Shown piece after piece: positions 1 through 64,000 of a stretch of 64,000 nucleotides of DNA. How positions within the stretch are numbered: position 1 is the first letter of the stretch; each line of letters opens with the position of its first letter. The notes under the pieces were generated by a model that was not told the DNA's origin, searched no databases, and worked only from the letters and a program-made list of their open reading frames with translations. A program made the translations under genes and the position numbers. The stretch is from an uncultured Bacteroidales bacterium (GTDB taxonomy: Bacteria > Bacteroidota > Bacteroidia > Bacteroidales > WCHB1-69), in assembly GCA_946413585.1 (NCBI GenBank), contig CAMKLG010000010.1, positions 437-64,436 of the forward strand, written 5' to 3'.

Positions 1-58
1 AAAATTAGAAGCAACTTATTCCTATCCTTTCTTCAATTTCCTATTTGTGGAGATTTTT

Positions 59-89
59 GTGGAAAGCAGCGACTTTCCACCCTATTTTT
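59..89 (+). terminator. Putative Rho-independent terminator of an off-window upstream gene
   Basis: 8-bp stem GTGGAAAG (59-66) / CTTTCCAC (73-80), 6-nt loop, then CCTATTTTT. Confidence 0.45.
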
Positions 90-221
90 GGATAACTAAA
101 CATTATTTCCCTTTACGAAGAAATATAATATAGCGGGTCTTTCACTTCTTATGTTTGCCATTTATTGGGCCAACGTTATTCCGGTCCAAGCACCATTGTT
201 GGTTGAATACCGGACTTTTCG

Positions 222-229
222 TATTTTTG
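222..229 (+). promoter_or_regulatory. Bacteroidota-type -7 promoter box (TAnnTTTG)
   Basis: TATTTTTG lies 26 nt upstream of the ATG at 255. Confidence 0.55.
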
Positions 230-254
230 CCGCCCGAAAAAACGAGCTGAAAAT

Positions 255-947
255 ATGTCAAAGACACTTAGAACTCCGTTGAAAGATAGATCGTTACCGA
301 ATTATTCCCGCAAAGAGGAAATCCTGAATTGCGCCAGTCATGCGGTTGGCGTGGTCTGCGCCCTCGTGATGATGTATATGATTGTGCGTGCATCGCTGCA
401 AAACCAAAGCTTGCTTGCACTGGTCAGCAGTGTCATCTACGTCCTCTCCGTTTTTGTTATGTTCCTGGTTTCCAGTATCTACCACGGACTTCCCAAAGGG
501 ATGCCCAAACAGGTGATGCGCGTGGTCGATCATTGCGACATCTTCTTCACCATCGCGGGCACCTACACGCCCATTATGCTTTTGGGCGTACTCAAAGTCA
601 ACCCTCCCATGGCGTGGTCGATTTTGGCCGTTGAATGGATTTTCGCCATCCTCGGCATTGTCCTAAATGCCATTGACATCAAAAAATACGCGAAATTCTC
701 CATGATTTGCTACTTGGCCATGGGCTGGTGCGTGATCATCAGTCTGCGCGACACCATCACCGCCATGACGTGGCCGGGCTTTGCCTGGATTCTGTATGGC
801 GGCGTGGCCTACACCATCGGTGCCATCCTCTACCTCATTGGCAAGAAAAAACCTTACCGGCATTTTGTTTTCCACCTTTTCGTACTCGCCGCCGCTGTTT
901 TGCAATTCGTTGGAGTGTTTGGGTACTTGTTGGCTGTTGGCTGTTAG
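255..947 (+). CDS. Hemolysin III / PAQR family 7-TM membrane protein
   Basis: 230 aa and multi-TM. Family-like motifs SSIYHG and HCDIFFTIAGTYTP. ATG start. The stop lies inside a heptamer array. Confidence 0.85.
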   Translation: MSKTLRTPLKDRSLPNYSRKEEILNCASHAVGVVCALVMMYMIVRASLQNQSLLALVSSVIYVLSVFVMFLVSSIYHGLPKGMPKQVMRVVDHCDIFFTIAGTYTPIMLLGVLKVNPPMAWSILAVEWIFAILGIVLNAIDIKKYAKFSMICYLAMGWCVIISLRDTITAMTWPGFAWILYGGVAYTIGAILYLIGKKKPYRHFVFHLFVLAAAVLQFVGVFGYLLAVGC

Positions 948-1105
948 CTGTTGGCTGTTGGTCGTGCACTGGCGAGAAAGGGATGCTTTGTTACTTAAGA
1001 CTTAGACTTAAACTTAGACTTAGACATAGACTTTTGACGTAGGACTCCCTATTGCCTATTGCCTATTGCCTTTTGCCTATTCCCTATTCCCTACTCCCTT
1101 TTCCC
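924..1105. repeat. Three abutting short-period tandem arrays at a convergent gene junction
   Basis: (TGGCTGT)x5-6 at 924-965; (CTTAGA/CTTAAA)x8 at 994-1044; (CCTATTG/CCTATTC/CCTACTC)x8 at 1048-1105. The arrays run into the 3' ends of both flanking genes. Confidence 0.9.
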
Positions 1106-3185
1106 TCGCGACTACGCACAACAGCAGCAGCACCAGGAACGTCAGCCATTCCAGCGTCCAGGCGGCTGAAACAAAGGGTTTGCGATAGGTGAAGACGACT
1201 TTTTGCGTGCCTTTGGGAACCTGTACGGACATCATGGAACTGTTGATGCGGTGGATTTCCAAGTCGCGTCCGTCGGCCTCACAATGCCAACCAGGATAGT
1301 AATTCTGCGTAAGGACGAGCGGCCGGGACTCTTTCACATTGGTTTTCAAGACAATACAACCAGGATCAAACTGCACAATGGTCGCTGACGAAGTCGAATC
1401 TTGATAAGTTCCTTTCCTTTCTTGCTGTTCTACGTATGCGGTGTCATCATTCAAAATGTGGGCAACCGTGTCGAAAACGATTGTCCTCGGAAAGAAGGCG
1501 ATAGGTAAATCCATGTTCAGCTCTTGACCGTTTTCAAAATAGGGTTGTTGCATTTTATCGAAATTACTGAGCATGAATGGATTATAACTCTCCCACTCTA
1601 CCTGTTTGAAGAACGATCCGGCGTTTTTCCACAACAGATGCGGGTCGGGATCCTGAATAGCGGAGGCGTTGCTCAGACGCTGCGGGACAGTTCGCGCCCG
1701 AGATTGTGTGATCCGCGCCAAATCCCGATGCCGTAATTCCTTATTATAAACAGTATATGGAGCAATCACTGCCACATGTAACATCATATCAATCAATAAA
1801 ATAACCAATAGCAGACAAGAGGCCTGACGGAATTTCAAGAATCGGAAAATGAGTATGGGAAGAAGGGCTATGGCCAAGGTCATCACCGCTTCCTTCCTCA
1901 ATTTGCGGAAGAAGGTATGCGGAAACAGGTCGCTTTCCCACCCTTTGCTAATGGGCAGATTAACCGCCACCAGTACAACGAGTGACACTGCGACGACCAT
2001 CAACATTGTTATAATCAATATTTTACGCGCTTTCTGATTTCCTTTCGAAATGGCATCAAATCCTACGGCGGCGAAAAGCAACATCGTGATAATGAAGAAA
2101 ATCCGCATCAACGTGGGGATGCGCATCAATTGTACCAACGGCAAGGTGTAGAACGCAAATCGGTGGAACGGCAACACCCGACCGTATGCAAACAGCAACG
2201 ACAAAACGCCCAACCCCAGCAGAAGCCATAGCATACGACTACGGTTTCGACACACCCCGACTACAAAGAACGCCAACGTAATGATGCCCACATAGATACT
2301 GCGCATGGTGACATCTGAAGACATAATACTGGGTTCTGTGGTAATGGTGTACGGGAACAGCAGGGAAGACAGCGATGGAAAATCGTTCGAAATCTGCGTA
2401 TAATCAAGTGATTGCCCACGTGTAATCCAGGGTTTGACCTCAACGAAGGAGATGATGGTGGGTAGGGCAAGTACGATAAAAAGCAGCACTGCCAATGCGC
2501 CAAAGAGACAAATATCGCGGAAATGACGGGAACGCTTATTCTTGACATCGTGAAACGCCATTGCCACAAACAGGGCGGCAACAATATAGACATATCCAAA
2601 ACTGAATCCGGGGTACCCACCCGTGAACATCAGCGAGGCGAAGATGGCGGTGCAAACGGCAGGTCGCCAACCTGGGGTGCGCAACAGTTGTAATGTGCTG
2701 TACATCAGCCACGGGAGCCAAGCGCCTGCCACTATCCACGACAGATGCTGTGCATTCCCCACGAAAAAGCCCGACATCAGATATGCGAACGCACCAACGA
2801 ATGCGGCAGGTCGTGACACATTGAAATGTAGGCACAGACAGTAAAGTCCCCAACCTCCAACAAAGACGTGCATCATAAACTCAATAGCGCACCAAATGGA
2901 GTGATATGGGCCAAAAATCGCAAAAATCCGTGCCGGGATATAAAACACACCCGTCTGAGGGTCTGCATGGGCAGGTGTCCCCATCATTTGGTAGGGATTC
3001 CACAACGGGGAAAGGTGATTCCTCAAGCAGTCAATGTGGAAATAACGTTGCGGGAAAAATTCGTTGTAAAAATCATGAATACATGGGTGTGCGAGAAAAC
3101 CGGCGTAAGCCAACACGGTAATCACGAGCAGCAACCCGACATACACCCCATCCATTTGCCATATCTTCCGAAACTTCTCCGACAT
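1077..3185 (-). CDS. Large polytopic membrane protein, YfhO-like (putative glycan/lipid-linked transferase family)
   Basis: 702 aa. More than 10 hydrophobic segments in the N-terminal two thirds, followed by a soluble C-terminal domain and a final TM. Assignment rests on overall architecture only. Confidence 0.5.
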   Translation of the reverse strand: MSEKFRKIWQMDGVYVGLLLVITVLAYAGFLAHPCIHDFYNEFFPQRYFHIDCLRNHLSPLWNPYQMMGTPAHADPQTGVFYIPARIFAIFGPYHSIWCAIEFMMHVFVGGWGLYCLCLHFNVSRPAAFVGAFAYLMSGFFVGNAQHLSWIVAGAWLPWLMYSTLQLLRTPGWRPAVCTAIFASLMFTGGYPGFSFGYVYIVAALFVAMAFHDVKNKRSRHFRDICLFGALAVLLFIVLALPTIISFVEVKPWITRGQSLDYTQISNDFPSLSSLLFPYTITTEPSIMSSDVTMRSIYVGIITLAFFVVGVCRNRSRMLWLLLGLGVLSLLFAYGRVLPFHRFAFYTLPLVQLMRIPTLMRIFFIITMLLFAAVGFDAISKGNQKARKILIITMLMVVAVSLVVLVAVNLPISKGWESDLFPHTFFRKLRKEAVMTLAIALLPILIFRFLKFRQASCLLLVILLIDMMLHVAVIAPYTVYNKELRHRDLARITQSRARTVPQRLSNASAIQDPDPHLLWKNAGSFFKQVEWESYNPFMLSNFDKMQQPYFENGQELNMDLPIAFFPRTIVFDTVAHILNDDTAYVEQQERKGTYQDSTSSATIVQFDPGCIVLKTNVKESRPLVLTQNYYPGWHCEADGRDLEIHRINSSMMSVQVPKGTQKVVFTYRKPFVSAAWTLEWLTFLVLLLLCVVAREKGVGNRE

Positions 3186-3211
3186 AATATATCACATTGA
3201 ATCATAGCAAT

Positions 3212-5704
3212 TTACGCATCCACATTTACCACACAACGCACTTTCTTGAAATCAGGGAGCTGTTTGAACTGCCGTAGTATTTCCGCCAGCAGCTGCTTCT
3301 TGGAAGAAAGGGAGTGGTCGCGGGGCAGCTTCAGCCAAAAGTCTTGCAGGAAATAGTTCTGAATGCGTGCCACCAGCGGCGCAGCGGGTCCCATCACACT
3401 GCCGGCAAACGCCCCACGCAACAATCCTTGCAATTGCATCGCAGCGGCCAGAACCGTCTGTTCCTCAGGATGTTTCAGCGTAATCTTGACCATGCGCGTG
3501 GCAGGAGGCAAATGGAAACGCAACCGTTCTTCAATTTGACTGTGGTACATAGCAGCAAAGTCATTGGTTTCCACGTATTTAAGTGCGGGGTGGTTGGGCT
3601 GGTACGTCTGAATGACCACCTTGCCCGGCACCTCCTTGCGTCCCGCGCGACCGCTCACCTGCGACAATAGCTGAAACGCCCGTTCGAAGGCTCTGAAATC
3701 TGGGAAAGAGATAAGCGCGTCGGCGTTCAAGATGCCCACCACACTCACGCGGTCGAAATCCAGTCCCTTGGTCACCATCTGCGTGCCCACCAAAATGTCC
3801 GTTTTATGCTGCTCGAAATCCGTAATAATCTGTTGGTATGCATTTTTCGAGCGCGTGGTATCCATATCCATGCGAGCTATACGCGCCTCTGGAAAGATAT
3901 CCGCCAATGTATCCTCAACTTGTTCTGTACCAAACCCTTTCATCTCAATATCGGTACTATGACACGTTGGGCACTCGCGCGGTACCTCAATGGCATAGCC
4001 GCAATAGTGGCACTTCAGCAGGTTCGTCTTCTTATGGTAAGTCAAGGTCACGTCGCAATACTGGCATTTGGGCATCGACTCGCAGGTATGGCAAATCATG
4101 CGAACCGCATAGCCGCGTCGGTTTTGGAACAGGATGATCTGCTCCTTGCGTTCCAACGCCATCGCCATCTGCTCAATCAGGAAATGCGAGAAGAGGCCCT
4201 GCACCTCGTGACGCTTAGTGGCCAAATTCATGTTAACGGTATATATATCAGGAAGATGACTGTCAGCATATCGCTGCATTAGTTCCACCAGACCAAATTT
4301 GTGCAACTGCACGTTAAAGTAGGTTTCCACCGATGGAGTAGCCGTTCCTAGCAGCACTTTAGCCCCATGAATCTGTCCCAACATCACGGCAGCATCGCGG
4401 GCGTGATAGCGCGGAGCGGGATCCACCTGCTTATAGGAAGAATCGTGTTCTTCATCCACAATAATCAGTCCCAAGTTCTTGTATGGCAGCAACAAAGCCG
4501 AACGTGCACCCAAAATCAGCTGATACTTGGCACTGTCGTCCTGCTCGCCACCATTCAACACGCGATCCCAAATCTCCACCCGCTCATACTCATTGAAACG
4601 GGAATGATAAACCCCGACCTTTTCTCCAAAATATTTCCTTAATCGATTGACAATCTGAGAAGTAAGAGCGATTTCCGGCAACAAATACAGCACCTGCTTC
4701 CCTTGCTTCAATACCTCGTCAATCAATTTGATGTAGATTTCCGTTTTTCCGCTCCCTGTCACTCCATGCAAGAGCGTTACAGAAAATTGTCCAAAAGAAT
4801 GCTTAATTTGCTGATACGCATTATCTTGCGGGACAGAAAGTTGCACTTCAGCAGCGTTCTCCGCAGAAATATCAACCAATCGGGAAATCACATGTTCCTC
4901 GGACTTCAAAATCCCTTTCTTCAACAATGTTTGCAGGCTACTCGGATTGATTTTTTCGGAATGGACGAGTGTTGATTTGGGGATGGCAGCATCGAAATGG
5001 TAGCGGTTGCCTTCACGAGTAAGCATCATGAAAGCCAGCAGTGTGTCGGCTTGGGTTGCAGTGCTGCTTTTCGCGTTCAAACGGTCGAGCAATTCCATAA
5101 AGGCAGGTTCTTGGTCGTATGGCGATGCCAAACGTACAACCGTCTCTTTCTTAGGCTTATACGGATTCCGAATCTCTTCATCCGTGATGACCGCGTGTTT
5201 ATCGACGAGCGATTTGATGATAGGCATCACCTTGGCGACCTGCAGACTTTTGCCCACCTCCGCCACAGTCATCGTTTCGCGATGGAGGAGCAGCTCCATG
5301 ACATTCATCTCGTAGGGAGTCAGCACCGTAACATCGCCGTCGAATTCAGGGTGAATTTTCACCTTTGTTTCGCTGGCGAGGCGTAAGGCAGAAGGCAGCG
5401 CGGCAGCCATCACTTCCCCTACTGTGCACATGTAATACGTTGATATCCATTGCCATAGACGGTATTGTGCTTCTGAAACGACAGGTCGTTCATCTATGAC
5501 ATCCAACACATATTTCGTGGAAAATTGTTTGGGAGCCTCCTCATGCACCCGTTCCACCACAGCAGCATAGAGTTTGTTGTTCCCAAACGGCACAATGACT
5601 CTCATTCCGAATACAATCTGGCCATTCAAGGCTTGGGGCACGCGATAGGTAAATCGCGCCTCCAAAGGCAATGGCAAAATCACATCGACGAAGAATATCT
5701 GCAT
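3212..5704 (-). CDS. priA: Primosomal protein N' (replication restart helicase PriA)
   Basis: 830 aa. Walker A GVTGSGKTEIY, DEEHD box, and Cys-rich zinc-binding insert CHTCESMPKCQYCDVTLTYHK...CHYCG...CPTC. Confidence 0.95.
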   Translation of the reverse strand: MQIFFVDVILPLPLEARFTYRVPQALNGQIVFGMRVIVPFGNNKLYAAVVERVHEEAPKQFSTKYVLDVIDERPVVSEAQYRLWQWISTYYMCTVGEVMAAALPSALRLASETKVKIHPEFDGDVTVLTPYEMNVMELLLHRETMTVAEVGKSLQVAKVMPIIKSLVDKHAVITDEEIRNPYKPKKETVVRLASPYDQEPAFMELLDRLNAKSSTATQADTLLAFMMLTREGNRYHFDAAIPKSTLVHSEKINPSSLQTLLKKGILKSEEHVISRLVDISAENAAEVQLSVPQDNAYQQIKHSFGQFSVTLLHGVTGSGKTEIYIKLIDEVLKQGKQVLYLLPEIALTSQIVNRLRKYFGEKVGVYHSRFNEYERVEIWDRVLNGGEQDDSAKYQLILGARSALLLPYKNLGLIIVDEEHDSSYKQVDPAPRYHARDAAVMLGQIHGAKVLLGTATPSVETYFNVQLHKFGLVELMQRYADSHLPDIYTVNMNLATKRHEVQGLFSHFLIEQMAMALERKEQIILFQNRRGYAVRMICHTCESMPKCQYCDVTLTYHKKTNLLKCHYCGYAIEVPRECPTCHSTDIEMKGFGTEQVEDTLADIFPEARIARMDMDTTRSKNAYQQIITDFEQHKTDILVGTQMVTKGLDFDRVSVVGILNADALISFPDFRAFERAFQLLSQVSGRAGRKEVPGKVVIQTYQPNHPALKYVETNDFAAMYHSQIEERLRFHLPPATRMVKITLKHPEEQTVLAAAMQLQGLLRGAFAGSVMGPAAPLVARIQNYFLQDFWLKLPRDHSLSSKKQLLAEILRQFKQLPDFKKVRCVVNVDA

Positions 5705-5714
5705 GGAAAAGGAA

Positions 5715-6830
5715 TTAGTAGGTACTTGGAACTATCTCATTATCTTTAACTTCCAAGAACTGCACATTCACATTTTCATATCCGCCATTCGGCGATTTGT
5801 CTAACGAAAGCGGAAAGGCGATAGGGGAAACTTTCACGCGGTCAATGTCTTTACCGCCGCGCAGGAACTCCACGAAAAAGCGGGTGATGTCGTAACCTTG
5901 AAACGCAAAATTCTCCAAAGAAGGGGGCACGCCGTACTTCTGCGTATAATCATAGACGTACGTTTTGACCTTTTCGCTGGAATAATCGATGTAATATTCT
6001 GAAAAATAGTGCAGATTCAGTTTGGAATAATACTCAATATCATACGTTTTGGATTCCATCCACGACACCGGCACCACAAAAGTGAGGTTATTGGTTTTCT
6101 CACTGTAAAGCAGATTCCGGGAGATGATGAGATTCTGCGCAGGATCGTCGTAAAAGGAAATCACAAACTGGCGTTGATCCTTCTTGATACTTGACACCAC
6201 GGAGCTTGCACTCGAATACACCACGTAAGGCACCTGATTCTTATCGAAATAGCTGAGATAACTCCTCATTTCGCGACTGGGAGCTGTCGAATCGCCATAG
6301 AGGATGATGGGGAACGCCCCGGACTGTTGTGCCATGAAAGCGACCATGGCAGGGCGCGCCTCCAAAGAAGGTATCAACTTATAAACGAATTCGTTATTCA
6401 CTGTCACATCCTGACGATTGGTGAACGGATTCACAATCGGGATTTCATATTGTTTGGCATATTGGGCTGCGATGGCAAACGTTTTACTGAAAAACGGTCC
6501 GATGATGAGATCCACCTCATTCATCAACGTCTCATCCTCCAAAATCTTCCGCAATTTCGTTTCATTACTGGTGATATCGCGGACAATGACGTTCAACGGC
6601 ACATTTTCAGCATTATACTCCTCCAGCGCCATCTGTGAACCGTTCCAAAAACCCATCAACCGATATGACAGAACATTGTCCATATCTTCGCACTCCTTGA
6701 TATAGGGAGATGTGTAATTTTCTGATTCAAAGGGAATCAAATAGAGAATGGTAAATCGTTCTCCTTGCTGACCCCAAGCGGTGGCCAAAGCAAGAACGAG
6801 GCATAGCAGACTGAGAATCAATCTTTTCAT
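5715..6830 (-). CDS. Periplasmic-binding-protein type 1 (LivK-like) ligand-binding protein with signal peptide
   Basis: 371 aa with an N-terminal signal peptide. PBP1-like segment LIIGPFFSKTFAIAAQYAKQYEIPIVNPF. Confidence 0.5.
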   Translation of the reverse strand: MKRLILSLLCLVLALATAWGQQGERFTILYLIPFESENYTSPYIKECEDMDNVLSYRLMGFWNGSQMALEEYNAENVPLNVIVRDITSNETKLRKILEDETLMNEVDLIIGPFFSKTFAIAAQYAKQYEIPIVNPFTNRQDVTVNNEFVYKLIPSLEARPAMVAFMAQQSGAFPIILYGDSTAPSREMRSYLSYFDKNQVPYVVYSSASSVVSSIKKDQRQFVISFYDDPAQNLIISRNLLYSEKTNNLTFVVPVSWMESKTYDIEYYSKLNLHYFSEYYIDYSSEKVKTYVYDYTQKYGVPPSLENFAFQGYDITRFFVEFLRGGKDIDRVKVSPIAFPLSLDKSPNGGYENVNVQFLEVKDNEIVPSTY

Positions 6831-6841
6831 CTTAAAAACAT

Positions 6842-7708
6842 TTAGAATCTGTCCAAAACTTTACGGCAGAGGTCTGCCATCAAATCGTGATAGCTGTCAA
6901 GGAATTCACCCGTCACGCGATTCGCAATCATCAAGCAAACCGTCAGAGGTTGGTGACCGAGCATATTGCCCAGACCATAGACGGCCGAGCATTCCATCTC
7001 CATGTTCGTAAATCCAACTCCTTGGTATCTAAAACTTTCAATCATCCGATTCAAATCCGGGTACTTCAGCTTGGCGCGCACTTCCCTGCCCTGCGAACCG
7101 AAAAAGCCAGGTGCGCTAATGGTGAGTCCCTTGCGCATGTCATATCCTATACGCTCCATGAGCACCGGTGATGCGGGCGTGCAATAAGGACGCGGCAGAC
7201 GACTGCTCCAGTGCGTGTGACGCATGAACTCTTCCACGATATCCTCACGACTAATGTCGTCATAGTCGTAAAACTGTATCACGTCATCAATCCCTAATCC
7301 CAAAGAGGATGCAACCGTGGTACCCACCTCAATTTCAGGCTGTAACGCACCAGAAGTGCCTATGCGCACCAAATTCAGGACACGATGTGTCTCTTTTTCG
7401 ATGCGGGTTTTCAAGTCTATATTCGCCAAAGCATCCAACTCCGTAATCACAATTTCAACATTACCTGTCCCCATTCCCGTGGAAATCACGGAGACACGTT
7501 TGCCTTTGTACATGCCCGTATGGGTGATCAGCTCGCGATTCTGTTTTTTCACCTCGATGGTGTCAAGCATGGAGGAAATCATCTCCACGCGTCCCGGATC
7601 CCCCACGAGAATGATATTGTCAGCCAATTCTTCGGGATGCAAATTGAGGTGATATATAGCTCCATCATTCTGCAAAGGCAGCTCTGATGCTGGTATCTGT
7701 TTATTCAT
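6842..7708 (-). CDS. Nucleoside phosphorylase (PNP/UDP phosphorylase family 1)
   Basis: Motifs IILVGDPGRV, GMGTGN and EMECSAVY. Start moved to the ATG at 7708 (MNKQ...) because the -7 box at 7733-7740 lies downstream of the ORF-track start. Confidence 0.75.
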   Translation of the reverse strand: MNKQIPASELPLQNDGAIYHLNLHPEELADNIILVGDPGRVEMISSMLDTIEVKKQNRELITHTGMYKGKRVSVISTGMGTGNVEIVITELDALANIDLKTRIEKETHRVLNLVRIGTSGALQPEIEVGTTVASSLGLGIDDVIQFYDYDDISREDIVEEFMRHTHWSSRLPRPYCTPASPVLMERIGYDMRKGLTISAPGFFGSQGREVRAKLKYPDLNRMIESFRYQGVGFTNMEMECSAVYGLGNMLGHQPLTVCLMIANRVTGEFLDSYHDLMADLCRKVLDRF

Positions 7709-7732
7709 AATTCTGCGTTTTTTTAGAAAAGG

Positions 7733-7740
7733 CAAAAATA
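7733..7740 (-). promoter_or_regulatory. -7 promoter box (TAnnTTTG on the minus strand)
   Basis: CAAAAATA on the + strand equals TATTTTTG on the minus strand, 25 nt upstream of the ATG at 7708. Confidence 0.55.
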
Positions 7741-7751
7741 CATTTTTTTTA

Positions 7752-7759
7752 TATCTTTG
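7752..7759 (+). promoter_or_regulatory. -7 promoter box (TAnnTTTG)
   Basis: TATCTTTG lies 46 nt upstream of the ATG at 7805, back-to-back with the minus-strand box at 7733-7740. Confidence 0.55.
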
Positions 7760-7804
7760 CAACCTCTATTTTATTTAAGAAATAAAAACAAAATCCGTAT
7801 CGTT

Positions 7805-10800
7805 ATGTTAAGAAAAGTTTTCTCTATTTTATTGTTCTTAACTTGGTGTTTTGTCACCACTGCACAAACATTCATTCCACTGTCGGAATCCTTCGAGGGC
7901 GACTTTCCGCCACAAGGATGGACATCATTGCACACCGACGGACTCACCTACTGGGAGCAGACCAGCTCCACGACATACTGCAACGGAGCTTATAACGGAT
8001 CCCATTTCGTGATGATCGGTGCCGGACAAGGCGACAACTACCTGATAACTCCCAAGTTGCACCCGCAAGCAGGCGATTCCATCGTTTTCTACATGGGGAT
8101 TGAAAGTGCAGGCTACAACCTCAACAACCTCACCACTGTGGAAATTTCCACCTCAGGTAATGCGCCCGAGAACTTCACCGCCATCAGAACGCTGACAGTC
8201 GCCGACTTCACCTCGGCCAACACCTGGCACCGGTTCGCGCTGAGCCTGAGCGCCTACGAGGGACAAAACATCTATCTGGCATTCCACAACATCGTCTCCC
8301 ACGGATCCATGTTCGGTGGCGGAGAGCTCTACCTCGACTATGTCAACGGCCCCACGGCGGAGATTCCCGCCTGCACGCCCCCTACAGCATTGACTTCCAG
8401 CAACATCACGGGCACCAGCGCAGACCTGTCATGGACATCGGACGCCCCCGAGCATATCGTCTATTTACGTGCTGCCGGCGAAACCGATTACACGGCCTAT
8501 CCCAACGCCACACTCGACTCTGTCCTGCATATTTTCCAACTCACCGAGCTTACGGAAAACGTCACCTACCAATGGTATGTGGCCGCTATCTGCAACGACA
8601 CGCTCAACAGTCCGGTGGCCACTTTCCGCACCACCTCCTGCCACTCTCTCACCAGCGATGACCTCCCCTACTTCACCACTTTCGACAATCTCGAAAATCT
8701 GGGTGACCTTCCCGAATGTTGGACGCGAATAGAAGAGGTGGAATTTTCCCCTGGCACCGACGTTTTCTTCCCGGGTGCTTTTTCCGCATCCTACCTTTAC
8801 GCCCCATGGATCACGGGCGACACCATGCTTTACTTTATCAACCAAGACGGTGGCCGTTGCTGGGTGTCCATGCCTGCCGTGGATGTCGAGGTTCACCAGT
8901 TGCGGTTGCGTTTCTCGGCCAAGCCCTATACTAACAGCGCGGAATATGGTCGCTTGGAAATCGGGTTGTTGGAAGACCTCGCCGACACGAGCAACTTCGA
9001 AATCGTGCAGACCATCGAAGCGGCCAATCTCCCGTCCAACAACTTCATTCCCTACACCATCTCTTTTGGCAACACCGGCATCTCCGGCCCCAACCGCTAC
9101 ATCTGCTTCCGTACCATCGGACAATCGGAAGGCACCTGGCATGTTGACAACCTCACTTTGGAGGCCATTCCCGCTTGCAACGAGCCTTCCGGCCTGGCAG
9201 TCAACGAGGTGACGGCCACCACTGCCTCCTTGTCGTGGATTCCGGGAGACGATTCGCAAATCCAATTTTTCATACACTATCGTCCGCTGGGCGATACCGC
9301 ATGGCAGGAATTGGAAGTCTTCATCTTCGACTCTGCTTTCACGGAACTGGAAGGTTTGCGGCACAGCACCACGTATGAAGCCTACGTGACCGCGCCGTGC
9401 GCACCCCAGCAGAGCAATCTCGTGACTTTCACCACCGGATGTCTCCCCATTGAGGCCGAAAATCTGCCTTATCAGATGAACTTCGAAAACACAGCGACCT
9501 ACGAGCTGCCGCTCTGTTGGACTCTGCTGCAAGGGCACAACGAGTACGGCCACACCTACCCATGCACCCACGAAGGGACCACCGCCTACGAAGGTAACCA
9601 CTGTCTGCGTTTCTTCGCCAACGCCACTGACAGCAATATCGTGGCACTTCCGCCCATCGGCGAAAATATCCAACAGCTGCGCATCAAATTCTGGCTCAAG
9701 CCTGGCGGCAACATGACCCCTTACGGATGCATGGAAATCGGCCTGATGTCCGATTTGGAAGATCCGTCGTCTTTCGAAGTTGTCAGAACTATAACTGCCT
9801 CTCAATTAAGCACTAGCGATTATCAATTCTACAAAATCCCCTTCCATACCGCCACGATTTCCGGTGCCGACAGATACATCGTGTTCCGCTGCATCAACAG
9901 CATGAACACCACCTCAGGCTATGCATGGTACTTAGATAATCTTGTGGTAGAACACACGCCCGACTGCGCCGAACCCGAAAATTTGACGGTGACCGAAGTT
10001 TCCCCCTCGTCCGTTGGTTTAACCTGGACTTTGGACAACCCGTCTCCGACCCCGTGCACGCTGTACTACAGCGAATTAGGCGACACTGTATGGACTGCAC
10101 AATCGGTGGACAGTGCCCTGAGCACCACCATTGTCAATCTCTCACCGAGCACCACTTACACAGCATTCATCGCTGCCGACTGCGCCCCCGACCAGTTCTC
10201 CTTGCCCCTCTATTTCACTACTGATTGTCCGGGGATTACCGCTGCGGAGCTCCCGAAAGTCTGGGATTTTGAAAACGACAATCCCGCAGGCACGCAGACA
10301 CGCCCTCTTCCCAGCTGCTGGAAACGCGCTGCCCTGCCCAACGGCAACGTCCCATACGTTTTAACCGACGCGGTGCAAGCTCTCCAGGGTGCCAAATCAC
10401 TCTATTTCAGCAATGTGGAAGGCTATGCCATTCTTCCCCCTGTTGATGAGAACCTGGACCTCAACACCTTGCAACTTTCCTTCATGGTGCGCAGCTCCCA
10501 TATCGGCAACATTGACTACACTTCTCGATTCGAAGTAGGGGTAATGAGTAATCCTCTGGATATCAACACCTTCCATGCAATTAGGACATTCTCCATCAGC
10601 GGCGGTACCTACACACCCGTCGAAGTCTCTTTCGCCAACTATTCTGGAGAAGGGAAATATATGGCAATCAGACAATTAGAAGGCACCGACTCTGAGGCAA
10701 AGGGGTATATTGACATGGTGACGATAGACACTGTTTCGGATTGCGAACGCCCCTACGACCTGCATGAAGAGATTCTTTCCGAGAGTGCCACACGACTGAT

Positions 10801-12553
10801 TTGGAGTTCCTCCGCAGCTGAATTCACTGTCTATTACAAAAGTGAGGGGGACGATTATTACGAACAAGTTTCAAATATCACGGACACTTTCGTGGTGATT
10901 TCGAGTTTGTTTGGCGGTTACAACTGTCAATGGTACGTCACCGCCAATTGTAGCGACACTGTCCTCGCTTCCCTGCCGAGAACTTTTTCCACCCCTTGCA
11001 ACGAAATTCCTTTTATCATCCCACTCTCACCCTTCGAACAAGGCTTCGACCTCACCACAATCCCACTGGAAGTGCCACGCTGCTGGGTACGTCTCTCCTC
11101 CTTTATGCTGAACGCCTCGGAAATCTATCCCTCCGTGGATACCATTTACGAAAGGCATTCTTGGAACTTGCTGATGGCCGGTTTCGAGGGTTCCAACCTC
11201 ATCTCAATGCCCATATACTCCCAGCATCTTGATCATTACCGCCTCTATTTCAGCGCAAAAGCCGCCACCACCGAATCCAACAATCTGGAAGTCGGTGTAA
11301 TGGACTATCTCTCCCCGGATGCGGAGTTCCACGTCATCGCATCATTGAAGGCGCAAGACTACTTGGCTGAGTTGAACGCTTCCACTCCTTACATTCCTTT
11401 CGTGATGGATATGGATACCGTCGCCTACCATTCGGGATGGTTGGCGTTACGTTTGGTCTGCGACGACAACATTCTGAGCCAGTGGCACTTGGACGACTTC
11501 AAAGTGGCTCTTATCCCGGATTGTTCCGAACCGCTTTACTTAAGTGCCAGCAATATCACGTCCAACAGCGTGGATTTGTCGTGGGAAAGCAGTGCCGACA
11601 CTTTCGATCTTTTCTACGGATCTGTTAACGAAGAATATCTCCACCGTATCAATGGCATTACGCGAACCGATGGTGTTTACACGCTCTCCGGACTTAGTGG
11701 AGGGACTCATTACATCTGGTATGTAATCGCCCATTGCCCCGACAATGAACTAAGTGGACTTTCGCAAGAAGGAGAGTTCTTCACCGACTGCGGTGTCGTG
11801 AATTTGCTTCCCTATTTTGAAGGATTCGAATACGACATGGGATGCTGGGATTCAGAAATCATCGACGGATCAAACAACTGGATGATATTTAACAATAGTC
11901 AGTACGCTCACAGCGGTGACAACTGCGTCATCTTCTTGTACAATACCGATAACTCGGCCCGCCTCATTTCTCCTGTTTTTGACCTCAGCGGATATGAGAA
12001 TGTGAGATTAGGATATGCCCTTTATCTTCATTCTTACAACGACCATTATGATTCCGTAGGAGTCTATTATCGTACCTCTGCCACCACCCCATGGACATAT
12101 CTTTGCTCTCACACGGACAATATGGGTGTCAATAATTACATCTCACACAACATCCCCTTGCCCAACACCAACAGCGAATATCAGGTTATGTTCCTCGGCG
12201 AGGGTCTCGGCGGCAACTCCATCTTCCTCGACAACATTTGGGTGACAGGTTCCATCCACGATGATACAGACACCACCTCCACACATGACGGCATTGTCAA
12301 TCATCAGAGTGACAACCTCTTACTTTATCCAAACCCCGTTAACGATTTTGTTGAAATCCTTGTTAACAGCGAAGAGATCAACATAGCAGGAATGGAAGTT
12401 TATGACATTTACGGTAAATTAATCCGCACCACTGGATGTACAAATAATGTTTCACCCATCCATATCAACGTTTCCGATTTGTCCTCGGGGGTGTATTTCG
12501 TGCGCGTCCGCACCAACCGAGGCGTGGTCACGAAACGGTTTGTGAAGCAGTAA
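7805..12553 (+). CDS. Giant T9SS-secreted surface protein with alternating Cys-bracketed Fn3-like and beta-sandwich (MAM / choice-of-anchor-J-like) modules
   Basis: Start set at the ATG at 7805 (MLRKVFSILLFLTW...AQT signal peptide); the ORF-track start is a TTG. Repeated blocks C.P(P/E)..L.....T..SA.LSW and LPY...F...CW. The C-terminus YPNPVNDFVEI...GVYFVRVRTNRGVVTKRFVKQ is a typical T9SS type-A sorting domain. Confidence 0.8.
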   Translation: MLRKVFSILLFLTWCFVTTAQTFIPLSESFEGDFPPQGWTSLHTDGLTYWEQTSSTTYCNGAYNGSHFVMIGAGQGDNYLITPKLHPQAGDSIVFYMGIESAGYNLNNLTTVEISTSGNAPENFTAIRTLTVADFTSANTWHRFALSLSAYEGQNIYLAFHNIVSHGSMFGGGELYLDYVNGPTAEIPACTPPTALTSSNITGTSADLSWTSDAPEHIVYLRAAGETDYTAYPNATLDSVLHIFQLTELTENVTYQWYVAAICNDTLNSPVATFRTTSCHSLTSDDLPYFTTFDNLENLGDLPECWTRIEEVEFSPGTDVFFPGAFSASYLYAPWITGDTMLYFINQDGGRCWVSMPAVDVEVHQLRLRFSAKPYTNSAEYGRLEIGLLEDLADTSNFEIVQTIEAANLPSNNFIPYTISFGNTGISGPNRYICFRTIGQSEGTWHVDNLTLEAIPACNEPSGLAVNEVTATTASLSWIPGDDSQIQFFIHYRPLGDTAWQELEVFIFDSAFTELEGLRHSTTYEAYVTAPCAPQQSNLVTFTTGCLPIEAENLPYQMNFENTATYELPLCWTLLQGHNEYGHTYPCTHEGTTAYEGNHCLRFFANATDSNIVALPPIGENIQQLRIKFWLKPGGNMTPYGCMEIGLMSDLEDPSSFEVVRTITASQLSTSDYQFYKIPFHTATISGADRYIVFRCINSMNTTSGYAWYLDNLVVEHTPDCAEPENLTVTEVSPSSVGLTWTLDNPSPTPCTLYYSELGDTVWTAQSVDSALSTTIVNLSPSTTYTAFIAADCAPDQFSLPLYFTTDCPGITAAELPKVWDFENDNPAGTQTRPLPSCWKRAALPNGNVPYVLTDAVQALQGAKSLYFSNVEGYAILPPVDENLDLNTLQLSFMVRSSHIGNIDYTSRFEVGVMSNPLDINTFHAIRTFSISGGTYTPVEVSFANYSGEGKYMAIRQLEGTDSEAKGYIDMVTIDTVSDCERPYDLHEEILSESATRLIWSSSAAEFTVYYKSEGDDYYEQVSNITDTFVVISSLFGGYNCQWYVTANCSDTVLASLPRTFSTPCNEIPFIIPLSPFEQGFDLTTIPLEVPRCWVRLSSFMLNASEIYPSVDTIYERHSWNLLMAGFEGSNLISMPIYSQHLDHYRLYFSAKAATTESNNLEVGVMDYLSPDAEFHVIASLKAQDYLAELNASTPYIPFVMDMDTVAYHSGWLALRLVCDDNILSQWHLDDFKVALIPDCSEPLYLSASNITSNSVDLSWESSADTFDLFYGSVNEEYLHRINGITRTDGVYTLSGLSGGTHYIWYVIAHCPDNELSGLSQEGEFFTDCGVVNLLPYFEGFEYDMGCWDSEIIDGSNNWMIFNNSQYAHSGDNCVIFLYNTDNSARLISPVFDLSGYENVRLGYALYLHSYNDHYDSVGVYYRTSATTPWTYLCSHTDNMGVNNYISHNIPLPNTNSEYQVMFLGEGLGGNSIFLDNIWVTGSIHDDTDTTSTHDGIVNHQSDNLLLYPNPVNDFVEILVNSEEINIAGMEVYDIYGKLIRTTGCTNNVSPIHINVSDLSSGVYFVRVRTNRGVVTKRFVKQ

Positions 12554-12561
12554 TCGCGATT

Positions 12562-13368
12562 TTAGAACTCGACAGAGCGCAAACTCACCTCATAATAATG
12601 CTTTGGCTTTATATGTGGGGTGAGTTTTTCTGTTAGAAACGTTTCCGGAATGTAGATGGCGCACATCGTGTTGGCCACTTGATAAAGATTTTGACGTTTC
12701 TCTTCTGGGGTTCCTTCCCAAATGGCACTCAACACACTCCAACGGATAGTCTCAGGATCGTACCCATAATCATGCCACACAATCACCGACTTTTCATCCC
12801 GTAACAGCTCGAAGGCATTCTGCGTATCCTTCTTAACGGCTTCGCAATGATGGTCGCCATCAATGAAAACAAGATCGCACTGATGGTGATACGGCGTAAA
12901 GTCAAAAGTCTGCGAGTTGCCATGTAAGTGAGTTACATTGTCCAGATTTTTGGAAAACATCTCATGCGCATCGGCATAATTCGGATCATCCGAGAAAGCT
13001 AGAATCTCTTCGCGGGAGAGATTTAACGTCACGCAGTAGGGAACCACCGAAGCCACATTGGCTACACTTTCTCCTCGCCATGTACCGATTTCAAAGTAAC
13101 TTTGCGCATTCTGTCTGCGCGCGATAGACTTCAGCAATGCAATATCGATGGGCATGGTTGCACCAGAGAGGTAAGCATACGGCGAAATCGTTTCCTGAAA
13201 ACCAGGGAACAGATCCTCTAGATGTAGCAACGGCAGGCCGTTACCCAATCCGTACTTCCTCGATAGTTCTTCTTTATAGACATCCTCGCTCTCCAGCACC
13301 AAATTGAGCAGATATGGATGTCTGAAGAGTAGTTTCAATGCGCGAAAACCTTTTTGGACTTTATTCAT
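12562..13368 (-). CDS. Class I SAM-dependent methyltransferase
   Basis: 268 aa. Motif I-like YFEIGTWRGES and the downstream acidic motif DLVFIDGDH. Confidence 0.6.
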   Translation of the reverse strand: MNKVQKGFRALKLLFRHPYLLNLVLESEDVYKEELSRKYGLGNGLPLLHLEDLFPGFQETISPYAYLSGATMPIDIALLKSIARRQNAQSYFEIGTWRGESVANVASVVPYCVTLNLSREEILAFSDDPNYADAHEMFSKNLDNVTHLHGNSQTFDFTPYHHQCDLVFIDGDHHCEAVKKDTQNAFELLRDEKSVIVWHDYGYDPETIRWSVLSAIWEGTPEEKRQNLYQVANTMCAIYIPETFLTEKLTPHIKPKHYYEVSLRSVEF

Positions 13369-13375
13369 AGTGAGT

Positions 13376-14653
13376 TTATTTCAGGTAATGGTTCTTGATT
13401 TCAACAAAATATTCCTTTAATTCAGAAGGAGTTAACAACAATTCTTTGGGTTTGAAGTTGGATTCTCTGAGGAAGCAGACCAGCAAGAAAACCGCGTTGA
13501 GGGAATAGGCCACCGAAGCGGTGATGGCCGCACCCGTGGTGGCCATGCGGGGCACCAAGACAAAACCGCCGGACAGCGTGGCCAACAGCCCGCACAACGC
13601 CGCCAACGTGTTCATGAAATAGCGTCCCGAACCAGAATAGTAGTGTCCGAGAATCAGGAAAATGCTGTAACAAAGCACTCCGGGAGCCAAAATGCGGATA
13701 ATGTGCGACATATCCCCGAACTCTGGTCCGAAAACGAATGTATAGAGCGACGACGGCAGTAACGCCAACACTACCACCGCTGCCAAAGAGACCACGAAGC
13801 AGAGTTTCCCAAGGTTCAAAGTCAGCTTTTGATTGTACTCTTTATCGGTACTGTTGGAAATGCGGGCATACTGAACCAGCGCGATACTGTTGGAAATAAT
13901 CCATATCGATTCAGCCAAAGACACCGAATTGGAATAGACACCCACATGCGCAGTATCCACATACGCATTCAGCAGATAATAGCTCAGCCGAAGATTGAAG
14001 AATTGCACAAAATGTCCCGTTTGATTCAAAAAGCCGTACTTAAACAAATCTTTCAACGCCTCTTTATATTCACCGAATGGATACCAACGTAACGACTTGT
14101 ATTCTTCGCGTAGTTGGAAAAAGCCCAATATTGATGAACTCAAGTATGCTACATATAATGCAATAATATATCCGAAAATGTCACGTTTGCCTAAAAGCAA
14201 GTAATACACCGCCAGCGTCAACAAAAGCATGAAGGGCTGTAAAAGGGTGTTGGCATTGGCTTTTTTTACCTCTTCATTTCCTAACAAAATGCGGAAATGG
14301 ATATTGGCAAAAGAGGAGACAAACGAAAGTATGGCCGTGTGCACCGCAAGAGAAAAGTCCAGTCCTGGTGTCACGAGACTGATTATCAACCCCATCACGG
14401 CAGCCATCAGCAATGCCCAAAGGATAGAAGGCAAGCATAGTTTGGAAAAGGAATGTCGGGAGGTGAGATAGACGAGGCTGGCGCCGCACACAATCTCGGA
14501 GAAAATCAGGATGAAGCTGATATTTGTCAGCACCAGCGACTGCACTCCCTTCCCGCTGTCACCCAACACTTGCGATATAAGAATGGCTATCGTCAAATTG
14601 ATGATCGCCACCAGTATTTTCGTACCAAATGTATTGAGAATCTTTCCGAACAT
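13376..14653 (-). CDS. Polysaccharide/oligosaccharide flippase (MOP/Wzx-like superfamily)
   Basis: 425 aa with about 12 predicted TM segments, adjacent to glycosyltransferases. Confidence 0.65.
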   Translation of the reverse strand: MFGKILNTFGTKILVAIINLTIAILISQVLGDSGKGVQSLVLTNISFILIFSEIVCGASLVYLTSRHSFSKLCLPSILWALLMAAVMGLIISLVTPGLDFSLAVHTAILSFVSSFANIHFRILLGNEEVKKANANTLLQPFMLLLTLAVYYLLLGKRDIFGYIIALYVAYLSSSILGFFQLREEYKSLRWYPFGEYKEALKDLFKYGFLNQTGHFVQFFNLRLSYYLLNAYVDTAHVGVYSNSVSLAESIWIISNSIALVQYARISNSTDKEYNQKLTLNLGKLCFVVSLAAVVVLALLPSSLYTFVFGPEFGDMSHIIRILAPGVLCYSIFLILGHYYSGSGRYFMNTLAALCGLLATLSGGFVLVPRMATTGAAITASVAYSLNAVFLLVCFLRESNFKPKELLLTPSELKEYFVEIKNHYLK

Positions 14654-14670
14654 AAGCCCATATTCGGCGG

Positions 14671-14678
14671 CAAAGATA
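14671..14678 (-). promoter_or_regulatory. -7 promoter box (minus strand), left arm of a perfect palindrome
   Basis: CAAAGATA on the + strand equals TATCTTTG on the minus strand, 18 nt upstream of the ATG at 14653. Confidence 0.6.
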
Positions 14679-14700
14679 CAATTATTTCAGAAAATAATTG

Positions 14701-14708
14701 TATCTTTG
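14701..14708 (+). promoter_or_regulatory. -7 promoter box, right arm of a perfect palindrome
   Basis: TATCTTTG lies 43 nt upstream of the ATG at 14751. Confidence 0.6.
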
Positions 14709-14750
14709 CGGCGGAAATCTTACCGTCGTAATCCGCTTTGAATTTAGCCT

Positions 14751-15857
14751 ATGCTGATCGTCCACATACCCTCTTGGTTCCCCATACCGGAAAAGCCGCT
14801 GAACGGCAACTTCATTTTCCGACACATTGAATCCTTGGGAGACAACGTGCAATCTGTCATTTTTCACCATGTTCATGACGGGTTCACCCCACAAATTCCC
14901 CAAGACGCTGTATTATTTCCCATTTCCGTCAAGAGTTCTGGCAAATTCGGGCTATTACAGGATTACCTGACCGCTTTCGACCAGCTGGTTCGTCAATATG
15001 GCAAGCCCGACATTCTGCATTTGCACGTGGCACTACCGTTAGGGCCTTTGGCAGTGAAAATCAGCCGGAAATACCATATCCCCTTGATTGTCAGCGAACA
15101 TTGGACAGGCTATCTGCCCATGAACCGACCGAAACTGCCGCTCAGTTCCCGCGTGATTTTGCGCCATACGTTCCGTCACGCCACGCACATCACCGCCGTC
15201 TCGCAAAATCTCCTCGACAACATCTGTCTCACCGCACCCACCGCCGCAGAGAAACCGCAAACAGTAGTCGGCAATGTGGTGGACACCAACCTCTTCTCCC
15301 TTAAAGACAACCACTTACAAACTTCCAAAAAACAGATATTGCACGTCTCCACTCTGGACAACGACGCGAAAAACATTATGGGCATCTTGCACGCAGTGAA
15401 GGTTTTATCGTTGCAACGTTCTGACTTTGAATTGAACATTGTCCATGATTTCGAGAACAAAGAGGCTGAAGAGTTCGTAATCACAAACGGAATTTCTGAC
15501 ATCGTCCACTTTTTAGGTCGCAAGAGTTCTTCGGAGATTGCGGATTTGCTGCATCATTCGGTTTGTTTCCTGCTCTTCTCCAATTACGAAAACCAACCAT
15601 GCGTATTGCTGGAATCCTTCTGCACGGGCACGCCCGTGGTGACCACGCCTGTAGGCGGCATATTGGAAATCACCAACGATGACAACGCCCTCATCGTTCC
15701 GCCCAAAGACGAACCTCAACTTATTGAAAAGCTGAACACTATGCTCGACAACGCACATAATTATGAGCCCGAACGCATTCGGAGACAAGCTTTGGAAATT
15801 TGTTCGCCAGCGGTAATTGGAAATAAATGGCTGGAATTATACCACCTCCTCCATTAG
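14751..15857 (+). CDS. Glycosyltransferase family 4 (GT-B, GT1-type C-terminal domain)
   Basis: 368 aa. C-terminal E(x7)E-like region LFSNYENQPCVLLESFCTGTPVVTTPVGG. Confidence 0.75.
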   Translation: MLIVHIPSWFPIPEKPLNGNFIFRHIESLGDNVQSVIFHHVHDGFTPQIPQDAVLFPISVKSSGKFGLLQDYLTAFDQLVRQYGKPDILHLHVALPLGPLAVKISRKYHIPLIVSEHWTGYLPMNRPKLPLSSRVILRHTFRHATHITAVSQNLLDNICLTAPTAAEKPQTVVGNVVDTNLFSLKDNHLQTSKKQILHVSTLDNDAKNIMGILHAVKVLSLQRSDFELNIVHDFENKEAEEFVITNGISDIVHFLGRKSSSEIADLLHHSVCFLLFSNYENQPCVLLESFCTGTPVVTTPVGGILEITNDDNALIVPPKDEPQLIEKLNTMLDNAHNYEPERIRRQALEICSPAVIGNKWLELYHLLH

Positions 15858-16519
15858 GTAATCTGCACCAACTTTACCTTTTCAAAATTGCGCAATATTG
15901 AAGAAATCCCTTTGATATTGTCGTATTTTCTCATCCGTATCTCTATGGACACCAACATTTCACCATCATTCTCTTCCGCTTCTTGGTGCATTTCGTAATT
16001 CAGGATAGTGATCTTTTCCTTGCGAAGGCTCTCCAACACATCGGTCAGCACGTTGTAATTTTCGACCAAGAAGGTAATTGTGCGCTCTTTTTGAGCAAAA
16101 TAAGGCAGATAGATGTTGATGACACCCAGAGAAACCAGCACTAACACTGTAGTGACAAGCGCGATGACGTACATGCCAATACCGCAGGCCAGACCGATAG
16201 CTGCGGTGACCCAAAGTCCAGCGGCGGTAGTCAACCCACGAACCACCTGCTTTTGCAGGATAATGGTGCCTGCCCCAATAAAGCCGATACCGGTAACCAC
16301 CTGAGACGCAATGCGTGACGGGTCAAAACTGGTATGCTCTTTCGCCAAAAAAGCGTCAAAACCGTATGCTGATAGAATCATGAAGAGACAGGAGCCAAGG
16401 GCTACGAGCAGATGAGTGCGAATGCCCGCCTCTTTAGCGTGATATTCGCGCTCAAGGCCAATGGCCGCCCCCATCACGATTGCCGCCAACAGCCGCCACA
16501 AAAACTCCATTTCCATCAT
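15854..16519 (-). CDS. MgtC/SapB family membrane protein
   Basis: 221 aa. GIRTHLLVALGSCLFM and GIGFIGAGTI motifs, followed by a C-terminal ACT-like soluble domain. Confidence 0.85.
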   Translation of the reverse strand: MMEMEFLWRLLAAIVMGAAIGLEREYHAKEAGIRTHLLVALGSCLFMILSAYGFDAFLAKEHTSFDPSRIASQVVTGIGFIGAGTIILQKQVVRGLTTAAGLWVTAAIGLACGIGMYVIALVTTVLVLVSLGVINIYLPYFAQKERTITFLVENYNVLTDVLESLRKEKITILNYEMHQEAEENDGEMLVSIEIRMRKYDNIKGISSILRNFEKVKLVQIT

Positions 16520-16520
16520 G

Positions 16521-17579
16521 TTAACGTTTCCCCGGGAACTCTGGTGATTCGTAGTAATATCTGAAATTCAGACGTTTAGTCCGATTGCTCAGCACCAACG
16601 TGTCTTCATTGTGTTCCGTAGCACTCATCATCAAATCCACGTATGCGTAGTTGCGGGAGCCCAACAAGCCATACGCCGATTCATTCTCGGAGACGAAATT
16701 GGTATATTCCAATCGATTGGAGACAATACTGCTGTTCGGCGAGGCCACTTCTCTGTATGTCAGGTAGTGGTCATCGCCACCCCATACAGTAAGACGCATA
16801 CAATAATAGGGTCTTCCTGCAACGGTGTCAATATATCGTGTGACATTCGGATTCGTTTCGATGACTTGGATGATGGTGTTGAAAAAGGACTCCGGCGTGA
16901 AACCTGCATATAAAACATCGGACGAAGTAGTGGCCCGGATGTAATCAGAGTTCAACTTTTTGGTAATCTTTTTATGTACTATTTCACCCGTTTGATTATC
17001 AACTTCAATATAATAGAAGTCCAGGAAGATATCATAAAAAGCGGCATTCTCCGCAGAGTAGAATTTCATACGATACGGCTGGTTCAAATTCATATTCCAC
17101 GACGACTTAGGGTTGGTAATCGAGAAATCGTGCACCATCATCGTCTCCGCATAGACCTCCTGACCATCACTATGGCGGCGAATCACCAAACGATAGGTCA
17201 TTTCGGGATCCAACGTCCAATCAGAAAAATACAATAACTGCTTGGGATTATGGAAGTAACCTTCCTCCTTGGGAATGGCTGTGGTCGTGTCAAGTATCGC
17301 ACTGCGAACTAATTTGCCATTATTATACTCCTCAAAACGCACCTCGATGGAATCCACAGGATAGTAAATCTGATCCCAGTTTTGAGCCTCCACGTATGCG
17401 TTTTGGTCGGTAATATAACCACGGTATATTTTGAAATAATGGACATTATCCTTCACGTTAAGGATGCCGTAAGAAATGGTAATATCCTTATAATCAGCTG
17501 TCAAATCCAATTTTTGGCAGCGGCTGAAAAGCAATGCGGCGGCCACTAAAGCAAGCCCAAAAACTATCGATTTCTTCAT
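16521..17579 (-). CDS. Hypothetical lipoprotein
   Basis: 352 aa. Signal peptide with lipobox-like LLFSRC. No family recognised. 1-nt spacer to mgtC and 2-nt spacer to the upstream OM barrel gene. Confidence 0.5.
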   Translation of the reverse strand: MKKSIVFGLALVAAALLFSRCQKLDLTADYKDITISYGILNVKDNVHYFKIYRGYITDQNAYVEAQNWDQIYYPVDSIEVRFEEYNNGKLVRSAILDTTTAIPKEEGYFHNPKQLLYFSDWTLDPEMTYRLVIRRHSDGQEVYAETMMVHDFSITNPKSSWNMNLNQPYRMKFYSAENAAFYDIFLDFYYIEVDNQTGEIVHKKITKKLNSDYIRATTSSDVLYAGFTPESFFNTIIQVIETNPNVTRYIDTVAGRPYYCMRLTVWGGDDHYLTYREVASPNSSIVSNRLEYTNFVSENESAYGLLGSRNYAYVDLMMSATEHNEDTLVLSNRTKRLNFRYYYESPEFPGKR

Positions 17580-17581
17580 TA

Positions 17582-18382
17582 TTAGTCGTTATAATCCGGA
17601 ATCTCGCGCAACCATTTAGTACCCATAATTTGACCGTATTTGTTCACGCGGGTATTCTTGTAAAATTTCTGATTAATGTAATATACTAACCTCGCCGAAA
17701 GCATGTGGTTGTGAAATTTCTGAACTTCTGTCACCGTTGTGCCATCATTGAGAACGAAAACATACTCCATCGTGCGAATCGGCACTATGGAATACTCCCA
17801 ACGGAAGTTCAGGTTCAGATTCTTGTAAAGTCGTATGTTGACATCGGCAACAACAGACCAGTCGTTTTTGCTATAGACCCCCGATCGCACGGTCGTGGTG
17901 CGGGTAAAGCCGTTATAAATCTCATGTGCGCGCACCAAACGCCCCCATGCGAAACCCAGTCCAAATGTACATCCTGAATAACGTTCCTCATAATGTATCA
18001 GAACTGGAACTTGCACATAGTCAAGGGAAATGTTGCATTTCGTCTTCGGATCGAACGGCACATTACGATCCACATCCGTGTACATAGAAGGAGCATAAAA
18101 AGCCGTATCGAAATAACCAGGGGAACAATGTTTTACAGATCCTTTTTGGGAGTAGAGCAACTCCACGGAAAGTTGCCATGACTCTTTCTTATTGAGCGCA
18201 ATGGTCAGGCCAAGACCGGCATTCGCACCCGGTTTGTAGAAACCATGCACGCCGTCGCCTTCTATCTGCGCAAAATTACAACCTGCCACCACAGACCCAA
18301 CAAATCTCTGTGCATCAACATTTTGCGTCATAAACACACAAAACACGATGCCTATCAAAACACGTATGATATTATTATTCAT
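17582..18382 (-). CDS. Outer-membrane beta-barrel protein (small porin-like family)
   Basis: Signal peptide MNNNIIRVLIGIVFCVFMTQNVDAQ and alternating beta-strand pattern. The ORF-track start (18391) is a TTG; the ATG at 18382 is preferred. Confidence 0.55.
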   Translation of the reverse strand: MNNNIIRVLIGIVFCVFMTQNVDAQRFVGSVVAGCNFAQIEGDGVHGFYKPGANAGLGLTIALNKKESWQLSVELLYSQKGSVKHCSPGYFDTAFYAPSMYTDVDRNVPFDPKTKCNISLDYVQVPVLIHYEERYSGCTFGLGFAWGRLVRAHEIYNGFTRTTTVRSGVYSKNDWSVVADVNIRLYKNLNLNFRWEYSIVPIRTMEYVFVLNDGTTVTEVQKFHNHMLSARLVYYINQKFYKNTRVNKYGQIMGTKWLREIPDYND

Positions 18383-18442
18383 CTTTGTCAAAAATTACGG
18401 CGCGAAAATACACTTTTTTAATTGATAACGGGTGATGGAAAA

Positions 18443-19216
18443 TTAATCGTCACCGCGCACCGACGGATGAGAAAGCTGATATAAGATTGAATACTTGAGG
18501 AATGTATAGTAGGCCGACATGCGACAGACGGTGTAGCCTGCTTGCCCGTCAAGAAATCCAAGCTTGAAAATGTAATTGCGTATAAAATTCCATTTTGGGC
18601 GCAACCAAACACCAAGGTTGCCGACCTGTTTGCCAGCATCGTATGCCTTTTGGGCGGCAAGCGTGGCATACCTTATCTGTCGTTCGGCGTGCTCCTCAAC
18701 CGAATAGTAGCTATAGTGATAGAGATCGCCAGACAAATGACGGGTCTGGAGGTCGGAAGGATTCGTCACGAGCTTTTCGTGCACAAGTCCGTCCCAGCGA
18801 GCGGCACCGGCAGGGAAAACGCGCACGACCTTGTCAGGGTACCATCCGCAGTGGTGAATCCAATGGCCACAGTAGTTAGTGAGCCTGTTGAAACTGTAAA
18901 GGGCGGGCTGCGCTTCCTCTTGTTTCCATTGCAAGAGACTTTGGCGCAGCATGGGCGAAAGGGCTTCGTCAGCATCAATGCTGAGTATCCATGGATAGGA
19001 GGCCAGACTGTTGGCGTAGTTTTTCTGGGCCGCATAGCCTTCCCAGTCGTGATGTTCAAAGTGCGCACCTGCCTGCCGACAGATGGTTTCCGTAGCATCC
19101 GTGGAGCCACTGTCAATAACGATGACTTCGTCTGCCAATCCTTGTAAAGAGTCAAGACATCGCCCGATGTTACGCTCTTCGTTATGGGTTATGATGATAG
19201 CTGAAAGTTGGTTCAT
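18443..19216 (-). CDS. Glycosyltransferase family 2 (LPS-core type)
   Basis: 257 aa. N-terminal IIITHNEERNIGRCLDSL...VIVIDSGSTD and a DADE (DxD-like) motif. Confidence 0.8.
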   Translation of the reverse strand: MNQLSAIIITHNEERNIGRCLDSLQGLADEVIVIDSGSTDATETICRQAGAHFEHHDWEGYAAQKNYANSLASYPWILSIDADEALSPMLRQSLLQWKQEEAQPALYSFNRLTNYCGHWIHHCGWYPDKVVRVFPAGAARWDGLVHEKLVTNPSDLQTRHLSGDLYHYSYYSVEEHAERQIRYATLAAQKAYDAGKQVGNLGVWLRPKWNFIRNYIFKLGFLDGQAGYTVCRMSAYYTFLKYSILYQLSHPSVRGDD

Positions 19217-19902
19217 AGTTCTCTCTTAATTCCACGGCGAATGACAATGGCGGGATTGCCGGCAAGCACCGTTTGGGGTTCTTCGTAGCGACCCGACAGC
19301 CGGGCACCAGCGGAAACAGTGGTCTCGTCGGGCAACGAAGTTCCTTTGGAGACTATTACGTGGCATCCCATCCACACGTTGTCGCCGAAGTGTATTTCGC
19401 GGTCGGGATTGACACGCCGGCCTTCCGCATCTATAAGCGGATGTTGGTCCGTGTCCATGAGGGTACAGCACCAAGAGATAAGGTCGTTTGCGCCAAAGGT
19501 CATGGCTTTGTGACAGACGAGCAAGGACCGCGGACCGAAGTTAAATAGCGGTCCCAGAGACAAGACGGCTCCTTCGGCCACCTCGACACTGCAACCAGCC
19601 CCGAACGTGCATTCTCCCGTAATCGTAAGGATGCCCCGCAAGTTAAGATGCGTGCGGTCGCGGCGAAAATCCGTCCCTTGGTAGGTGCCGAAACCTATTT
19701 TGACAAGGCCTATGCGGAGGTTCTCACAATGGAGTTCAACTCGCCCCGAAAGGTTTTCAATAACAGCACGATGGGAAACGAGCAAGGGCAGATGCCATGC
19801 TTGCCGCCAAGGAAGTAAGCGCAAATTGATGATCACGCTACGTGGCAAGGCCAAAAGGTAGCGCCATGCCGTGAGTCTTTTCTTGCGGTGACGTTCGTTC
19901 AT
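19213..19902 (-). CDS. Hexapeptide-repeat (left-handed beta-helix) acyl/acetyltransferase
   Basis: 229 aa. GDNVWMGCHVIVSKGTSLPDETTVSAGARL hexapeptide pattern. 4-nt overlap with the downstream GT2 gene. Confidence 0.7.
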   Translation of the reverse strand: MNERHRKKRLTAWRYLLALPRSVIINLRLLPWRQAWHLPLLVSHRAVIENLSGRVELHCENLRIGLVKIGFGTYQGTDFRRDRTHLNLRGILTITGECTFGAGCSVEVAEGAVLSLGPLFNFGPRSLLVCHKAMTFGANDLISWCCTLMDTDQHPLIDAEGRRVNPDREIHFGDNVWMGCHVIVSKGTSLPDETTVSAGARLSGRYEEPQTVLAGNPAIVIRRGIKREL

Positions 19903-19946
19903 ATTGGCCGCGAAAATACATTTTTTTTCAATATCGCAAAAAAATG

Positions 19947-19954
19947 TATTTTTG
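19947..19954 (+). promoter_or_regulatory. -7 promoter box (TAnnTTTG)
   Basis: TATTTTTG sits inside the inverted repeat CGCAAAAA...TTTTTGCG (19935-19956), 73 nt upstream of the ATG at 20027. Confidence 0.5.
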
Positions 19955-20026
19955 CGCTGTTTTTCCTTGTAAGGACATTACGTTTTTTCCATAACAAACG
20001 AAAATTGTTATACAAAAGCGCGAAAT

Positions 20027-21154
20027 ATGGATCAGATAATCATTGGATATGATGCGAAACGTGCATTTTGCAACGGCACGGGGCTGGGAAACTACAGTCG
20101 CGGCGTGATTGCGGGAGCCGTCAAGAGCGGAGAAGTGGAAGCCCTGCTTTACACGCCTTACGCAAAATCGCGCTATGAGGATTTGGCAAAGAATCTGCCG
20201 CATACCCGTGTAAAAATGCCCCAAGGATGGTGGAAATGCGCACCATCCCTCTGGCGCACGCTGGCAAAGGCACAGGATGTCGAAAAGGACGGGGTGCAAG
20301 TTTATCATGGATTGAGCCAAGAGCTGCCACTGGGCTTACCCCAAAAAGTGGTCAAAATGGTGACCGTCCACGACCTGATAGCGTGGCGGTATCCTCAATA
20401 TTTCTCGCCGTTCGATCGAGCCATATACCGCAAGAAGATGAGACATGCGTGCCGCGTGGCAGATGTCGTCGTGGCCATCAGCGAGCAAACAAAGCAGGAT
20501 TTGGTAGAACTGATGGACGTTCCTGATGAGAAAATAAAGGTTGTCTATCAAACGTGCGACGAAATGTTTTGGAAAGTGGACAATACGAGCCTGAACATCG
20601 AAGCCGCACACAAAAAATACCATCTGCCAGACAAATATATAATATGTGTGGGGACGATAGAGGAACGCAAGAACCAACTATGCACCATACGCGCGTTGCA
20701 TCGATTGCCTGAAGAAATCGAGCTGGTTATTGTGGGAAGACCTCGAGGGGAATACGGACAAAGTGTGATGAAAGAAGCGAACGGACGGATACACATCGTG
20801 ACCAATGCGGACTTCGCCGATTTTCCCGCCTTATACGGAGGAGCCCTCGCGAGCGTGTATATTTCGCGGTTCGAAGGATTCGGAATCCCCGTGTTAGAGA
20901 GTATGTGCTGCGACACGCCGGTGGTGACCAGTGGTGTGTCGTCAATGCCCGAAGCCGGTGGCGACGCTGCCCTCTATGCGAATCCTGACGACGATGCTGC
21001 CGTAGCCGAGCACCTGCTACGGTTAGCAACGGATGAGGGATTCCAGGAAGAACGTATTGCAAAGGGACGAATCCAAAAGATGAGATTCTCCCCAGAAAGA
21101 GTGGCGCAAGACATGATTGAGGTGTATCGATCGTTCTTTGACGTTGACTATTGA
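20027..21154 (+). CDS. Glycosyltransferase family 4
   Basis: 375 aa. YISRFEGFGIPVLESMCCDTPVVTSGVSSMPEAGGDAALY (GT1-type EX7E region). Confidence 0.8.
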   Translation: MDQIIIGYDAKRAFCNGTGLGNYSRGVIAGAVKSGEVEALLYTPYAKSRYEDLAKNLPHTRVKMPQGWWKCAPSLWRTLAKAQDVEKDGVQVYHGLSQELPLGLPQKVVKMVTVHDLIAWRYPQYFSPFDRAIYRKKMRHACRVADVVVAISEQTKQDLVELMDVPDEKIKVVYQTCDEMFWKVDNTSLNIEAAHKKYHLPDKYIICVGTIEERKNQLCTIRALHRLPEEIELVIVGRPRGEYGQSVMKEANGRIHIVTNADFADFPALYGGALASVYISRFEGFGIPVLESMCCDTPVVTSGVSSMPEAGGDAALYANPDDDAAVAEHLLRLATDEGFQEERIAKGRIQKMRFSPERVAQDMIEVYRSFFDVDY

Positions 21155-21178
21155 CTTTGATTATTGACTTTGACGTAT
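21136..21178. repeat. Heptamer tandem array (TTGACTN) spanning a stop codon
   Basis: TTGACTA TTGACTT TGATTAT TGACTTT GACGTAT. The GT4 stop TGA (21152-21154) lies inside it. Confidence 0.8.
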
Positions 21179-21255
21179 CAAATAAAACGCGCCGCATCTG
21201 TTCAAATGCGGCGCGACATAATTCATATACGACAAATACGTGCGATACGCAGAGA

Positions 21256-22563
21256 TCACACTCTCTCAATCTTCGCGCCCAGCACGGTAAGCCGTTCCAC
21301 AATGCGCTCGTAACCGCGATCAATTTGCTCCACATTTTGAATCACGCTCGTACCTTCGGCAGAGAGTGCCGCGATAAGCAGCGCAATACCGGCGCGGATA
21401 TCGGGCGAGGACATCTTGGTGGCGCGGAGCTGTTTCTCGCGGGCCAACCCAATCACGATGGCACGGTGAGGATCGCAAAGCACAATCTGCGCACCCATCG
21501 ACTGCAACATATCCACGAAAAAGAGGCGGCTTTCGAACATTTTCTGATGTATCAGCACGCTGCCCTTGGCTTGGATGGCGGTCACCAGCGCAATACTGAT
21601 AAGATCGGGAGTGAATCCCGGCCAAGGCGCGTCAGCGATGGTCAGAATGGAAGCTTCACGCGGGTTGGAATAAATCTCATAGGGTTGCTCGCCGTGCACG
21701 ATCAAGTCGTCGCCCACTTGCTCCATTTTTACGCCCATCTTGCGGAACGTGTAGGGAATAAGCCCTAAATGCTCGCAAGCGCAGTTCTTGATGGTAATTT
21801 CCGACTGCGTCATAGCGGCCATGCCAATGAAACTGCCCACCTCGATCATATCGGGGAAAATGCGGTGTTCGCAACCATGCAACTCCTTGACTCCCTGAAT
21901 CTTCAGCAGGTTGGAGCCGATACCGGAAATCTTCGCGCCCATGTTATTGAGCATGGTGCAAAGCTGGTAAAGATACGGTTCACAGGCAGCATTGAAGATG
22001 GTAGTCTCCCCCTCTGCAAGCACAGCGGCCATCACAATGTTGGCAGTACCCGTCACGGACGGCTCATTCAGCTGCATATAGCAACCCTTTAGCTGTTTTG
22101 CTTCCAGTTCGAAAAACTTCTCGTCGGCGGAAGTGGAAATTACCGCACCAAGTTTCTCCAACCCTTCGAAGTGGGTAGTCAACGGCCGTCGTCCAATCTG
22201 GTCGCCACCAGGTTTGCCGGAGTAGGCCTTGCCGTAACGGCCCAACAGCGGACCGAGCACCATGATGGAAGCACGAATTTTCGTGGAAAGTCGCTCGAAA
22301 TCGTCGGTATGCAACTGCTCGAAATCCACATTTTCCGCCTGGAAGGTGAATGTATGAGCATCCACTGTCGTGATTTTCACCCCCATCAACGCCAAAATCT
22401 CACGATAACGTCGAGTATCGAGAATGTCGGGGACATTGGAGATGGTGACGGGATCTTTGGTCAACAGCACCGCAGAAAGCACCTGCAGGGCTTCGTTTTT
22501 CGCGCCCTGCGGGGTGATTTCGCCGTGGAGGCGGTGACCGCCTTTTATTAGGAATTCTGCCAT
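21256..22563 (-). CDS. murA: UDP-N-acetylglucosamine 1-carboxyvinyltransferase
   Basis: 435 aa. N-terminus FLIKGGHRLHGEITPQGAKNEALQVLSAVLLT and enolpyruvyl-transferase repeats throughout. Confidence 0.95.
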   Translation of the reverse strand: MAEFLIKGGHRLHGEITPQGAKNEALQVLSAVLLTKDPVTISNVPDILDTRRYREILALMGVKITTVDAHTFTFQAENVDFEQLHTDDFERLSTKIRASIMVLGPLLGRYGKAYSGKPGGDQIGRRPLTTHFEGLEKLGAVISTSADEKFFELEAKQLKGCYMQLNEPSVTGTANIVMAAVLAEGETTIFNAACEPYLYQLCTMLNNMGAKISGIGSNLLKIQGVKELHGCEHRIFPDMIEVGSFIGMAAMTQSEITIKNCACEHLGLIPYTFRKMGVKMEQVGDDLIVHGEQPYEIYSNPREASILTIADAPWPGFTPDLISIALVTAIQAKGSVLIHQKMFESRLFFVDMLQSMGAQIVLCDPHRAIVIGLAREKQLRATKMSSPDIRAGIALLIAALSAEGTSVIQNVEQIDRGYERIVERLTVLGAKIERV

Positions 22564-22580
22564 GATGTTTGTTCTTTCGA

Positions 22581-22660
22581 CCCCACACTGCGCTCCTTCG
22601 TCGCTTGTGTGGGGTTAATTGTACTGCGTGCGTCTTGTCCCTTCGGGACTGCTCAAGGAA
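22581..22660 (+). repeat. REP-like two-hairpin intergenic element, copy 1
   Basis: Hairpin 1: CCCCACAC (22581-88) / GTGTGGGG (22607-14). Hairpin 2: GTCCC-TTC-GGGAC (22637-49). Then TGCTCAAGGAA. Related copies lie at 53547-53618 (inverted) and 56500-56561. Confidence 0.8.
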
Positions 22661-22691
22661 TTATGTTTAAGGAAATTAACTTATTTCCATT

Positions 22692-22747
22692 CACTAATCA
22701 CTAATCACTAATCACTAATCACTGATCACTGATCACTAATCACCTAT
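22692..22747. repeat. Heptamer tandem array (CACTAAT/CACTGAT) x8
   Basis: Eight consecutive 7-nt units. The pfk stop codon (22744-22746, minus strand) lies in the last unit. Confidence 0.95.
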
Positions 22748-23976
22748 TCCGGAATCACAATCGGGAAATTCTGCGTGAACTCCATGCGATAGGGTGCACC
22801 GATGATGTTCGTCAGGAAATCGGTATATTGATCCGTGAACTTGAACTTGTTGGCATCGTAGTAAGCAGCGGGAAGCGGGAAATTGCCGATGTTGCCCATC
22901 TCGATGGCATCGGTGTGGAACTCTTCAAGTTCGTCGTAGGGGACGATGTCGCGCAAGACGGGCATCTTGCCGTAGTCTTCGCGGAGCAAGAGGTCAACCA
23001 CCTTGTCGGCCAACGTGGAGGTCAAACGACGGTCGTATTCGTAGCACTTACCGGAACGCGGGATGTAGCCGGAAATCTGACCGCGAGCTTCGATGCCGAG
23101 ACGCTTGTTGATTTCGGAAGCGATGACGCCGCTCACGCCGCCGAAGCGCGGGTGACCATACTCGTCGAGGTCGGAGCTGGCATACACCATGCCGAGTTCC
23201 TGTTTCTCGTCGTCCCACCAGCGAACGCCTTCTGAAACGGCAATAATGAGGCTATGTTTCGGAGAACGCATGTACATTTCCTTCACAGATTCGAAGAAAA
23301 ACTCTTTACGCTCTTTGGTCATCTCCACCTCAGGAACCAATGCCATCTGTGCGCCACCGAAAGAGGCCGTACCGGTGAGCCAACCTGCGTCGCGACCCAT
23401 CACTTCGAGCACCATAATGCGCTGGTGCGACTCATTGGTGGTGTGCAACTTAGCCGTCAGTTTTTTGATGGCCATGGCACCTGACGGGAAACCGGGACAC
23501 AACACGGTCTCAAACTGCTGACCGTTGTAGTGGTGGTAAGTACGGGTGCGCAGGTCGTTGTCGATGGTCTTCGGGAAGCCGATGACCGGGATGCCGTAAG
23601 TTTCGTACATCTTCTTGGCCGCGCCGTTGGTATCATCACCGCCGATGGTCACCAGAACATCGATTTTGTAGCGCTCGATGTTGCGGAGAATCTGCTGGGA
23701 GCGGTCTTCGGGACTCTTCTTGCTCGGGAAGGGGTTGGTACGGCTGGACAGCAGCGCGGTGCCACCGTAAAGTCCGTTATAAGGAATATTGGTTAAATCC
23801 ACAATATCGCCGTCGCCGAGGAGGCCTTTCCAGCCGCGCAGCACGCCATAGACGCGGAAGCCAAGCATGGAAGCACGGTTGCGCACCGCCTCGATGCTGG
23901 AGTTGATGGCCGGGGTGTCACCACCGCCAGAAAGAATCGCTAATGTTTTGCCATTAAAGAGTTTGTCTTTTCTCAT
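22744..23976 (-). CDS. pfp: Phosphofructokinase, pyrophosphate-dependent type (PPi-PFK signature residues)
   Basis: 410 aa. GGDDT (Asp where ATP-PFKs have GGDGS), PKTIDND (Lys where ATP-PFKs have PGTIDND), and MGRDAGWL. Confidence 0.75.
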   Translation of the reverse strand: MRKDKLFNGKTLAILSGGGDTPAINSSIEAVRNRASMLGFRVYGVLRGWKGLLGDGDIVDLTNIPYNGLYGGTALLSSRTNPFPSKKSPEDRSQQILRNIERYKIDVLVTIGGDDTNGAAKKMYETYGIPVIGFPKTIDNDLRTRTYHHYNGQQFETVLCPGFPSGAMAIKKLTAKLHTTNESHQRIMVLEVMGRDAGWLTGTASFGGAQMALVPEVEMTKERKEFFFESVKEMYMRSPKHSLIIAVSEGVRWWDDEKQELGMVYASSDLDEYGHPRFGGVSGVIASEINKRLGIEARGQISGYIPRSGKCYEYDRRLTSTLADKVVDLLLREDYGKMPVLRDIVPYDELEEFHTDAIEMGNIGNFPLPAAYYDANKFKFTDQYTDFLTNIIGAPYRMEFTQNFPIVIPE

Positions 23977-24060
23977 ATTGATGATTTTTTAACGTTAATA
24001 ATTGTCGTTATTTTAAGAGACGAACTGAATCGCGTCAGCTCAAACATTCCAAAGCATGTC

Positions 24061-24753
24061 CTATTCTCCAAACGCATCCATATCCTCCGTGCGATGGTCT
24101 AACAGAGTACGAATATTGTACTCCTCTCTGCCCATCTCCTCAAGGATATCGTAAAGCATCGTTTCCACAATGTAATTCTGGATGTCGAAATTCAGCGGGA
24201 CATTGGTGTATTGAATGTACTTATTCATCATCAGTGCCCAAGTGCCATTGACGTTGTACAAATCCATACGGACGGAAACGGGCACCTGGATGGCAGATTT
24301 GAGGAATTTATACTCATACATCTCATAATAGCGGGTGATGGCGTCTTCTTTGCCATTGATCAAGGCATCGTAATCCAGAATCTTCATGGAATCCACAGCC
24401 GCTTTCAGAGACGGGGTCACCTGACTGCCGCAACTCTCCGCCAACCGATTGACATACAGCACTAAAGAATCCACCAGATTGCCATACCCATGTTCATCCA
24501 AAACAGCAAAAAGAGTGCTTTGAAGGGGTTCGAAATCTATTTGATAAATAGAATCATTGTAGGCATAAAAACCATTGGGGACAAAAAGATGTGCGGAAGC
24601 GGTATCCGCAGAGACCTTCAGACAAGCCTTAATCGCCGCTTCTTTCTGGTTGTTGGTAAATAATTGTTCCACATATTCACCTGTTTCATCTTTACAGGAG
24701 AAAAACGCCACTGCGGCAAACACCGCCAAACAGACTATTTTCAGTTTCTTCAT
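24061..24753 (-). CDS. Hypothetical lipoprotein
   Basis: 230 aa. Signal peptide plus lipobox-like AFFSC. No family recognised. Confidence 0.5.
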   Translation of the reverse strand: MKKLKIVCLAVFAAVAFFSCKDETGEYVEQLFTNNQKEAAIKACLKVSADTASAHLFVPNGFYAYNDSIYQIDFEPLQSTLFAVLDEHGYGNLVDSLVLYVNRLAESCGSQVTPSLKAAVDSMKILDYDALINGKEDAITRYYEMYEYKFLKSAIQVPVSVRMDLYNVNGTWALMMNKYIQYTNVPLNFDIQNYIVETMLYDILEEMGREEYNIRTLLDHRTEDMDAFGE

Positions 24754-24774
24754 TTTACATTATTTTTCGAGCTG

Positions 24775-24782
24775 CAAAAATA
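24775..24782 (-). promoter_or_regulatory. -7 promoter box (minus strand), half of a 19-bp perfect palindrome
   Basis: CAAAAATA on the + strand, 22 nt upstream of the ATG at 24753. Confidence 0.55.
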
Positions 24783-24783
24783 G

Positions 24784-24791
24784 TATTTTTG
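24784..24791 (+). promoter_or_regulatory. -7 promoter box, half of a 19-bp perfect palindrome
   Basis: TATTTTTG lies 64 nt upstream of the ATG at 24855. Confidence 0.55.
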
Positions 24792-24814
24792 CGGTTTCAT
24801 CGGCTCGTTTTTTT

Positions 24815-24849
24815 CAGCCAACAGCTAAAAGCTAAAAGCCAACAGCAAT
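24815..24849. repeat. Heptamer tandem array in the birA leader
   Basis: CAGCCAA CAGCTAA AAGCTAA AAGCCAA CAGCAAT. Confidence 0.85.
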
Positions 24850-24854
24850 TTACT

Positions 24855-25616
24855 ATGGACAATCGAAATGCAATATACGGGATCACGAAGCTGACGGACG
24901 TCACTTCTACCAACTCCCACCTCATGTCCTCTCTGCGGGAGCTTCGCAGCTGCGGGAAGGCAGTGCCCGACTTATGGGCTGTTTATGCGGACTTCCAGAC
25001 GGCGGGGCGCGGCGCGGGCACCAACACGTGGCACAGTACGCGCGGCGCCAACATCCTCACCAGCATCTGTTTCGACACGGGGTTAGCCGCCGCCGACCAG
25101 TTCGTCTTCAACCTCTGGTTCGCGACCTCCACGCGCCAGTTCCTCGCCAAGTACGTGCCCGAGGTCCTCATCAAGTGGCCCAACGACATGTACGTGCGCG
25201 ACCGCAAGCTCGCGGGCGACCTCACCGAGCACAGTCTCTCAGGCAGCCGCCTCGACTTCACCGTGGCGGGCATCGGCATCGATGTCAACGAGGCGGAATT
25301 CCCCGATTGGATCCCCAATCCCACCTCGCTGTTCCTCGAAACCGGCCAACATTACGATGTGGACGCGCTGTTGGACGAGTACCTCGCGGTGCTGCAAGAA
25401 CGCCGTCCGCTGCTGTCCACAGAACACGAGGCCGCCCTCCGCGAAGAGTATCTCTCGCATCTCTACCGCCGCGATGCGCCGCATTTGTATAATATTGGTG
25501 GACAACAGATTACCGGCATCATCCGCGACATCGACCGCTTCGGCCGTCTGGTACTAGAACTGCCGGACGGAAGCCAGGAGGCGTTCGGGTTCAAGGAGGT
25601 GGGGTACGTGATTTAA
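24855..25616 (+). CDS. birA: Biotin--[acetyl-CoA-carboxylase] ligase
   Basis: The ORF-track start is a TTG inside the promoter; the ATG at 24855 (MDNRNAIYG) is preferred. GRGAGTNTWHS matches the GRGRxGRxW biotin-ligase loop; KWPNDMY motif also present. Confidence 0.8.
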   Translation: MDNRNAIYGITKLTDVTSTNSHLMSSLRELRSCGKAVPDLWAVYADFQTAGRGAGTNTWHSTRGANILTSICFDTGLAAADQFVFNLWFATSTRQFLAKYVPEVLIKWPNDMYVRDRKLAGDLTEHSLSGSRLDFTVAGIGIDVNEAEFPDWIPNPTSLFLETGQHYDVDALLDEYLAVLQERRPLLSTEHEAALREEYLSHLYRRDAPHLYNIGGQQITGIIRDIDRFGRLVLELPDGSQEAFGFKEVGYVI

Positions 25617-25645
25617 TTAAGAATTAAGAATGATGAATGATGACA
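25612..25645. repeat. Heptamer tandem array (AATTAAG x2, AATGATG x2) at a convergent junction
   Basis: It begins at the birA stop TAA (25614-16). The 17-mer at 25616-25632 is the exact reverse complement of 55282-55298. Confidence 0.85.
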
Positions 25646-25661
25646 CACACGGCGGCTGTCC

Positions 25662-26798
25662 TTATACTTTTTGTTGGCACTGTAGCCACAGTTGAAGCAC
25701 CGGGTCTGATATGTAGAGGCCGTCTTGGCGCAGCTCTATGAAGTCTTTTTCAATTAAAGTCTTCTGCATCTTGCTTACATTGGATTTTGACCCAAGTTGG
25801 AATTTCTCCAATATTTCCTGAGATGCAAAGCCAGAATGTTGTCCTGCTATAATAGCACGGAGGAAATTCATCTGGAAGCTGGTGAGAGCCCTCGTTTGCT
25901 CCAGAAACAGAGGAGTACATTGTATCATCAGGTCTTCAACCCCTTGCTCAAATTCAGCATCCGTGACTTCTTTTTCAGTGTTGAGCATCACATTCCAAGC
26001 CAATTGCTGCACGTAGGATGACTGATTCTGCACGACTTCGCAAATTCGAGTCACGTATCGTGCGTCAATGGAAAGGCCTTTCTCCTTGAATTTCCATTGT
26101 ATAAAGGGTGTCCAGTCTGCCGTCGGGATAGGTAGCAAATAGTTCAGCTCTCCGAACTGGTATAACGGCATACGCTTATTTTGGAAAAGGTTGGTCATCA
26201 TGTGCTGCCGGCTTCCGGACAAACAATAGGAGACGTGTTTCTGGTGCTGCCAAGCGCCGCGCATCCGCTTTTGTACATCCAGGGTGTCGGGCCAATCACC
26301 CACCTGCTGGAATTCGTCGATGCAGACAACAATGTGTTTCCCAATATGCTGCGCAAGAATTTCAGGCAGATTGAGTATCTCTTCGGGCTTATACTCCTTC
26401 GGGGTGATTCCTAACGATATGGAATAATCTGTTGTCGGGTCTGGACTGAACGAGATTTTGGGCGTCAGTCGGACCAGAAAACGTTTGATGTTTTCGATGG
26501 CGATCTCCATCTTGGACGAGGTTTGCTTCAACAATGCGACAGCAAATTTGTTGTAGAAATCGTATTCCGAACGACAGTCGTAAATGTCAACGTACACGGT
26601 ATGGACAATTTTCCTGTCCACCTCTTGTTGCACTTTTTTAACGAGCGATGTCTTGCCCATGCGACGGGGCGAAATAAGGATGACATTAAGCCCGTTCTCG
26701 AAGTTCACTTTCAGTCTGCGAGTCTCCTTCTCCCTATCAGTAAAGTTGGTTCCGCTTACTGAAACACCATAGATAAAAGACCTCTCTATTTCTTTCAT
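25662..26798 (-). CDS. AAA-type ATP-binding protein (archaeal-ATPase/DUF234-like)
   Basis: 378 aa. Walker A SPRRMGKTSLV and Walker B VVCIDEFQ. The C-terminal region resembles a winged-helix domain. Confidence 0.7.
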   Translation of the reverse strand: MKEIERSFIYGVSVSGTNFTDREKETRRLKVNFENGLNVILISPRRMGKTSLVKKVQQEVDRKIVHTVYVDIYDCRSEYDFYNKFAVALLKQTSSKMEIAIENIKRFLVRLTPKISFSPDPTTDYSISLGITPKEYKPEEILNLPEILAQHIGKHIVVCIDEFQQVGDWPDTLDVQKRMRGAWQHQKHVSYCLSGSRQHMMTNLFQNKRMPLYQFGELNYLLPIPTADWTPFIQWKFKEKGLSIDARYVTRICEVVQNQSSYVQQLAWNVMLNTEKEVTDAEFEQGVEDLMIQCTPLFLEQTRALTSFQMNFLRAIIAGQHSGFASQEILEKFQLGSKSNVSKMQKTLIEKDFIELRQDGLYISDPVLQLWLQCQQKV

Positions 26799-26835
26799 AA
26801 CAGTTGTAAAATATTGTAAACAAACGTTTTAATAG

Positions 26836-26883
26836 GTTCACCACTTAATGGACCACCAATAAGTGGACCACTAAGTGGTGAAC
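26836..26883. repeat. 48-bp imperfect palindrome in the ATPase gene leader
   Basis: Arms GTTCACCACTTAATGGACCAC (26836-56) and GTGGACCACTAAGTGGTGAAC (26863-83), 19/21 complementary. Confidence 0.85.
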
Positions 26884-26896
26884 TTGTATTTTGCCG

Positions 26897-26904
26897 CAAA
26901 AATA
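26897..26904 (-). promoter_or_regulatory. -7 promoter box (minus strand)
   Basis: CAAAAATA on the + strand, immediately upstream (in the transcription sense) of the 48-bp palindrome and the ATG at 26798. Confidence 0.55.
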
Positions 26905-26951
26905 CAAAAACATTTTAAAGGCTAAACTCATTTCTGTGTTTTTTTCATAAT

Positions 26952-26985
26952 AAAAAAAGGCCGCGCCAAACCGGCAACGACCTTT
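26952..26985 (-). terminator. Rho-independent terminator of T9SS paralog A
   Basis: On the minus strand: AAAGGTCG - 14-nt loop - CGGCCTTT followed by TTTT. Duplicated at 31924-31957. Confidence 0.8.
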
Positions 26986-26988
26986 GTT

Positions 26989-27074
26989 AATGCATAATGT
27001 AGAATGAAGAATAATTATTCATCGTTTTCTTCATCGTCCTTTATTCTTCATTATGCATTCTTCATTCTTCATTG
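26989..27074. repeat. Conserved 3' element, copy A: long bulged hairpin plus (CATTCTT)n array containing the stop codon
   Basis: Arms AATGCATA..ATGAAGAATAA (26989-27014) and TTATTCTTCATTATGCATT (27041-27059), then CATTCTTCATTCTTCATTG. About 95% identical by eye to 31961-32060. Confidence 0.85.
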
Positions 27075-30000
27075 TTTCACGAATTTCTTCGTCACCACCC
27101 CCGCTTCCGTGTTAATTCTCACGAAATACACGCCCACGGCTAAACCCGAGATGTCGATACGGGCCTGTAGGGGCGAATCATTATTCGCCCCTACAACGGC
27201 GACGACCTTCCCGAACACATCCACAATTTGGATTTCACCACCCCATTGTACATCGTTCATTGTACATTCCACATTAATTACGTTGTTCGCGGGGTTCGGG
27301 TAAATCTTGATGTAGCGGTCATAATCCGAAATACCGGTGTTTGTGGTCTTGCCGGTCACCACGGGTGTCCATTCGCTAGTTTGGACACCGCAGACCGACT
27401 GCACCTGAATCTGGTACTCGGTGTTCGGCTGCAAATCCGTGATGAGGTAGGAAGGCTGATATGAGATGTCAGAACTCATCTCGCCGCTACCAGTACGATA
27501 CTGGATATTCCATTCCTCCGCGTCGCCCATCTCCGTCCATGCGATGGCGATGGTCTCATTTGTAGTGTCCGTAACGTGCAGATTCTCAGGAACGGGGCAA
27601 GGTCCTTGTTCCGTGGTGAAGGTGATTTCCGATCCGTAATAGACAGCGGTGTCCGTGGCCGCAAACGTCCGGAAAACATATTCCGTGGAGTGATGAAGCC
27701 CCGTGACAGTATATTCCATGGGCGAACCGCTCACATTCACAGACTGATAAACACCATTAGAGGTTGCTCTCCACTCAAATCCTTGGTAAACAACAAATTG
27801 ATTGCCTGGGTCGGCGATGTGTCCGTGCAGAGTGGCGTGATCTTGCCCAATTTGGGAGACCGAGTCCGTTACCACCGTCGGTTCAATCAAAGGACAATAC
27901 GCCGTGAAAGCATACAGAGTGGTGTCAGGATAGTAGTTGAACAATTCATCAATTTGATACAGCGTAACCCCATCAGGACTTTGGAAGATGAACCCGCACT
28001 GATTGAACATGCTTCCGTTGTCCCAAACCACCTGGACATCCGCCCAAGGGCATAGCATCAACGGGATGGTGTCGTAAGACATGGTACCGTGCTGACCAAC
28101 GTGGTCAACAGCTGTCAGGTCCGCAATCTGTACTCCGTTTTGGCGCACATACAAGTGCCCGCCGCTCCAGCCATCGCCATAAGTATCAGTCAGGATGAAC
28201 ATATATTCGCACTGGTCTATCGCCTCGCACGAAGGCGTGATGAACGAAGTCGTCACGTAGTTGGAAACATCCCCATTGCCACAATCGGCCTGCACGCGCA
28301 CAAAGTATTCGGTTTCAGGCTGCAGGTTCGTCATGGTGAAAGAGGGACTGTTCACGGCGTTGGAAATCCACGAGGTGGCACTGCCTTCCTTGTAGTCGAA
28401 ATTCCAAGTAGTTTCTACATTGCCAGCGGTCCAGTCGAAGGTGGCAGATGTGGGATGCAGGTCTGTCACCGCTAAGTTATTCACAGGATCGCAATTGTTG
28501 GTGTGCACGGAGACATTATAGATGATGGCCCCAGGCTGGTTATGGACCGCATTGTCGTTCGTCCAGGCAAAAGCCACCTTAATGGTGGAGTTCGCATCCG
28601 GGTTGTAGTATGGGTTCGTCATGGTAGCCGTAACATGCACGACATTGCCGTTGGTTAAATTGAAAATATAGGGGTATTGCTGATTCCCGGTGAGCGGTTT
28701 GTAGTTTGAGAAATCAAAACTGTAGCCAGACCAATTCACGTTGTAAAGCATATACAACGGATACCCGGAACTGTTTTCCGTGGCAGTGGAAGCCGCATAC
28801 TCCACCGTTGGACCAGAAAGGAGTAATTTGAGGAAATCGTACCGACTCTCGCCTCCTATCTTGACATCGAAATCGATGGATATTTCAGGGTTTGTGCCGA
28901 TACGGAAGAGTTTTTCAGCCGTCACCGTGGACTGACCGCTTCCATAGTTGGGTGTCTGTCCGTTATTTGAAATGAACAGTCCGTAGTCGGAATAGGCAGA
29001 GGTATCTACCTTGCCAACCATCCAATAGTTGTTGCAGACACCGTTGTTAAGTTTCCAATCTTGGTCTGACATTGGTGAAAAATCCGTGTAGTATGGTAAA
29101 TCCTCAACGCCCAACGGGGTGGAGAAATTCACAGACTTCCAAGCGGTCCCCGAGCAGACAGACGAAACCTGCGCCTGGTAATTTTTGCTGGCATGCAAGT
29201 CGTCAAAGATGAAGTAACAGTCGTATGTGGTACCATAATAGACCCAAGTAGTGTCGGGCAGAATGCGGTAGCGGATTGCATAGCCATCGTCGGAGAAGCC
29301 CACCCAAGAAAGTGTGGCAGAATCAGCGGTAATATCACTAACAGTAAGGTAATAGATGGGGGCGCACTCAGGACCGTTGAAAACGGAGATGTCATCCACT
29401 GTGATGGTACCGCCGCCGGCTTCCTTGGCGAAGAAAGCAAGTTGGATGTGGTCGAATCCCGACGGGAGCGGTATCGAGTCATTCTGCAATGAAGACGACG
29501 ACTGAGTGAAAAGTCCCAGCCTGTGCCAACCGTCGGTGGCGCTTGTCCGGTAATAAACGCCGAAATCATCGGAATTGTAGGAGCCGTTGCTGGATGAGTG
29601 TTTGACGGAGACGTAAGGGTGCGTGACCGCGGAGATGTCGAACACCGGCGACACTATGCCGCAAGTGTCCGCCCCAGGATAGATATGGTTGTGGTAGAGT
29701 TTCCCGTTCGTCAATGTCCAAGCGTGCCACGGATTGGTGGATAAATTCCAGCATTCTGGTTCTGTCGGGAAGGTCTCTAAATAAGGTGTCACATCATTGA
29801 CAGTAACCACGTCGCAACCTGAGACGAAACTGATGTTCCGCCACTCTGACAAAGAAGCGTCGCAGTTTGTGGCCACACGAAGGTCGTAAGCGGTCTGTGT
29901 GAGCAATCCTGTAAGCACAGCAAAAGTATCGGTGACGGTTATGCTAACCACCGCTGGGTCGGTCCAGGCCAAATTTTGCGGTTTGTACTGCAATGTGTAG

Positions 30001-31760
30001 GTGGCATCCGGCATATAGGTGCTCCACGTAACCACCGCCGTGTCCATAAACGTACCAGAAAGAGCAAGGTCGTTTACAGCATAACAATTTGATTGCCAAA
30101 TATGTACATTTGAAACTATGGCGCCGGGTTGCGTGCCGGATCCATAATTGTTACGCCATGCGAACACTAACTTCGCCACGCCATTCGGTGTGATATTGTC
30201 CAGTTCCACGCTCACATGTATCACATTGCCATTGGTGAGGTTCAGTTTGTGAGGGATTGACGGGCTCCCAGTCTGACTGAGATAATCGCTGAAATTCAGC
30301 GCATAGGTCGAGTAGTTGACCTGGCTATAGTTCGGGGCTCCTGTGGAAGCGGGGAACTCCACGCTGTCGGGTGCCCAAAAGACCTTCAGGTAGTCGTTGT
30401 AGGATTCGCCGCCTACCTGCACGTCAAATTCGAGATAGACGAAGGGACCTGCATCCATCTGGAAGGTTTTATACGCGCAAACGTTAGTGGTGGCTTGCAC
30501 ATTATATCCCGCCGTCGTTGTATAATGCTGCGCAATGAAAAGCGCGTCACTAAGCGTGCCTACACCAGGTGCGCCCATCATCCATTGGTTGGAGCAATTG
30601 GCGTTATCCAACATCCAAGCCCGGTCGGAAGTATCTGCAAAATCCGTAAAATAGGGAAGATTCACAGGAGACATGTCGGTGGTGAAAATTCCCTGTGTGT
30701 AATGTTCCTCCTCCGAGTCACAGAGAGTGGCAACTTCCACAACATAGGTAGTCAGCGGCTCCAGGCCAGGCAGAATCGCCTCTTCCGTTGCCGCCGCGCC
30801 GTATAGCGTCCATGCCGTATCAGAATCCTTCCGGTAACGCACATCGTAGCTCATGTTAGGCGCTCCGATCCAAGTGACGACCACGTCGCCATTGTCGTCC
30901 GTCCCTGCTTTCACCACTTCGGCAACCACCGGACAGGCAGGTCCATCATACACACTGATGTTGTCGAATTGCGCCCGAGTATTGTAAGCGCTCCCCACCC
31001 CTTCAAAGGCGATTTGGAGCGTGGGAGAGTTGGAGGGCAGCGACAAAGAGTCCGTCACCCAACTTGCGGTGGGTTTCACGAAAGTCCCCAACCTATGCCA
31101 AGAATCCTCCGAATCATCCCTGTAATAGACAGCCACATCCTTGTGATAACCTTGGAAATCAGGCTGATAGTGAGAAAACCGCAAATAGGGATGTTCCAGT
31201 CCGGAGACATCAATCACTGGCGAGACCGCCAAAATAGGAACATAAAGACCGTAAGAAGAGGTGTAAATATAACCGCTTTGGTAGGTGAAGGAGTTGTTGT
31301 CCCACGACCAGCAGTTGCTGCCGGTGGTGAACGTCTCCGTGTAAGGCGCGGTGTAGGTGCCGCACGGCGTTACATAATTTTGCACAGCGGAGATATCGGA
31401 CGTGTCCCCGTTGCAAATCTTCGCCATCCAGAACGAAAAACTAGTATTCGACGGCAACCCGACAAACTCGTAGGAGGTGCCCGTGACCGCCAGACAGACC
31501 GTGCTGTCAATGAGACCCGTCGGGCAATAATATAGCAGGTATGTCGCCGTAGGATCATCCTGCCACATCATAAAGAAGGAAGTGTCCATCTCCGAAAAGT
31601 AAAAAAATGGCGGAAAACAGTCGTCGGCAACCTTGTCCTCGGATCCGGCCATAATTGTCTGCATGTCAACGTTATTCGCAGACAAATTCATCATCCACAA
31701 CCCCATTGACAAACAAACCATCAGAAATGTCTTTTGGAATAATTGTAGAAGTTTTCTCAT
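27069..31760 (-). CDS. Giant T9SS-secreted surface protein (paralog A): Fn3-like and beta-sandwich modules plus a GDGW module
   Basis: 1563 aa. Signal peptide. Repeated LPYFTDFA..SD.AW.LDN..C.N.WM.G modules, Cys-bracketed Fn3-like modules and a TDTYGDGWSGG module. C-terminus YPNPANNVINV...GVYFVRINTEAGVVTKKFVKQ (T9SS CTD). Confidence 0.8.
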   Translation of the reverse strand: MRKLLQLFQKTFLMVCLSMGLWMMNLSANNVDMQTIMAGSEDKVADDCFPPFFYFSEMDTSFFMMWQDDPTATYLLYYCPTGLIDSTVCLAVTGTSYEFVGLPSNTSFSFWMAKICNGDTSDISAVQNYVTPCGTYTAPYTETFTTGSNCWSWDNNSFTYQSGYIYTSSYGLYVPILAVSPVIDVSGLEHPYLRFSHYQPDFQGYHKDVAVYYRDDSEDSWHRLGTFVKPTASWVTDSLSLPSNSPTLQIAFEGVGSAYNTRAQFDNISVYDGPACPVVAEVVKAGTDDNGDVVVTWIGAPNMSYDVRYRKDSDTAWTLYGAAATEEAILPGLEPLTTYVVEVATLCDSEEEHYTQGIFTTDMSPVNLPYFTDFADTSDRAWMLDNANCSNQWMMGAPGVGTLSDALFIAQHYTTTAGYNVQATTNVCAYKTFQMDAGPFVYLEFDVQVGGESYNDYLKVFWAPDSVEFPASTGAPNYSQVNYSTYALNFSDYLSQTGSPSIPHKLNLTNGNVIHVSVELDNITPNGVAKLVFAWRNNYGSGTQPGAIVSNVHIWQSNCYAVNDLALSGTFMDTAVVTWSTYMPDATYTLQYKPQNLAWTDPAVVSITVTDTFAVLTGLLTQTAYDLRVATNCDASLSEWRNISFVSGCDVVTVNDVTPYLETFPTEPECWNLSTNPWHAWTLTNGKLYHNHIYPGADTCGIVSPVFDISAVTHPYVSVKHSSSNGSYNSDDFGVYYRTSATDGWHRLGLFTQSSSSLQNDSIPLPSGFDHIQLAFFAKEAGGGTITVDDISVFNGPECAPIYYLTVSDITADSATLSWVGFSDDGYAIRYRILPDTTWVYYGTTYDCYFIFDDLHASKNYQAQVSSVCSGTAWKSVNFSTPLGVEDLPYYTDFSPMSDQDWKLNNGVCNNYWMVGKVDTSAYSDYGLFISNNGQTPNYGSGQSTVTAEKLFRIGTNPEISIDFDVKIGGESRYDFLKLLLSGPTVEYAASTATENSSGYPLYMLYNVNWSGYSFDFSNYKPLTGNQQYPYIFNLTNGNVVHVTATMTNPYYNPDANSTIKVAFAWTNDNAVHNQPGAIIYNVSVHTNNCDPVNNLAVTDLHPTSATFDWTAGNVETTWNFDYKEGSATSWISNAVNSPSFTMTNLQPETEYFVRVQADCGNGDVSNYVTTSFITPSCEAIDQCEYMFILTDTYGDGWSGGHLYVRQNGVQIADLTAVDHVGQHGTMSYDTIPLMLCPWADVQVVWDNGSMFNQCGFIFQSPDGVTLYQIDELFNYYPDTTLYAFTAYCPLIEPTVVTDSVSQIGQDHATLHGHIADPGNQFVVYQGFEWRATSNGVYQSVNVSGSPMEYTVTGLHHSTEYVFRTFAATDTAVYYGSEITFTTEQGPCPVPENLHVTDTTNETIAIAWTEMGDAEEWNIQYRTGSGEMSSDISYQPSYLITDLQPNTEYQIQVQSVCGVQTSEWTPVVTGKTTNTGISDYDRYIKIYPNPANNVINVECTMNDVQWGGEIQIVDVFGKVVAVVGANNDSPLQARIDISGLAVGVYFVRINTEAGVVTKKFVKQ

Positions 31761-31923
31761 AAAATGGTATTTTAATGATTATTCAATTTTCTGACTATAG
31801 GACGAAATGTCATTAAAAATGTTGCAACTTTTTTTGAATTTCTTTCATTTTTAACACAAACATCTTATTATCAATCAATTAAAACAATTAAAACACCTAA
31901 AAGAATCCAAAACCACAATGCAC

Positions 31924-31957
31924 AAAAAAAGGCCGCGCCAAATAGGCAACGACCTTT
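31924..31957 (-). terminator. Rho-independent terminator of T9SS paralog B
   Basis: Same stem as 26952-26985, with two substitutions confined to the loop (CCGG to TAGG on the + strand). Confidence 0.8.
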
Positions 31958-31960
31958 GTT

Positions 31961-32060
31961 AATGCATAATGCATAATGTAGAATGAAGAATGAAGAATAA
32001 TTATTCATCGTTTTCTTCATCGTCCTTTATTCTTCATTATGCATTCATCATTCATCACTT
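31961..32060. repeat. Conserved 3' element, copy B
   Basis: Same hairpin as copy A with two extra heptamers in the left arm (CATAATG, GAAGAAT). The array CATTCATCATTCATCAC contains the stop codon at 32055-57. Confidence 0.85.
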
Positions 32061-35000
32061 CTTCACGAATTTCCTTGTAATTGATCCCTTCTCCGTGTTG
32101 ATTCTCACGAAATACACGCCGGAGGCCAAACCCGAAATATCTATACGGGTCTGCAGGGGCGAATCATTATTCGCCCCTGCAACGGTGCGGACCACCTTCC
32201 CGTACACATCGCATACCTGAATCTCACCATTAAATTGATCATTATTCATTATGCTTACATTAACCACGTTGTTGGCGGGATTAGGATATACGACGAACGA
32301 CCGGTCATAGTCGCGCAGCCCCGTGGTCGTGAAGGCCGTCACAACGGATGTCCATTCGCTGGTTTGGACACCGCAGACCGATTGTACTTGGATTTGGTAT
32401 TCAGTATTGGGTTGAAGGTCGGTGATCAAGTAGGAAGGCTGGTAAGAGACGTCGGAGTTCATCTCGCCGTTGCCAGCGCGGTACTGGACGTTCCATTCCT
32501 CAGCATCGCCGGTCTCCGTCCACGCGATAGAGAGCGTGTTGTCCGAAGAGTCGGTCACGTGCAGGTCGGTGGGGGCGGGACAAGGCGGAATTACCTCCTC
32601 CAGTGTGGTGAAGACCATATCTGCTCCGTAAGTCGTATCCGACTCTGTCATGACAAATGCACGATAGACGTAAGAGGTTGCGCTTTGCAGGCCCGTGAGG
32701 GTGTACGACATGCTGTCGCCCATGGCACTCACCTCCGTGTAGTCGCTTCCGAAGAGGGGCTTCCATTCGAAACCTCTCGCCGTGATGGGCAGTCCGCCCG
32801 CGTCCGCGATATGGCCGTGCAACACTGCCTCTGTCTGCGTGATGTTGTCCGCACTGTCGGTAACGACCGTGGGTAAAGCGGACGGACAGTTGCCCGTGAA
32901 AGTGGTCAGCACAGCGTGAGGGGTTGGCATACTTGAGGCGGTATAGATAGTGACCCCGTCGGGATTGATCACAGTGACACCGCAGGTGTTACAGTTGCTG
33001 TTGTAATCCCAAAGAACAGAGACGTCAGCATGATGGCAAATATCCACGAATAGGGTATCGTTGATGGTGACGCTAAATCCATGTTGGCTGGCAGCAAAGG
33101 ATTCCGTGATGTCTCCGTCTTGAATCACGGCTACGCGGGCATTGGCACTGGAAAAAGAATCCCATTCACCATGCAATATGAAGGTATATGGGCAGAAAAC
33201 ATCGCAGTGTCGGGTGGAGAAAGTGCTGTTTACCGGTATCGAATAGTTGTCGCTGCCGCAGTCGGTTTTCACGCGGACCTCATAATCTCTGGAAGGAGTA
33301 AGCCCTGTCAGCGTGTATTCCGGAATTCCCGATGCGGTCACTTGCATCCAGGTCGCGGAGGTGGGCTCTCTGTACTCTATGATCCAATCGGTTTCACCAC
33401 CGCTTCCCGGTGTCCAGGAAAGGTCTGCGGTGGTGGAATGCACGTTCGAAACGGTCAGCTGGCTCACGGGGGCACACGAGTTACTCCGTACCGATACATT
33501 CGTGATGATCGGGGCAGGCTGGTTGCCCATCGAATAGTCGTTTTTCCAAAGGAAGACCACCTTGGCACGGGTATAGTTCGGGTAATTAGCGATAGGATTG
33601 GGCATCGTGGCGATAATGTGCACCAAACCGTCCCCACCTGCTCTGTTGAAAACATAGGGTGACACATTCACTTGCTCATACATCAAACTGAAATAAGGAG
33701 TGAAGTTGAAAGCATTTGTGGAGTACTCTCTTTTCGCGTATGTCGGGTTGTAAGAATCTGCCGTGGTCGAGGCTGGATATTCCGTGTTTTCAGGTGCCAC
33801 AAACAACTTGATGTAATCATATAAGGACTCCCCTCCGATGCGCACATCAAACTCCACTATGATGGAATCAACACCAGCCACTTCGAAGAGCTTTTCCGCT
33901 GTCACCACCGAAGAACTCGTGACATTGTATCCCGGCGTGTTGCCGTCGTTGGTCACAAACATCGCATATATGTTATTGGCGGCATCCCACTCGCCTATGG
34001 TCCAATAGTTGGCACACTCGCCGTTGTTGAGCAACCAACCATGGTCGGAATTGGGCGCAAAGTCTGTGAAGTAGGGCAATGTCGCTGCCGACAGCAGCGT
34101 GGAGAACTGCGCCGCCATCCAGTTCGGCTCGTCACAGTCGCCCGAAACCTCTACGATGTAGGTATGCGAATCCTGTAATCCATTGATAATGTATGTAGTA
34201 TCCGTGGAGGCATAGTATGTCCATACCGTGTCAGAAATTTCCCGGCATCGAATCAGATACCCGTTTTCGTGGTTGCCGATCCAGGAGATGGCGACGGCGT
34301 TGGCCGTCACATCCTCCACCGTCACACTGACCATTGGCAAACACGAAGGCCCGTTATAGACCGTCACGTCATCCAAATATAAATATCCGTTATTCACAGG
34401 ATAAAAAGCAATCTGCAACATGTTGGAAAAAGGCAACGGCAGGGAATCGGTGGCGTTTCCATAGAAAGTGGCCAACTCTTGCCAGGGGTCCAAAGCACTC
34501 GTCCGGCAAGCCACCCGAACACCACCCTGTTCATGTTTGAATTTAAGATAGGGGTTGGATACTGCGGAAATATCCATCATCGGAGCTAGCGCAGGGCACT
34601 CTTCCCCCCAATCGTGGTTGCCGTGATTTTCATGGGATAGACTCTGATTATACAAGGGCTTTCCCCAGGAATGTAGCGGATTGACCGTGAGGTTCCAGCA
34701 CTCAGGCGGTGGACCTACATAATCGAAATCCTCAATATATGGCGTACTGTCCGTGACCACGATGCCGCAGTTCGTGTTGAACGAGACATAACGCCAATTG
34801 CCCACGCCCAGCGTGTTTCCGCAATCCACCCTGACCCGCACATCGTAGGCCGTGTCGTTCAACAGATTATGCAAAATCAGATAATTGGAATCCAACAGAA
34901 TGGTTGTGACACCCGAATCAGCCCAATCCAAGGTGTGCAGTTTATACTGAAGCTCTATAGACGGGGCGTTTGCCGGTGGCACCCAGGAGACCAATGCAGA

Positions 35001-37274
35001 TTGCCCGGTGACATCAAATACATTGAGTTGCTCCACCACATCGCAATCGTTCTGCCATACATGCACGTTGGTGATGACGGGGCCGGGCTGATTATCCGAA
35101 TACATGCCGTAGTGGCTGGTTGTGCTGTGGTCATTGGTCCAGACGAACACCAGCTGCACCTCCCCGTTCAGGTTCGGGTTCGGCATTTCCATATTGACAT
35201 GCAATATGTTACCTTGTGTAAGGTTCAGTTTGTAGTCGCCTCCATAGCCCGTCTGGCTCAAAAACTCGTGGAAATTGGCCGCGTAAACCTGATAGTCAAA
35301 AGCGGAAAAAGCCGTGCTGTTTTCTGACGCGGCGTACACCACATCCGCCGGTGCGAGAAACATCTTCAGATAATCCATGTTACTATTGCCGCCGCAAAGG
35401 ACGTCAAACTCGATGTTCACCGTAGATATATCACTGACATTGAAGCGTTTGGAAGCACTCACAACTGTATAATAGTGGTCTTGACCGTACTCCGCCGAGG
35501 TACCGTCGTTCGTAATGAACAAGGCATTGTTCACCTGCGGATATCCGCCCGGCGCCCCCATCACCCAATGGTTGAGACAAGTGCCGTTATCTAACTGCCA
35601 GCCTCGGTCGGCCGTGGCGGAAAAGTCCGTGAAATAGGGCAGATTGGTAGCGACCACCTGCGAGGTGAACGCGCAGGGGACCCACACCAACGAATCGCAG
35701 GAGGACGAGACTTCCACCTCGTAGTTCGTGAGTGACGCAAGAGGCTCAATGATTGCATAGCCGCCGAGGTCGTTTGTATAGACCCACTCCGCTGTGGCAG
35801 ACGTTCTGTAACGCACATTACATCCTGCGGGATTGTTGCACACCCAGTGGATGAAGGCCGTGTCGCCGCTCTGTCCCGCGAAGGCCACATCCGAAACCAC
35901 CTCACATTCAGGCCCGTCATAAACATAAATATCATCCAACGAAATTCTTGCAGATTGCGAATTACCGTGCAAAATAGAGAAAAAACCGAGCTGCAACGTG
36001 GGTGAAAATGAAGGAATCGCCAGCGAGTCAGTTTTCCAATCCCATGGAGTCGTATGCGTGATATAGGTTCCCAAATAGTGCCATTCATCCCCTTCATATT
36101 CACGATAATAGAGAGCTAAATCTTTGTGCGCCCCATCTATTTTGGACTGTATGCGGGAGAATTTCAGGTAGGGATTGCTCAGTTCAGAAACATCAATGAC
36201 TGGCGAGACAGCCCGCACCGTGTCGAAATAGCCGAAGTTCGTGCTGAGCGTTGGGGAGACGTAATTCGATGTGTATATATAATCTAAACCTAACGTGAAC
36301 GACAAATCTAACGTCCAGCAGTGCTGACTCGAACCGAAGTGTTCCTCGAACGGTGCCACGTAGGTGCCGCAACCCGTGGTGAAAAGAGTGCCCAAATAGA
36401 TGGCCGAGGTGTCATTACCACAAAGTTTCGCCATCCACGCCATATATTCAGAATTGGGCATCAGTCCTGAAATAGTGCTCGAACTACCACCAACCAACTC
36501 ATACTCGTTATCTTGCTCACTTGCATTGGCCAAACGATAGATAATCAGGAACGAGTCGGCATCTGATCCCTGCCAGTTGAAAATAGCATTCGTGCCATCC
36601 ACCGTCACCGTAAACTGCGGTGCCTCACACGTGGCGGGCGTGATGGAAATATTGTCAATGGCAGCCGGCACCAGCCGCGCATTTGCATTGAGATAACCCC
36701 ATGTGTAGAACTGCAATGTTTTCACGCCCGAGACATTTTGCAGGGGGACGCGGATATGCCGCCAAACGTTATCGTTCACCGCCATTTCCAGAGATTCTCC
36801 CTCATAGGTCGGAGTCTCCTGCGGCATCAAGTCGGCGGTGTCGCGCAGGAAGACCTTCAACCCGCCAAGGACATTCAAACCGTTCTGGTTTCCCGATGCC
36901 TTCCAATCCAGCTCCAGCACCCAGTTCTGCGGAATGTTCCCGAAATCGAGGATACGTTCTGCAAAGAGCCAGCAGGACTCGCTGTTGGCACCATACGTCT
37001 CGAGTCCAGTGGTGTCATTGCTGACATACAGGGACTTATCGACACCGTTGTCTTGGAAAGAAGTACTTGTTCCTATAGTAAAATGGTTCAACCGACTGAA
37101 AGAGTACGAAATTCCCTGCGAGAGAATCCACTTCGCATTCTCGTCCGGATGGTTGAAATCACAGCTATACGGCATCGTCGCCGGTACCAGCTGTACACTG
37201 TCAACTTGCGCCTCCGCGCAACCGCAAAGTCCCAAAAGAACCACGGCCAACATAATGTAATACTGCTTTTTCAT
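32055..37274 (-). CDS. Giant T9SS-secreted surface protein (paralog B)
   Basis: 1739 aa. Same module grammar as paralog A. The 33-aa block SYQPSYLITDLQPNTEYQIQVQSVCGVQTSEWT is identical in both. T9SS CTD ...GVYFVRINTEKGSITRKFVKK. Confidence 0.8.
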   Translation of the reverse strand: MKKQYYIMLAVVLLGLCGCAEAQVDSVQLVPATMPYSCDFNHPDENAKWILSQGISYSFSRLNHFTIGTSTSFQDNGVDKSLYVSNDTTGLETYGANSESCWLFAERILDFGNIPQNWVLELDWKASGNQNGLNVLGGLKVFLRDTADLMPQETPTYEGESLEMAVNDNVWRHIRVPLQNVSGVKTLQFYTWGYLNANARLVPAAIDNISITPATCEAPQFTVTVDGTNAIFNWQGSDADSFLIIYRLANASEQDNEYELVGGSSSTISGLMPNSEYMAWMAKLCGNDTSAIYLGTLFTTGCGTYVAPFEEHFGSSQHCWTLDLSFTLGLDYIYTSNYVSPTLSTNFGYFDTVRAVSPVIDVSELSNPYLKFSRIQSKIDGAHKDLALYYREYEGDEWHYLGTYITHTTPWDWKTDSLAIPSFSPTLQLGFFSILHGNSQSARISLDDIYVYDGPECEVVSDVAFAGQSGDTAFIHWVCNNPAGCNVRYRTSATAEWVYTNDLGGYAIIEPLASLTNYEVEVSSSCDSLVWVPCAFTSQVVATNLPYFTDFSATADRGWQLDNGTCLNHWVMGAPGGYPQVNNALFITNDGTSAEYGQDHYYTVVSASKRFNVSDISTVNIEFDVLCGGNSNMDYLKMFLAPADVVYAASENSTAFSAFDYQVYAANFHEFLSQTGYGGDYKLNLTQGNILHVNMEMPNPNLNGEVQLVFVWTNDHSTTSHYGMYSDNQPGPVITNVHVWQNDCDVVEQLNVFDVTGQSALVSWVPPANAPSIELQYKLHTLDWADSGVTTILLDSNYLILHNLLNDTAYDVRVRVDCGNTLGVGNWRYVSFNTNCGIVVTDSTPYIEDFDYVGPPPECWNLTVNPLHSWGKPLYNQSLSHENHGNHDWGEECPALAPMMDISAVSNPYLKFKHEQGGVRVACRTSALDPWQELATFYGNATDSLPLPFSNMLQIAFYPVNNGYLYLDDVTVYNGPSCLPMVSVTVEDVTANAVAISWIGNHENGYLIRCREISDTVWTYYASTDTTYIINGLQDSHTYIVEVSGDCDEPNWMAAQFSTLLSAATLPYFTDFAPNSDHGWLLNNGECANYWTIGEWDAANNIYAMFVTNDGNTPGYNVTSSSVVTAEKLFEVAGVDSIIVEFDVRIGGESLYDYIKLFVAPENTEYPASTTADSYNPTYAKREYSTNAFNFTPYFSLMYEQVNVSPYVFNRAGGDGLVHIIATMPNPIANYPNYTRAKVVFLWKNDYSMGNQPAPIITNVSVRSNSCAPVSQLTVSNVHSTTADLSWTPGSGGETDWIIEYREPTSATWMQVTASGIPEYTLTGLTPSRDYEVRVKTDCGSDNYSIPVNSTFSTRHCDVFCPYTFILHGEWDSFSSANARVAVIQDGDITESFAASQHGFSVTINDTLFVDICHHADVSVLWDYNSNCNTCGVTVINPDGVTIYTASSMPTPHAVLTTFTGNCPSALPTVVTDSADNITQTEAVLHGHIADAGGLPITARGFEWKPLFGSDYTEVSAMGDSMSYTLTGLQSATSYVYRAFVMTESDTTYGADMVFTTLEEVIPPCPAPTDLHVTDSSDNTLSIAWTETGDAEEWNVQYRAGNGEMNSDVSYQPSYLITDLQPNTEYQIQVQSVCGVQTSEWTSVVTAFTTTGLRDYDRSFVVYPNPANNVVNVSIMNNDQFNGEIQVCDVYGKVVRTVAGANNDSPLQTRIDISGLASGVYFVRINTEKGSITRKFVKK

Positions 37275-37324
37275 TTTTGTATGATTTTATGACTATTGAC
37301 TGCTTACTCTAACTACAGGCCTTT

Positions 37325-37359
37325 CCCTACCCCCTACTCCCTATTCACTACTCCCTACA
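37325..37359. repeat. Heptamer tandem array (CCCTACC/CCCTACT/CCCTATT...)
   Basis: Five 7-nt units. Contains the 11-mer CCCTACTCCCT, which is also found at 1089, 49992 and 62855. Confidence 0.85.
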
Positions 37360-37480
37360 TTAATAAAGTCGCACTCAGCCTCAAATCTGTTACATCAAAC
37401 AAAAAAAATTTTTCCGTAGAGGGTTTTCATTTTTTTTGTATTTTAGCCGCCTTAAATTTTATTGTGAAAATTAGTGTAAT

Positions 37481-40003
37481 ATGAAGAAATATAGTATCAT
37501 TCTGATTTTGGTAACTATCTTGCTGTCAGGACTTTGCAAGGTTTATGCACAAGGAGGCTCTATCTTGCGTCCTGCGGATAATCTGTTCAGGGATTGTCAA
37601 TATGAAAACGCCTTGGAAGAATACAAGAAAGGTATCAAAAAGTTGAAATCCAACCGCGTGGAGATTCAGCGCGCCACTTTTCAGATTGCCGAATGCTACC
37701 GCATCATGGGTGACCTCAAGAAGGCCGAGCAACAATATCTCCGTTTGGAAAAGAAGAACTACCAAAAAGACAATCCCATGATTCTCTTCCACTTAGGTAG
37801 CATCTACAATCTGCGTGGCGACTATGACTTGGCCCTGAAATACTATAACAATTATAAGAAACGTGTTGCGGACGACCCGCGCGTGGATGTGCGCATCGAC
37901 GGCTGTAACAAGGCCAAAATGTGGAATGAGAACCCCACTCGCTACGAGGTGGAAAATCTCAAGAAATTCAACACCAAAGAAGATGAATGGGCACCACGCT
38001 GGGCCAACTACGACAAACGTAACGCTATCATGTTCTCCTCCAATCGTGAGGGTTCTGCCGGCAAAGGCACCGACCAATGGACAAACGGCTCTTTCTCAGA
38101 TATTTACATTTCCACAAAGCCCAAGAGCAAAAACACCGACTGGCCGGGCGAATGGTCTCCTGTGGCTTCCATGGACGAAGGCGGTACACTCAACACCGGT
38201 GTGAACGAAGGTGAAGCTTGCGCAAACCGCAAAGGTTCCGTCGTTTATTTCACCAAATGCCCGCAAGACAAGAAGAAAGTGCAAGGCTGCTACATCTACA
38301 AGTCCATGAAGAAGGGTAAAGCGTGGGGCGAAGCAGAACTCGTTTTCCTCGGCGACAGCTCATACAACTATGTGCACCCATATATTTCTGACGATGAATT
38401 GACCATTTGGTTTGCATCCAACATGCCTGGTGGCTACGGCGGCTATGATATCTACACGGCTACCCGTACCAAGAAAACCGGCAAATTCACCAATATCACC
38501 AACTTGGGACCGAAAATCAACACCGAAGGACAGGAAGTTTTCCCGGTGTGGCGCAACGAAGAGGAGTTCTACTTCTCCAGCGATGGCCATCCCGGTCTGG
38601 GCGGTCTTGACCTCTTCGTGTCCCATTACAAAAATGGCGAATTCGGTGACCCTGAGAACCTGATGGTTCCCATCAACTCTTGCGGTGACGAAATCGGCAT
38701 CATCTTCGACGAAAACGAAGCCATCGACCCGAAGTCCAAGTCACCGTATATGGCGAAAGGTTACTTCTCCTCTAACCGTCAAGGCGGCCGCGGCGGCGAC
38801 GATATCTACTACTTCCTCCTCCGCCCGCTGGTCTATACGCTCTCCGGCTATATCCGCGACAAGAACAACGGTCAGTACATGGACGGCGTTGAGGTCGAAA
38901 TTGTCGGCTCCGACGGAACCTCCTACAAGACCACCACGGATGTGAAAGGTTATTATCACTTCGACAAGAGCAAGATTTTGGGCGCTACCACGTACGACAT
39001 CAAAATTGCCAAGAAGGGTTACTGGGAGCGCGGCAACACCGCCAAGCAGACCACCGTTGGCTTGACCGAGAACACCGACCTCAAACAAGATTTCATGCTC
39101 GAGCCCATCCCGAAGGAGCCTATCGTGCTGCCCGAAGTGCAGTACAAGCTGGCAGACTGGACCCTGCAGCCTCAATATAAGGACTCTTTGATGTTCTTAT
39201 ATAATATAATGATACAGAACCCGACCATCGTGGTCGAGTTACGTTCCCACACCGACGCGCGTGACACAGAGGAAAAGAACGACATTTTGTCTCAGAAACG
39301 TGCCCAATCCTGTGTCGATTTCCTCGTACTGGAGAAAGGCATCGCAGCTGACCGTATCGTGCCGAAAGGCTACGGTGAACGTGTACCGCGCCGTTTGGAC
39401 AAAGACATGTACTCTTCCTACAATGGCAAACAATACTTCTTCGCCAAGGGTACTTACCTGACCGAGGATTACATCAACTCTTTGCCTTCCAAGGGCGAGC
39501 AGGAGGCTGCCCACCAGCTGAACCGTCGTACCGAGTTCACCATTTTGCGTGACGACTACGTGCCCACGAACGACACCATTTCGAAGGTGCCCACCAGCAT
39601 TGCCGTTGTCCAAGAGCGCACCGTGCCTGTCACTATCGATGGCGAAACGGTGAAAGGCACTTGCTACGCCAACAGCAAGTCACTGCAGTTCCAGATCGGT
39701 AACAACAGCGAGGAGATCTTCATGAACTACGCCGATGCCACCCGATTCTTGAAGGAGTCCTTCATCAGCTTGGAAGACTTCGAAGAGAAGGCCGGCGCCA
39801 TCAAGCAAGAAGACGGTAGCATCATCGAAGGCGCAGTGCTCTACCTTGAAGAGCTGCGTATCGGCGACGACTACTCCGAAAACGTGAAAGTCACGGTGAA
39901 GAAAGGTCTGCCCGCCGCCATCGTGGTCGGCGACCAATACATCAAGGAGGAATGGGGCGAATTCACCATCGATAAATCACGCAACGTGATTTTGTACCGT
40001 TAA
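37481..40003 (+). CDS. Multidomain OmpA-family protein (TPR, TolB/PD40-like repeats, carboxypeptidase-regulatory-like domain, OmpA_C, extra C-terminal domain)
   Basis: 840 aa. Signal peptide, N-terminal TPR-like helices, and repeated E.AP.....I.F.S.R.GG.G..DIY motifs. OmpA_C signature VELRSHTDARD...LSQKRAQSCVDFL...NRRTEFTI. About 150 further aa follow. Confidence 0.8.
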   Translation: MKKYSIILILVTILLSGLCKVYAQGGSILRPADNLFRDCQYENALEEYKKGIKKLKSNRVEIQRATFQIAECYRIMGDLKKAEQQYLRLEKKNYQKDNPMILFHLGSIYNLRGDYDLALKYYNNYKKRVADDPRVDVRIDGCNKAKMWNENPTRYEVENLKKFNTKEDEWAPRWANYDKRNAIMFSSNREGSAGKGTDQWTNGSFSDIYISTKPKSKNTDWPGEWSPVASMDEGGTLNTGVNEGEACANRKGSVVYFTKCPQDKKKVQGCYIYKSMKKGKAWGEAELVFLGDSSYNYVHPYISDDELTIWFASNMPGGYGGYDIYTATRTKKTGKFTNITNLGPKINTEGQEVFPVWRNEEEFYFSSDGHPGLGGLDLFVSHYKNGEFGDPENLMVPINSCGDEIGIIFDENEAIDPKSKSPYMAKGYFSSNRQGGRGGDDIYYFLLRPLVYTLSGYIRDKNNGQYMDGVEVEIVGSDGTSYKTTTDVKGYYHFDKSKILGATTYDIKIAKKGYWERGNTAKQTTVGLTENTDLKQDFMLEPIPKEPIVLPEVQYKLADWTLQPQYKDSLMFLYNIMIQNPTIVVELRSHTDARDTEEKNDILSQKRAQSCVDFLVLEKGIAADRIVPKGYGERVPRRLDKDMYSSYNGKQYFFAKGTYLTEDYINSLPSKGEQEAAHQLNRRTEFTILRDDYVPTNDTISKVPTSIAVVQERTVPVTIDGETVKGTCYANSKSLQFQIGNNSEEIFMNYADATRFLKESFISLEDFEEKAGAIKQEDGSIIEGAVLYLEELRIGDDYSENVKVTVKKGLPAAIVVGDQYIKEEWGEFTIDKSRNVILYR

Positions 40004-40008
40004 AATAT

Positions 40009-40038
40009 AGAGACGCGATGAATCGCGTCTCTTTTTTT
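40009..40038 (+). terminator. Strong Rho-independent terminator after the OmpA-family gene
   Basis: 10-bp perfect stem AGAGACGCGA / TCGCGTCTCT, loop TGAA, then a T7 run. Confidence 0.9.
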
Positions 40039-40041
40039 ATT

Positions 40042-40461
40042 ATGGCCAATCTTGACATTTTCACCCCGCATTCACACCACGACCAGATTCCCGTGGTGAA
40101 TGGCATCCATGCCGGATTCCCCTCCCCTGCCGAGGATTACGCGGAACCCGTCTTGGACCTCAACCGCTACGTCGTCAAAAACCAAGCCTCTACATTTTAC
40201 GCCCGCATCTCGGGCAACAGCATGGAAGGTGTCGGCATACAGGATGGCGACATTGTGGTCATCGACAAATCCCTGGAGCCTGCCAACGACCAGATTGCCG
40301 TCTGTTTCATCGACGGCGAGTTCACCCTCAAGCGCATCCACATGGAGAACGACCGTCTCTTCCTGATGCCGCACAATCCCTCCTTCCCGCCTATCGAAAT
40401 TACCGAAGAGAATAACTTCCAGGTGTGGGGGATTGTGACGTATGTGATTAAGAGGGTTTAG
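40042..40461 (+). CDS. umuD: Translesion polymerase V accessory subunit UmuD-like (S24 LexA-family peptidase)
   Basis: Start set at the ATG at 40042 (MANLDIF); the ORF-track ATG at 40018 lies inside the terminator stem. AGFPSPAEDY region, catalytic Ser in GNSME, Lys in TLKR. Confidence 0.8.
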   Translation: MANLDIFTPHSHHDQIPVVNGIHAGFPSPAEDYAEPVLDLNRYVVKNQASTFYARISGNSMEGVGIQDGDIVVIDKSLEPANDQIAVCFIDGEFTLKRIHMENDRLFLMPHNPSFPPIEITEENNFQVWGIVTYVIKRV

Positions 40462-40491
40462 GGGTTAGGGGTTAGGGGTTAGGGAATAGGG
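40454..40491 (+). repeat. Telomere-like G-tract array (GGGGTTA)n with G-quadruplex potential
   Basis: GGG TTTA GGGG TTA GGGG TTA GGGG TTA GGG AATA GGG. The umuD stop TAG (40459-61) lies inside the array. Confidence 0.9.
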
Positions 40492-40725
40492 CTTTCCTAG
40501 TCAATAGGGTAAATTCATGGCTTATGACAAACCGTCTAAATAGTTAATAATTAAGCTATTACAAGAAAAACACAACAAATAAAAAAAATTTTTTTCAACA
40601 GACTGCAACCATTTCACTTTTTTGCATCCTATAGTTAAACGCCCGTCATTTTGATGGGTGCTTTGTCAACAATTTGTTGTAGATTAAATATAAAAGTATA
40701 AATAATGAAATTATAGAAATTAGCA

Positions 40726-40733
40726 TATCTTTG
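40726..40733 (+). promoter_or_regulatory. -7 promoter box (TAnnTTTG)
   Basis: TATCTTTG lies 30 nt upstream of the ATG at 40763. Confidence 0.6.
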
Positions 40734-40762
40734 CGGCGTACTATACGCAAGCTTAGATTAGG

Positions 40763-41881
40763 ATGGAAAAACAGATGAGAACGTTCTGGACAAGAGAATA
40801 TCAGCGGAACATCGGCAAAATGATCGGTATTTGTTACCGTTACGTACCCGATAGACCAACAGCAGAGGATTTGGCACACAGTGCTTTTCTGCAAGCCATC
40901 GAAAAGGCTGACACCTTCAAGGGCATCGGTCGTTTCGACAAGTGGCTGATGCGCATCACTGTGAACACCGCCCTGATGCACCTTCGGGAAATCCAGAACA
41001 AACAACACCTGAGCATAAAAGATGAAGTGGAAGATTATGCCGACCCTTTCATGACAGAGGAGGAAACATCTGCTGAAGAGATGATGGATACCATTCGCAA
41101 GGCCGACTTCACCACGGAGGAAATCCTTCGAGCCATCTCAAAACTGCTGGAGAACCACCGCATTGTTCTGAACATGTACGTGTTCGATCACTACACCCAT
41201 CAGCAAATTGCCACGGCCTTAGGGATTTCTGTGAACACATCCAAATCACATCTGATGCGTGCCCGCAAAGAGCTACAAAAGATATTATTCCAAGAGTCTA
41301 AATCAAAAAAACACCCGCTTATGATGATTTTTCCGCTTTTTGCCGCACCCGAAACAGCTATCGATGTCTTTTGCCGTCGGAAACTGGATGGTTTCTCATT
41401 GGCGCCGCTGCACCCGCTGCCAGAATCAAGTTATCCTGCATCAGCCTACAACCAGCTGTCGCTCCGTATGCAACTGCACGCATACCGTTTGCCTATTGCC
41501 GCAGGCTTGACCACCGCTGGAGTGGCAGGAGCTGTCATCCTTGCTAATTCTCTGCCCACTGCAGCCCCCACACCAAATCAACCCAATTACCAGCCCGTTC
41601 CCGTCATCAACGAGCGCACAGACACTTCTCGTCATGAACTCACCGACACAACAGCAAGGGTTCCTGTCGCAACGCCTTCGAAACACCCCCACAAAGTGGC
41701 CACAACTAAACGTTCTACCTCCAACAGCAACAGCAACAGCAACAGTCATAAAACAGAAAGACCAACGCAATCTTCTGATACTCTTGCATCTACTTCCGAA
41801 AGCGAGCATCCTCCTGTCGTAGTGAAAAAGATTCAAAGAAGAAAACGAACTGTTATCATTCAAGATTCATTAAACCGATAA
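40763..41881 (+). CDS. ECF-type sigma-70 family factor with a C-terminal extension containing a predicted TM segment
   Basis: Region 2 is DLAHSAFLQAIEKADTF...WLMRITVNTAL. Region 4 is HYTHQQIATALGISVNTSKSHLMRARKEL. About 180 aa follow, including the hydrophobic LPIAAGLTTAGVAGAVILANSL and a Pro/Thr/Ser-rich tail with SNSNSNSNS from (AACAGC)x4 at 41723-41746. Confidence 0.75.
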   Translation: MEKQMRTFWTREYQRNIGKMIGICYRYVPDRPTAEDLAHSAFLQAIEKADTFKGIGRFDKWLMRITVNTALMHLREIQNKQHLSIKDEVEDYADPFMTEEETSAEEMMDTIRKADFTTEEILRAISKLLENHRIVLNMYVFDHYTHQQIATALGISVNTSKSHLMRARKELQKILFQESKSKKHPLMMIFPLFAAPETAIDVFCRRKLDGFSLAPLHPLPESSYPASAYNQLSLRMQLHAYRLPIAAGLTTAGVAGAVILANSLPTAAPTPNQPNYQPVPVINERTDTSRHELTDTTARVPVATPSKHPHKVATTKRSTSNSNSNSNSHKTERPTQSSDTLASTSESEHPPVVVKKIQRRKRTVIIQDSLNR

Positions 41882-41883
41882 AC

Positions 41884-42579
41884 ATGAAAAAGCATTTGGA
41901 CATCAGGACTTTACTAATTATCGCCTGCTGTTTTATAGGATTTAACACCTACGCACAAGTAGATGAGCCAAAAAACTCATCGGATACCCTGTACATATAC
42001 GATGAGGAAATCATTTACGACACGCTATATCTTCAAGGCCAGCAATTGGACGAGCTGCTTACAAAAGATGAATGGCTGGAAGCGTTTCAAAAGCGTGGAC
42101 TCGGGCAAATCTACTACAACAAAGGAAACTATTGGCTTACGGGCAACGATGAGGTTTATAAGCTCGACAAATCAGACCTGCAGATGCTATTCACGCCCGA
42201 GCAGTATGAAAGGTATCGCAAGGCAAAGACCGGCCAGTATATCAGCATTCCGCTCTATGTGTTGGGTGGGGGTGCGGCAGCCATCGCAGGTATCGGCCTC
42301 GTGCAATTCGGCATGAGTTTTATTGAGTTTGCCAAAGCCGGCACTCAATTCAACAGCGACGCCTCATTTAAGTTCTGGGAAACTGCCATGAGAGGCGTTT
42401 TCTTGTTCGGCGGCGGGCTTATGGTGGCCACCGGCTTTTTCATTCCCGCTGTTATCCTTTCCGTCAAAGGCAAGGTGCAGCTCAACCGCATTGCCGAAGA
42501 ATTCAACACTCCCAGTACATCTTTGCGACTTTCGTTCGGCCCCACCCCAATGGGAGTTGGCGTAAGTCTAACCTTTTGA
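41884..42579 (+). CDS. Hypothetical membrane protein (signal peptide, C-terminal TM segments)
   Basis: 231 aa. Starts 3 nt after the sigma gene stop. Hydrophobic stretches ISIPLYVLGGGAAAIAGIGLVQFG and GVFLFGGGLMVATGFFIPAVILSV. Confidence 0.5.
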   Translation: MKKHLDIRTLLIIACCFIGFNTYAQVDEPKNSSDTLYIYDEEIIYDTLYLQGQQLDELLTKDEWLEAFQKRGLGQIYYNKGNYWLTGNDEVYKLDKSDLQMLFTPEQYERYRKAKTGQYISIPLYVLGGGAAAIAGIGLVQFGMSFIEFAKAGTQFNSDASFKFWETAMRGVFLFGGGLMVATGFFIPAVILSVKGKVQLNRIAEEFNTPSTSLRLSFGPTPMGVGVSLTF

Positions 42580-42681
42580 ACCTATTCAAGCAGGCGACTG
42601 CCGATGTCTTCGTGACACGGACTTCCGCGAAGAGGATCACAGCCGCCTAAAAATATCAACCAGAAGTCCATAAAGAAAAAA

Positions 42682-42897
42682 ATGAAAAAAGTATTAGTGA
42701 TCGTATCAGCAGTTTTCATGTTGGCTGCAGTTTCCACCTCTTGCAACAAAACCGGTTGCCACTGCTACGTCAAAACGGATGTCATGCACATGGCGCCCGT
42801 GTATGAAGACGCAACTTCAAACAAGGAGGAGTGCAAGGCCATGGAGCAGAAGCTCAACGATGAAGAGGGCGTAAGCATTTACAAATGCAATCAATAA
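42682..42897 (+). CDS. Small Cys-rich lipoprotein
   Basis: 71 aa. Signal peptide plus lipobox-like VSTSC. Four more Cys in the roughly 50-aa mature part. Followed by a strong terminator. Confidence 0.5.
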   Translation: MKKVLVIVSAVFMLAAVSTSCNKTGCHCYVKTDVMHMAPVYEDATSNKEECKAMEQKLNDEEGVSIYKCNQ

Positions 42898-42912
42898 GAC
42901 GCAATGCATTTC

Positions 42913-42950
42913 AAACGGCGGGCGCATCTGACACGTCCGCCGTTTTTTTT
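42913..42950 (+). terminator. Rho-independent terminator
   Basis: Stem AAACGGCGGGCG / CGTCCGCCGTTT (one mismatch) followed by a T8 run. Confidence 0.85.
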
Positions 42951-42977
42951 AACGACAACTGGGATAACTGGGACAAC
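42951..42977 (+). repeat. 27-nt direct repeat, left copy (9-mer array GACAACTGG-like)
   Basis: AACGACAACTGGGATAACTGGGACAAC matches 48865-48891 at 26 of 27 positions. Confidence 0.9.
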
Positions 42978-42994
42978 TATTATTTGAAAAAGTG

Positions 42995-43002
42995 TATTTT
43001 TG
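42995..43002 (+). promoter_or_regulatory. -7 promoter box (TAnnTTTG) for the A2M gene
   Basis: TATTTTTG lies 133 nt upstream of the ATG at 43135. Confidence 0.55.
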
Positions 43003-43013
43003 CGTGCGGGAAA

Positions 43014-43058
43014 GAGGGTCGAGGGAATAGGCAATAGGGAATTGTAGGGTTTGTAGGG
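43014..43058. repeat. G-rich heptamer array (GAGGGAA/TAGGCAA/TAGGGAA/TTGTAGG)
   Basis: Six 7-nt units, the complement family of the CCCTATT/CCCTACT arrays. Confidence 0.75.
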
Positions 43059-43108
43059 ATGTCATAATATGGCATCCATGGTTGTAGGGATGTCATACCA
43101 TGGCATCC
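43051..43108 (+). promoter_or_regulatory. Two tandem 27-bp repeats, each holding a 21-bp imperfect palindrome (candidate operator pair)
   Basis: TTGTAGGGATGTCATAATATGGCATCC (43051-77) and TTGTAGGGATGTCATACCATGGCATCC (43082-108). Palindrome core GGATGTCAT-N3-ATGGCATCC. 31-bp spacing. Confidence 0.6.
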
Positions 43109-43134
43109 GTAGTCATGGTCAAAATCAAAGTCAC

Positions 43135-46100
43135 ATGAAAAACCTCACTTACAAATTGGTCATCACAGTGCTCTTCGTATGCAGCGCGGGGTACGTGCAG
43201 GCGCAGAGTGATTTGCAGACGTTCCGTGCGAACTACGAACGGCTACAACAGATATACAGTCCCGACGAGCCGGACGCGATTTGGATGGCGGATTCGTTGG
43301 CGAACATTGCGCCACAACCGTATCGAGGCGTTTACCACTTCCTCGTGGCGCAGATGCTCTCCAAACGTCGCGCGTTTTTAGGGATGAGATGTGATGCCAG
43401 CGATATACGAGATGTGATGAAATGGTCTGATTCAGAAACGACGGCCAACACGATGCGCTATGCAGACACAGCTTTTAAGCAGCTATTCGAGTATGGTCTG
43501 ATACCTGCAGACAGTTTTAGATTTATGATCGTACCGGGCAACGTCCTCCAGATTCCCGAAATGACCCTGGCAGATTTGATTCTGATGAGTACTTTGCAAT
43601 ATCCACTGTTCAATTGGGAACTAAACGAAGTAACGTACAACGCCATAGACTTAGCCCTTCAATACCATAAAAACAAGGGCAATCAGCGGATTCTGCTGGA
43701 GTATGAAATCAGTAAACTCTATTTTTATCCCTTTGACGCCGAAGATACGCCTGAGGAGAGTCCGATTTGGCAAGGTCTGATGCGTTTGGAAAAAGAATAT
43801 GGTCCGCAAACCGCCATTGACTATCAAAAAGGGGTATTTCTGCACGACTATCTGAAAAACACCCCGCCGTCGTCTGAAACGGTGCAACGAGAATACAGTC
43901 TCTTGGGCAAAACGTGTTTCGACAAAGTGTTGGTTTCTTCCGTAGATACGTTCTACAAGGAGAATGCCCGTCTAATTCTAGAAGATATCACAAACCAGGA
44001 AATCTCCTTGATGCAGATGCCGAAGAACCTGCCGCCCGCGCCAAAAATCCTGTTGCCCGTCAGTTACCGCAACCTCGACACGCTCTATGTCTCCGTATAT
44101 CGCATCGACAAATCAAAAGATATCAGTTTCTGGGCTTCTACGCGAACCCATATTAATAAATATATAGAAAAAGGCAGGCTTCAAGGTCCCATGATGCAGC
44201 AACGTTTCCTGCTCCCGAACCCAGTACCCTACTATTTCTGCCACACCGACCTCTTTTTAGACAGTCTGCCGAAGGGGAATTACCTGCTTCTTTACCAGAC
44301 CACACCACAGTATGACACCAATACCGTCCTGATGTTCAATACATTGGATGTCACTTCCATCAAAATAGAAGAGATCTGTCATGCGAACAAGCATTATCTT
44401 ACCTTTATGGATGCCGTCACGGGCGCGCCGCTTTCCGGTCTGAAAGTGACCAAAGAGAACCTCTCCGGCGTGCGTCTCTATCGCAAAACCGACCGCAACG
44501 GAATGCTCAGGATCCACCGATCCGAAGAATCATGGAGATGGGATCATTTCGTGAACGACGGTCCTGACTGTGTGGTGGATTACATGGTCTATGACCCAAT
44601 GGATATAATTGACGAAGACGACGAAAAGCCAAGCATCTATCGCGGGCGATACTATGCACATTACGGTGAAACGATTCCCTCTGCCATTGTCTTGGATCGT
44701 CCGGTTTATCGGCCCGGACAGACCGTCTATTTCAAGGTCTATAAGGTTCAAGGTCACAAGATGGATGTAAATAGTTCGATTATTGTGGAATTGCGTGACA
44801 GAGCGGACAAAGTGGTGGAGAGCATCGAGCTGAGAACCAATAAATTCGGTACAGTGGCCGGACAATTCACCCTGCCCGAGACCATGACGTATGGAGGGTA
44901 TGGAGGGAAACTGTGCATCCGAGAGAAAGGAAATGTCACTAACTGGCAAACATTCAGTATTTCCGCGTACAAGTTACCCACATTCAAGCTGGAACTTCGA
45001 CATGTGGTCGAGCCATTGACCATCGGCGACAGTGTGCATTTTGTCGGACGTGCGGTCTCGTTCACCGGCGATCCCATCCGTTTCGCCAATGTCACCGTCT
45101 CAGTGTACAACAACCGATACAATTCTAAAACCCGAACGCTATATGCGTTGCAGACCGACGAAAAGGGTGATTTCCATTTCACATATCCCACGTATGACAC
45201 GAACGTCTATTCGTATTATATTGACGCTAAAGCTACGGTTACGGATATCAACGGCGAGACGCAACAGACCGCCCACAGTCTCTATCTTGACAGCAAACCA
45301 TTCAAGATAGTGGCTTCTATGCTGAATTCAATAGACCTTTCCCTCCATGACACGCTCAAAAGTTCGATTTGTGTCACCGAAGTCTATAATGGTCATGAGC
45401 CAATGGCGATTCCCGTGAAGGTGGAGGTTTTTCGGGTGGAGGAACCCAACCTTTCCCGCCCGTTGATCTATCGGTACTACAAGAAACCAACTCATCCTCT
45501 CTATTCTGAAGAAGAATACCACCGTTATTTCCCGAATTACTCCTTCATCGACTTGACTTGGAAACACTCTCTATGGCCTGTCAAGGAACAAGTATTTACT
45601 ACCGAAGGATTTTTCATGAAGGATACGTTGAAAATACCAGTAAGCAAATGGGGTACTGGAAGTTACCGCATACAGTTGACCGCCACTGACAGTTTGGGGC
45701 GGAGTGATACCACACTCAAATTTGTCAAACTGACCCGTTCAACGGATTCTTTGCCTACCGACAACAGTTGTCTTAGCGTGAATATCTTGGAGCGTACTTC
45801 CCGCACGGTAAAAGTGTCCGTCTCCACCATTCTGCGCGACGCCACCGTATATTGCTATGTTTCACATGGAAAGAAAACGGTCACCAATCAAGTGCTGAAA
45901 CTGAGCGAAAGAAACCAGCAAATGACTTTCAAAATTCGCCATTCTCCGTACAATGTCACAGTTTTCTGCTTCCTTGCGCACAATAACCAGATTTATTGTG
46001 ACGGGAAGAAATCTTTCGACGAAACCTTTATCCAGAAGCATATTCGCCCCGGCACTTTGACCTTGAACATGATTCGATGGAACAGCACGTTGTATCCAGG

Positions 46101-48840
46101 AACAGAGGAGCGGTGGGAAATGGAGGTGGAGCCGACTGAACGCGACCGAAAGAAAGAGCCGGCAGAATTGTTGGTCTGGATGGTGGACAGCAGCTTGTAT
46201 CGACTAAATTACAGCCATGTATTCAATGATTGGATAAAACCATACGAAGGCTCTTTCCGATATTCGAATGCCTATTATTGGTTCAGCGACATCTCCATGG
46301 ATGACCTGACAGATAACCAGACGCTTGTCATAAAATTCGGAGAGCGTTCCTCGGCCTCCTTGCTTAGCAAGCGATATTCAGCCATGAATCTCAGAGATTG
46401 GTCGCCAGTTTTCACGGAGAGATCTCCCCATTATTCAGGCGGTTTTTTCCCAGATAACACCTATTCAACAAACAGATTGAGCGGGGAAAATATACGCACC
46501 ACGCCAGGCAGAAGCGTATCGAACAAAGACAATCCATTCGAAAATGTTCGAACAGAGTTGGATGCCTCTGTGTCGGATGTGCAGGCTGGGACACCTGCAC
46601 CTTTCCGCATCCGCCACGATTTCCGCGAAACGGCATTCTTCCTGCCGCAGCTGCAAACGAACGACAGCGGGCGTGTTGTCTTCTCCTTCACCGTGCCCGA
46701 TCAGCTGACCACGTGGCGGTTCTACGCGCAGGCGCACACCAAGAATCTGCACACCGGTCACCTCAGTGGTTCCATCGTGGCCAAACTGCCGATGATGCTG
46801 CAGAGCAACGCTCCGCGTTTCCTCCGTGAGGGCGACACGATGGATTTGCGCGCCAAAATCACCAATGTGAGCGAGGAACGTTTGAGCGGAACCGTGACGT
46901 TGGAGATTGTGGATACAATTGGTAACCAGCCGGGTGGGATGATATTGGACGATGGTGACAGGGCACGGGGTGGTAGAGACGGGGCGCGCCCCGTCTCTAC
47001 GGACGAACCGTTTGATATTGCACCCGGTACCGCACAGGAGGTTCATTTCCGCATCGTCGTTCCCGAAGGCATCTCTTCGGTCACCTACCGTCTCGTGGCA
47101 AAGGCGGGGAATTTCGGCGACGGTGAGGAGCGGACCCTACCGGTGCTACCGAAACGGATGTTAGTCACCGAGACGCATTCCTTCTTCGTTCCTGAAAACA
47201 GCGACACCACCCTCCTTTACAATCGGTTCCGCACGCACATTACGCCCACGTTGATGCATGAGCAGTTCACCGTGGAGGCAACGACCAATCCCGCATGGTT
47301 GGCTATCCAGACGCTGCCCGCACTGCTGCAACCCGCTTACGAGAGCAACGACAGGACTTTCGCCACGCTGTTTGCCGCCGCAATGCTGCAGAAGGTGCAA
47401 AAAGGGGCAACCCAACGAGTCACCGACGAGAATCTGGAACGTTTTCTCAACAAGAGTCTCAATAAACTGAAAAACAACCAATTGGACGAAGGCGGATGGA
47501 GTTGGACAGGAAAGAATATTTACTCCCGTTTCATCACTTGCGAGGTGGTGAGCGGCTTCTACAAGCTGCAACGAATGGGCATTAAGTTGCCCGCAGCACA
47601 AAAGATGCTGGCTAAAGCGGTGGCGCATGCCGACAGTGTTCAGGAAGAGGCCTACCGCGATTATCTGCGCTACCTTGAGAGTAATCCGAAAGTCCCCTAC
47701 CCGCTTGACTATCACGACGTTCTCTACCTCTACACACGCTCGTTCCTACCCGTGGACAGTGCGTGGTTGTCACAACCGTACGTACAATGTCTGCTGACGA
47801 CCGCCACCCAGAACATCACCAAATCTTCCTACACCCGTCAGGCAGAAATGGCGTTGGTATTGCACCGCATCGGACGTATGCAAGAGGCGGAAAAGATTAT
47901 GGAGAACCTTCGTAAGCAAGCAGTCACAAACAGTAATCAGGGAATATATTGGCGTAGGAAATACGAGAGCCGCTACTATCCGTGGTACGAGGCGCCTATT
48001 GAACAGCAAGCGTTGCTGCTCGAAGCTTTCAGCGAGATTTCGCCCCGCGACGAGGAGCTGAAGGCGATGAAGCAGTGGCTGTTACTTCAGAAAAAGGGCA
48101 ACGAGTGGCAAAGTACGCGGGCCACGCTGGCGGCCGTGTATGCGCTGCTGCTCAACTTCACCGCCGACGAGCTGGAGGCTTCCGCCACAACCATCACCGT
48201 GGGCGGGGAAACGTTCTCTACGGCTGGAACTGCGGACAAGAAAGGCACTGGCTATCTGCAACATACTTGGAATCAAGAAGAGATTACGCCTTCGTTGGGT
48301 GAAGTTGCTGTGCGCACTGATGCAGCGCATCCTGTTATCGGAGCTTGCCATTGGCAGTATTGGGAAGATGTGGAGAAGGTAGAGTCTGAGGGCAGCGGAC
48401 TAACCATTAGCCGTTCTTACTTCCACCAGCCTAGGACGGCAGGCGGCTATGCAGAGCCGGTCACTACCGACAATCCCGCGCATTTGGGCGAGCGCATAAC
48501 CGTGCGCGTGACGGTCACCTCCGATCGCGACTTGGACTTCGTGCACGTCACCGACCCGCGTCCGGCGGCCTTCGAACCGGTCAACGAGAACAAACGGTAT
48601 TTCTCGATGAGGGGTCTCTATTGGGTAGAACATCCTCGCTATGTCCGTTGGTCACAAGATATCCGTGACGCCTCCACGGAATTCTTCTTCCGCCATTTCC
48701 CCAAGGGCACCTTTGCTGTGGAATACGACGTATTCGCCACCCAAACCGGCGAGTTCACTACCGGCATCCCCGAGGTGGAGTGCCTCTACGCCCCGGAATG
48801 GCGCGGCCACTACGACAACGCGAAGGTCAATGTTCGTTAA
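43135..48840 (+). CDS. Alpha-2-macroglobulin family protein (large bacterial A2M-like, apparently without thioester)
   Basis: Start set at the ATG at 43135 (MKNLTYKLVITVLFVCSAGYVQAQ, signal/lipobox-like); in-frame ATGs from 43069 lie inside the palindromic repeats. MG-domain-like beta-rich repeats. C-terminal alpha/alpha region NQLDEGGWSW, YEAPIEQQALLLEAF and GNEWQSTRATLAAVYALL. No CxEQ motif seen. Confidence 0.8.
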   Translation: MKNLTYKLVITVLFVCSAGYVQAQSDLQTFRANYERLQQIYSPDEPDAIWMADSLANIAPQPYRGVYHFLVAQMLSKRRAFLGMRCDASDIRDVMKWSDSETTANTMRYADTAFKQLFEYGLIPADSFRFMIVPGNVLQIPEMTLADLILMSTLQYPLFNWELNEVTYNAIDLALQYHKNKGNQRILLEYEISKLYFYPFDAEDTPEESPIWQGLMRLEKEYGPQTAIDYQKGVFLHDYLKNTPPSSETVQREYSLLGKTCFDKVLVSSVDTFYKENARLILEDITNQEISLMQMPKNLPPAPKILLPVSYRNLDTLYVSVYRIDKSKDISFWASTRTHINKYIEKGRLQGPMMQQRFLLPNPVPYYFCHTDLFLDSLPKGNYLLLYQTTPQYDTNTVLMFNTLDVTSIKIEEICHANKHYLTFMDAVTGAPLSGLKVTKENLSGVRLYRKTDRNGMLRIHRSEESWRWDHFVNDGPDCVVDYMVYDPMDIIDEDDEKPSIYRGRYYAHYGETIPSAIVLDRPVYRPGQTVYFKVYKVQGHKMDVNSSIIVELRDRADKVVESIELRTNKFGTVAGQFTLPETMTYGGYGGKLCIREKGNVTNWQTFSISAYKLPTFKLELRHVVEPLTIGDSVHFVGRAVSFTGDPIRFANVTVSVYNNRYNSKTRTLYALQTDEKGDFHFTYPTYDTNVYSYYIDAKATVTDINGETQQTAHSLYLDSKPFKIVASMLNSIDLSLHDTLKSSICVTEVYNGHEPMAIPVKVEVFRVEEPNLSRPLIYRYYKKPTHPLYSEEEYHRYFPNYSFIDLTWKHSLWPVKEQVFTTEGFFMKDTLKIPVSKWGTGSYRIQLTATDSLGRSDTTLKFVKLTRSTDSLPTDNSCLSVNILERTSRTVKVSVSTILRDATVYCYVSHGKKTVTNQVLKLSERNQQMTFKIRHSPYNVTVFCFLAHNNQIYCDGKKSFDETFIQKHIRPGTLTLNMIRWNSTLYPGTEERWEMEVEPTERDRKKEPAELLVWMVDSSLYRLNYSHVFNDWIKPYEGSFRYSNAYYWFSDISMDDLTDNQTLVIKFGERSSASLLSKRYSAMNLRDWSPVFTERSPHYSGGFFPDNTYSTNRLSGENIRTTPGRSVSNKDNPFENVRTELDASVSDVQAGTPAPFRIRHDFRETAFFLPQLQTNDSGRVVFSFTVPDQLTTWRFYAQAHTKNLHTGHLSGSIVAKLPMMLQSNAPRFLREGDTMDLRAKITNVSEERLSGTVTLEIVDTIGNQPGGMILDDGDRARGGRDGARPVSTDEPFDIAPGTAQEVHFRIVVPEGISSVTYRLVAKAGNFGDGEERTLPVLPKRMLVTETHSFFVPENSDTTLLYNRFRTHITPTLMHEQFTVEATTNPAWLAIQTLPALLQPAYESNDRTFATLFAAAMLQKVQKGATQRVTDENLERFLNKSLNKLKNNQLDEGGWSWTGKNIYSRFITCEVVSGFYKLQRMGIKLPAAQKMLAKAVAHADSVQEEAYRDYLRYLESNPKVPYPLDYHDVLYLYTRSFLPVDSAWLSQPYVQCLLTTATQNITKSSYTRQAEMALVLHRIGRMQEAEKIMENLRKQAVTNSNQGIYWRRKYESRYYPWYEAPIEQQALLLEAFSEISPRDEELKAMKQWLLLQKKGNEWQSTRATLAAVYALLLNFTADELEASATTITVGGETFSTAGTADKKGTGYLQHTWNQEEITPSLGEVAVRTDAAHPVIGACHWQYWEDVEKVESEGSGLTISRSYFHQPRTAGGYAEPVTTDNPAHLGERITVRVTVTSDRDLDFVHVTDPRPAAFEPVNENKRYFSMRGLYWVEHPRYVRWSQDIRDASTEFFFRHFPKGTFAVEYDVFATQTGEFTTGIPEVECLYAPEWRGHYDNAKVNVR
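46973..47000. repeat. 28-bp perfect GC-rich palindrome inside the A2M CDS
   Basis: GTAGAGACGGGGCG|CGCCCCGTCTCTAC. It encodes RDGARPVS on both strands. Confidence 0.95.
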
Positions 48841-48841
48841 T

Positions 48842-48881
48842 TTGTCCCTGTTGTCTTTAGTTTAAACGACAACTGGGACAA
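48842..48881. terminator. Hairpin at the convergent junction after the A2M gene (possible bidirectional terminator, no clear T-run)
   Basis: TTGTCCCTGTTGTC (48842-55) pairs with GACAACTGGGACAA (48868-81) at 13 of 14 positions, with a 12-nt loop. Confidence 0.4.
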
Positions 48882-48891
48882 CTGGGACAAC
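48865..48891 (+). repeat. 27-nt direct repeat, right copy
   Basis: AACGACAACTGGGACAACTGGGACAAC (see 42951-42977). Confidence 0.9.
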
Positions 48892-48931
48892 AAAAAATAA
48901 AGATTTTGCCAATTCTTTTCGGATGGTTTCA

Positions 48932-49864
48932 TCAGAACAATTCATTCAAACTATTATAATTCAACAGCTTAATATCTGAACCATTGTTTTCAAAGTCTCC
49001 AGCATAAACAACCGCCCTTTTCGTTACCGGTGTTTTAATCCAATCCTGAAGTTGCCGTAAAGTTTTCTCAAAGGATGGGTGATAAGTCATCGACGACTTC
49101 ACCTCTACGGCCGTGATTTCGCCTTCCTGCTTCAGCAAAACATCCACCTCGTTCTGATTGGAGTCACGATAAAAAAACACGCCCCCATCTTTTCCTTGGT
49201 TGTAGCGATGTTTCATCATTTCCATCACCACCATATTTTCAAATAGAGGTCCTCGCATTTTGTCTCTTTCAAGCTGTTTAGGCGACTCTATATCCAACAG
49301 ATAACATGCCAATCCCGTGTCGTTGAAGTACAGTTTAGGACTTTTGACCAACCTTTTGGAGATGTTTTCGTAATAAGGCTTTTGCCGGCAATCACTGCAG
49401 GATAAAGCCCTTCAAAAATTTGTTGGGAGAGATCTCGATCGGTTCGCTGGGCCACTGTCTCCGACAGCGACATCGGCATGAGTTCGAATACGCCCGCTCT
49501 GCCAGCCAGAGACTCCGAAAGGTCGCGCATCATCTCGAAGTTGGAACTGCCCGTCAACAGAAAGCGCCTCTCTGGATGGCGATCCACGATGCCTTGTATA
49601 TATTCCATTAAAACGGGTGCCTTTTGCACTTCGTCAATAAACATGCCGTCTGTGGTTTGCTGAAGGAATGCCACCGGATCGTTCATTGCATAGTCACGGA
49701 TATGCACATCCTTCATGCTAAATTCCTTATAATCAGAAAAAAAGATGCTTCAACAGCGTGCTTTTTCCCGATTGCCTCGGACCTGTAACGGATATAACAG
49801 AATAGTATTTGGATACTTCCCTAACCACCGGCTCTATTTTCCTGTTGATATAATCCACTTTCAT
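48932..49864 (-). pseudogene. Decayed AAA ATPase (DUF4143-type ATP-binding protein): frameshift plus internal deletion
   Basis: The N-terminal fragment from the ATG at 49864 encodes MKVDYINRKIEPVVREVSKYYSVISVTGPRQSGKSTLLKHLF and stops after an A7/T7 run (49737-49743). The next frame continues MKDVHIRDYAMNDPVAFLQQ...GLYPAVIAGK. A third frame resumes at ...PYYENISKRLVKSPKLYFNDTGLACYLL, and about 100 aa expected between these blocks are missing. Confidence 0.75.
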
Positions 49865-49980
49865 TTTTATGTAATTTCGGAATCCGACGGCAAAAACACA
49901 TAAAAAATCAATACCAGCTATAATAATTATTTTTTACACAAAGCTTGCTAAATTCACGTCTTATTATGTAAAAAATATGT

Positions 49981-49988
49981 ATTTTTGC
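49981..49988 (+). promoter_or_regulatory. -7 promoter box (TAnnTTTG) for umuC
   Basis: TATTTTTG lies 97 nt upstream of the ATG at 50085. Confidence 0.6.
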
Positions 49989-49991
49989 ATC

Positions 49992-50080
49992 CCTACTCCC
50001 TCTAAACTCTAAACTCTAAACTCTAAACCCTAAACCCTAAACTCTTAACTCTTAACTCTAAACCCTAAACCTTAAACCAC
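49992..50080. repeat. 13-unit heptamer array forming the umuC leader (CCCTACT, AACTCTA, AACCCTA, AACTCTT...)
   Basis: Period 7 throughout. No G on the + strand from 49989 to 50086. Contains plant-telomere-like CCCTAAA units. Confidence 0.95.
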
Positions 50081-50084
50081 CCCC

Positions 50085-51344
50085 ATGTTCGGTCTCGCCG
50101 ATTGCAACAACTTCTTCGTCTCCTGTGAGCGGGTGTTCCGACCCGACCTCAACGGGCGTCCCGTCATTATTCTCTCCAACAATGACGGTTGTGTGATTGC
50201 GCGGTCGAACGAGGCAAAGCGGCTCGGCATCAAGATGGGGCATCCCTATTTTCAGCTCGAAGCTGTCATCAAACGGCACAACGTGGCGGTCTATTCCAGC
50301 AACTACGCTCTCTACAGCGACATGTCGCAGCGCGTACAGCAAACCCTACGCAGTCTCTGTCCCGCCACCGAGGTCTATTCCATTGACGAATCCTTCCTCA
50401 ACCTTCGCGGCATCAAGGAAGAGGAGCTTGACGCTTTCGGGCATTACGTTTCCCGCAAAGTACTGAAAGACACCGGCATCCCCATCAGCGTGGGCATCTC
50501 ACAAACCAAAACCCTCGCCAAAATCGCCTCGAAACTCTGCAAGCAGTATCCGAAGCTCAAGGGCAGCTGCTATATGCATCGGCCACAGGACATTGAAAAG
50601 GTGCTGAGAAAGTTCCCCATCGAAGACGTTTGGGGCATCGGGCGGCGGTTTTCCGTGATGCTGAAAAGCCGGAATATCAACACTGCTTACGACTTCGCAC
50701 AGCAACCGTTAGACTTCGTGCGCAGCAAGATGCACCTGGGTGGCATGAAGACTTGGTACGAGCTACACGGTCGGCCCTGCATCGAATTCGAGGCGCACAT
50801 TCCTGACAAACAGCAAATTATGGTGTCACGGAGTTTCAGCAAAGAGCTTAGTGACGTGGAAGACATCAAGGAGCAGGTGGCCTTGTTCACCTCCATGGCC
50901 GCCGAGAAGTTAAGAAAACAGGGAAGTGTTTGTCACGCCATGTTCGTCTTCCTGCTCACCAACCGTTTCCGGCACGAGCAGGAGCAGCACTACGACAACC
51001 GGCTCGTGACGCTGTCCGCCGCTTCCGACAGCACCGTGGAATTGGCCGACATTGCCGTGAAGACCGCAACGCAGCTCTTCCGGCAGGGCACCTTCTACAA
51101 AAAGGCGGGGATCGCGCTGACGCAAATCTCACCAAAAGAAAGTGTGCAAGCCGTACTCTTCGACGAGGTGGATCGCGAAAAGCACGACCGGCTGATGCAA
51201 GCTCTTGACAGCATCAATGAAAAACAAGGGCAACGTACCGTGGTGGTGGCCACCGCCGGCTTCGAAGGGGTGCGCATGAACCGCAACCACCTGTCGCAAA
51301 ACTACACCACCGACTGGAACGAAATCTTGGAAATAAAGTGCTAA
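50085..51344 (+). CDS. umuC: Y-family translesion DNA polymerase (UmuC-like)
   Basis: 419 aa. N-terminus MFGLADCNNFFVSCERVFRPDLNGRPVIILSNNDGCVIARSNEAK, SIDESFL catalytic motif, WGIGRR. Confidence 0.9.
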   Translation: MFGLADCNNFFVSCERVFRPDLNGRPVIILSNNDGCVIARSNEAKRLGIKMGHPYFQLEAVIKRHNVAVYSSNYALYSDMSQRVQQTLRSLCPATEVYSIDESFLNLRGIKEEELDAFGHYVSRKVLKDTGIPISVGISQTKTLAKIASKLCKQYPKLKGSCYMHRPQDIEKVLRKFPIEDVWGIGRRFSVMLKSRNINTAYDFAQQPLDFVRSKMHLGGMKTWYELHGRPCIEFEAHIPDKQQIMVSRSFSKELSDVEDIKEQVALFTSMAAEKLRKQGSVCHAMFVFLLTNRFRHEQEQHYDNRLVTLSAASDSTVELADIAVKTATQLFRQGTFYKKAGIALTQISPKESVQAVLFDEVDREKHDRLMQALDSINEKQGQRTVVVATAGFEGVRMNRNHLSQNYTTDWNEILEIKC

Positions 51345-51376
51345 AATCCGACTACAGAAGTTGGCATTTGACTCCG

Positions 51377-53491
51377 TTATCCTGCATAGCTGTGCATACC
51401 GCCTAACAAGAAATTGACCCCAAAATAGGTAATCAGTACGCTTAGGAAAGCCAAAATGCCGTAAACATGGAAGAACATCGGTTTGCGGAACACAGTCCAA
51501 ACCGTTTTGTGCAACGGAACGATATAAATCAGCAGCGTAATCAGTGCCCACACCTCCTTGGGATCCCATGACCAGTAGTTACCCCACGAAATGTTGGCCC
51601 ACACCGCACCGATGAAGATGCCCGCCGTCAGCAAAGCGACTGCTGGGTAAAGCATGATGGTGCTGATATCTTGCAAGCGTTGCAGATAAGCGGTGTTTTC
51701 AGGCTGCGAAACGCGCACCACCACCGCGCTAATGCCATTCAACATAATGAAGAACAGCAGCGCGTAGGCAATCATAATCACCGTGACGTGCAAACTCAGC
51801 AGCGGTGACGAGAGTACCGGCATCAGATGGGTGACCGGCGGGTTAGAGCCGCCCATCATCTGCACCAACAACACCACACCCGTCATCAGCAGTCCAGCGG
51901 GCAATGCCATTTCGTACTTCCGACTCATTATCAAGGTGATAACACAAATACTTAACGCCAATAGGTTCATCGAATCGAAACTGCCGGCCATCGGCACGTG
52001 CCCGCCGACAATCCACCGGAGGATGAACAACAGAGACAAGAAGGCGCACAATAACGACATCCATATCACCATTGCCCCATGAACATTTCTCGGAAGTTTT
52101 CGTCCTTTTCCAATGCAGATTAATGCGATAGCGAAGCAAAGCAAGCCTAATGTAATGTTCACCATCGGGAGCCAACGACCCATCGTCAGACGATTGTAGA
52201 GTCGTTCGGAGCGGTATTTCGAGGCAGGCTGTGTAAGTCCGAGGGAGTATTTTTCCTGATAGATTTTGGTTTTCTCGAAGAGTTCGTTTAAGGCATCCAA
52301 TTTGCCCGTCACCACATATTCCTTGCACAAGCTCATCTGCTTACGAATGAAAAGGTACTCATCATCAGGAATTGTCAAGGGCAGCTGATCGTTTTGCGAG
52401 TACCATGTCACTTCACGCAAGCTGTCGGCGTGGGGAAACATCTTCAACAGTTGACCGTTTAGCAACATATTGATAATCTGTTGTTTCTCTTCAGCCGCTC
52501 GCTGTTTGTTCCGTTTCAAATCTTTTTCGAGCTTGGGAATCGGGGCGTTTTGCCAGTCATCTGTGTAGAAGAGCCAGCCGCTGAAAACCTGTTCCGGAGT
52601 GTAACCTTGGTATCGTGCTTTTCCGTACAGTTTGGTTGTGAAATCCTTGGCCAACGTCTGTAACGGACACACACGTCCCTTGTACATCACGTACATCTGT
52701 CCCATTTTGTCGGCACTCTCCCTTGGCAAGGTGCGGGGTTTATTAGCTGCCTGTGCAGGCAGGAACACGCTCATGGTCAGCAGGACAGCCAACACGGCCG
52801 CCTTGCTTGCCGTCTTTTGCAACAACTGACGAAATTCGCTCTTTCTGTCGAGAAACATCCCCACGATGGTGACGAAAAGCAGGAGATAACCCGCGTAGGT
52901 AACGCCCACCCCCCAGGGGTCATGAGCCACCGACAGTACAGAGTTGCCCTCCTCATCGTAATCGCTTTGGTAAAAGCGGTAATGGCGGTGTTTGAGAATA
53001 TGGTTCATGGAAATCGTGGCATCCAAAACACTCCCATTGTCCAATACTTGAAGATGGCTCACGAAGTCCATCGGCGAATGGGTGCCTGGGTAAGTTTCCA
53101 CCTCGAAACGACTGAGTGTCAAAGAGAACGGAAGATTTTCCGTGTGTTTATCTCCATGTTTTTCAACCGTGAATTGGTTGGTAGCCACACCCGGTTTCAG
53201 GGTCATTTCGCCGTGCTGTCCCGTGAGCATCGTCAGCAAAGCGCCGAGCAGAATGAGCAGCACGGAGCTGTGCAGGGCGCAGACGACCGGTCGTTGCCAG
53301 CTTTTGCGAGTGATCATCATGATCATCATTCCGATGGTAAGCAACGCCCACAGCGCCACAAACCACCAACTGCCATAGACATGGCTCAGTGCATAGTCAT
53401 TGCCGTGGAATTTCTCCACGATGGTGCCCGCTGCCATCGCCACAATCAGGGCGATGGTTAGGACGGAGAGGAGGTGTCGGAGGGTTTTCAT
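51377..53491 (-). CDS. ccsBA: System II cytochrome c synthetase, fused ResB/CcsB-CcsA (CcsBA)
   Basis: 704 aa polytopic protein. WWD heme-handling motif WGNYWSWDPKEVWAL in the C-terminal half and a ResB-like N-terminal half. Confidence 0.85.
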   Translation of the reverse strand: MKTLRHLLSVLTIALIVAMAAGTIVEKFHGNDYALSHVYGSWWFVALWALLTIGMMIMMITRKSWQRPVVCALHSSVLLILLGALLTMLTGQHGEMTLKPGVATNQFTVEKHGDKHTENLPFSLTLSRFEVETYPGTHSPMDFVSHLQVLDNGSVLDATISMNHILKHRHYRFYQSDYDEEGNSVLSVAHDPWGVGVTYAGYLLLFVTIVGMFLDRKSEFRQLLQKTASKAAVLAVLLTMSVFLPAQAANKPRTLPRESADKMGQMYVMYKGRVCPLQTLAKDFTTKLYGKARYQGYTPEQVFSGWLFYTDDWQNAPIPKLEKDLKRNKQRAAEEKQQIINMLLNGQLLKMFPHADSLREVTWYSQNDQLPLTIPDDEYLFIRKQMSLCKEYVVTGKLDALNELFEKTKIYQEKYSLGLTQPASKYRSERLYNRLTMGRWLPMVNITLGLLCFAIALICIGKGRKLPRNVHGAMVIWMSLLCAFLSLLFILRWIVGGHVPMAGSFDSMNLLALSICVITLIMSRKYEMALPAGLLMTGVVLLVQMMGGSNPPVTHLMPVLSSPLLSLHVTVIMIAYALLFFIMLNGISAVVVRVSQPENTAYLQRLQDISTIMLYPAVALLTAGIFIGAVWANISWGNYWSWDPKEVWALITLLIYIVPLHKTVWTVFRKPMFFHVYGILAFLSVLITYFGVNFLLGGMHSYAG

Positions 53492-53493
53492 CA

Positions 53494-53517
53494 GATTAAG
53501 AATTAAAAATTAAAAAA
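53494..53517. repeat. Short heptamer array (GATTAAG AATTAAA AATTAAA) in the ccsBA leader
   Basis: Lies between the -7 box (53523-30) and the ATG (53491). Same unit family as 25616 and 55281. Confidence 0.7.
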
Positions 53518-53522
53518 GGGTG

Positions 53523-53530
53523 CAAAAATA
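53523..53530 (-). promoter_or_regulatory. -7 promoter box (minus strand) for ccsBA
   Basis: CAAAAATA on the + strand, 32 nt upstream of the ATG at 53491. Confidence 0.55.
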
Positions 53531-53546
53531 ATCAAAAAAACATTTT

Positions 53547-53714
53547 CCTTAAGCAGCCTCGAAGAGGCAAGACGCACGAAGTGCAATTAACCCCACACAA
53601 GCGAAGCGTAGTGTGGGGATCAAGCCGCACAAGCGAAGCGCAGTGTGGGGATCAAGCCACACAAGCGAAGCGCAGTATGGGGATCAAGCCACACAAGCAA
53701 AGCGCAGTGTGGGG
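53547..53714 (-). repeat. REP-like element, copy 2 (inverted), with its terminal hairpin amplified to four units of 32-bp period
   Basis: CCTTAAGCA-GCCTC GAA GAGGC-...TTAA, then hairpin units C(C/G)CACAAGC(G/A)AAGCG(T/C)AGT(G/A)TGGGG at 53593, 53625, 53657 and 53689, joined by ATCAAG. Confidence 0.9.
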
Positions 53715-53723
53715 TCAGAAAAG

Positions 53724-55280
53724 CTAAATCGCGTTGATGAATTTTACGACGGCGTCGCGCTCTTCCTTGCTTAGGTTACGGAATTTCTCCACTGTCCAGC
53801 GGGCATCACTTTGGGAGCTGCCGTGCCACATAATGGCTTCCACGACGTTACGCGCGCGGCAGTCGTGCAAGCGGTCGCTGGAACCCGTACACAAGGCGGA
53901 AAGTCCGCGACCCCACAGCGGGGTAGTACGACACCAACCCGTACGGATATCGTTCACCATACAGAGACGATGCTGCACCATATCGGTGTAAGGCCATATT
54001 TTCTGGTTGGGATAGCGTGGCAAACGGCTGTCGGCCGTAGTGAAGAAACCGTTGGGGTCGGTGAAGCGATCCGGGCCGGTAGTCCAGCTGGGGCGGTGAC
54101 AACTTGCACAGCCGATCTCGCGGAAAATCTTGCGCCCTTTCTGAATTTCGGGATCATCCAAGTTACGGGCGGCGGGCACTGCCAAACCGCGATGCCAAAC
54201 CATCAAATTGACATAATCATCGTTGCTCATTTCAGCAGGTAAACTCTTGTTCATCAAGTAGTTGTAGATATCTGTTTCCGGATTGCCCGTGATATTGTAT
54301 TCAGGGAAATAGGCATAGAAATTGGCTTGAACCTCAGGGTCTTGCGAGGCCACGCGGGCGTAGGTTTCCGTCATGTAGTGATAGCGACGGTCGCCGCGCG
54401 TCACATTGGTGATGTTCCAGATGGCATTTGCGCCAGGACCGTCCTGTAGCGGGCCGCGGGAGCAGGCGTAGGTGAAACGCTTCGGATGGTTGGTTTTGCC
54501 GTACAACCCTGTGGGTGCCCAATCAGTACCAGCCCACATCGCCGGGTTCAGTTTCGCACCTGCATTGTATTCTCGCTGATACTGTACCTTCAACGAATCA
54601 TCCGGAATAGCATCCAGCAAACCCGTTCCATAGATACCGATAGTCGATTCCAGACGCACTTTTTCGGTTCCATAAGCGATAGTCGAACCGTTAGACTCCA
54701 ACGGAACGTAGTAAGCGGAGGCGGGGATATAGACTTCGGGGTAAATCAAGCTGTAAGACTCACCATCGGGGAAGCGGTTGCCCCACTCGTCCGTATAGTC
54801 TATCCACGTGATCTGAATTTGACTCTCGTCAATAGGTGCTTTGAAGGGCGGCACAGCCTTGGTCTGCGGCATACCGGTAAGGGACGAGATGTAGTTGTCG
54901 TTCTGATCGGTAACCACCAGAAGATAGCCGTTGCCCCAATCGCTCGCCGCATAACGATCCATACGTTTACCATGTCCATAGCCTGGATGACAAGCGATGC
55001 AGGAACTGCGGATATACAGAGGTCCTAATCCGTTGAACGGCGGTGTGTTCTGCGTAAAATCGCGCTCAAACAGATATTCACCGTACTTAAACGCCGCGAT
55101 GTCGTTAACCGCAGGCGCAGGATCCTCATACGCCGACGATGAACTGTTGAACGTCGTACCCAACTGACCACCCGCGTAGGTTTCCTCTTCAATCCAGGAA
55201 AGTTCTGTATTTTCAGGTTTATGGCAGCCTGCCAACAGGAATAATCCCAAAACAATAATGGTTGTCGTTATTTTATTCAT
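53724..55280 (-). CDS. Di-heme c-type cytochrome, DUF1111 / cytochrome-c-peroxidase-like oxidoreductase
   Basis: 518 aa lipoprotein-like protein (LLAGC). Two CxxCH motifs: CIACH and CASCH. Confidence 0.8.
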   Translation of the reverse strand: MNKITTTIIVLGLFLLAGCHKPENTELSWIEEETYAGGQLGTTFNSSSSAYEDPAPAVNDIAAFKYGEYLFERDFTQNTPPFNGLGPLYIRSSCIACHPGYGHGKRMDRYAASDWGNGYLLVVTDQNDNYISSLTGMPQTKAVPPFKAPIDESQIQITWIDYTDEWGNRFPDGESYSLIYPEVYIPASAYYVPLESNGSTIAYGTEKVRLESTIGIYGTGLLDAIPDDSLKVQYQREYNAGAKLNPAMWAGTDWAPTGLYGKTNHPKRFTYACSRGPLQDGPGANAIWNITNVTRGDRRYHYMTETYARVASQDPEVQANFYAYFPEYNITGNPETDIYNYLMNKSLPAEMSNDDYVNLMVWHRGLAVPAARNLDDPEIQKGRKIFREIGCASCHRPSWTTGPDRFTDPNGFFTTADSRLPRYPNQKIWPYTDMVQHRLCMVNDIRTGWCRTTPLWGRGLSALCTGSSDRLHDCRARNVVEAIMWHGSSQSDARWTVEKFRNLSKEERDAVVKFINAI

Positions 55281-55308
55281 AATTCTTAATTCTTAATTCA
55301 TAATTAAT
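55281..55308. repeat. Heptamer array (AATTCTT AATTCTT AATTCAT AATTAAT) filling a whole intergenic spacer
   Basis: It spans the 23-nt gap between the imelysin stop and the di-heme start. Confidence 0.9.
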
Positions 55309-56449
55309 CTTCGTAAGTGCGAAGCGCCTCATTCACCTTCGACAGCACATCGTCAAGGTTCTGGCAAGCCTCGATAGCTGCGGCGTTGGCAGGGTTGGTG
55401 TAATTGCTGACAAACGGGCGCGGCATGGCATCAATCTTGGCGAGAGCCTCTCTGATGGCCTCTTCCACCTCACTGTCGAGTTTGCTGTCCATCTTCTTCA
55501 CATACGCATGCAGGGAGAGTTTGTCGTTGCGCTGTCCCTTGATGCCGCCATAGTAGGCATTCTCAATGCTGACGATGTTGTTGTAGAAGTCCTCGATAGA
55601 TTTTTGGCTGTAGGGTGATTCTATGTAGTTGGGATCTTCGCCGTTGTACGGTTTCCCGATTTTAGAAGTACCCACCTCGTCGGCGATGGTTTTGCAGCCA
55701 TCCACGATAGCCATGAGGCCAGAGACCGTGCTGGCGTAGGTGCTACCCGGATTGCCGGACAGCTTGAGGTTGTCGCCGTAACTGTTGCCGCTGCCATTGA
55801 CACTCGTGTTGAGTTCCAGCTCCTCCACTTTGTCGCGGTGCGATTTCGGAGCATTGTCGCCGTTCCAGCTCACCTCGAGTTGGAAGCAACGATTGCGCAG
55901 GTCGCCGGCCACAGCCACAGCGTACACCATCTGCATGTCGGTAATCTCACTAGCGTCCTTTGCCTGACCATTGCGGAAGAGGATATACTCGATGCCGTGG
56001 AAACCGAGGAGCGCGTTGCCGAGCTGCTCGCCCGCCACCACATCGCCATCCTCGCCAGCCAATGCAGCCAACATATCCGGACTGTTCATCAGATTGTTGA
56101 AGGCATCCACATCCAACGGCCAAGAATCAATGTGAGGGTCGATGCCGAAATCCGACGCGGCACCGAAGAGGAAGGCTTCGCTTTTCTCCCACCAAGCGCG
56201 GGCATTCAGGAACGTTTCACACACCTTGTTCAAATCGCTCTGTGAACCGCTGGTGCGGAAAGCATCCAATTCATCAACAAGCTGATCTGTATAGTTGGCC
56301 AGATTCATGTAAGTTGGCGCAATGGTATGTTCCACATACTGTTGCAACACCTGTGCTTGTTTTTCATTTACCAATTCACCATTGCCGTGATTACACCCCA
56401 CGGCCAGGAATGCGATTGCCACCATTGTGGCGATAAATGTTTTTTTCAT
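55304..56449 (-). CDS. Imelysin (peptidase M75-like / EfeO-Algp7-like) lipoprotein
   Basis: 381 aa. Lipobox LAVGC. Family GxHxxE motif in LGFHGIEYILF. Confidence 0.8.
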   Translation of the reverse strand: MKKTFIATMVAIAFLAVGCNHGNGELVNEKQAQVLQQYVEHTIAPTYMNLANYTDQLVDELDAFRTSGSQSDLNKVCETFLNARAWWEKSEAFLFGAASDFGIDPHIDSWPLDVDAFNNLMNSPDMLAALAGEDGDVVAGEQLGNALLGFHGIEYILFRNGQAKDASEITDMQMVYAVAVAGDLRNRCFQLEVSWNGDNAPKSHRDKVEELELNTSVNGSGNSYGDNLKLSGNPGSTYASTVSGLMAIVDGCKTIADEVGTSKIGKPYNGEDPNYIESPYSQKSIEDFYNNIVSIENAYYGGIKGQRNDKLSLHAYVKKMDSKLDSEVEEAIREALAKIDAMPRPFVSNYTNPANAAAIEACQNLDDVLSKVNEALRTYED

Positions 56450-56499
56450 CTTATTATTCTTTATGTTTGACTCTGTCTGGGATTATTTTTTTCATTCCA

Positions 56500-56561
56500 G
56501 GGGTTGCGCTTCGCTTACCCCTGTCTACCAAGCTCTTGCCCCTACGGGGCTGCTCAAGGAA
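56500..56561 (+). repeat. REP-like two-hairpin element, copy 3
   Basis: Hairpin 1 is GGGGT-TGCGCTTCGCTT-ACCCC: same loop as copies 1 and 2, different stem. Hairpin 2 is GCCCC-TAC-GGGGC (56538-50). Then TGCTCAAGGAA. Confidence 0.75.
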
Positions 56562-56572
56562 TATTTTTTAAT

Positions 56573-56612
56573 TCATCGTCCATTCATCGTATCATCGTGT
56601 CATCGTATTATC
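56573..56612. repeat. Short-period array (TCATCGT units, period 8-11)
   Basis: TCATCGT occurs at 56573, 56584, 56592 and 56600. The array abuts the stop codon of the porin-like gene (56608-10). Confidence 0.75.
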
Positions 56613-57951
56613 CTTTCTTATGAAATTCCTTGCTAAACATTCCCGCCCAGGTAATTCCCAGCGCGAACCACGGTTCTTGGTTGTACTGCGACTTGAGCAG
56701 GCGGATGCCGCCCTCGGCTTTGACGACGATCTCCTTGATGGGGCTGTAGTTGATGCCGCCGCTGACACACTGGCGGTCAGTCCATGCGTAATCTGTCATG
56801 TTGTGCCCCGGAATATAGGAGTCGTAATATTCGTAACGGGCGAAGAGATAGAGTTTGTGACGATCCATTTTGGGATTCTTGTGATGATGGAAAACATCGT
56901 AGCCGATTTCGCCGCCCGCACTCCAAGCCGCTTGACCCACAAGGGTTTGCGGGTACGGAGCCTGAGAGCTATGGGGCAATGTAGAGTTATAAACGGAGAT
57001 CAACTCACAGTCGGAGAGGTGGCCGTAGAGACCGCTACCGCGTATAACAAGACCGCCTGTTTTGTAACTGAAATCGAGACCACCGATGAGCGCAGTACCA
57101 CGCACCTTTGCGTAGCGAGAGGAACTTTCGTCAGTGATGATGTCGTTGCGGAAGGTATTGCCCACGAAACCGCTGATGCCTATGTGCAACCCTTTGATGC
57201 TGTAGTTATCGACGCGGGCGGCCACGGCCAACTTATTGGCAACGCGAAACTCGTAAGGCGAGGCAGAACCGTCGTGTGCCCAACCGGAAACGCTGAACAT
57301 GCTGGAGTTCAGCGACGGAATCAACATCACATCATAACGCCAGTCTTGAATGCGTCCCCAAACCTCAATACCGGTTTCGTGCCACGTACAAGGGATGATA
57401 GTATTCTCGCCTTCAGGACGATAGACTCCAAAAAACTGGGTAGGCAGATGGGCATTGTTCGTACCGCCAACGGGAACGACAATGTGACCTGCACGAATGT
57501 TCATCTTTCCACCCCAGAAGGCTTTCTGCAACCAAAACTGTTCCAAAGCGACCTCGCCGCCGCGCTCAATCTCCTTCTCGAACTCACCGGTCTCCTCAGC
57601 CTCCACTTCCACCGCCGACTCTGTGCCGCCATGCTCAAATTCTATCTCGGTATTGAAACTCCAACCATGTCCGAAATCATAACCTAACATAATGACGGCA
57701 TGGGGCAAATCAACACGCCCATGTCCCTTCGAGCCAGCGTAGTTTGCAGCGTGAGAATAACGGAAAACATTGTCACTGAAGAAATTGTATTTATAAACAG
57801 CCTCGCCATAACCACCAATGGTAAGCGTGCCTAACGACTTTCCTTTTGCCGTACTTTTAACCTTTGCGGTGTCTGCGCTGTTCTGTGCAATAACGGTCTG
57901 TAAACCAAAGAATAAAATGCCTAAAGAAGCGAATAAAATCTTTCTGCTCAT
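56608..57951 (-). CDS. Outer-membrane beta-barrel (porin-like) protein, first gene of the imelysin cluster
   Basis: Start set at the ATG at 57951 (MSRKILFASLGILFFGLQTVIAQ); the ORF-track start is a TTG inside the -7 box. Alternating aromatic/Gly beta-strand pattern. Confidence 0.5.
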   Translation of the reverse strand: MSRKILFASLGILFFGLQTVIAQNSADTAKVKSTAKGKSLGTLTIGGYGEAVYKYNFFSDNVFRYSHAANYAGSKGHGRVDLPHAVIMLGYDFGHGWSFNTEIEFEHGGTESAVEVEAEETGEFEKEIERGGEVALEQFWLQKAFWGGKMNIRAGHIVVPVGGTNNAHLPTQFFGVYRPEGENTIIPCTWHETGIEVWGRIQDWRYDVMLIPSLNSSMFSVSGWAHDGSASPYEFRVANKLAVAARVDNYSIKGLHIGISGFVGNTFRNDIITDESSSRYAKVRGTALIGGLDFSYKTGGLVIRGSGLYGHLSDCELISVYNSTLPHSSQAPYPQTLVGQAAWSAGGEIGYDVFHHHKNPKMDRHKLYLFARYEYYDSYIPGHNMTDYAWTDRQCVSGGINYSPIKEIVVKAEGGIRLLKSQYNQEPWFALGITWAGMFSKEFHKKG

Positions 57952-57969
57952 AAACTTGATTTTATGATG

Positions 57970-57977
57970 CAAAAGTA
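57970..57977 (-). promoter_or_regulatory. -7 promoter box (minus strand)
   Basis: CAAAAGTA on the + strand equals TACTTTTG on the minus strand, 19 nt upstream of the ATG at 57951. Confidence 0.55.
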
Positions 57978-58094
57978 GAACTCGCTCTTAAAATCGTTCA
58001 TCACCTTTTTTGGGGATTTTTCGGGTATTGAATAATAAAAGATGACGATGGGTCAGAACTTGACTTCTCGCACCGTCGCATACAATATATTTAC

Positions 58095-58102
58095 TATTTT
58101 TG
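58095..58102 (+). promoter_or_regulatory. -7 promoter box (TAnnTTTG)
   Basis: TATTTTTG lies 24 nt upstream of the ATG at 58126. Confidence 0.55.
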
Positions 58103-58125
58103 CACCGAGAATCTTAAATATCGCC

Positions 58126-60042
58126 ATGAACCGTTTGCGCCATATTGCTACCACCTTTTTCCGCAGGCTGCGGAACTACACGCCGCCTACGCTCGTCATC
58201 ACTCTTTTCTCGCTCGTCCTGCTTCCCTCCTTGTTCCTGCTTGCCTCCATTGCATTAGAGGGCTGCCAACGCAAGGAAAAAGTGCAAGCCCAGCCGCACT
58301 GGTTCAAGCACTATCAACATTTCAAAGAGAAAGAATATGTGCAATTTATTGAAGATCAAATCCATAGCGAGACCGACACGTTGCTCATGCCCTCGTTAGT
58401 GCGCGACTTCTACCGCGGGCGGAACTTCCATCCGTTCTGGACACAAAAGGGGTTGCAAGAGGCGATGACCGACTCGCTGATTTCCTCTTTGACAAACGCT
58501 TACCCTAGCCACGGCATTCCTGGCGAGTATTTCCATCTTGACAGTATTCAGCAGTCTATCAAGCAGTTGATAGAGTACGAAGTTCCTGACAACGAGACTC
58601 TTTACCCGCATCTTTACCTCATTGAACGACTGCTTACCTACCAATACCTGCGCTACGCCTGTGCACTGGAGTATGGGGCGGTGGATCCTAAGAAAGTACA
58701 CGGCAATAAATGGTACTACGAGACGCTCATTCCCGATTCCGCCTTCCTCCTGAATGCCCTTGACAGCATCGCGCTATTCTCCGAATACCTTTCTGCTCAT
58801 ACCCCGAAAACTCCTGAATATCAATCTCTTCAAAACGAATTAAAAAGATGGTGTGAGATTTCGGGCACTACCACCGTGACGATTCCCGACTTCCGCGTGT
58901 GCAAGGACACCCCAAACGCGAACATCGCCCAGCTATGTAAACGACTTAACCAATTAGGATTTAAGATTAACGAAAGTAACACTCTGACCGACAATATCTT
59001 AACATCCATCAACACTTTCCGCAGACAGAACGGAATTCCCGAAAGCGACAGTCTTGATGCAGAGACTATCGAGAAGCTGAATCGGCCAATACAATATTAT
59101 ATGGATGCGTTGTCGGCCAATCTGGAACGGCTGCGCTGGAAAAAATTGCACCAAAAGAGCGACGACACGCTCCACATCGCCGTCAACATTCCCGACTACA
59201 CGCTCTGCGTGGTGCAAAACGACGAGGTGGTGATGCGCAACCGTATCTGCTGCGGCAAAACGCAGAACCCCGAGAAGATGCCGGCGCGGCACAAAAACGG
59301 GCTCATCATCCCCTACAAAGCCGAGACTCCGCTGATGTACAGCAGGATACGCACGTTGGTACTCAATCCCGAGTGGAACATTCCGTACGACATCATCAAG
59401 GACGAGTACTACCAAAAATTAGTGAAGAGCAACACGGCGGCGGTGAAACGCGAGCGTCTCTACATCCGCGACAGCCGCAACGGGCAATATGTCGTGCCCG
59501 ACTCCATTGATTGGAGCAAGGTGAACCGTGGCAATATTCCCTACCGACTGCATCAGACTTCCGGACGTCACAACGCACTGGGGCTCTACAAGTTCGTCTT
59601 CTCCAACTCCGAATCGGTTTATTTGCACGACACCAACAACAAGGGAGCCTTCAAACGGCGCAAGCGGGCACTGAGTCACGGTTGCGTGCGAGTGCAACAT
59701 CCCGACAGCGTGGCCGAATGGGTTTACCGCGTCAATAATTTCGACACCAACTACATCGAGCAGCTGCACATCATCTCCGGTGCAAAACCCACCACCGAGA
59801 AAGGCGAGGAATATTTGGAGAAGCTCCACGAGAAGGACTCTCTTCATTACGCAAAGCTCAGCGACAGAGACAAGCAGTTCTACCGTAAGTTGCGCCCCAC
59901 GAGCGTCGCCCTGCGCAAATCCATCCCGCTTTTCATCGAATACCACACCTGTTTCATTGGCGAGGACGGCACCGTGCAATACCGCGAGGATGTCTATTAC
60001 AAAGATGCCAACATCCTGTATTTGATGAAAAATCCGGAATAA
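58126..60042 (+). CDS. L,D-transpeptidase (YkuD/YcbB-like) with peptidoglycan-binding region
   Basis: Start at the ATG at 58126, because the -7 box lies inside the longer ORF. N-terminal TM segment. Catalytic motif LHDTNNKGAFKRRKRALSHGCVRV. Confidence 0.8.
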   Translation: MNRLRHIATTFFRRLRNYTPPTLVITLFSLVLLPSLFLLASIALEGCQRKEKVQAQPHWFKHYQHFKEKEYVQFIEDQIHSETDTLLMPSLVRDFYRGRNFHPFWTQKGLQEAMTDSLISSLTNAYPSHGIPGEYFHLDSIQQSIKQLIEYEVPDNETLYPHLYLIERLLTYQYLRYACALEYGAVDPKKVHGNKWYYETLIPDSAFLLNALDSIALFSEYLSAHTPKTPEYQSLQNELKRWCEISGTTTVTIPDFRVCKDTPNANIAQLCKRLNQLGFKINESNTLTDNILTSINTFRRQNGIPESDSLDAETIEKLNRPIQYYMDALSANLERLRWKKLHQKSDDTLHIAVNIPDYTLCVVQNDEVVMRNRICCGKTQNPEKMPARHKNGLIIPYKAETPLMYSRIRTLVLNPEWNIPYDIIKDEYYQKLVKSNTAAVKRERLYIRDSRNGQYVVPDSIDWSKVNRGNIPYRLHQTSGRHNALGLYKFVFSNSESVYLHDTNNKGAFKRRKRALSHGCVRVQHPDSVAEWVYRVNNFDTNYIEQLHIISGAKPTTEKGEEYLEKLHEKDSLHYAKLSDRDKQFYRKLRPTSVALRKSIPLFIEYHTCFIGEDGTVQYREDVYYKDANILYLMKNPE

Positions 60043-60072
60043 AGAACTTTGAACAATCGGAAGTTCTTTCTG
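60041..60072 (+). terminator. Possible terminator hairpin after the L,D-transpeptidase gene
   Basis: 9-bp stem AAAGAACTT / AAGTTCTTT with an 11-nt loop and a weak T-tract. Confidence 0.35.
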
Positions 60073-60081
60073 GATTGTGAA

Positions 60082-60108
60082 ATAAAAAGGCTGCCCCTTA
60101 AGACAGCC
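60082..60108 (-). terminator. Possible Rho-independent terminator after the flotillin gene
   Basis: On the minus strand: GGCTG-loop-CAGCC followed by TTTTTATTT. The stem is short. Confidence 0.4.
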
Positions 60109-60138
60109 CAAATCACGAATTACTAATTTGTAATCGAA

Positions 60139-61674
60139 CTATTTCCCAGAGGTTCGCTTCACGGCGTTCTCAAGGGTGGATTGCTTCACGATTTCGGTCA
60201 TATCGACGCCGGTGGCATCCGCGACAGTGTCCATGGTCTGCTTGATGACGGTAGGCACTTGTCCGGAAATTTGCGCGATACCGTCGCCGTTCCCTCCGTA
60301 AATACGCACATCGCGGATAGAGCCGATGGGTTCAGCCACTGATTTGGCAATTTCGGGCAGCTTGTCGATGACCATCTGTGCTTTGGCCGCATCACCGTAT
60401 TTCTGGAATGCCATGGCCTTCTTCTCCATAGCTTCTGCCTCGGCGATACCGCGTTTCTCGATAGCGGAAGCCTCTGCAATACCCTTCTGCTCAATGGCGT
60501 ATGCTTCCGCGTCGGCGAGTTTCTTCTTACCGATGGATTCCTGTTCCATCCGGAACATCTCGGCCTCCGCCTGCGCCCGCACGGCGCGGGCACGCTGCTC
60601 AGCCTCGTAGGCTTCAGCTTCGGCCTTGCGCTTGCGCTGTTCCAGTTCGGCGGCAGCCTCGATTTCCTTCTGGTATTTCTCAGCATCAGCGGTCTTTTGA
60701 ACTTCCGCCTCCAGCTTGTTTTTCTGAATCTTGACCTGCTCCAGTGTCAATTCCCCTTCTTTGCGGGCTTTCTCGGTCTCGGCCTCCACGGCAGCGGCGT
60801 TGATTTCTTTCTGCCGTTCCTGGGTCAGCAACTGCTTGGTAGCCTCTGCATCCACGGTTTTCTCGTTCACCGTCTTCTGCTGCTCCTGCTTCTGGATTTC
60901 ATACGCGGCATCAGCCTTCGCACGCTGCGTGTCTTCCACCACTTTGAGGTTGGCTTTCTTCACCGCCAGTTCGTTATTTTTCTCCGCGATGATGGTCTCG
61001 TTGAGGACGCGGGCATCGTTGGCCTCCTTCGCGGCTTCCGACTCGGCGATGGCAATGTCACGCTCGGCCTGCGCCTTGGTGATGGCAGCCTCCTTGCGGA
61101 TTTTGAACGTGTTGTCCGCACCGAGATTCTTGATAAGACCCTCATTGTCTGTGATATTCTGAATATTGCACGAAATAACCTCGATACCGAGCTTTGCCAT
61201 GTCGGGCGTGGCCTTCTTGGCAATTTGGTCGGAGAAACCGTCACGATCGATGTTCAAGGACTTGAGATCCAGCGTGCCGATGATTTCACGCATGTTGCCC
61301 TCCAAAGAGTCCTTGATCTGCGTGGCAATGTCCTTCTCCGTCATGTTCAGAAAGTTTTTGGCAGCCAGACGTATTCCTTCGTCGGTGTTGATGACACGGA
61401 TTTTGGCTACCGCATCCACCACGACGGAGATGAAGTCGTTGGTCGGGACGGGTGTGGAGGTCTTGATGTCAACACTCGTCTGTCCGAGGAATACTTTATC
61501 GACCCGTTCGAGGCCGGGGATGCGGAGCCCGCCCTTGCCGATAAGGATTCGCGGTTTGCGAGAAAGACCGGAAATGACGTATGCGTCTTTCGGCGGAGCC
61601 TTCACGTAACAAATGGCCAAGACAACGATGAGGAGAATTACCCCAGCGATGATTAAAAAAACAGTATTTGTCAT
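60139..61674 (-). CDS. Flotillin-like SPFH/band-7 domain protein (YqiK-like)
   Basis: 511 aa. N-terminal TM, SPFH domain, then a long Ala/Glu/Lys-rich coiled coil (EAEAYEAEQRARAVRAQAEAE...). Confidence 0.85.
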   Translation of the reverse strand: MTNTVFLIIAGVILLIVVLAICYVKAPPKDAYVISGLSRKPRILIGKGGLRIPGLERVDKVFLGQTSVDIKTSTPVPTNDFISVVVDAVAKIRVINTDEGIRLAAKNFLNMTEKDIATQIKDSLEGNMREIIGTLDLKSLNIDRDGFSDQIAKKATPDMAKLGIEVISCNIQNITDNEGLIKNLGADNTFKIRKEAAITKAQAERDIAIAESEAAKEANDARVLNETIIAEKNNELAVKKANLKVVEDTQRAKADAAYEIQKQEQQKTVNEKTVDAEATKQLLTQERQKEINAAAVEAETEKARKEGELTLEQVKIQKNKLEAEVQKTADAEKYQKEIEAAAELEQRKRKAEAEAYEAEQRARAVRAQAEAEMFRMEQESIGKKKLADAEAYAIEQKGIAEASAIEKRGIAEAEAMEKKAMAFQKYGDAAKAQMVIDKLPEIAKSVAEPIGSIRDVRIYGGNGDGIAQISGQVPTVIKQTMDTVADATGVDMTEIVKQSTLENAVKRTSGK

Positions 61675-61751
61675 AATTGTTTGATTTTAAGGGTTTTTAT
61701 ACTATTCGCACAAATCTCAGAAAGAGACTCGTGTTTATTTAACACAATATG

Positions 61752-61759
61752 CAAAAGTA
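61752..61759 (-). promoter_or_regulatory. -7 promoter box (minus strand) for flotillin
   Basis: CAAAAGTA on the + strand equals TACTTTTG on the minus strand, 78 nt upstream of the ATG at 61674. Confidence 0.5.
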
Positions 61760-61837
61760 CATTTTTTTTAATAAGCGCATATTGATTATTTTTGCACAAC
61801 CTTTCAACATTAACCATCAATGACAAAGTAAAAATAG

Positions 61838-61845
61838 TATCTTTG
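61838..61845 (+). promoter_or_regulatory. -7 promoter box (TAnnTTTG)
   Basis: TATCTTTG is followed immediately by the 102-nt tandem array and the ATG at 61956. A second candidate, TATTTTTG, lies at 61787-61794. Confidence 0.55.
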
Positions 61846-61850
61846 CCGCA

Positions 61851-61952
61851 TCTGAATCTTTGAATCTTTGAATCTTTGAATCTTTGAACTTTGAACTTTG
61901 AACCCTAAACCATAAACCCTAAACCATAAACCCTAAACCATAAACCCTAAAC
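61851..61952. repeat. Compound tandem array forming a whole 5' leader
   Basis: (ATCTTTGA)x3-4 with period 8, (ACTTTGA)x3 with period 7, then (CCCTAAA CCATAAA) alternating for 7 units. G-free from 61901 to 61957. Confidence 0.95.
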
Positions 61953-61955
61953 AAC

Positions 61956-62807
61956 ATGAATCACCCTCCTCACCTCATGATTGATGCGGGCGGCACCAAG
62001 ACGGCCTTCGCATTGCTATACGACGGGAAGGTTTTCCGTTGCCAGAGCGGCGGCATCAACGCCAACTACACCCCTGAGGCGGACATCCTGCGCATCATGG
62101 CGGAAGCGGTACCGCAATTCCCGAAAGAGGTCATCATCAAAGGAATAGACTATTACGGGGCGGGATGTGCCACCCCGCAGAACGCCTTGCGCATGGAGAG
62201 TTACTTGCGGATGTTCTTCCCGATGGCCGAAATCCGGGTCTGGTCAGATCTGATGGCCGCCTGTCACGCGCTGGCAGGTGCGCGAGAGGCCATCGTCTGC
62301 ATCCTCGGCACCGGCGCGGCCTCCTGTCATTACGACGGACGGACGATGGTCGGGCGCGCACCCTCCCTCGGCTGGCTGCTCGGCGATGAAGGCAGCGGCA
62401 CCCACCTGGGCAAATGTCTGCTCTCCGCCTATCTCTCGGACGCACTCCCCCACCCGATTCGCGAAACCTTCGAAGAACGATACCGCCTCACCCGCGAACT
62501 CGTGATGCACAAGCTCTACCAGGAGCCGAAACCCAATCTGTTCATGTCGCAATTCGCCCCGTTCCTGAAAGAAAATATCGCGGAACCCGCTATACGACAA
62601 ATCGTTACGGAGGCTTTCACCGCCTTCTTCAAGAAGCAGAAGAGCTACTATCCAAGCTGCGATGGTCTCCCGTGGCATTTCACCGGCTCTGTCGCCGCGC
62701 ACTTCGAAAAAGCCTTGCGCGAGGCAGCGGAAACGGCAGGATGTAAAATCGGGGAGATTGCAGGAGACCCAATGGAAAAGTTAGTCCAATTAGAAATGGG
62801 TGATTAG
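61956..62807 (+). CDS. BadF/BadG/BcrA/BcrD-type ATPase (N-acetylglucosamine kinase-like)
   Basis: 283 aa. Phosphate-1 motif MIDAGGTKT, ILGTGAA, LLGDEGSG. Confidence 0.7.
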   Translation: MNHPPHLMIDAGGTKTAFALLYDGKVFRCQSGGINANYTPEADILRIMAEAVPQFPKEVIIKGIDYYGAGCATPQNALRMESYLRMFFPMAEIRVWSDLMAACHALAGAREAIVCILGTGAASCHYDGRTMVGRAPSLGWLLGDEGSGTHLGKCLLSAYLSDALPHPIRETFEERYRLTRELVMHKLYQEPKPNLFMSQFAPFLKENIAEPAIRQIVTEAFTAFFKKQKSYYPSCDGLPWHFTGSVAAHFEKALREAAETAGCKIGEIAGDPMEKLVQLEMGD

Positions 62808-62854
62808 ATATTCGTATTTTTAAGCTAGACGGCACCTGGTACGCTATCATTATT

Positions 62855-62868
62855 CCCTACTCCCTAAT
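62855..62868. repeat. Two-unit heptamer remnant (CCCTACT CCCTAAT)
   Basis: Contains the dispersed 11-mer CCCTACTCCCT. Confidence 0.6.
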
Positions 62869-62879
62869 CAAAAAAAATG

Positions 62880-62887
62880 TATCTTTG
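62880..62887 (+). promoter_or_regulatory. -7 promoter box (TAnnTTTG)
   Basis: TATCTTTG lies 42 nt upstream of the ATG at 62929. Confidence 0.55.
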
Positions 62888-62928
62888 CCCATCTAAAAAC
62901 AATTAATCGGCAAAAGACAGACAACGGT

Positions 62929-63342
62929 ATGGAACATACTATTATAGCGAAAGAAACGGAATTGTCCGACGTGGCGCAGAAGTTGCTGGAGGCGCACCCT
63001 CACGAGCGAGTATTCGGTTTTTACGGTGAAATGGGCACCGGCAAGACCACCCTCATCAAGGAAATCTGCCGTTTCCTCGGTGTGCAAAGCGACATGACCT
63101 CTCCCACTTTCGCCATCGTCAATGAATACTGGACAGAAAACGGCGAACCGCTCTATCACTTTGATTTCTACCGCATCGACGAGCCCGAAGATGCCACTCG
63201 CATCGGCTTCCAAGACTACCTATACAGCGGGAACTACTGCTTTATAGAATGGACCGAGAAAGTGGAATCTCTCCTCAACGGTGAATACACCCCCGTCCAC
63301 ATCGAACGCCTCGACGACCAAACCCGCGAATTCACGTTCTGA
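62929..63342 (+). CDS. tsaE: tRNA t6A37 threonylcarbamoyl-transfer complex ATPase TsaE (YjeE)
   Basis: 137 aa. FYGEMGTGKTTLIKEIC, SPTFAIVNEY, HFDFYRI. Confidence 0.85.
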   Translation: MEHTIIAKETELSDVAQKLLEAHPHERVFGFYGEMGTGKTTLIKEICRFLGVQSDMTSPTFAIVNEYWTENGEPLYHFDFYRIDEPEDATRIGFQDYLYSGNYCFIEWTEKVESLLNGEYTPVHIERLDDQTREFTF

Positions 63343-63397
63343 CTTTTGACTTTGAACTTTGACTTTGAACCTTGAACTTTGAACCTTGAACTTTAAG
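63339..63397. repeat. Heptamer array (TTGACTT/TGAACTT/GAACCTT) x8 between tsaE and the next gene
   Basis: It starts at the tsaE stop TGA (63340-42) and ends 5 nt before the ATG at 63402. It shares the 13-mer CTTTGAACTTTGA with 61882-61894. Confidence 0.95.
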
Positions 63398-63401
63398 CCC
63401 T

Positions 63402-64000
63402 ATGACCGCTGAATACATCATCCTCCACGACACGCCGCACGCGGAAACCCAAACCTGGGAAGCCGCTGTCGAAGCTCCAACCCGCAAACTCACCGTTGCA
63501 CTGGCTAAATCCGAGACATTGCAACCTGACAGTTCGTTTCTCACCCCTAATGCTGTGAGGACCTTTACCGACCAAGGCATCAAGGTGTTCGCACAGTTCG
63601 GTTTCGCCAACCACAATCCCTTCTCCGACACCGACTACGCAGATGCTGGAACAGAATTCACCCATCACTATGCTGACCTGTCCATGCTGAGCAACCTCAT
63701 CGTCAAATTCGACGCTTTCACTTTTGACCAAATCGCTTTATCTAAAGAAAACCAAATCCTTATTTCCATACTACCGCCTGAAAATCTTGATCAAGAATAC
63801 ATCAAAGCCGTGAACGACAAGAAAATCACCATGATTTGTTTGGACTACCTCAAAGATGAGCAAGGGAGTCCCCTACTCGAAAAAATACGTCAGGAAACGC
63901 TCTCTGAAGCCGGATTCCAGATTTCCTTGTCCAATTTCACTTTCCCGCTCATGGAGGCACTCCTACACGCGCCTTCGGTGGCCTACGCGCTGCAACACTC
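63402..64000 (+). CDS. Partial (3'-truncated) AlaDH/PNT N-terminal-domain protein (alanine dehydrogenase / transhydrogenase-alpha-like)
   Basis: My own translation from the ATG at 63402 stays open to the window end. LTPNAVRTFTDQGIKVFAQFGFANHNPFSDTDYADAGTEF resembles the AlaDH/PNT N-terminal pattern. This ORF is not in the supplied track because it has no stop. Confidence 0.45.
   Translation, partial: MTAEYIILHDTPHAETQTWEAAVEAPTRKLTVALAKSETLQPDSSFLTPNAVRTFTDQGIKVFAQFGFANHNPFSDTDYADAGTEFTHHYADLSMLSNLIVKFDAFTFDQIALSKENQILISILPPENLDQEYIKAVNDKKITMICLDYLKDEQGSPLLEKIRQETLSEAGFQISLSNFTFPLMEALLHAPSVAYALQH

Follow-up and report, generated by a model that had tools for sequence, protein, structure and literature searches.

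Tandem arrays of heptanucleotides belong to a known but poorly understood class of repeats. Long simple sequence repeats (SSRs) with 5-11-nt units, among which heptanucleotides predominate, were described by Mrázek, Guo & Shah 2007 (summarised in PMC4679880 and PMC4692102). As far as those summaries go, the units stand head to tail far above chance, those that are not a multiple of three are kept out of coding DNA, with periods 6 and 9 lying within ORFs, their occurrence across taxa is sporadic and lineage-specific, and polymerase slippage is the proposed origin. The arrays described here, from a 64-kb stretch of DNA of an uncultured Bacteroidales bacterium (the window) and from its relatives, are alike in these respects; they differ in that the host is an uncultured rumen Bacteroidales clade, that they make up ~14-16% of intergenic DNA (a figure for this clade alone), and that their strand is shown to be polarised with respect to gene ends. 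An earlier note on the window had not recognised them as a described repeat class, but heptanucleotide-dominated intergenic SSRs were already known (PMC4679880, PMC4692102, PMC2670836), and the arrays belong with the long SSRs, the cyanobacterial STRRs, the TAACTGA repeats of Beggiatoaceae and the heptamers of Xanthomonas and Nostoc.

The short tandemly repeated repetitive (STRR) heptamers of cyanobacteria are intergenic 7-bp units for which roles in transcript stability or translational coupling have been proposed (PMC2670836). Like them, the present arrays lie between co-transcribed genes and in promoter regions, draw on a limited set of unit families that recurs at many unlinked loci, and in some copies form hairpins; unlike them, they occur in another phylum and have many more unit families. 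Cyanobacterial STRR heptamers were reportedly described by Mazel et al. 1990, and their units include CCCCAGT, TTGGTCA and CAACAGT; tandems of these three units are absent from the 1.7 Mb examined.

Direct repeats of TAACTGA occur in marine Beggiatoaceae, some Cyanobacteria and five Bacteroidetes (PMC4679880). They too are heptamer arrays that immediately precede start codons, preferentially in a 'forward' orientation, with a reverse-orientation array just past a stop codon in Flexibacter litoralis and other heptamers alongside in Bacteroidetes intergenic regions (PMC4679880). The 1.7 Mb examined holds no TAACTGA tandem; TAACTGC and TAACTAC arrays are found in relatives of the window and obey the same orientation rule. 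In contrast to the TAACTGA repeats, there is no single dominant unit here, and 3'-end arrays are as common as 5'-end arrays. The quadruplex-forming heptamers GGGAATC (Xanthomonas) and GGGGA(C/T)T (Nostoc) are likewise intergenic, nearer to the 3' end of the preceding ORF than to the ORF that follows, and hold conserved positions while length and sequence vary between close relatives (PMC4692102). Several units here (AGGGAAT, AGGGGTT, ATAGGGA and GGGTTAT) are similar in sequence and G-quadruplex-capable on paper, although most have one G or none; and the G-rich strand, which in Xanthomonas is found about equally on either strand relative to ORFs (PMC4692102), is strongly polarised here.

The phase-variation SSRs of Haemophilus, Neisseria and Moraxella (PMC2651432, PMC12721329) show the same slippage-driven copy-number polymorphism within populations, and some, such as the uspA2 AGAT repeats as cited in PMC4679880, lie in 5' UTRs. 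Their units are typically 1-5 nt and are placed within ORFs or between promoter elements, hence the on/off switching. The present arrays instead have 7-nt units, flank ordinary housekeeping genes, and keep clear of ORFs and, at loci with an identified promoter box, of the -33/-7 interval as well; the classical logic of contingency spacers, raised in the earlier note, thus does not fit them.

In the window, ~25 short-period arrays lie outside ORF interiors, with period 7 dominant. They cover 745 of 5145 intergenic bases (14%) and are present at 17 of the 27 junctions of at least 20 nt, so that "almost every gene junction" had been too strong a description; at the 19 loci listed, TRF nevertheless detects every array, period 7 being commonest and periods 6, 8 and 9 also present. 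TRF reports 22 rows for the real spacers (period 5-11, at least 2.3 copies), whereas mononucleotide shuffles yield 0.34 on average and never more than 2. When the window is taken together with 80 related loci, period-7 coverage is 24.4 bp per kb in intergenic DNA versus 0.49 bp per kb in coding DNA. ORF interiors hold 7 period-7 arrays and the remaining DNA 106; arrays of periods 6 and 9 fall mostly within ORFs. Gene calls and promoter boxes are simple predictions made for this analysis.

The arrays have words in common across unlinked loci. The 11-mer CCCTACTCCCT occurs at 1089, 37332, 49991 (previously given as 49992) and 62855, the 13-mer CTTTGAACTTTGA at 61882 and 63350 with an additional copy at 61889, and CCCTAAA units at 50028-50063 and 61903-61945; a reverse-complement match reported as a 17-mer is exact, but is a 16-mer with a one-base offset. 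A common 11-mer links 18 unlinked array pairs, versus 0.8 expected under a null that preserves the composition and repeat structure of each array; four of these pairs include arrays beside two paralogous T9SS cargo genes. Slippage from local seeds does not account for this excess of unit families common to unlinked loci. The vocabulary as a whole is diverse, with 75 distinct exact units among 130 incidences.

The strongest signal, missed by the earlier note, is the opposite strand polarity of arrays at the 3' and 5' ends of genes. Post-stop arrays read in sense contain 7% C and 27% G. Counted by adjacent gene family, 43 of 50 have G>C and 7 C>G (p = 2e-7), and before starts 17 of 20 families have C>G and 3 G>C (p = 0.003). 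Since the loci come from homologous neighbourhoods, these counts are partly non-independent even when collapsed by family. Non-array flanks show no such bias (beside stops, C 0.196 and G 0.19). Co-directional spacers have a gradient of polarity along their length, and convergent spacers follow the rule.

At gene 3' ends, a stop codon lies within or abuts an array for all 11 genes that the earlier note had named, small coordinate errors aside (hlyIII, yfhO-like, GT4, pfp, birA, two T9SS cargo paralogs, umuD, imelysin, the gene at 56608-57972 and tsaE; identities checked by Pfam). The end of hlyIII (255-947) lies in (TGTTGGC)4.9 (928..961, plus strand), whose variant unit TGTTAGC supplies the stop TAG and whose sense strand has G>C, the post-stop polarity; the compound array found here also terminates an unrelated nadE-like gene in related loci L002, L082, L089 and L090. 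The convergent spacer that separates hlyIII from the yfhO-like gene has (ACTTAG)6.7 at its middle (993..1033, unstranded), and (TCCCTAT/TGCCTAT)8.7 (1046..1106, minus), which contains the CCCTACTCCCT copy at 1089, overlaps the yfhO-like stop codon (gene 1077-3185, minus) and reads ATAGGGA, C-poor, in sense. The (CTTTGA / TTGACTTTGACTA) array (21136..21174, plus) includes the stop of the GT4 glycosyltransferase gene (20027-21154), and (TCACTAA)7.6 (22691..22743, minus) abuts that of pfp (22744-23976, minus); the sense unit of the latter, TTAGTGA, holds both TAG and TGA, is C-poor except in two variant TCAGTGA units, and gives weak predicted self-pairing (-19 kcal/mol). Both (AATTAAG)(GAATGAT) (25615..25643, plus), which begins in the birA stop codon, and (AGGGGTT)4.6 (40453..40491, plus), which includes the umuD stop and is G-quadruplex-capable on paper, are C-free in sense. 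The minus-strand array (TTAAGAA/TTATGAA) (55275..55305) takes in the whole 23-nt spacer from the imelysin stop to the DHOR-like start, with post-stop polarity; (TACGATGA)3.6, of period 8 (56584..56612, minus), lies at the stop of gene 56608-57972; and (TTTGAAC/TGACTTT)7.4 (63340..63394, plus) fills the convergent spacer past the tsaE stop, where L002 has ~13 units.

Three 3' arrays are paired with inverted copies. Behind the T9SS cargo gene 27069-31760, (AATGAAG)n plus its inverted copy (26985..27073, minus) makes a long 3' hairpin (predicted fold -37.4 kcal/mol, z = -5.0) with an intrinsic terminator downstream, and (GATGAAT/AATGAAG)n with an inverted copy (31960..32057, minus; -32.3 kcal/mol, z = -5.3) repeats this architecture behind the paralog 32055-37274. 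The third hairpin, (GACAACTGG)2.7 with an inverted partial copy (48844..48891, plus; -23.4 kcal/mol, z = -5.9), is 3' of the alpha-2-macroglobulin gene (43069-48840).

It is arithmetically true, as had been pointed out, that three 7-nt units place any stop triplet in all three frames. A sense stop is present in 81% of post-stop units (52/64) versus 72% (45.9/64) for letter-permuted units (p ~ 0.02); the proposed stop enrichment thus exists, but it is small and mostly compositional, and the count is inflated by the gene's own stop, which arrays often take in. In sense, 40/70 arrays carry a stop in every frame, versus 23/70 in antisense, and C-depletion maximises stop density because stop codons never contain C. 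Some ORFs do terminate within arrays (hlyIII, umuD, the nadE-like gene of relatives), whereas TGGTTAT and GGGTTAT, both common post-stop units, lack a stop.

At gene 5' ends, (TCCCTAC)(CTCTAAA)(CTAAACC) (49990..50080, plus) is nearly the whole leader of the umuC-like gene, from just past the -7 box TGTATTTTTGC to 4 nt short of the ATG, and has neither G nor ATG. The 100-nt leader of gene 61956-62807, which starts at the -7 box TAGTATCTTTG and ends at the ATG, is (TGAATCTT)(TTTGAAC)(AACCCTA/AACCATA) (61853..61952, plus). A short (AGCTAAA)2.4 (24823..24839, plus) stands in the birA leader downstream of the -7 box TAGTATTTTTG, and (TTTTTAA/TTCTTAA)3 (53495..53516, minus) in the leader of the ResB/CcsA-like gene (51377-53491), with a minus-strand -7 box upstream; at the orthologous site most relatives have leader arrays of 3 to ~18 copies of differing units. 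The one clear exception to the polarity is the G-rich (AGGGAAT)n (43022..43058, plus) in the leader of the alpha-2-macroglobulin gene, whose promoter lies downstream, and a terminator upstream, of (GACAACTGG)2.8, of period 9 (42954..42978, plus). In a divergent spacer, (TCCCTAC)5 (37324..37358, plus) turns its C-rich strand toward the OmpA/TPR gene at 37481, its owner gene being ambiguous. A two-unit TCCCTAC remnant (62853..62868, plus) immediately precedes the A-tract of the tsaE promoter, a site with 2 to 10 units of (CTTAAAC/CCTAAAC)n in relatives. Some C-rich arrays precede promoters, a position at which selection on translation is not expected to operate.

In 41 pre-start arrays (1764 bp), a subset immune to ORF-caller bias, the sense strand has a single ATG and the antisense strand 73; ATG-bearing sense strands are exceptions found in short intercistronic arrays. 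The suggestion that leader arrays are unstructured is borne out by prediction, with minimum free energies of 0 for the umuC-like leader and -0.8 kcal/mol for the 100-nt leader, and with 82% of pre-start arrays structure-free in sense versus 39% when flipped. The arrays' own shuffles are equally unstructured, and the lack of structure is therefore a composition effect. The median distance from -7 box to ATG is 66 nt in leaders with arrays and 30 nt in those lacking them. Most genes have short, array-free leaders; arrays are therefore dispensable for initiation and may merely be tolerated.

Far from being missing in independent assemblies, like arrays occur at ~130 loci of related rumen Bacteroidales drawn from MAGs and metagenomes (sources: several MAG projects in GenBank, JGI, ENA and Logan), which rules out an assembly artefact. 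Period-7/8 arrays account for 13% of intergenic DNA in the window, 16% in relatives at 80-92% aa identity, 5% at 62-75% and 2% in more distant ones. Orthologous junctions retain the position of the array while unit and copy number differ, and same-junction arrays are kept across species at 70-90% aa identity. The arrays had been suspected of being prone to slippage, and whole-unit length differences are indeed seen within single species. Among contigs with an identical UmuC protein, the umuD-umuC spacer measures 66, 80, 94, 101, 108 or 122 nt, lengths that differ by multiples of 7, and the same alleles are found again in independent samples. The tsaE-upstream array, compared in contigs with one of two TsaE protein variants (P0011, P0006), is 15, 42, 49, 63 or 70 nt long beside an identical 60-nt flank. 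No indels occur in the non-array spacer adjoining a variable array among 10 contigs.

Judging from these sequence comparisons, we think it fairly probable that the arrays are generated by slippage and that their strand choice is filtered by RNA-level constraints of the Shine-Dalgarno-less Bacteroidota. On this reading, heptanucleotide-dominated SSRs originate and change through strand slippage, whole units at a time. With a unit length not divisible by three, they survive only where there is no reading frame, and they have become extremely dense in one clade of uncultured rumen Bacteroidales. The choice of mRNA strand is non-random. Arrays running from the -7 box or an upstream stop to the start codon present in sense the A/C/U-rich, G-poor strand, in which AUG, GUG and UUG are nearly absent and G-C or G-U pairs impossible, and which would suit the structure-free, AUG-poor initiation regions needed by Shine-Dalgarno-independent ribosomes. 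Initiation in Bacteroidetes relies on unstructured regions, where AUG is under-represented (PMC6847099). Arrays beginning at stops present in sense an A/G/U-rich, C-poor strand, stop-dense in all frames, which can form weak hairpins, or strong ones as inverted pairs.

It is possible, if unlikely, that the arrays are neutral junk microsatellites tolerated outside reading frames, their polarity arising from seeding or mutational asymmetry and not from RNA selection. A seed might be, for example, a duplicated 7-mer containing a stop codon, and arrays often include their own stop, which is C-free by definition; such seeds predict a mild G excess, however, not the bias of 43 families against 7 with 7% C, and C and G are nearly equal in non-array DNA beside stops. 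Most genes dispense with arrays, units and copy numbers turn over fast, and stop content and lack of structure are compositional, all as expected of neutral repeats. But because polarity is opposite at the two gene ends, no single transcription- or replication-linked mutational bias can produce it: GC skew keeps one sign in 27/32 two-kb bins of the window, in a steady drift, while the arrays track gene orientation. The pre-start ATG asymmetry and the retention of arrays at the same junctions across species also speak against neutrality.

More doubtful is the idea of tunable platforms for a single-strand RNA-binding factor, with an OB fold spanning ~7 nt or a YC dimer, such as Rho, ribosomal protein S1 or cold-shock proteins. 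Rho, loading on C-rich, G-poor unstructured RNA, would terminate antisense or read-through transcripts entering genes, and leaders would be Rho-sensitive attenuators with strength set by copy number, which is polymorphic in natural populations. One rule would cover both gene ends, the G-rich strand reading 5'->3' away from the adjacent ORF; RNA reading into genes from arrays has 21-27% C and 7-8% G and is predicted to be unstructured, and C-rich arrays upstream of promoters fit such an insulator better than a translational role. Binding of S1, Csp or CsrA has been proposed for TAACTGA repeats, with one CspB molecule per heptamer cited (PMC4679880). The diverse unit vocabulary, however, argues against a sequence-specific binder, some units (e.g. 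CTGCTAA) lack a YC dimer, and Rho-sensitive leaders would cut housekeeping expression for no obvious reason. Selection of the arrays chiefly as frame-independent translational insulators, halting read-through or frameshifted ribosomes in every frame and on both strands, which was the main idea of the earlier note, is very improbable despite the stop-dense, C-depleted units at gene ends, since the gain over permuted units is small and inflated, common units lack stops, leader and pre-promoter arrays would require a separate explanation, and the lineage shows no sign of unusual read-through.

The new element here is the strand polarity of the arrays relative to gene starts and stops, which suggests selection on mRNA. 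If slippage supplies the arrays and RNA-level constraints filter their strand, this polarity would be caused by selection on translation and RNA folding, and array copy number may tune expression.

Tandem Repeats Finder (TRF) detects short-period, mostly 7-nt, tandem arrays at every locus of the window where an earlier note, made from the sequence alone, had placed them; period 7 is the commonest, and periods 6, 8 and 9 occur too. With periods of 5-11 and at least 2.3 copies, 22 TRF rows come from the 27 spacers that reach 20 nt or more; shuffling the spacers leaves 0.34 on average and never more than 2. The arrays take up 745 of 5145 intergenic bases and touch 17 of those 27 junctions, so that the earlier description of arrays at almost every junction was an overstatement. 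The stop codons of the genes said to end in arrays do lie inside or directly against one (11 of 11), and the names given to these genes are right by Pfam. The gene map, with its start codons, and the promoter boxes are simple predictions made for this analysis; on this map the arrays lie inside intergenic spacers or at their edges. Two stretches that count as intergenic on the map, 42680-42910 and 48930-49716, likely contain small or degraded genes: the first holds a lipoprotein-like ORF of about 75 aa starting ATGAAAAAAGTATTAGTG, with a terminator after it, and the second has two minus-strand ORFs that overlap (48932-49351 and 49288-49716), perhaps the pieces of a single disrupted gene.

The imelysin gene of the window, used as a query, retrieved 80 loci in GTDB species representatives (best match, 92% amino acid identity). 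Nearly all of the hosts are uncultured Bacteroidales MAGs from the rumen or hindgut of yak, goat, sheep, cattle, reindeer and horse; farther matches include Candidatus Colimorpha (Bacteroidales incertae sedis) and Candidatus Coprenecus (Rikenellaceae). An assembly or synthetic artefact is ruled out, because arrays of like kind are carried by independent assemblies (GenBank MAGs of several projects, together with JGI (rumen metagenome), ENA and Logan assemblies) and identical array alleles are seen again in independent samples. Array abundance is clade-specific: the share of intergenic DNA in period-7/8 arrays is 13% for the window and 16% for relatives with 80-92% amino acid identity, falling to 5% at 62-75% and to about 2% among more distant ones. 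The public short-read contigs L109, L110, L113, L118 and L119 begin or end within heptamer arrays, which suggests that array heterogeneity may add to MAG fragmentation in the clade.

Across the window and the 80 loci (1.37 Mb), 113 arrays have period 7, 57 period 6, 53 period 8 and 31 period 9. Period-7 arrays cover 24.4 bp/kb of intergenic DNA versus 0.49 bp/kb of coding DNA, with 106 outside ORF interiors and 7 inside; this confinement to non-coding DNA is expected because seven is not a multiple of three. Repeats of period 6 and 9 are mostly in frame and inside ORFs. Arrays abut stop codons in 81 cases, about twice the 44 expected from random placement within their own spacers. Searches of the window found no tRNAs or known RNA families, and no Rfam family scored above threshold. 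The arrays lack palindromic units, terminal inverted repeats and unique spacers, and an identity as REP, MITE or CRISPR elements was rejected, the arrays being head-to-tail direct repeats without spacers.

The strongest regularity is one of strand, and it was overlooked in the earlier note. On the sense strand of the adjoining gene, arrays that follow a stop codon contain 7% C and 27% G (62 arrays with more G than C, 5 with more C than G), and those that precede a start codon contain 8% G and 21% C. The related loci are homologous neighbourhoods and their counts only partly independent; the arrays were therefore collapsed by adjacent gene family, which leaves 43 families with G in excess versus 7 with C after stops (p = 2e-7), and 17 with C in excess versus 3 with G before starts (p = 0.003). 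A hand count of post-stop arrays in the window alone gives ten with excess G, none with excess C and two ties. Non-array DNA at the same positions has no such polarity (C 0.196 and G 0.19 in the 30 nt past stops). Along co-directional spacers the skew passes from G excess by the stop to C excess by the start, and in convergent spacers the polarity holds on both sides. An apparent contradiction in divergent spacers was resolved on inspection: their arrays either belong to the upstream region of the right-hand gene or follow the rule. A single rule covers 3′ and 5′ ends alike: read 5′ to 3′, an array's G-rich strand leads away from the ORF that it adjoins. In the window only the leader at 43022-43058, which is G-rich, clearly breaks it. 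Replication strand does not explain the polarity, because, of the window's 32 two-kb bins, 27 agree in the sign of their GC skew, which drifts steadily, while the arrays track gene orientation.

In the promoter literature on Bacteroides and Flavobacterium, the consensus of the Bacteroidetes -7 box is TAnnTTTG. Many arrays start a few bases past such a predicted box and extend up to the start codon, leaving a predicted 5′ UTR with hardly anything but array, as at 49990-50080 and 61853-61952 on the plus strand and 53495-53516 on the minus strand. Leaders with arrays are long, with a median of 66 nt between predicted box and ATG versus 30 nt in leaders without. Where a TAnnTTTG box adjoins an array, the array either follows the -7 box or precedes the promoter A-tract.

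To exclude bias from the ORF caller, we consider the pre-start arrays that have stops in all three frames and no adjoining upstream stop (41 arrays, 1764 bp). These contain one ATG in sense versus 73 in antisense, and 4.6% G. A test of ATG depletion close to promoters had few independent cases and included false box matches such as TAGATTTG. Predicted structure is absent from 82% of pre-start arrays in sense versus 39% when they are flipped, since strands of A, G and U form G-U pairs and strands of A, C and U cannot; the two long leaders of the window have predicted folds of 0 and -0.8 kcal/mol. Folding does not differ between arrays and their own shuffles, so that the lack of structure is compositional. 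In Bacteroidetes, which initiate translation without Shine-Dalgarno pairing, an unstructured region tunes initiation and AUGs are scarcer than expected close to starts (PMC6847099). The ATG-poor pre-start arrays, structure-free by prediction, match these features.

Post-stop arrays are C-poor and stop-dense, with 167 ATGs in sense versus 16 in antisense, and their predicted folding is slightly stronger in sense than in antisense. Where a short intercistronic spacer consists of one array, as at 55281-55303, its polarity is that of post-stop arrays. Co-directional spacers of relatives repeatedly show one order of elements, from the stop through an array, a hairpin terminator with T-run, a -7 box and a second array to the ATG. 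Some 3′ arrays are inverted pairs that are predicted to form strong hairpins (26945-27072 and 31945-32058 on the minus strand, 48838-48900 on the plus strand; fold z-scores of -5 to -6).

The T9SS cargo paralogs 27069-31760 and 32055-37274 (fn3 and Por_Secre_tail) have a duplicated 3′ flank, 26799-27068 and 31761-32054, in which inverted heptamer arrays are combined with an intrinsic terminator, AAAGGTCGTTGCC...GGCGCGGCCTTTTTTT. The period-9 array GACAACTGG stands in the same orientation on both sides of the alpha-2-macroglobulin gene (42954-42978 and 48868-48891), and its downstream copy forms a hairpin with an inverted partial copy. A REP-like 32-nt unit, CCACACAAGCGAAGCGCAGTGTGGGGATCAAG, occurs 3.8 times at 53593-53714 (minus-strand sense), each unit being a hairpin CCACAC...GTGTGG, and has related copies at 22576-22680 and 56470-56570. 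It is included in a composite element with the order TTCCTTGAGCAG, a CCCCGnAGGGG hairpin, CAAGACGCACG... and a CCCCACAC...GTGTGGGG hairpin, which matches no family in Rfam; the element lies directly behind post-stop arrays in constant orientation to transcription, at junctions that vary among relatives. Relatives abound in a second REP-like palindrome, GTAGAGACG-loop-CGTCTCTAC, which in many cases has a T-run behind it; it is found, e.g., at the junction of the DHOR-like and ResB/CcsA-like genes (loci L003-L035) and around umuDC (L122-L135). It is a terminator-like hairpin, sometimes present twice in a spacer, with a loop that varies between strains, and it is nearly missing from the window (a single copy at 46973).

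Arrays differ in length both between and within species. At orthologous junctions of different species, presence and position are kept, and unit and copy number differ; the leader of the ResB/CcsA-like gene is built from TTCTTAA, TTCATCA (about 18 copies), CTTGAAT, TCACTAA or CGTAAAT, depending on the species. No contig of the window's own strain is in the collections searched, from which its exact TsaE and UmuD proteins are absent, and its best relatives are about 88-96% identical; within-species variation is therefore described for sister species. Among 14 contigs with two near-identical UmuC variants (P0136, 10 contigs; P0131, 4 contigs), the umuD-umuC spacer takes six lengths (66, 80, 94, 101, 108 and 122 nt) that are congruent modulo 7; five of them are represented among contigs with the identical P0136 protein. 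The spacer has several internal patterns, and alleles repeat in independent samples. Among contigs with one of two TsaE variants, the array upstream of the tsaE promoter is 15, 42, 49, 63 (in three patterns) or 70 nt long beside an identical 60-nt flank. In another species the tsaE-alaDh spacer is 60, 66, 72 or 73 nt in 10 contigs, which show no indel in a neighbouring non-array spacer of 149 nt. These length differences are credible because all of the arrays compared are shorter than a sequencing read. The earlier suggestion of slippage-prone spacers is borne out: at the umuD-umuC and upstream-of-tsaE sites the arrays differ by whole units within species, and slippage is thus active.

In relatives (L122-L135) umuD and umuC are adjacent, with an all-array spacer of 66-122 nt between them. 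In the window they are parted by a 9.6-kb block (40462-50084) that contains genes at 40763-42579, a small ORF, the alpha-2-macroglobulin gene (43069-48840) and the region 48841-49716, and umuC has its own predicted -7 box; the array spacer therefore looks like a site of rearrangement or insertion. The array 3′ of umuD, (TTAGGGG)n at 40450-40495, and the umuC leader, (CCCTAAA/CTCTAAA)n at 49984-50084, are the two halves of the spacer that is undivided in relatives, and are predicted to form an RNA duplex of -52 kcal/mol. Plant telomeres have CCCTAAA as their unit too, presumably by coincidence. Pairing in trans between 3′-UTR and leader arrays is not supported, as the halves of the umuD-umuC spacer in relatives are by eye not complementary; the complementarity in the window is probably a by-product of opposite polarity in one unit family.

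We think it reasonably probable that the arrays are products of slippage, confined to non-coding DNA, whose orientation is filtered by RNA-level constraints specific to each gene end. Slippage would generate the arrays, and constraints on the RNA at the 3′ or 5′ end of a gene would then decide which orientation persists. Active slippage would equally be a property of neutral microsatellites with a seeding bias; set beside a polarity that non-array DNA at the same positions lacks, that explanation seems to us possible but rather unlikely.

The shared 11-mer CCCTACTCCCT of the earlier note is present at four sites, with a small correction of coordinate (1089, 37332, 49991 and 62855), its 13-mer occurs at 61889 in addition to 61882 and 63350, and its reverse-complementary 17-mer is a real shared word that matches exactly over only 16 nt. 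When the columns of each array are permuted, which keeps composition and periodicity, 0.8 unlinked pairs with a common 11-mer are expected, versus 18 observed; 4 of the 18 include an array flanking one of the two T9SS cargo paralogs. Families that recur at non-orthologous sites and across species include TCCCTAx/ATAGGGA, CTAAACC/GGTTTAG, TTTGAAC, TTAAGAA, TTAGTGA, GATGAAT, TGTTGGC/TGTTAGC and ACGATGAx. The TGTTGGC/TGTTAGC array, for example, ends hlyIII in the window and an unrelated nadE-like gene at L002, L082, L089 and L090. In compound arrays, one family drifts into another via single substitutions. The sharing of units among unlinked loci is not explained by local slippage alone. No single unit dominates, and one conserved protein-binding heptamer is ruled out by the 75 distinct exact units found in 130 incidences. 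Platforms for binding or loading of Rho, S1 or cold-shock proteins, which would provide tunable insulation or attenuation, would suit unstructured leaders of variable copy number; given this diversity of units, we regard them as quite unlikely.

The earlier note had emphasized stop codons. A stop in sense is found in 81% of post-stop units and in 72% of letter-permuted ones (52 observed versus 45.9 expected, p ~0.02); the excess is thus present and marginal, and arrays often take in the gene's own stop, which is then counted. Because permuted units already reach 72%, stop density is largely a by-product of C-depletion, and the stop-free units TGGTTAT and GGGTTAT are nonetheless common. With stop enrichment only marginal beyond composition, and so rejected as the main signal, selection mainly for three-frame stop insulators is very unlikely.

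The earlier note did not recognise the arrays as a described class; the class is in fact known, though obscure (heptanucleotide-dominated long SSRs or LSSRs, cyanobacterial STRRs, and TAACTGA and GGGAATC/GGGGAYT repeats). Like LSSRs, they are head-to-tail units of 5-11 nt beyond chance (22 TRF rows versus 0.34), have period 7 as the commonest class, with units that are not multiples of three kept from coding DNA, and shift in copy number by whole units, as in the umuD-umuC and upstream-of-tsaE alleles. STRR heptamers of filamentous cyanobacteria are CCCCAGT, TTGGTCA and CAACAGT; tandem dimers of these units are absent from the 1.7 Mb examined, and the host here is a member of the Bacteroidales, not a filamentous cyanobacterium. 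The arrays nevertheless resemble STRRs, which are 7-bp intergenic repeats of unknown function (PMC2670836), as 7-bp intergenic tandem units recurring at many unlinked loci. According to Mrázek 2007, as cited in PMC4679880 and PMC4692102, heptanucleotides are the most abundant long SSRs in repeat-rich prokaryotes, and polymerase slippage on a 7-nt contact has been proposed as their cause. TAACTGA repeats stand in fixed orientation just before start codons in Beggiatoaceae, cyanobacteria and five Bacteroidetes, and one array in reverse orientation lies just past a stop (PMC4679880). Our pre-start arrays likewise have a fixed orientation (C in excess in 17 of 20 families); TAACTGA itself is not found in tandem in the 1.7 Mb, and the related TAACTGC and TAACTAC are tandem in 6 relatives. 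GGGAATC in Xanthomonas and GGGGAYT in Nostoc lie near the end of the upstream ORF (PMC4692102), and neither unit is in tandem among the sequences examined.

The arrays differ from G-quadruplex repeats (PMC4692102) in that at least four runs of three or more G occur in a minority of them, and most units have at most one G. Such runs, of G3-4 with short loops, are found at 40453-40491 (TTAGGGG)n, 1046-1106 on the minus strand (ATAGGGA)n and 43022-43058 (AGGGAAT)n, and also in GGGTTAT arrays of relatives; on paper, the three window arrays could form a G-quadruplex on the non-template strand or in RNA. Copy number is heterogeneous within populations, which might affect expression. From phase-variation loci, whose repeats switch expression on and off from inside an ORF or between the promoter hexamers, the arrays differ in lying outside ORFs (7 of 113 period-7 arrays are interior) and, where a box was located, not between promoter hexamers. 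The literature searched contains no report of heptamer repeats specific to Bacteroidales or rumen genomes. What is already known is the repeat class; new are the polarity rule, the ATG-free unstructured leaders in a phylum without Shine-Dalgarno pairing, and the within-species unit polymorphism. The intergenic share of about 14-16% looks high.

Finally, we note a bolder reading, to which we give only a small chance: that the arrays are orientation-coded, copy-number-tunable signals of gene boundaries, peculiar to this clade of rumen Bacteroidales. The strand rich in C, which always leads into the gene, would be an unstructured pad on which Rho, or a different OB-fold protein with affinity for single-stranded RNA, is loaded, and genes would be insulated from antisense and read-through transcription. 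The 5′ leaders would act as rheostats whose strength is heritably shifted by slippage, and units shared by unlinked loci would reflect common recognition or spread, beyond local slippage.

Heptanucleotide repeats are the commonest long microsatellite of repeat-rich bacterial genomes, with unknown function, and detailed literature on them is lacking (PMC4692102). The clade offers dense material for their study, with about 14% of intergenic DNA in arrays and hundreds of public assemblies, and a testable regularity: opposite polarity at the 3′ and 5′ ends of genes, leaders free of ATG and structure, and natural variation by whole units. If the polarity is functional, copy number could tune ordinary genes in abundant rumen bacteria.

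Follow-up and report, generated by a model that had tools for sequence, protein, structure and literature searches.

The stretch of DNA analyzed here (the window) covers 64,000 nucleotides of one contig (C10) in the draft genome (2.98 Mb, 125 contigs, 48% G+C) of an uncultured Bacteroidales bacterium, and contains three copies of a short repeat composed of several hairpins (Table 1). The three copies listed by an earlier, sequence-only reading were all found in the window sequence; its limits for copy 1 (22581-22660, given there on the + strand) were exact, but the head of copy 2 begins at 53545 and not at 53547, and the hairpin-1 stem of copy 3, which lies on the - strand, has its outer end at 56497.

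Copy 1 is placed between a phosphofructokinase-like gene and a MurA-like gene, in sense orientation, in a gap of 180 nt that is filled with repeats. Besides the unit, this gap carries a degenerate second head, a duplication that is also present at the orthologous site of species G022, and a tandem 7-nt array. Tandem arrays with a 7-8-nt period (CACTAAT, CATCGTA and others) adjoin many units and fill the junctions, and those of 7 nt, which accompany many copies, lie outside the conserved unit. Copy 2 is antisense to both of its neighbours, a di-haem oxidoreductase-like gene and a ResB/CcsA-like gene, and is continued by three extra tandem hairpin-1 units, while the orthologous copy in species G017 has one hairpin-1 unit only. 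Copy 3, between an imelysin-like gene and an unassigned ORF, consists (on the - strand) of a head, a hairpin 2 (GCCCC-GTA-GGGGC), a linker AAGAGCTTGGTAG and a hairpin 1 of the CCAGGGG/CCCCTGG type. The genes that flank the three copies are unrelated and, therefore, the copies are not within one duplicated block, a possibility that the sequence-only reading had itself raised.

Table 1. Positions of the repeat units, their parts, neighbouring genes and related loci. Unprefixed positions refer to the window; for units, the strand is the one that reads head-first.
Feature	Position	Strand	Remarks
MurA-like gene	ATG at 22563
Copy 1, A-type unit	22581-22660	-	Covariance-model score 91 bits; sense to neighbours
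Copy 1, hairpin 1	22581-22614		+ strand coordinates
Copy 1, middle hairpin	22621-22631		+ strand coordinates
Copy 1, hairpin 2	22637-22649		+ strand coordinates
Copy 1, head TGCTCAAGGAA	22650-22660		+ strand coordinates
Degenerate second head TTCCTTAAACA	22664-22674	-	3 nt upstream of copy 1 head
Tandem 7-nt array (CACTAAT/CACTGAT)n	22693-22752		Between upstream stop codon and copy 1
Phosphofructokinase-like gene	Stop at 22744
ResB/CcsA-like gene	51377-53491	-
Conserved TATTTTTG -7 box of the ResB/CcsA-like gene	53491-53545
Copy 2, A-type unit	53545-53618	+	Head-first on +; covariance-model score 104 bits
Copy 2, head TTCCTTAAGCA	53545-53555
Copy 2, hairpin 2	53556-53568
Copy 2, middle hairpin	53574-53584
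Copy 2, hairpin 1	53591-53618
Three extra tandem hairpin-1 units	53619-53714	+	32-nt period; after copy 2
Di-haem oxidoreductase-like gene	53724-55280	-
Imelysin-like gene	55304-56449
Copy 3, B-type unit	56497-56561	-	Covariance-model score 47.5 bits; sense to neighbours
Tandem array, 7-8-nt period	56566-56600
ORF next to copy 3	56608-57972
Y1 gene of contig C18	C18:4391-4870
Y1 gene of contig C23	C23:20415-20930
Family C units (examples)	C23:20145-20195, C23:20893-20960, C2:81722, C21:10723
Inverted doublets of variant units	C12:58660-58850, C114:3334-3575
Seven head-to-tail units, ~95-nt period	L116 (G042:C20:22600-24800), positions 223-864		Directly upstream of a C18-gene homologue

Anatomy and covariation of the unit

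Read on its head-first strand, a unit is composed of an 11-nt head (TTCCTTRAGCA), hairpin 2, a linker or third hairpin, and hairpin 1. The head is nearly invariant and unpaired, and is the best-conserved part of the unit; conservation begins sharply at its first T, with only an A/T-rich stretch upstream, in which about 85% of the copies carry AAA(A/C)NNN before the head, AAA(A/C) occupying positions -7 to -4. Hairpin 2 has a stem of 5 bp (GCCTC, GTCCC or GCCCC, with their complements) and a loop that starts with G and ends with A in 74 of 75 cases (60 GNA and 14 GNNA), the 4-nt loops being mostly not GNRA (GTTA, GATA, GCTA). In type A units a middle hairpin follows (GCAC-GAA-GTGC or GCGC-GAA-GCGC, then AATTAA), which is replaced in type B and "solo" units by the linker AAGAGCTYGGTAG. 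The terminal hairpin exists in at least two types: hairpin 1 of type A reads CCCCACAC-AA-[GC-GAA-GC]-GCA-GTGTGGGG and contains an inner hairpin that covaries (GCG/CGC, GGC/GCC, GGCC/GGCC), whereas hairpin 1 of type B is CCAGGGG...CCCCTGG. Hairpin 1 is frequently repeated in tandem, with one to four repeats per unit. GGTAG stands directly 5' of hairpin 1 in the B and solo units and in the units that flank the Y1 gene of contig C18 (described below), a position at which A-type units have TTAA, GTAA or ATAA.

This anatomy corrects several details of the sequence-only reading. The "spacer" that it described in copies 1 and 2 is the covarying third hairpin (GCAC-GAA-GTGC or GCGC-GAA-GCGC), the loop insertion that it took as peculiar to copy 1 corresponds to an inner stem extended by 6 nt, which 13 of 46 A-type copies have, and the stem of copy 3, read as a variant of CCCCACAC/GTGTGGGG, belongs to a different module (CCAGGGG/CCCCTGG), akin to that of a sister family. 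Its proposal that the stems covary was confirmed with 46 A-type copies and a four-helix structure of 19 pairs: 98.7% of the pair cells are paired, eight of the 19 pairs change on both sides (49 cells), and none of 500 column shuffles reached the observed covariation score. When the partner is slid by 1-3 columns, pairing falls to 26-59%. Compensatory differences are also found at orthologous sites, since copy 2 has GCCTC/GAGGC in hairpin 2 in this genome and GCCCC/GGGGC in G017. Wobble cells on the sense strand comprise 15 G-U and 7 A-C, although nine of the 15 G-U fall within one column. Compared with shuffled sequences, the folding of either strand is better, whether computed for RNA or for DNA. 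A pairing of GAGC in the head with GCTY in the linker, predicted in one fold, was discarded because R and Y do not covary across the B and solo copies.

Distribution, orientation and turnover at gene junctions

The motif TGCTYAAGGAA occurs 62 times in the genome (about 3 expected), 76 sites match an nhmmer profile built on hairpin 2 and the head (E<0.01), and the genome-wide search with a covariance model that the sequence-only reading had proposed, using a model built from 46 copies, gives 98 matches (approximately 100 copies). Copies are found on 39 or more contigs and are nearly all intergenic. Within the genus, the model finds matches in 23 of 24 species of a first set (E<=0.01) and in five of six further species (E<=0.001), the number of copies per species ranging from 0, 1 or 3 up to at least 120, and 16 other families of the order yielded two marginal matches only (E = 3e-5 and 0.01). 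In a scan for the exact pattern with one genome per species, all matches came from metagenome-assembled genomes of uncultured rumen Bacteroidales (cattle, yak, goat, sheep and reindeer). The repeat family is thus restricted to one uncultured rumen Bacteroidales genus. Rfam gave no match in the whole window at the gathering score, and none at E<=1 around copy 1. Singletons and head-to-tail arrays predominate, with three inverted pairs only among the 98 matches (on C12, C18 and C114). The pairs of C12 and C114 are inverted doublets formed by variant units (with hairpins of the CACCATAC and GTGCCAGAGGCAC types) and enclose no gene; in other species the flanks of Y1 genes look similar, and the doublets may be what is left of lost transposase loci.

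Orientation and spacing were counted using crude longest-ORF gene calls. At junctions between genes of the same direction, the head-first strand is sense in 58 cases and antisense in 2 in this genome (binomial p = 3e-15), sense in 53 and antisense in none in other genomes of the genus (81 loci examined), and for the sister family C (see below) the counts are 45 and 2. The orientation relative to transcription, which had been considered not constant, is therefore sense in 58/60 cases here and 53/53 elsewhere, copy 2 being one of the two antisense cases, and the argument for a DNA-level element that was built on it fails: a near-constant sense orientation cannot favour a purely DNA-level reading. 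It points, if anything, to selection on the transcript or to insertion coupled to it. Replication direction was also considered as a cause and rejected, because genes are only 53:47 relative to the local GC skew and, therefore, it cannot explain the orientation. The sense strand of the units lies on the G-rich strand in a ratio of 42:18, a separate bias that is weaker than 58:2 and that fits the direction expected if the hairpin strand were the lagging-strand template.

The upstream stop codon and the head are separated by a median of 48 nt, and hairpin 1 and the following ATG by a median of 37 nt, the latter distances clustering at 18-39 nt. Around the copies there is almost no Bacteroidetes -7 box (TAnnTTTG), and sigma-70-type scans stay at the shuffle level, so an own promoter was rejected. 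Two divergent spacers do contain a -7 box, 19-24 nt upstream of the head, and there the unit is therefore at the start of the 5' leader. A scan for terminator-like sites found none at the three window copies; on the sense strand no unit hairpin is followed by a T-run, and purine-rich spacers follow instead. The only copy with a T-run after it is the antisense copy 2, 14 nt after the stem. In five relatives a classical terminator hairpin and a T-run are found in the corresponding spacer, together with the TATTTTTG -7 box, and in this genome (G000) and in G017 the antisense unit occupies exactly the place of that terminator hairpin, before the T-run and the -7 box. The ResB/CcsA-like gene, to which this conserved box belongs, has in relatives a leader with 7-nt repeats of very variable length (approximately 25 CATTCAT units in G046). 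The possibility that the head supplies a stop codon (TTCCT-TGA or TAA) was also rejected, given that few upstream ORFs end there (at -7, one at -6), and the TGA or TAA of the head is seldom their actual stop.

Thirteen species were compared at the junction upstream of the MurA-like gene. In G019 and G045 this gene and the phosphofructokinase-like gene overlap (TAATG), and in G004 they are 2 nt apart, while the junction contains an A unit in this genome and G005, a B-like unit in the same place in G022 and G003, and two inverted 7-nt arrays that would form long hairpins in G017, G018 and G008. In G002, G046 and G009 the place is taken by another palindrome, tagged with GTAG (GTAGGGGCGAATAATnATTCGCCCCTAC), with a related half-site ahead of it; this palindrome may represent another REP family of the genus. 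At the junction of copy 3, this genome has a B unit, G005 and G022 have A units, G003 has a decayed unit, and G019, G046, G010 and G018 have units of the sister family C; G017 has no unit, and approximately 14 nt separate its stop codon and ATG. These comparisons indicate that closely related species differ by gain, loss or exchange of units, although the flanks are highly diverged and no transposition event, clean-ended empty site or target duplication was seen in the cross-species alignments. A look-up of contigs encoding exactly the MurA-like protein, meant to reveal empty sites in other strains, returned none. Because the same gene pairs overlap (TAATG) in some species, they form operons, and the units sit inside gene sets that are operons in other species of the genus. 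Judging from these positions and from the missing signatures of terminators and promoters, the units, inside operons or in 5' leaders, are probably co-transcribed with their neighbours.

Y1 transposase genes and a sister repeat family

The genome contains two Y1_Tnp (PF01797) genes, one copy each, on contigs C18 and C23, and both are flanked by units of the same repeats; the sequence-only reading had suggested looking for a RAYT/IS200-like transposase. The C23 gene has full units of a sister family, called C, in inverted orientation on both sides, and its last dozen or so codons are encoded by a family C unit. This family has 54 strict copies on 35 contigs and the structure TTCCAARA-GGGCTGMARGCCC-GACNNRTGTCARC-CYAGGGTGAGCGNAGCGAGCCCTRGG, with a last hairpin (CYAGGG...CCCTRGG) of the type borne by B units such as copy 3. 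The C18 gene is preceded by four hairpin-1A units and then a GGTAG-linker-hairpin, and is followed by one forward and one inverted unit. At 12 of 12 loci with C18-gene homologues in other species, model matches lie within approximately 200 nt, mostly inverted on the two sides; one of these homologues (L116) lies directly downstream of a head-to-tail array of seven units.

The presence of Y1 genes and the abundance of units are associated. Three species free of Y1 genes have 0, 0 and 1 weak copy, whereas 27 of 29 Y1-bearing genomes have at least six copies (Fisher p = 0.002, all of these being draft genomes), and the presence of a C18-clade gene goes with higher copy counts (Mann-Whitney p = 0.0025; top counts of at least 120). 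Two observations count against a mobilization of the units by these enzymes: no C18-clade gene was found in the draft assemblies of the copy-rich G002, G003, G018 and G008, and the units of the C18 type that flank the gene are devoid of the TTCCTTRAGCA head, which every dispersed A or B copy possesses.

The two proteins (about 160-170 amino acids, with a conserved C-terminal extension) are 34% identical and contain the motifs DHVH and YIKRQKEHH (C18) and NHVH and YIARQEEHH (C23). By the signature described for TnpA-Y1 subclass 1.2 (Y motif Y---Q--HH, HuH motif DH[IV]H; PMC6006769), and specifically by Y---Q--HH, both can be assigned to this subclass. Both are below the cut-off of 80 bits of the NCBIfam REP_Tyr_transpos model (32.9 bits for C18 and 21.9 for C23), while in the IS200/IS605 model, with a cut-off of 55, the C18 protein passes (65 bits) and the C23 protein falls just short (50 bits). 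Their nearest solved structures in the PDB are IS200-type transposases, with no E. coli RAYT structure among the matches. Members of subclass 1.2 have been described as low-copy, limited to Bacteroidetes and Cyanobacteria and lacking the properties of insertion sequences, and also as generally without terminal hairpins and with no REP association (PMC6006769), the latter being a further point against mobilization of the units by these enzymes, together with the low REP_Tyr_transpos scores and the predominance of singletons over inverted REPIN doublets.

Origin of the family and comparison with known systems

The description of these repeats as a dispersed, structure-conserving, REP-like family is supported, and the REP-like character advanced by the sequence-only reading has gained from the approximately 100 copies, the covariation and the Y1 genes flanked by the same repeats. 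The label of MITE, also used there, does not suit them, because their two ends, the head TTCCTTRAGCA on one side and the arm of hairpin 1 on the other, do not form an inverted repeat; no MITE-type flanking direct repeat was found in 75 aligned flanks. Mobilization by the two Y1 proteins is the most likely origin of the family, as suggested by the flanking units, and as a whole we think it fairly probable that the units are genus-specific REP-like miniature elements, spread by RAYT-like Y1 enzymes, with their orientation kept by selection. The enzymes encoded on C18 and C23 would recognize hairpins in single-stranded DNA, the terminal hairpins of the units matching those that flank the two Y1 genes in inverted orientation, and would spread units to gene junctions, with rapid turnover between species. 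Surviving sense units would be transcribed together with their neighbours and form stable RNA hairpins without terminator activity. An antisense unit together with an adjoining T-run could act like a terminator, polar inside operons, and selection against it would generate the orientation bias, such a unit being kept presumably only where a terminator is wanted, as for copy 2. Sense hairpins would be tolerated and may modulate mRNA stability or processing, like the REPs of E. coli, which are stabilizing or processing hairpins in mRNA.

Selection is favoured here as the cause of the orientation, and transcription-coupled insertion is the main, and more novel, alternative. According to it, the units would also be mobilized by Y1 enzymes, but the bias would be made at insertion, through a non-template strand exposed by transcription or a strand-specific target, and the RNA hairpins would have no role. 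We consider this unlikely, although several observations are in its favour: the orientation is far stronger than replication direction could give, the A-rich AAA(A/C)NNN found before the head in about 85% of the copies could be a target, and all loops are C-GNA-G on the sense strand, a form exceptionally stable in DNA. Y1 HUH transposases, moreover, act on single-stranded DNA (PMC6006769). The 42:18 excess on the G-rich strand rather fits a route through the lagging-strand template, which alone cannot give 97% of co-orientation with genes, and the antisense copy 2 is older than the split between this genome and G017, its persistence implying that antisense insertions can arise. To our knowledge, no Y1 transposase is coupled to transcription, which also counts against an insertion bias.

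It is distinctly unlikely, in our opinion, that the unit is instead a cis-acting RNA module of leaders and intercistronic regions (acting on stability, processing or translation), with the closeness to Y1 genes incidental or secondary. The near-absolute sense orientation, the tight spacing to the next start codon (the cluster at 18-39 nt), the units just downstream of -7 boxes in leaders, the single-stranded head as the best-conserved part and the compensatory changes at orthologous sites would all be expected from such a module. However, the neighbour genes are functionally unrelated, the number of copies varies between 0 and at least 120 among species of a single genus, most 4-nt loops are of a type other than GNRA, Rfam has no match around copy 1 even at E<=1, and the same junction is empty or contains unrelated palindromes in sister species, even beside the MurA-like gene, a gene that is normally essential. 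A wider proposal may be put forward tentatively, with a modest chance of being correct: subclass 1.2 Y1 proteins could be the REP-mobilizing enzymes of Bacteroidota, with elements inserted or kept only when the hairpin strand is sense, either by single-strand transposition coupled to transcription instead of replication, or as domesticated RNA modules of leaders and intercistronic regions whose head would be a site for a protein or RNase.

That the Y1 genes are ordinary IS200/IS605 insertion sequences and the units their decayed ends (PATE- or MITE-like) is very improbable: the C18 protein does pass the IS200/IS605 model (65 vs 55 bits) and the best solved relatives are of the IS200 type, but each Y1 gene is single-copy and the pair only 34% identical, the flanking units are inverted while IS200/IS605 ends are direct, approximately 150 units for two genes is the REP/RAYT pattern, and the Y---Q--HH motif leads to subclass 1.2, described as lacking insertion sequence properties (PMC6006769). 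Finally, it is hardly credible that the units are transcription terminators of the upstream genes, despite their median distance of 48 nt from stop codons and the location of copy 2 in a terminator's place, because in the prevailing orientation no T-run follows the hairpins, the next start codon comes within approximately 20-40 nt without a promoter motif, and the same gene pairs overlap as TAATG in some species and hence form operons.

If the units are REP-like elements mobilized by Y1 enzymes, the case would extend REP/RAYT systems, whose understanding comes almost entirely from Proteobacteria, to uncultured rumen Bacteroidales, and would give a partner to a subclass of IS200-like transposases that had no known DNA partner. 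The case is noteworthy for the subclass of its partner transposases, for a unit that combines several hairpins with a conserved single-stranded head, and for the near-absolute co-orientation with transcription, which is unexplained by the replication-fork model of Y1 transposition. There are also consequences for annotation, since approximately 150 junctions per genome in this genus carry units, some of them within 20 nt of start codons (e.g., that of the MurA-like gene), and translation of some units produces spurious extensions of ORFs. Should the orientation rule reflect function, the units would constitute a natural set of operon-internal RNA hairpins for studies of mRNA processing in a phylum without Shine-Dalgarno-led initiation.

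Among modular repeats, the units can be compared, from general knowledge, with BOX elements of Streptococcus pneumoniae and MIRUs of mycobacteria, which are intergenic repeats of modular build in which the number of one module varies, as does that of the tandem hairpin-1 units here (one to four). MIRUs are located inside operons in the same orientation as the genes and carry small coupling ORFs. Neither family is known to be related in sequence to the units described here, and we know of no dedicated Y1 transposase for either of them.

The units can also be compared with the REP/BIME and REPIN elements and the RAYTs of E. coli, Pseudomonas and Stenotrophomonas. In both cases there are short extragenic palindromes in about 100 copies, located mainly after genes and between same-direction or convergent genes, with compensatory and G-T changes in their stems; single-copy Y1 HUH genes are flanked by inverted units, several repeat-transposase pairs coexist in one genome, and the families are lineage-restricted and widely variable in copy number. 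The GTAG tag that REPs carry at the base of the recognition hairpin has a counterpart in some units of this genus, as GGTAG in the B, solo and C18-flank units, with TTAA, GTAA or ATAA at that position in A-type copies. The units of this genus differ in being composites of two or three unlike hairpins plus an 11-nt single-stranded head, in occurring mostly as singletons or head-to-tail arrays and not as inverted doublets, and in being almost always co-oriented with transcription. The transposases are different as well, because they belong, by their signature, to the IS200-like subclass 1.2 and not to the class 2 RAYTs, and fall short of the NCBI RAYT model. A further difference is the host, a genus of uncultured rumen Bacteroidales; a 2013 survey of tagged REPs reported only CGTC-type repeats in Bacteroidetes (PMC3733652). 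With the TnpA-Y1 subclass 1.2 described by Quentin et al. (2018, PMC6006769) the two proteins share motifs, size, low copy number and occurrence in Bacteroidetes, and they depart from that description in that here both genes, and 12 of 12 homologues, are flanked by members of an abundant, dispersed hairpin family.
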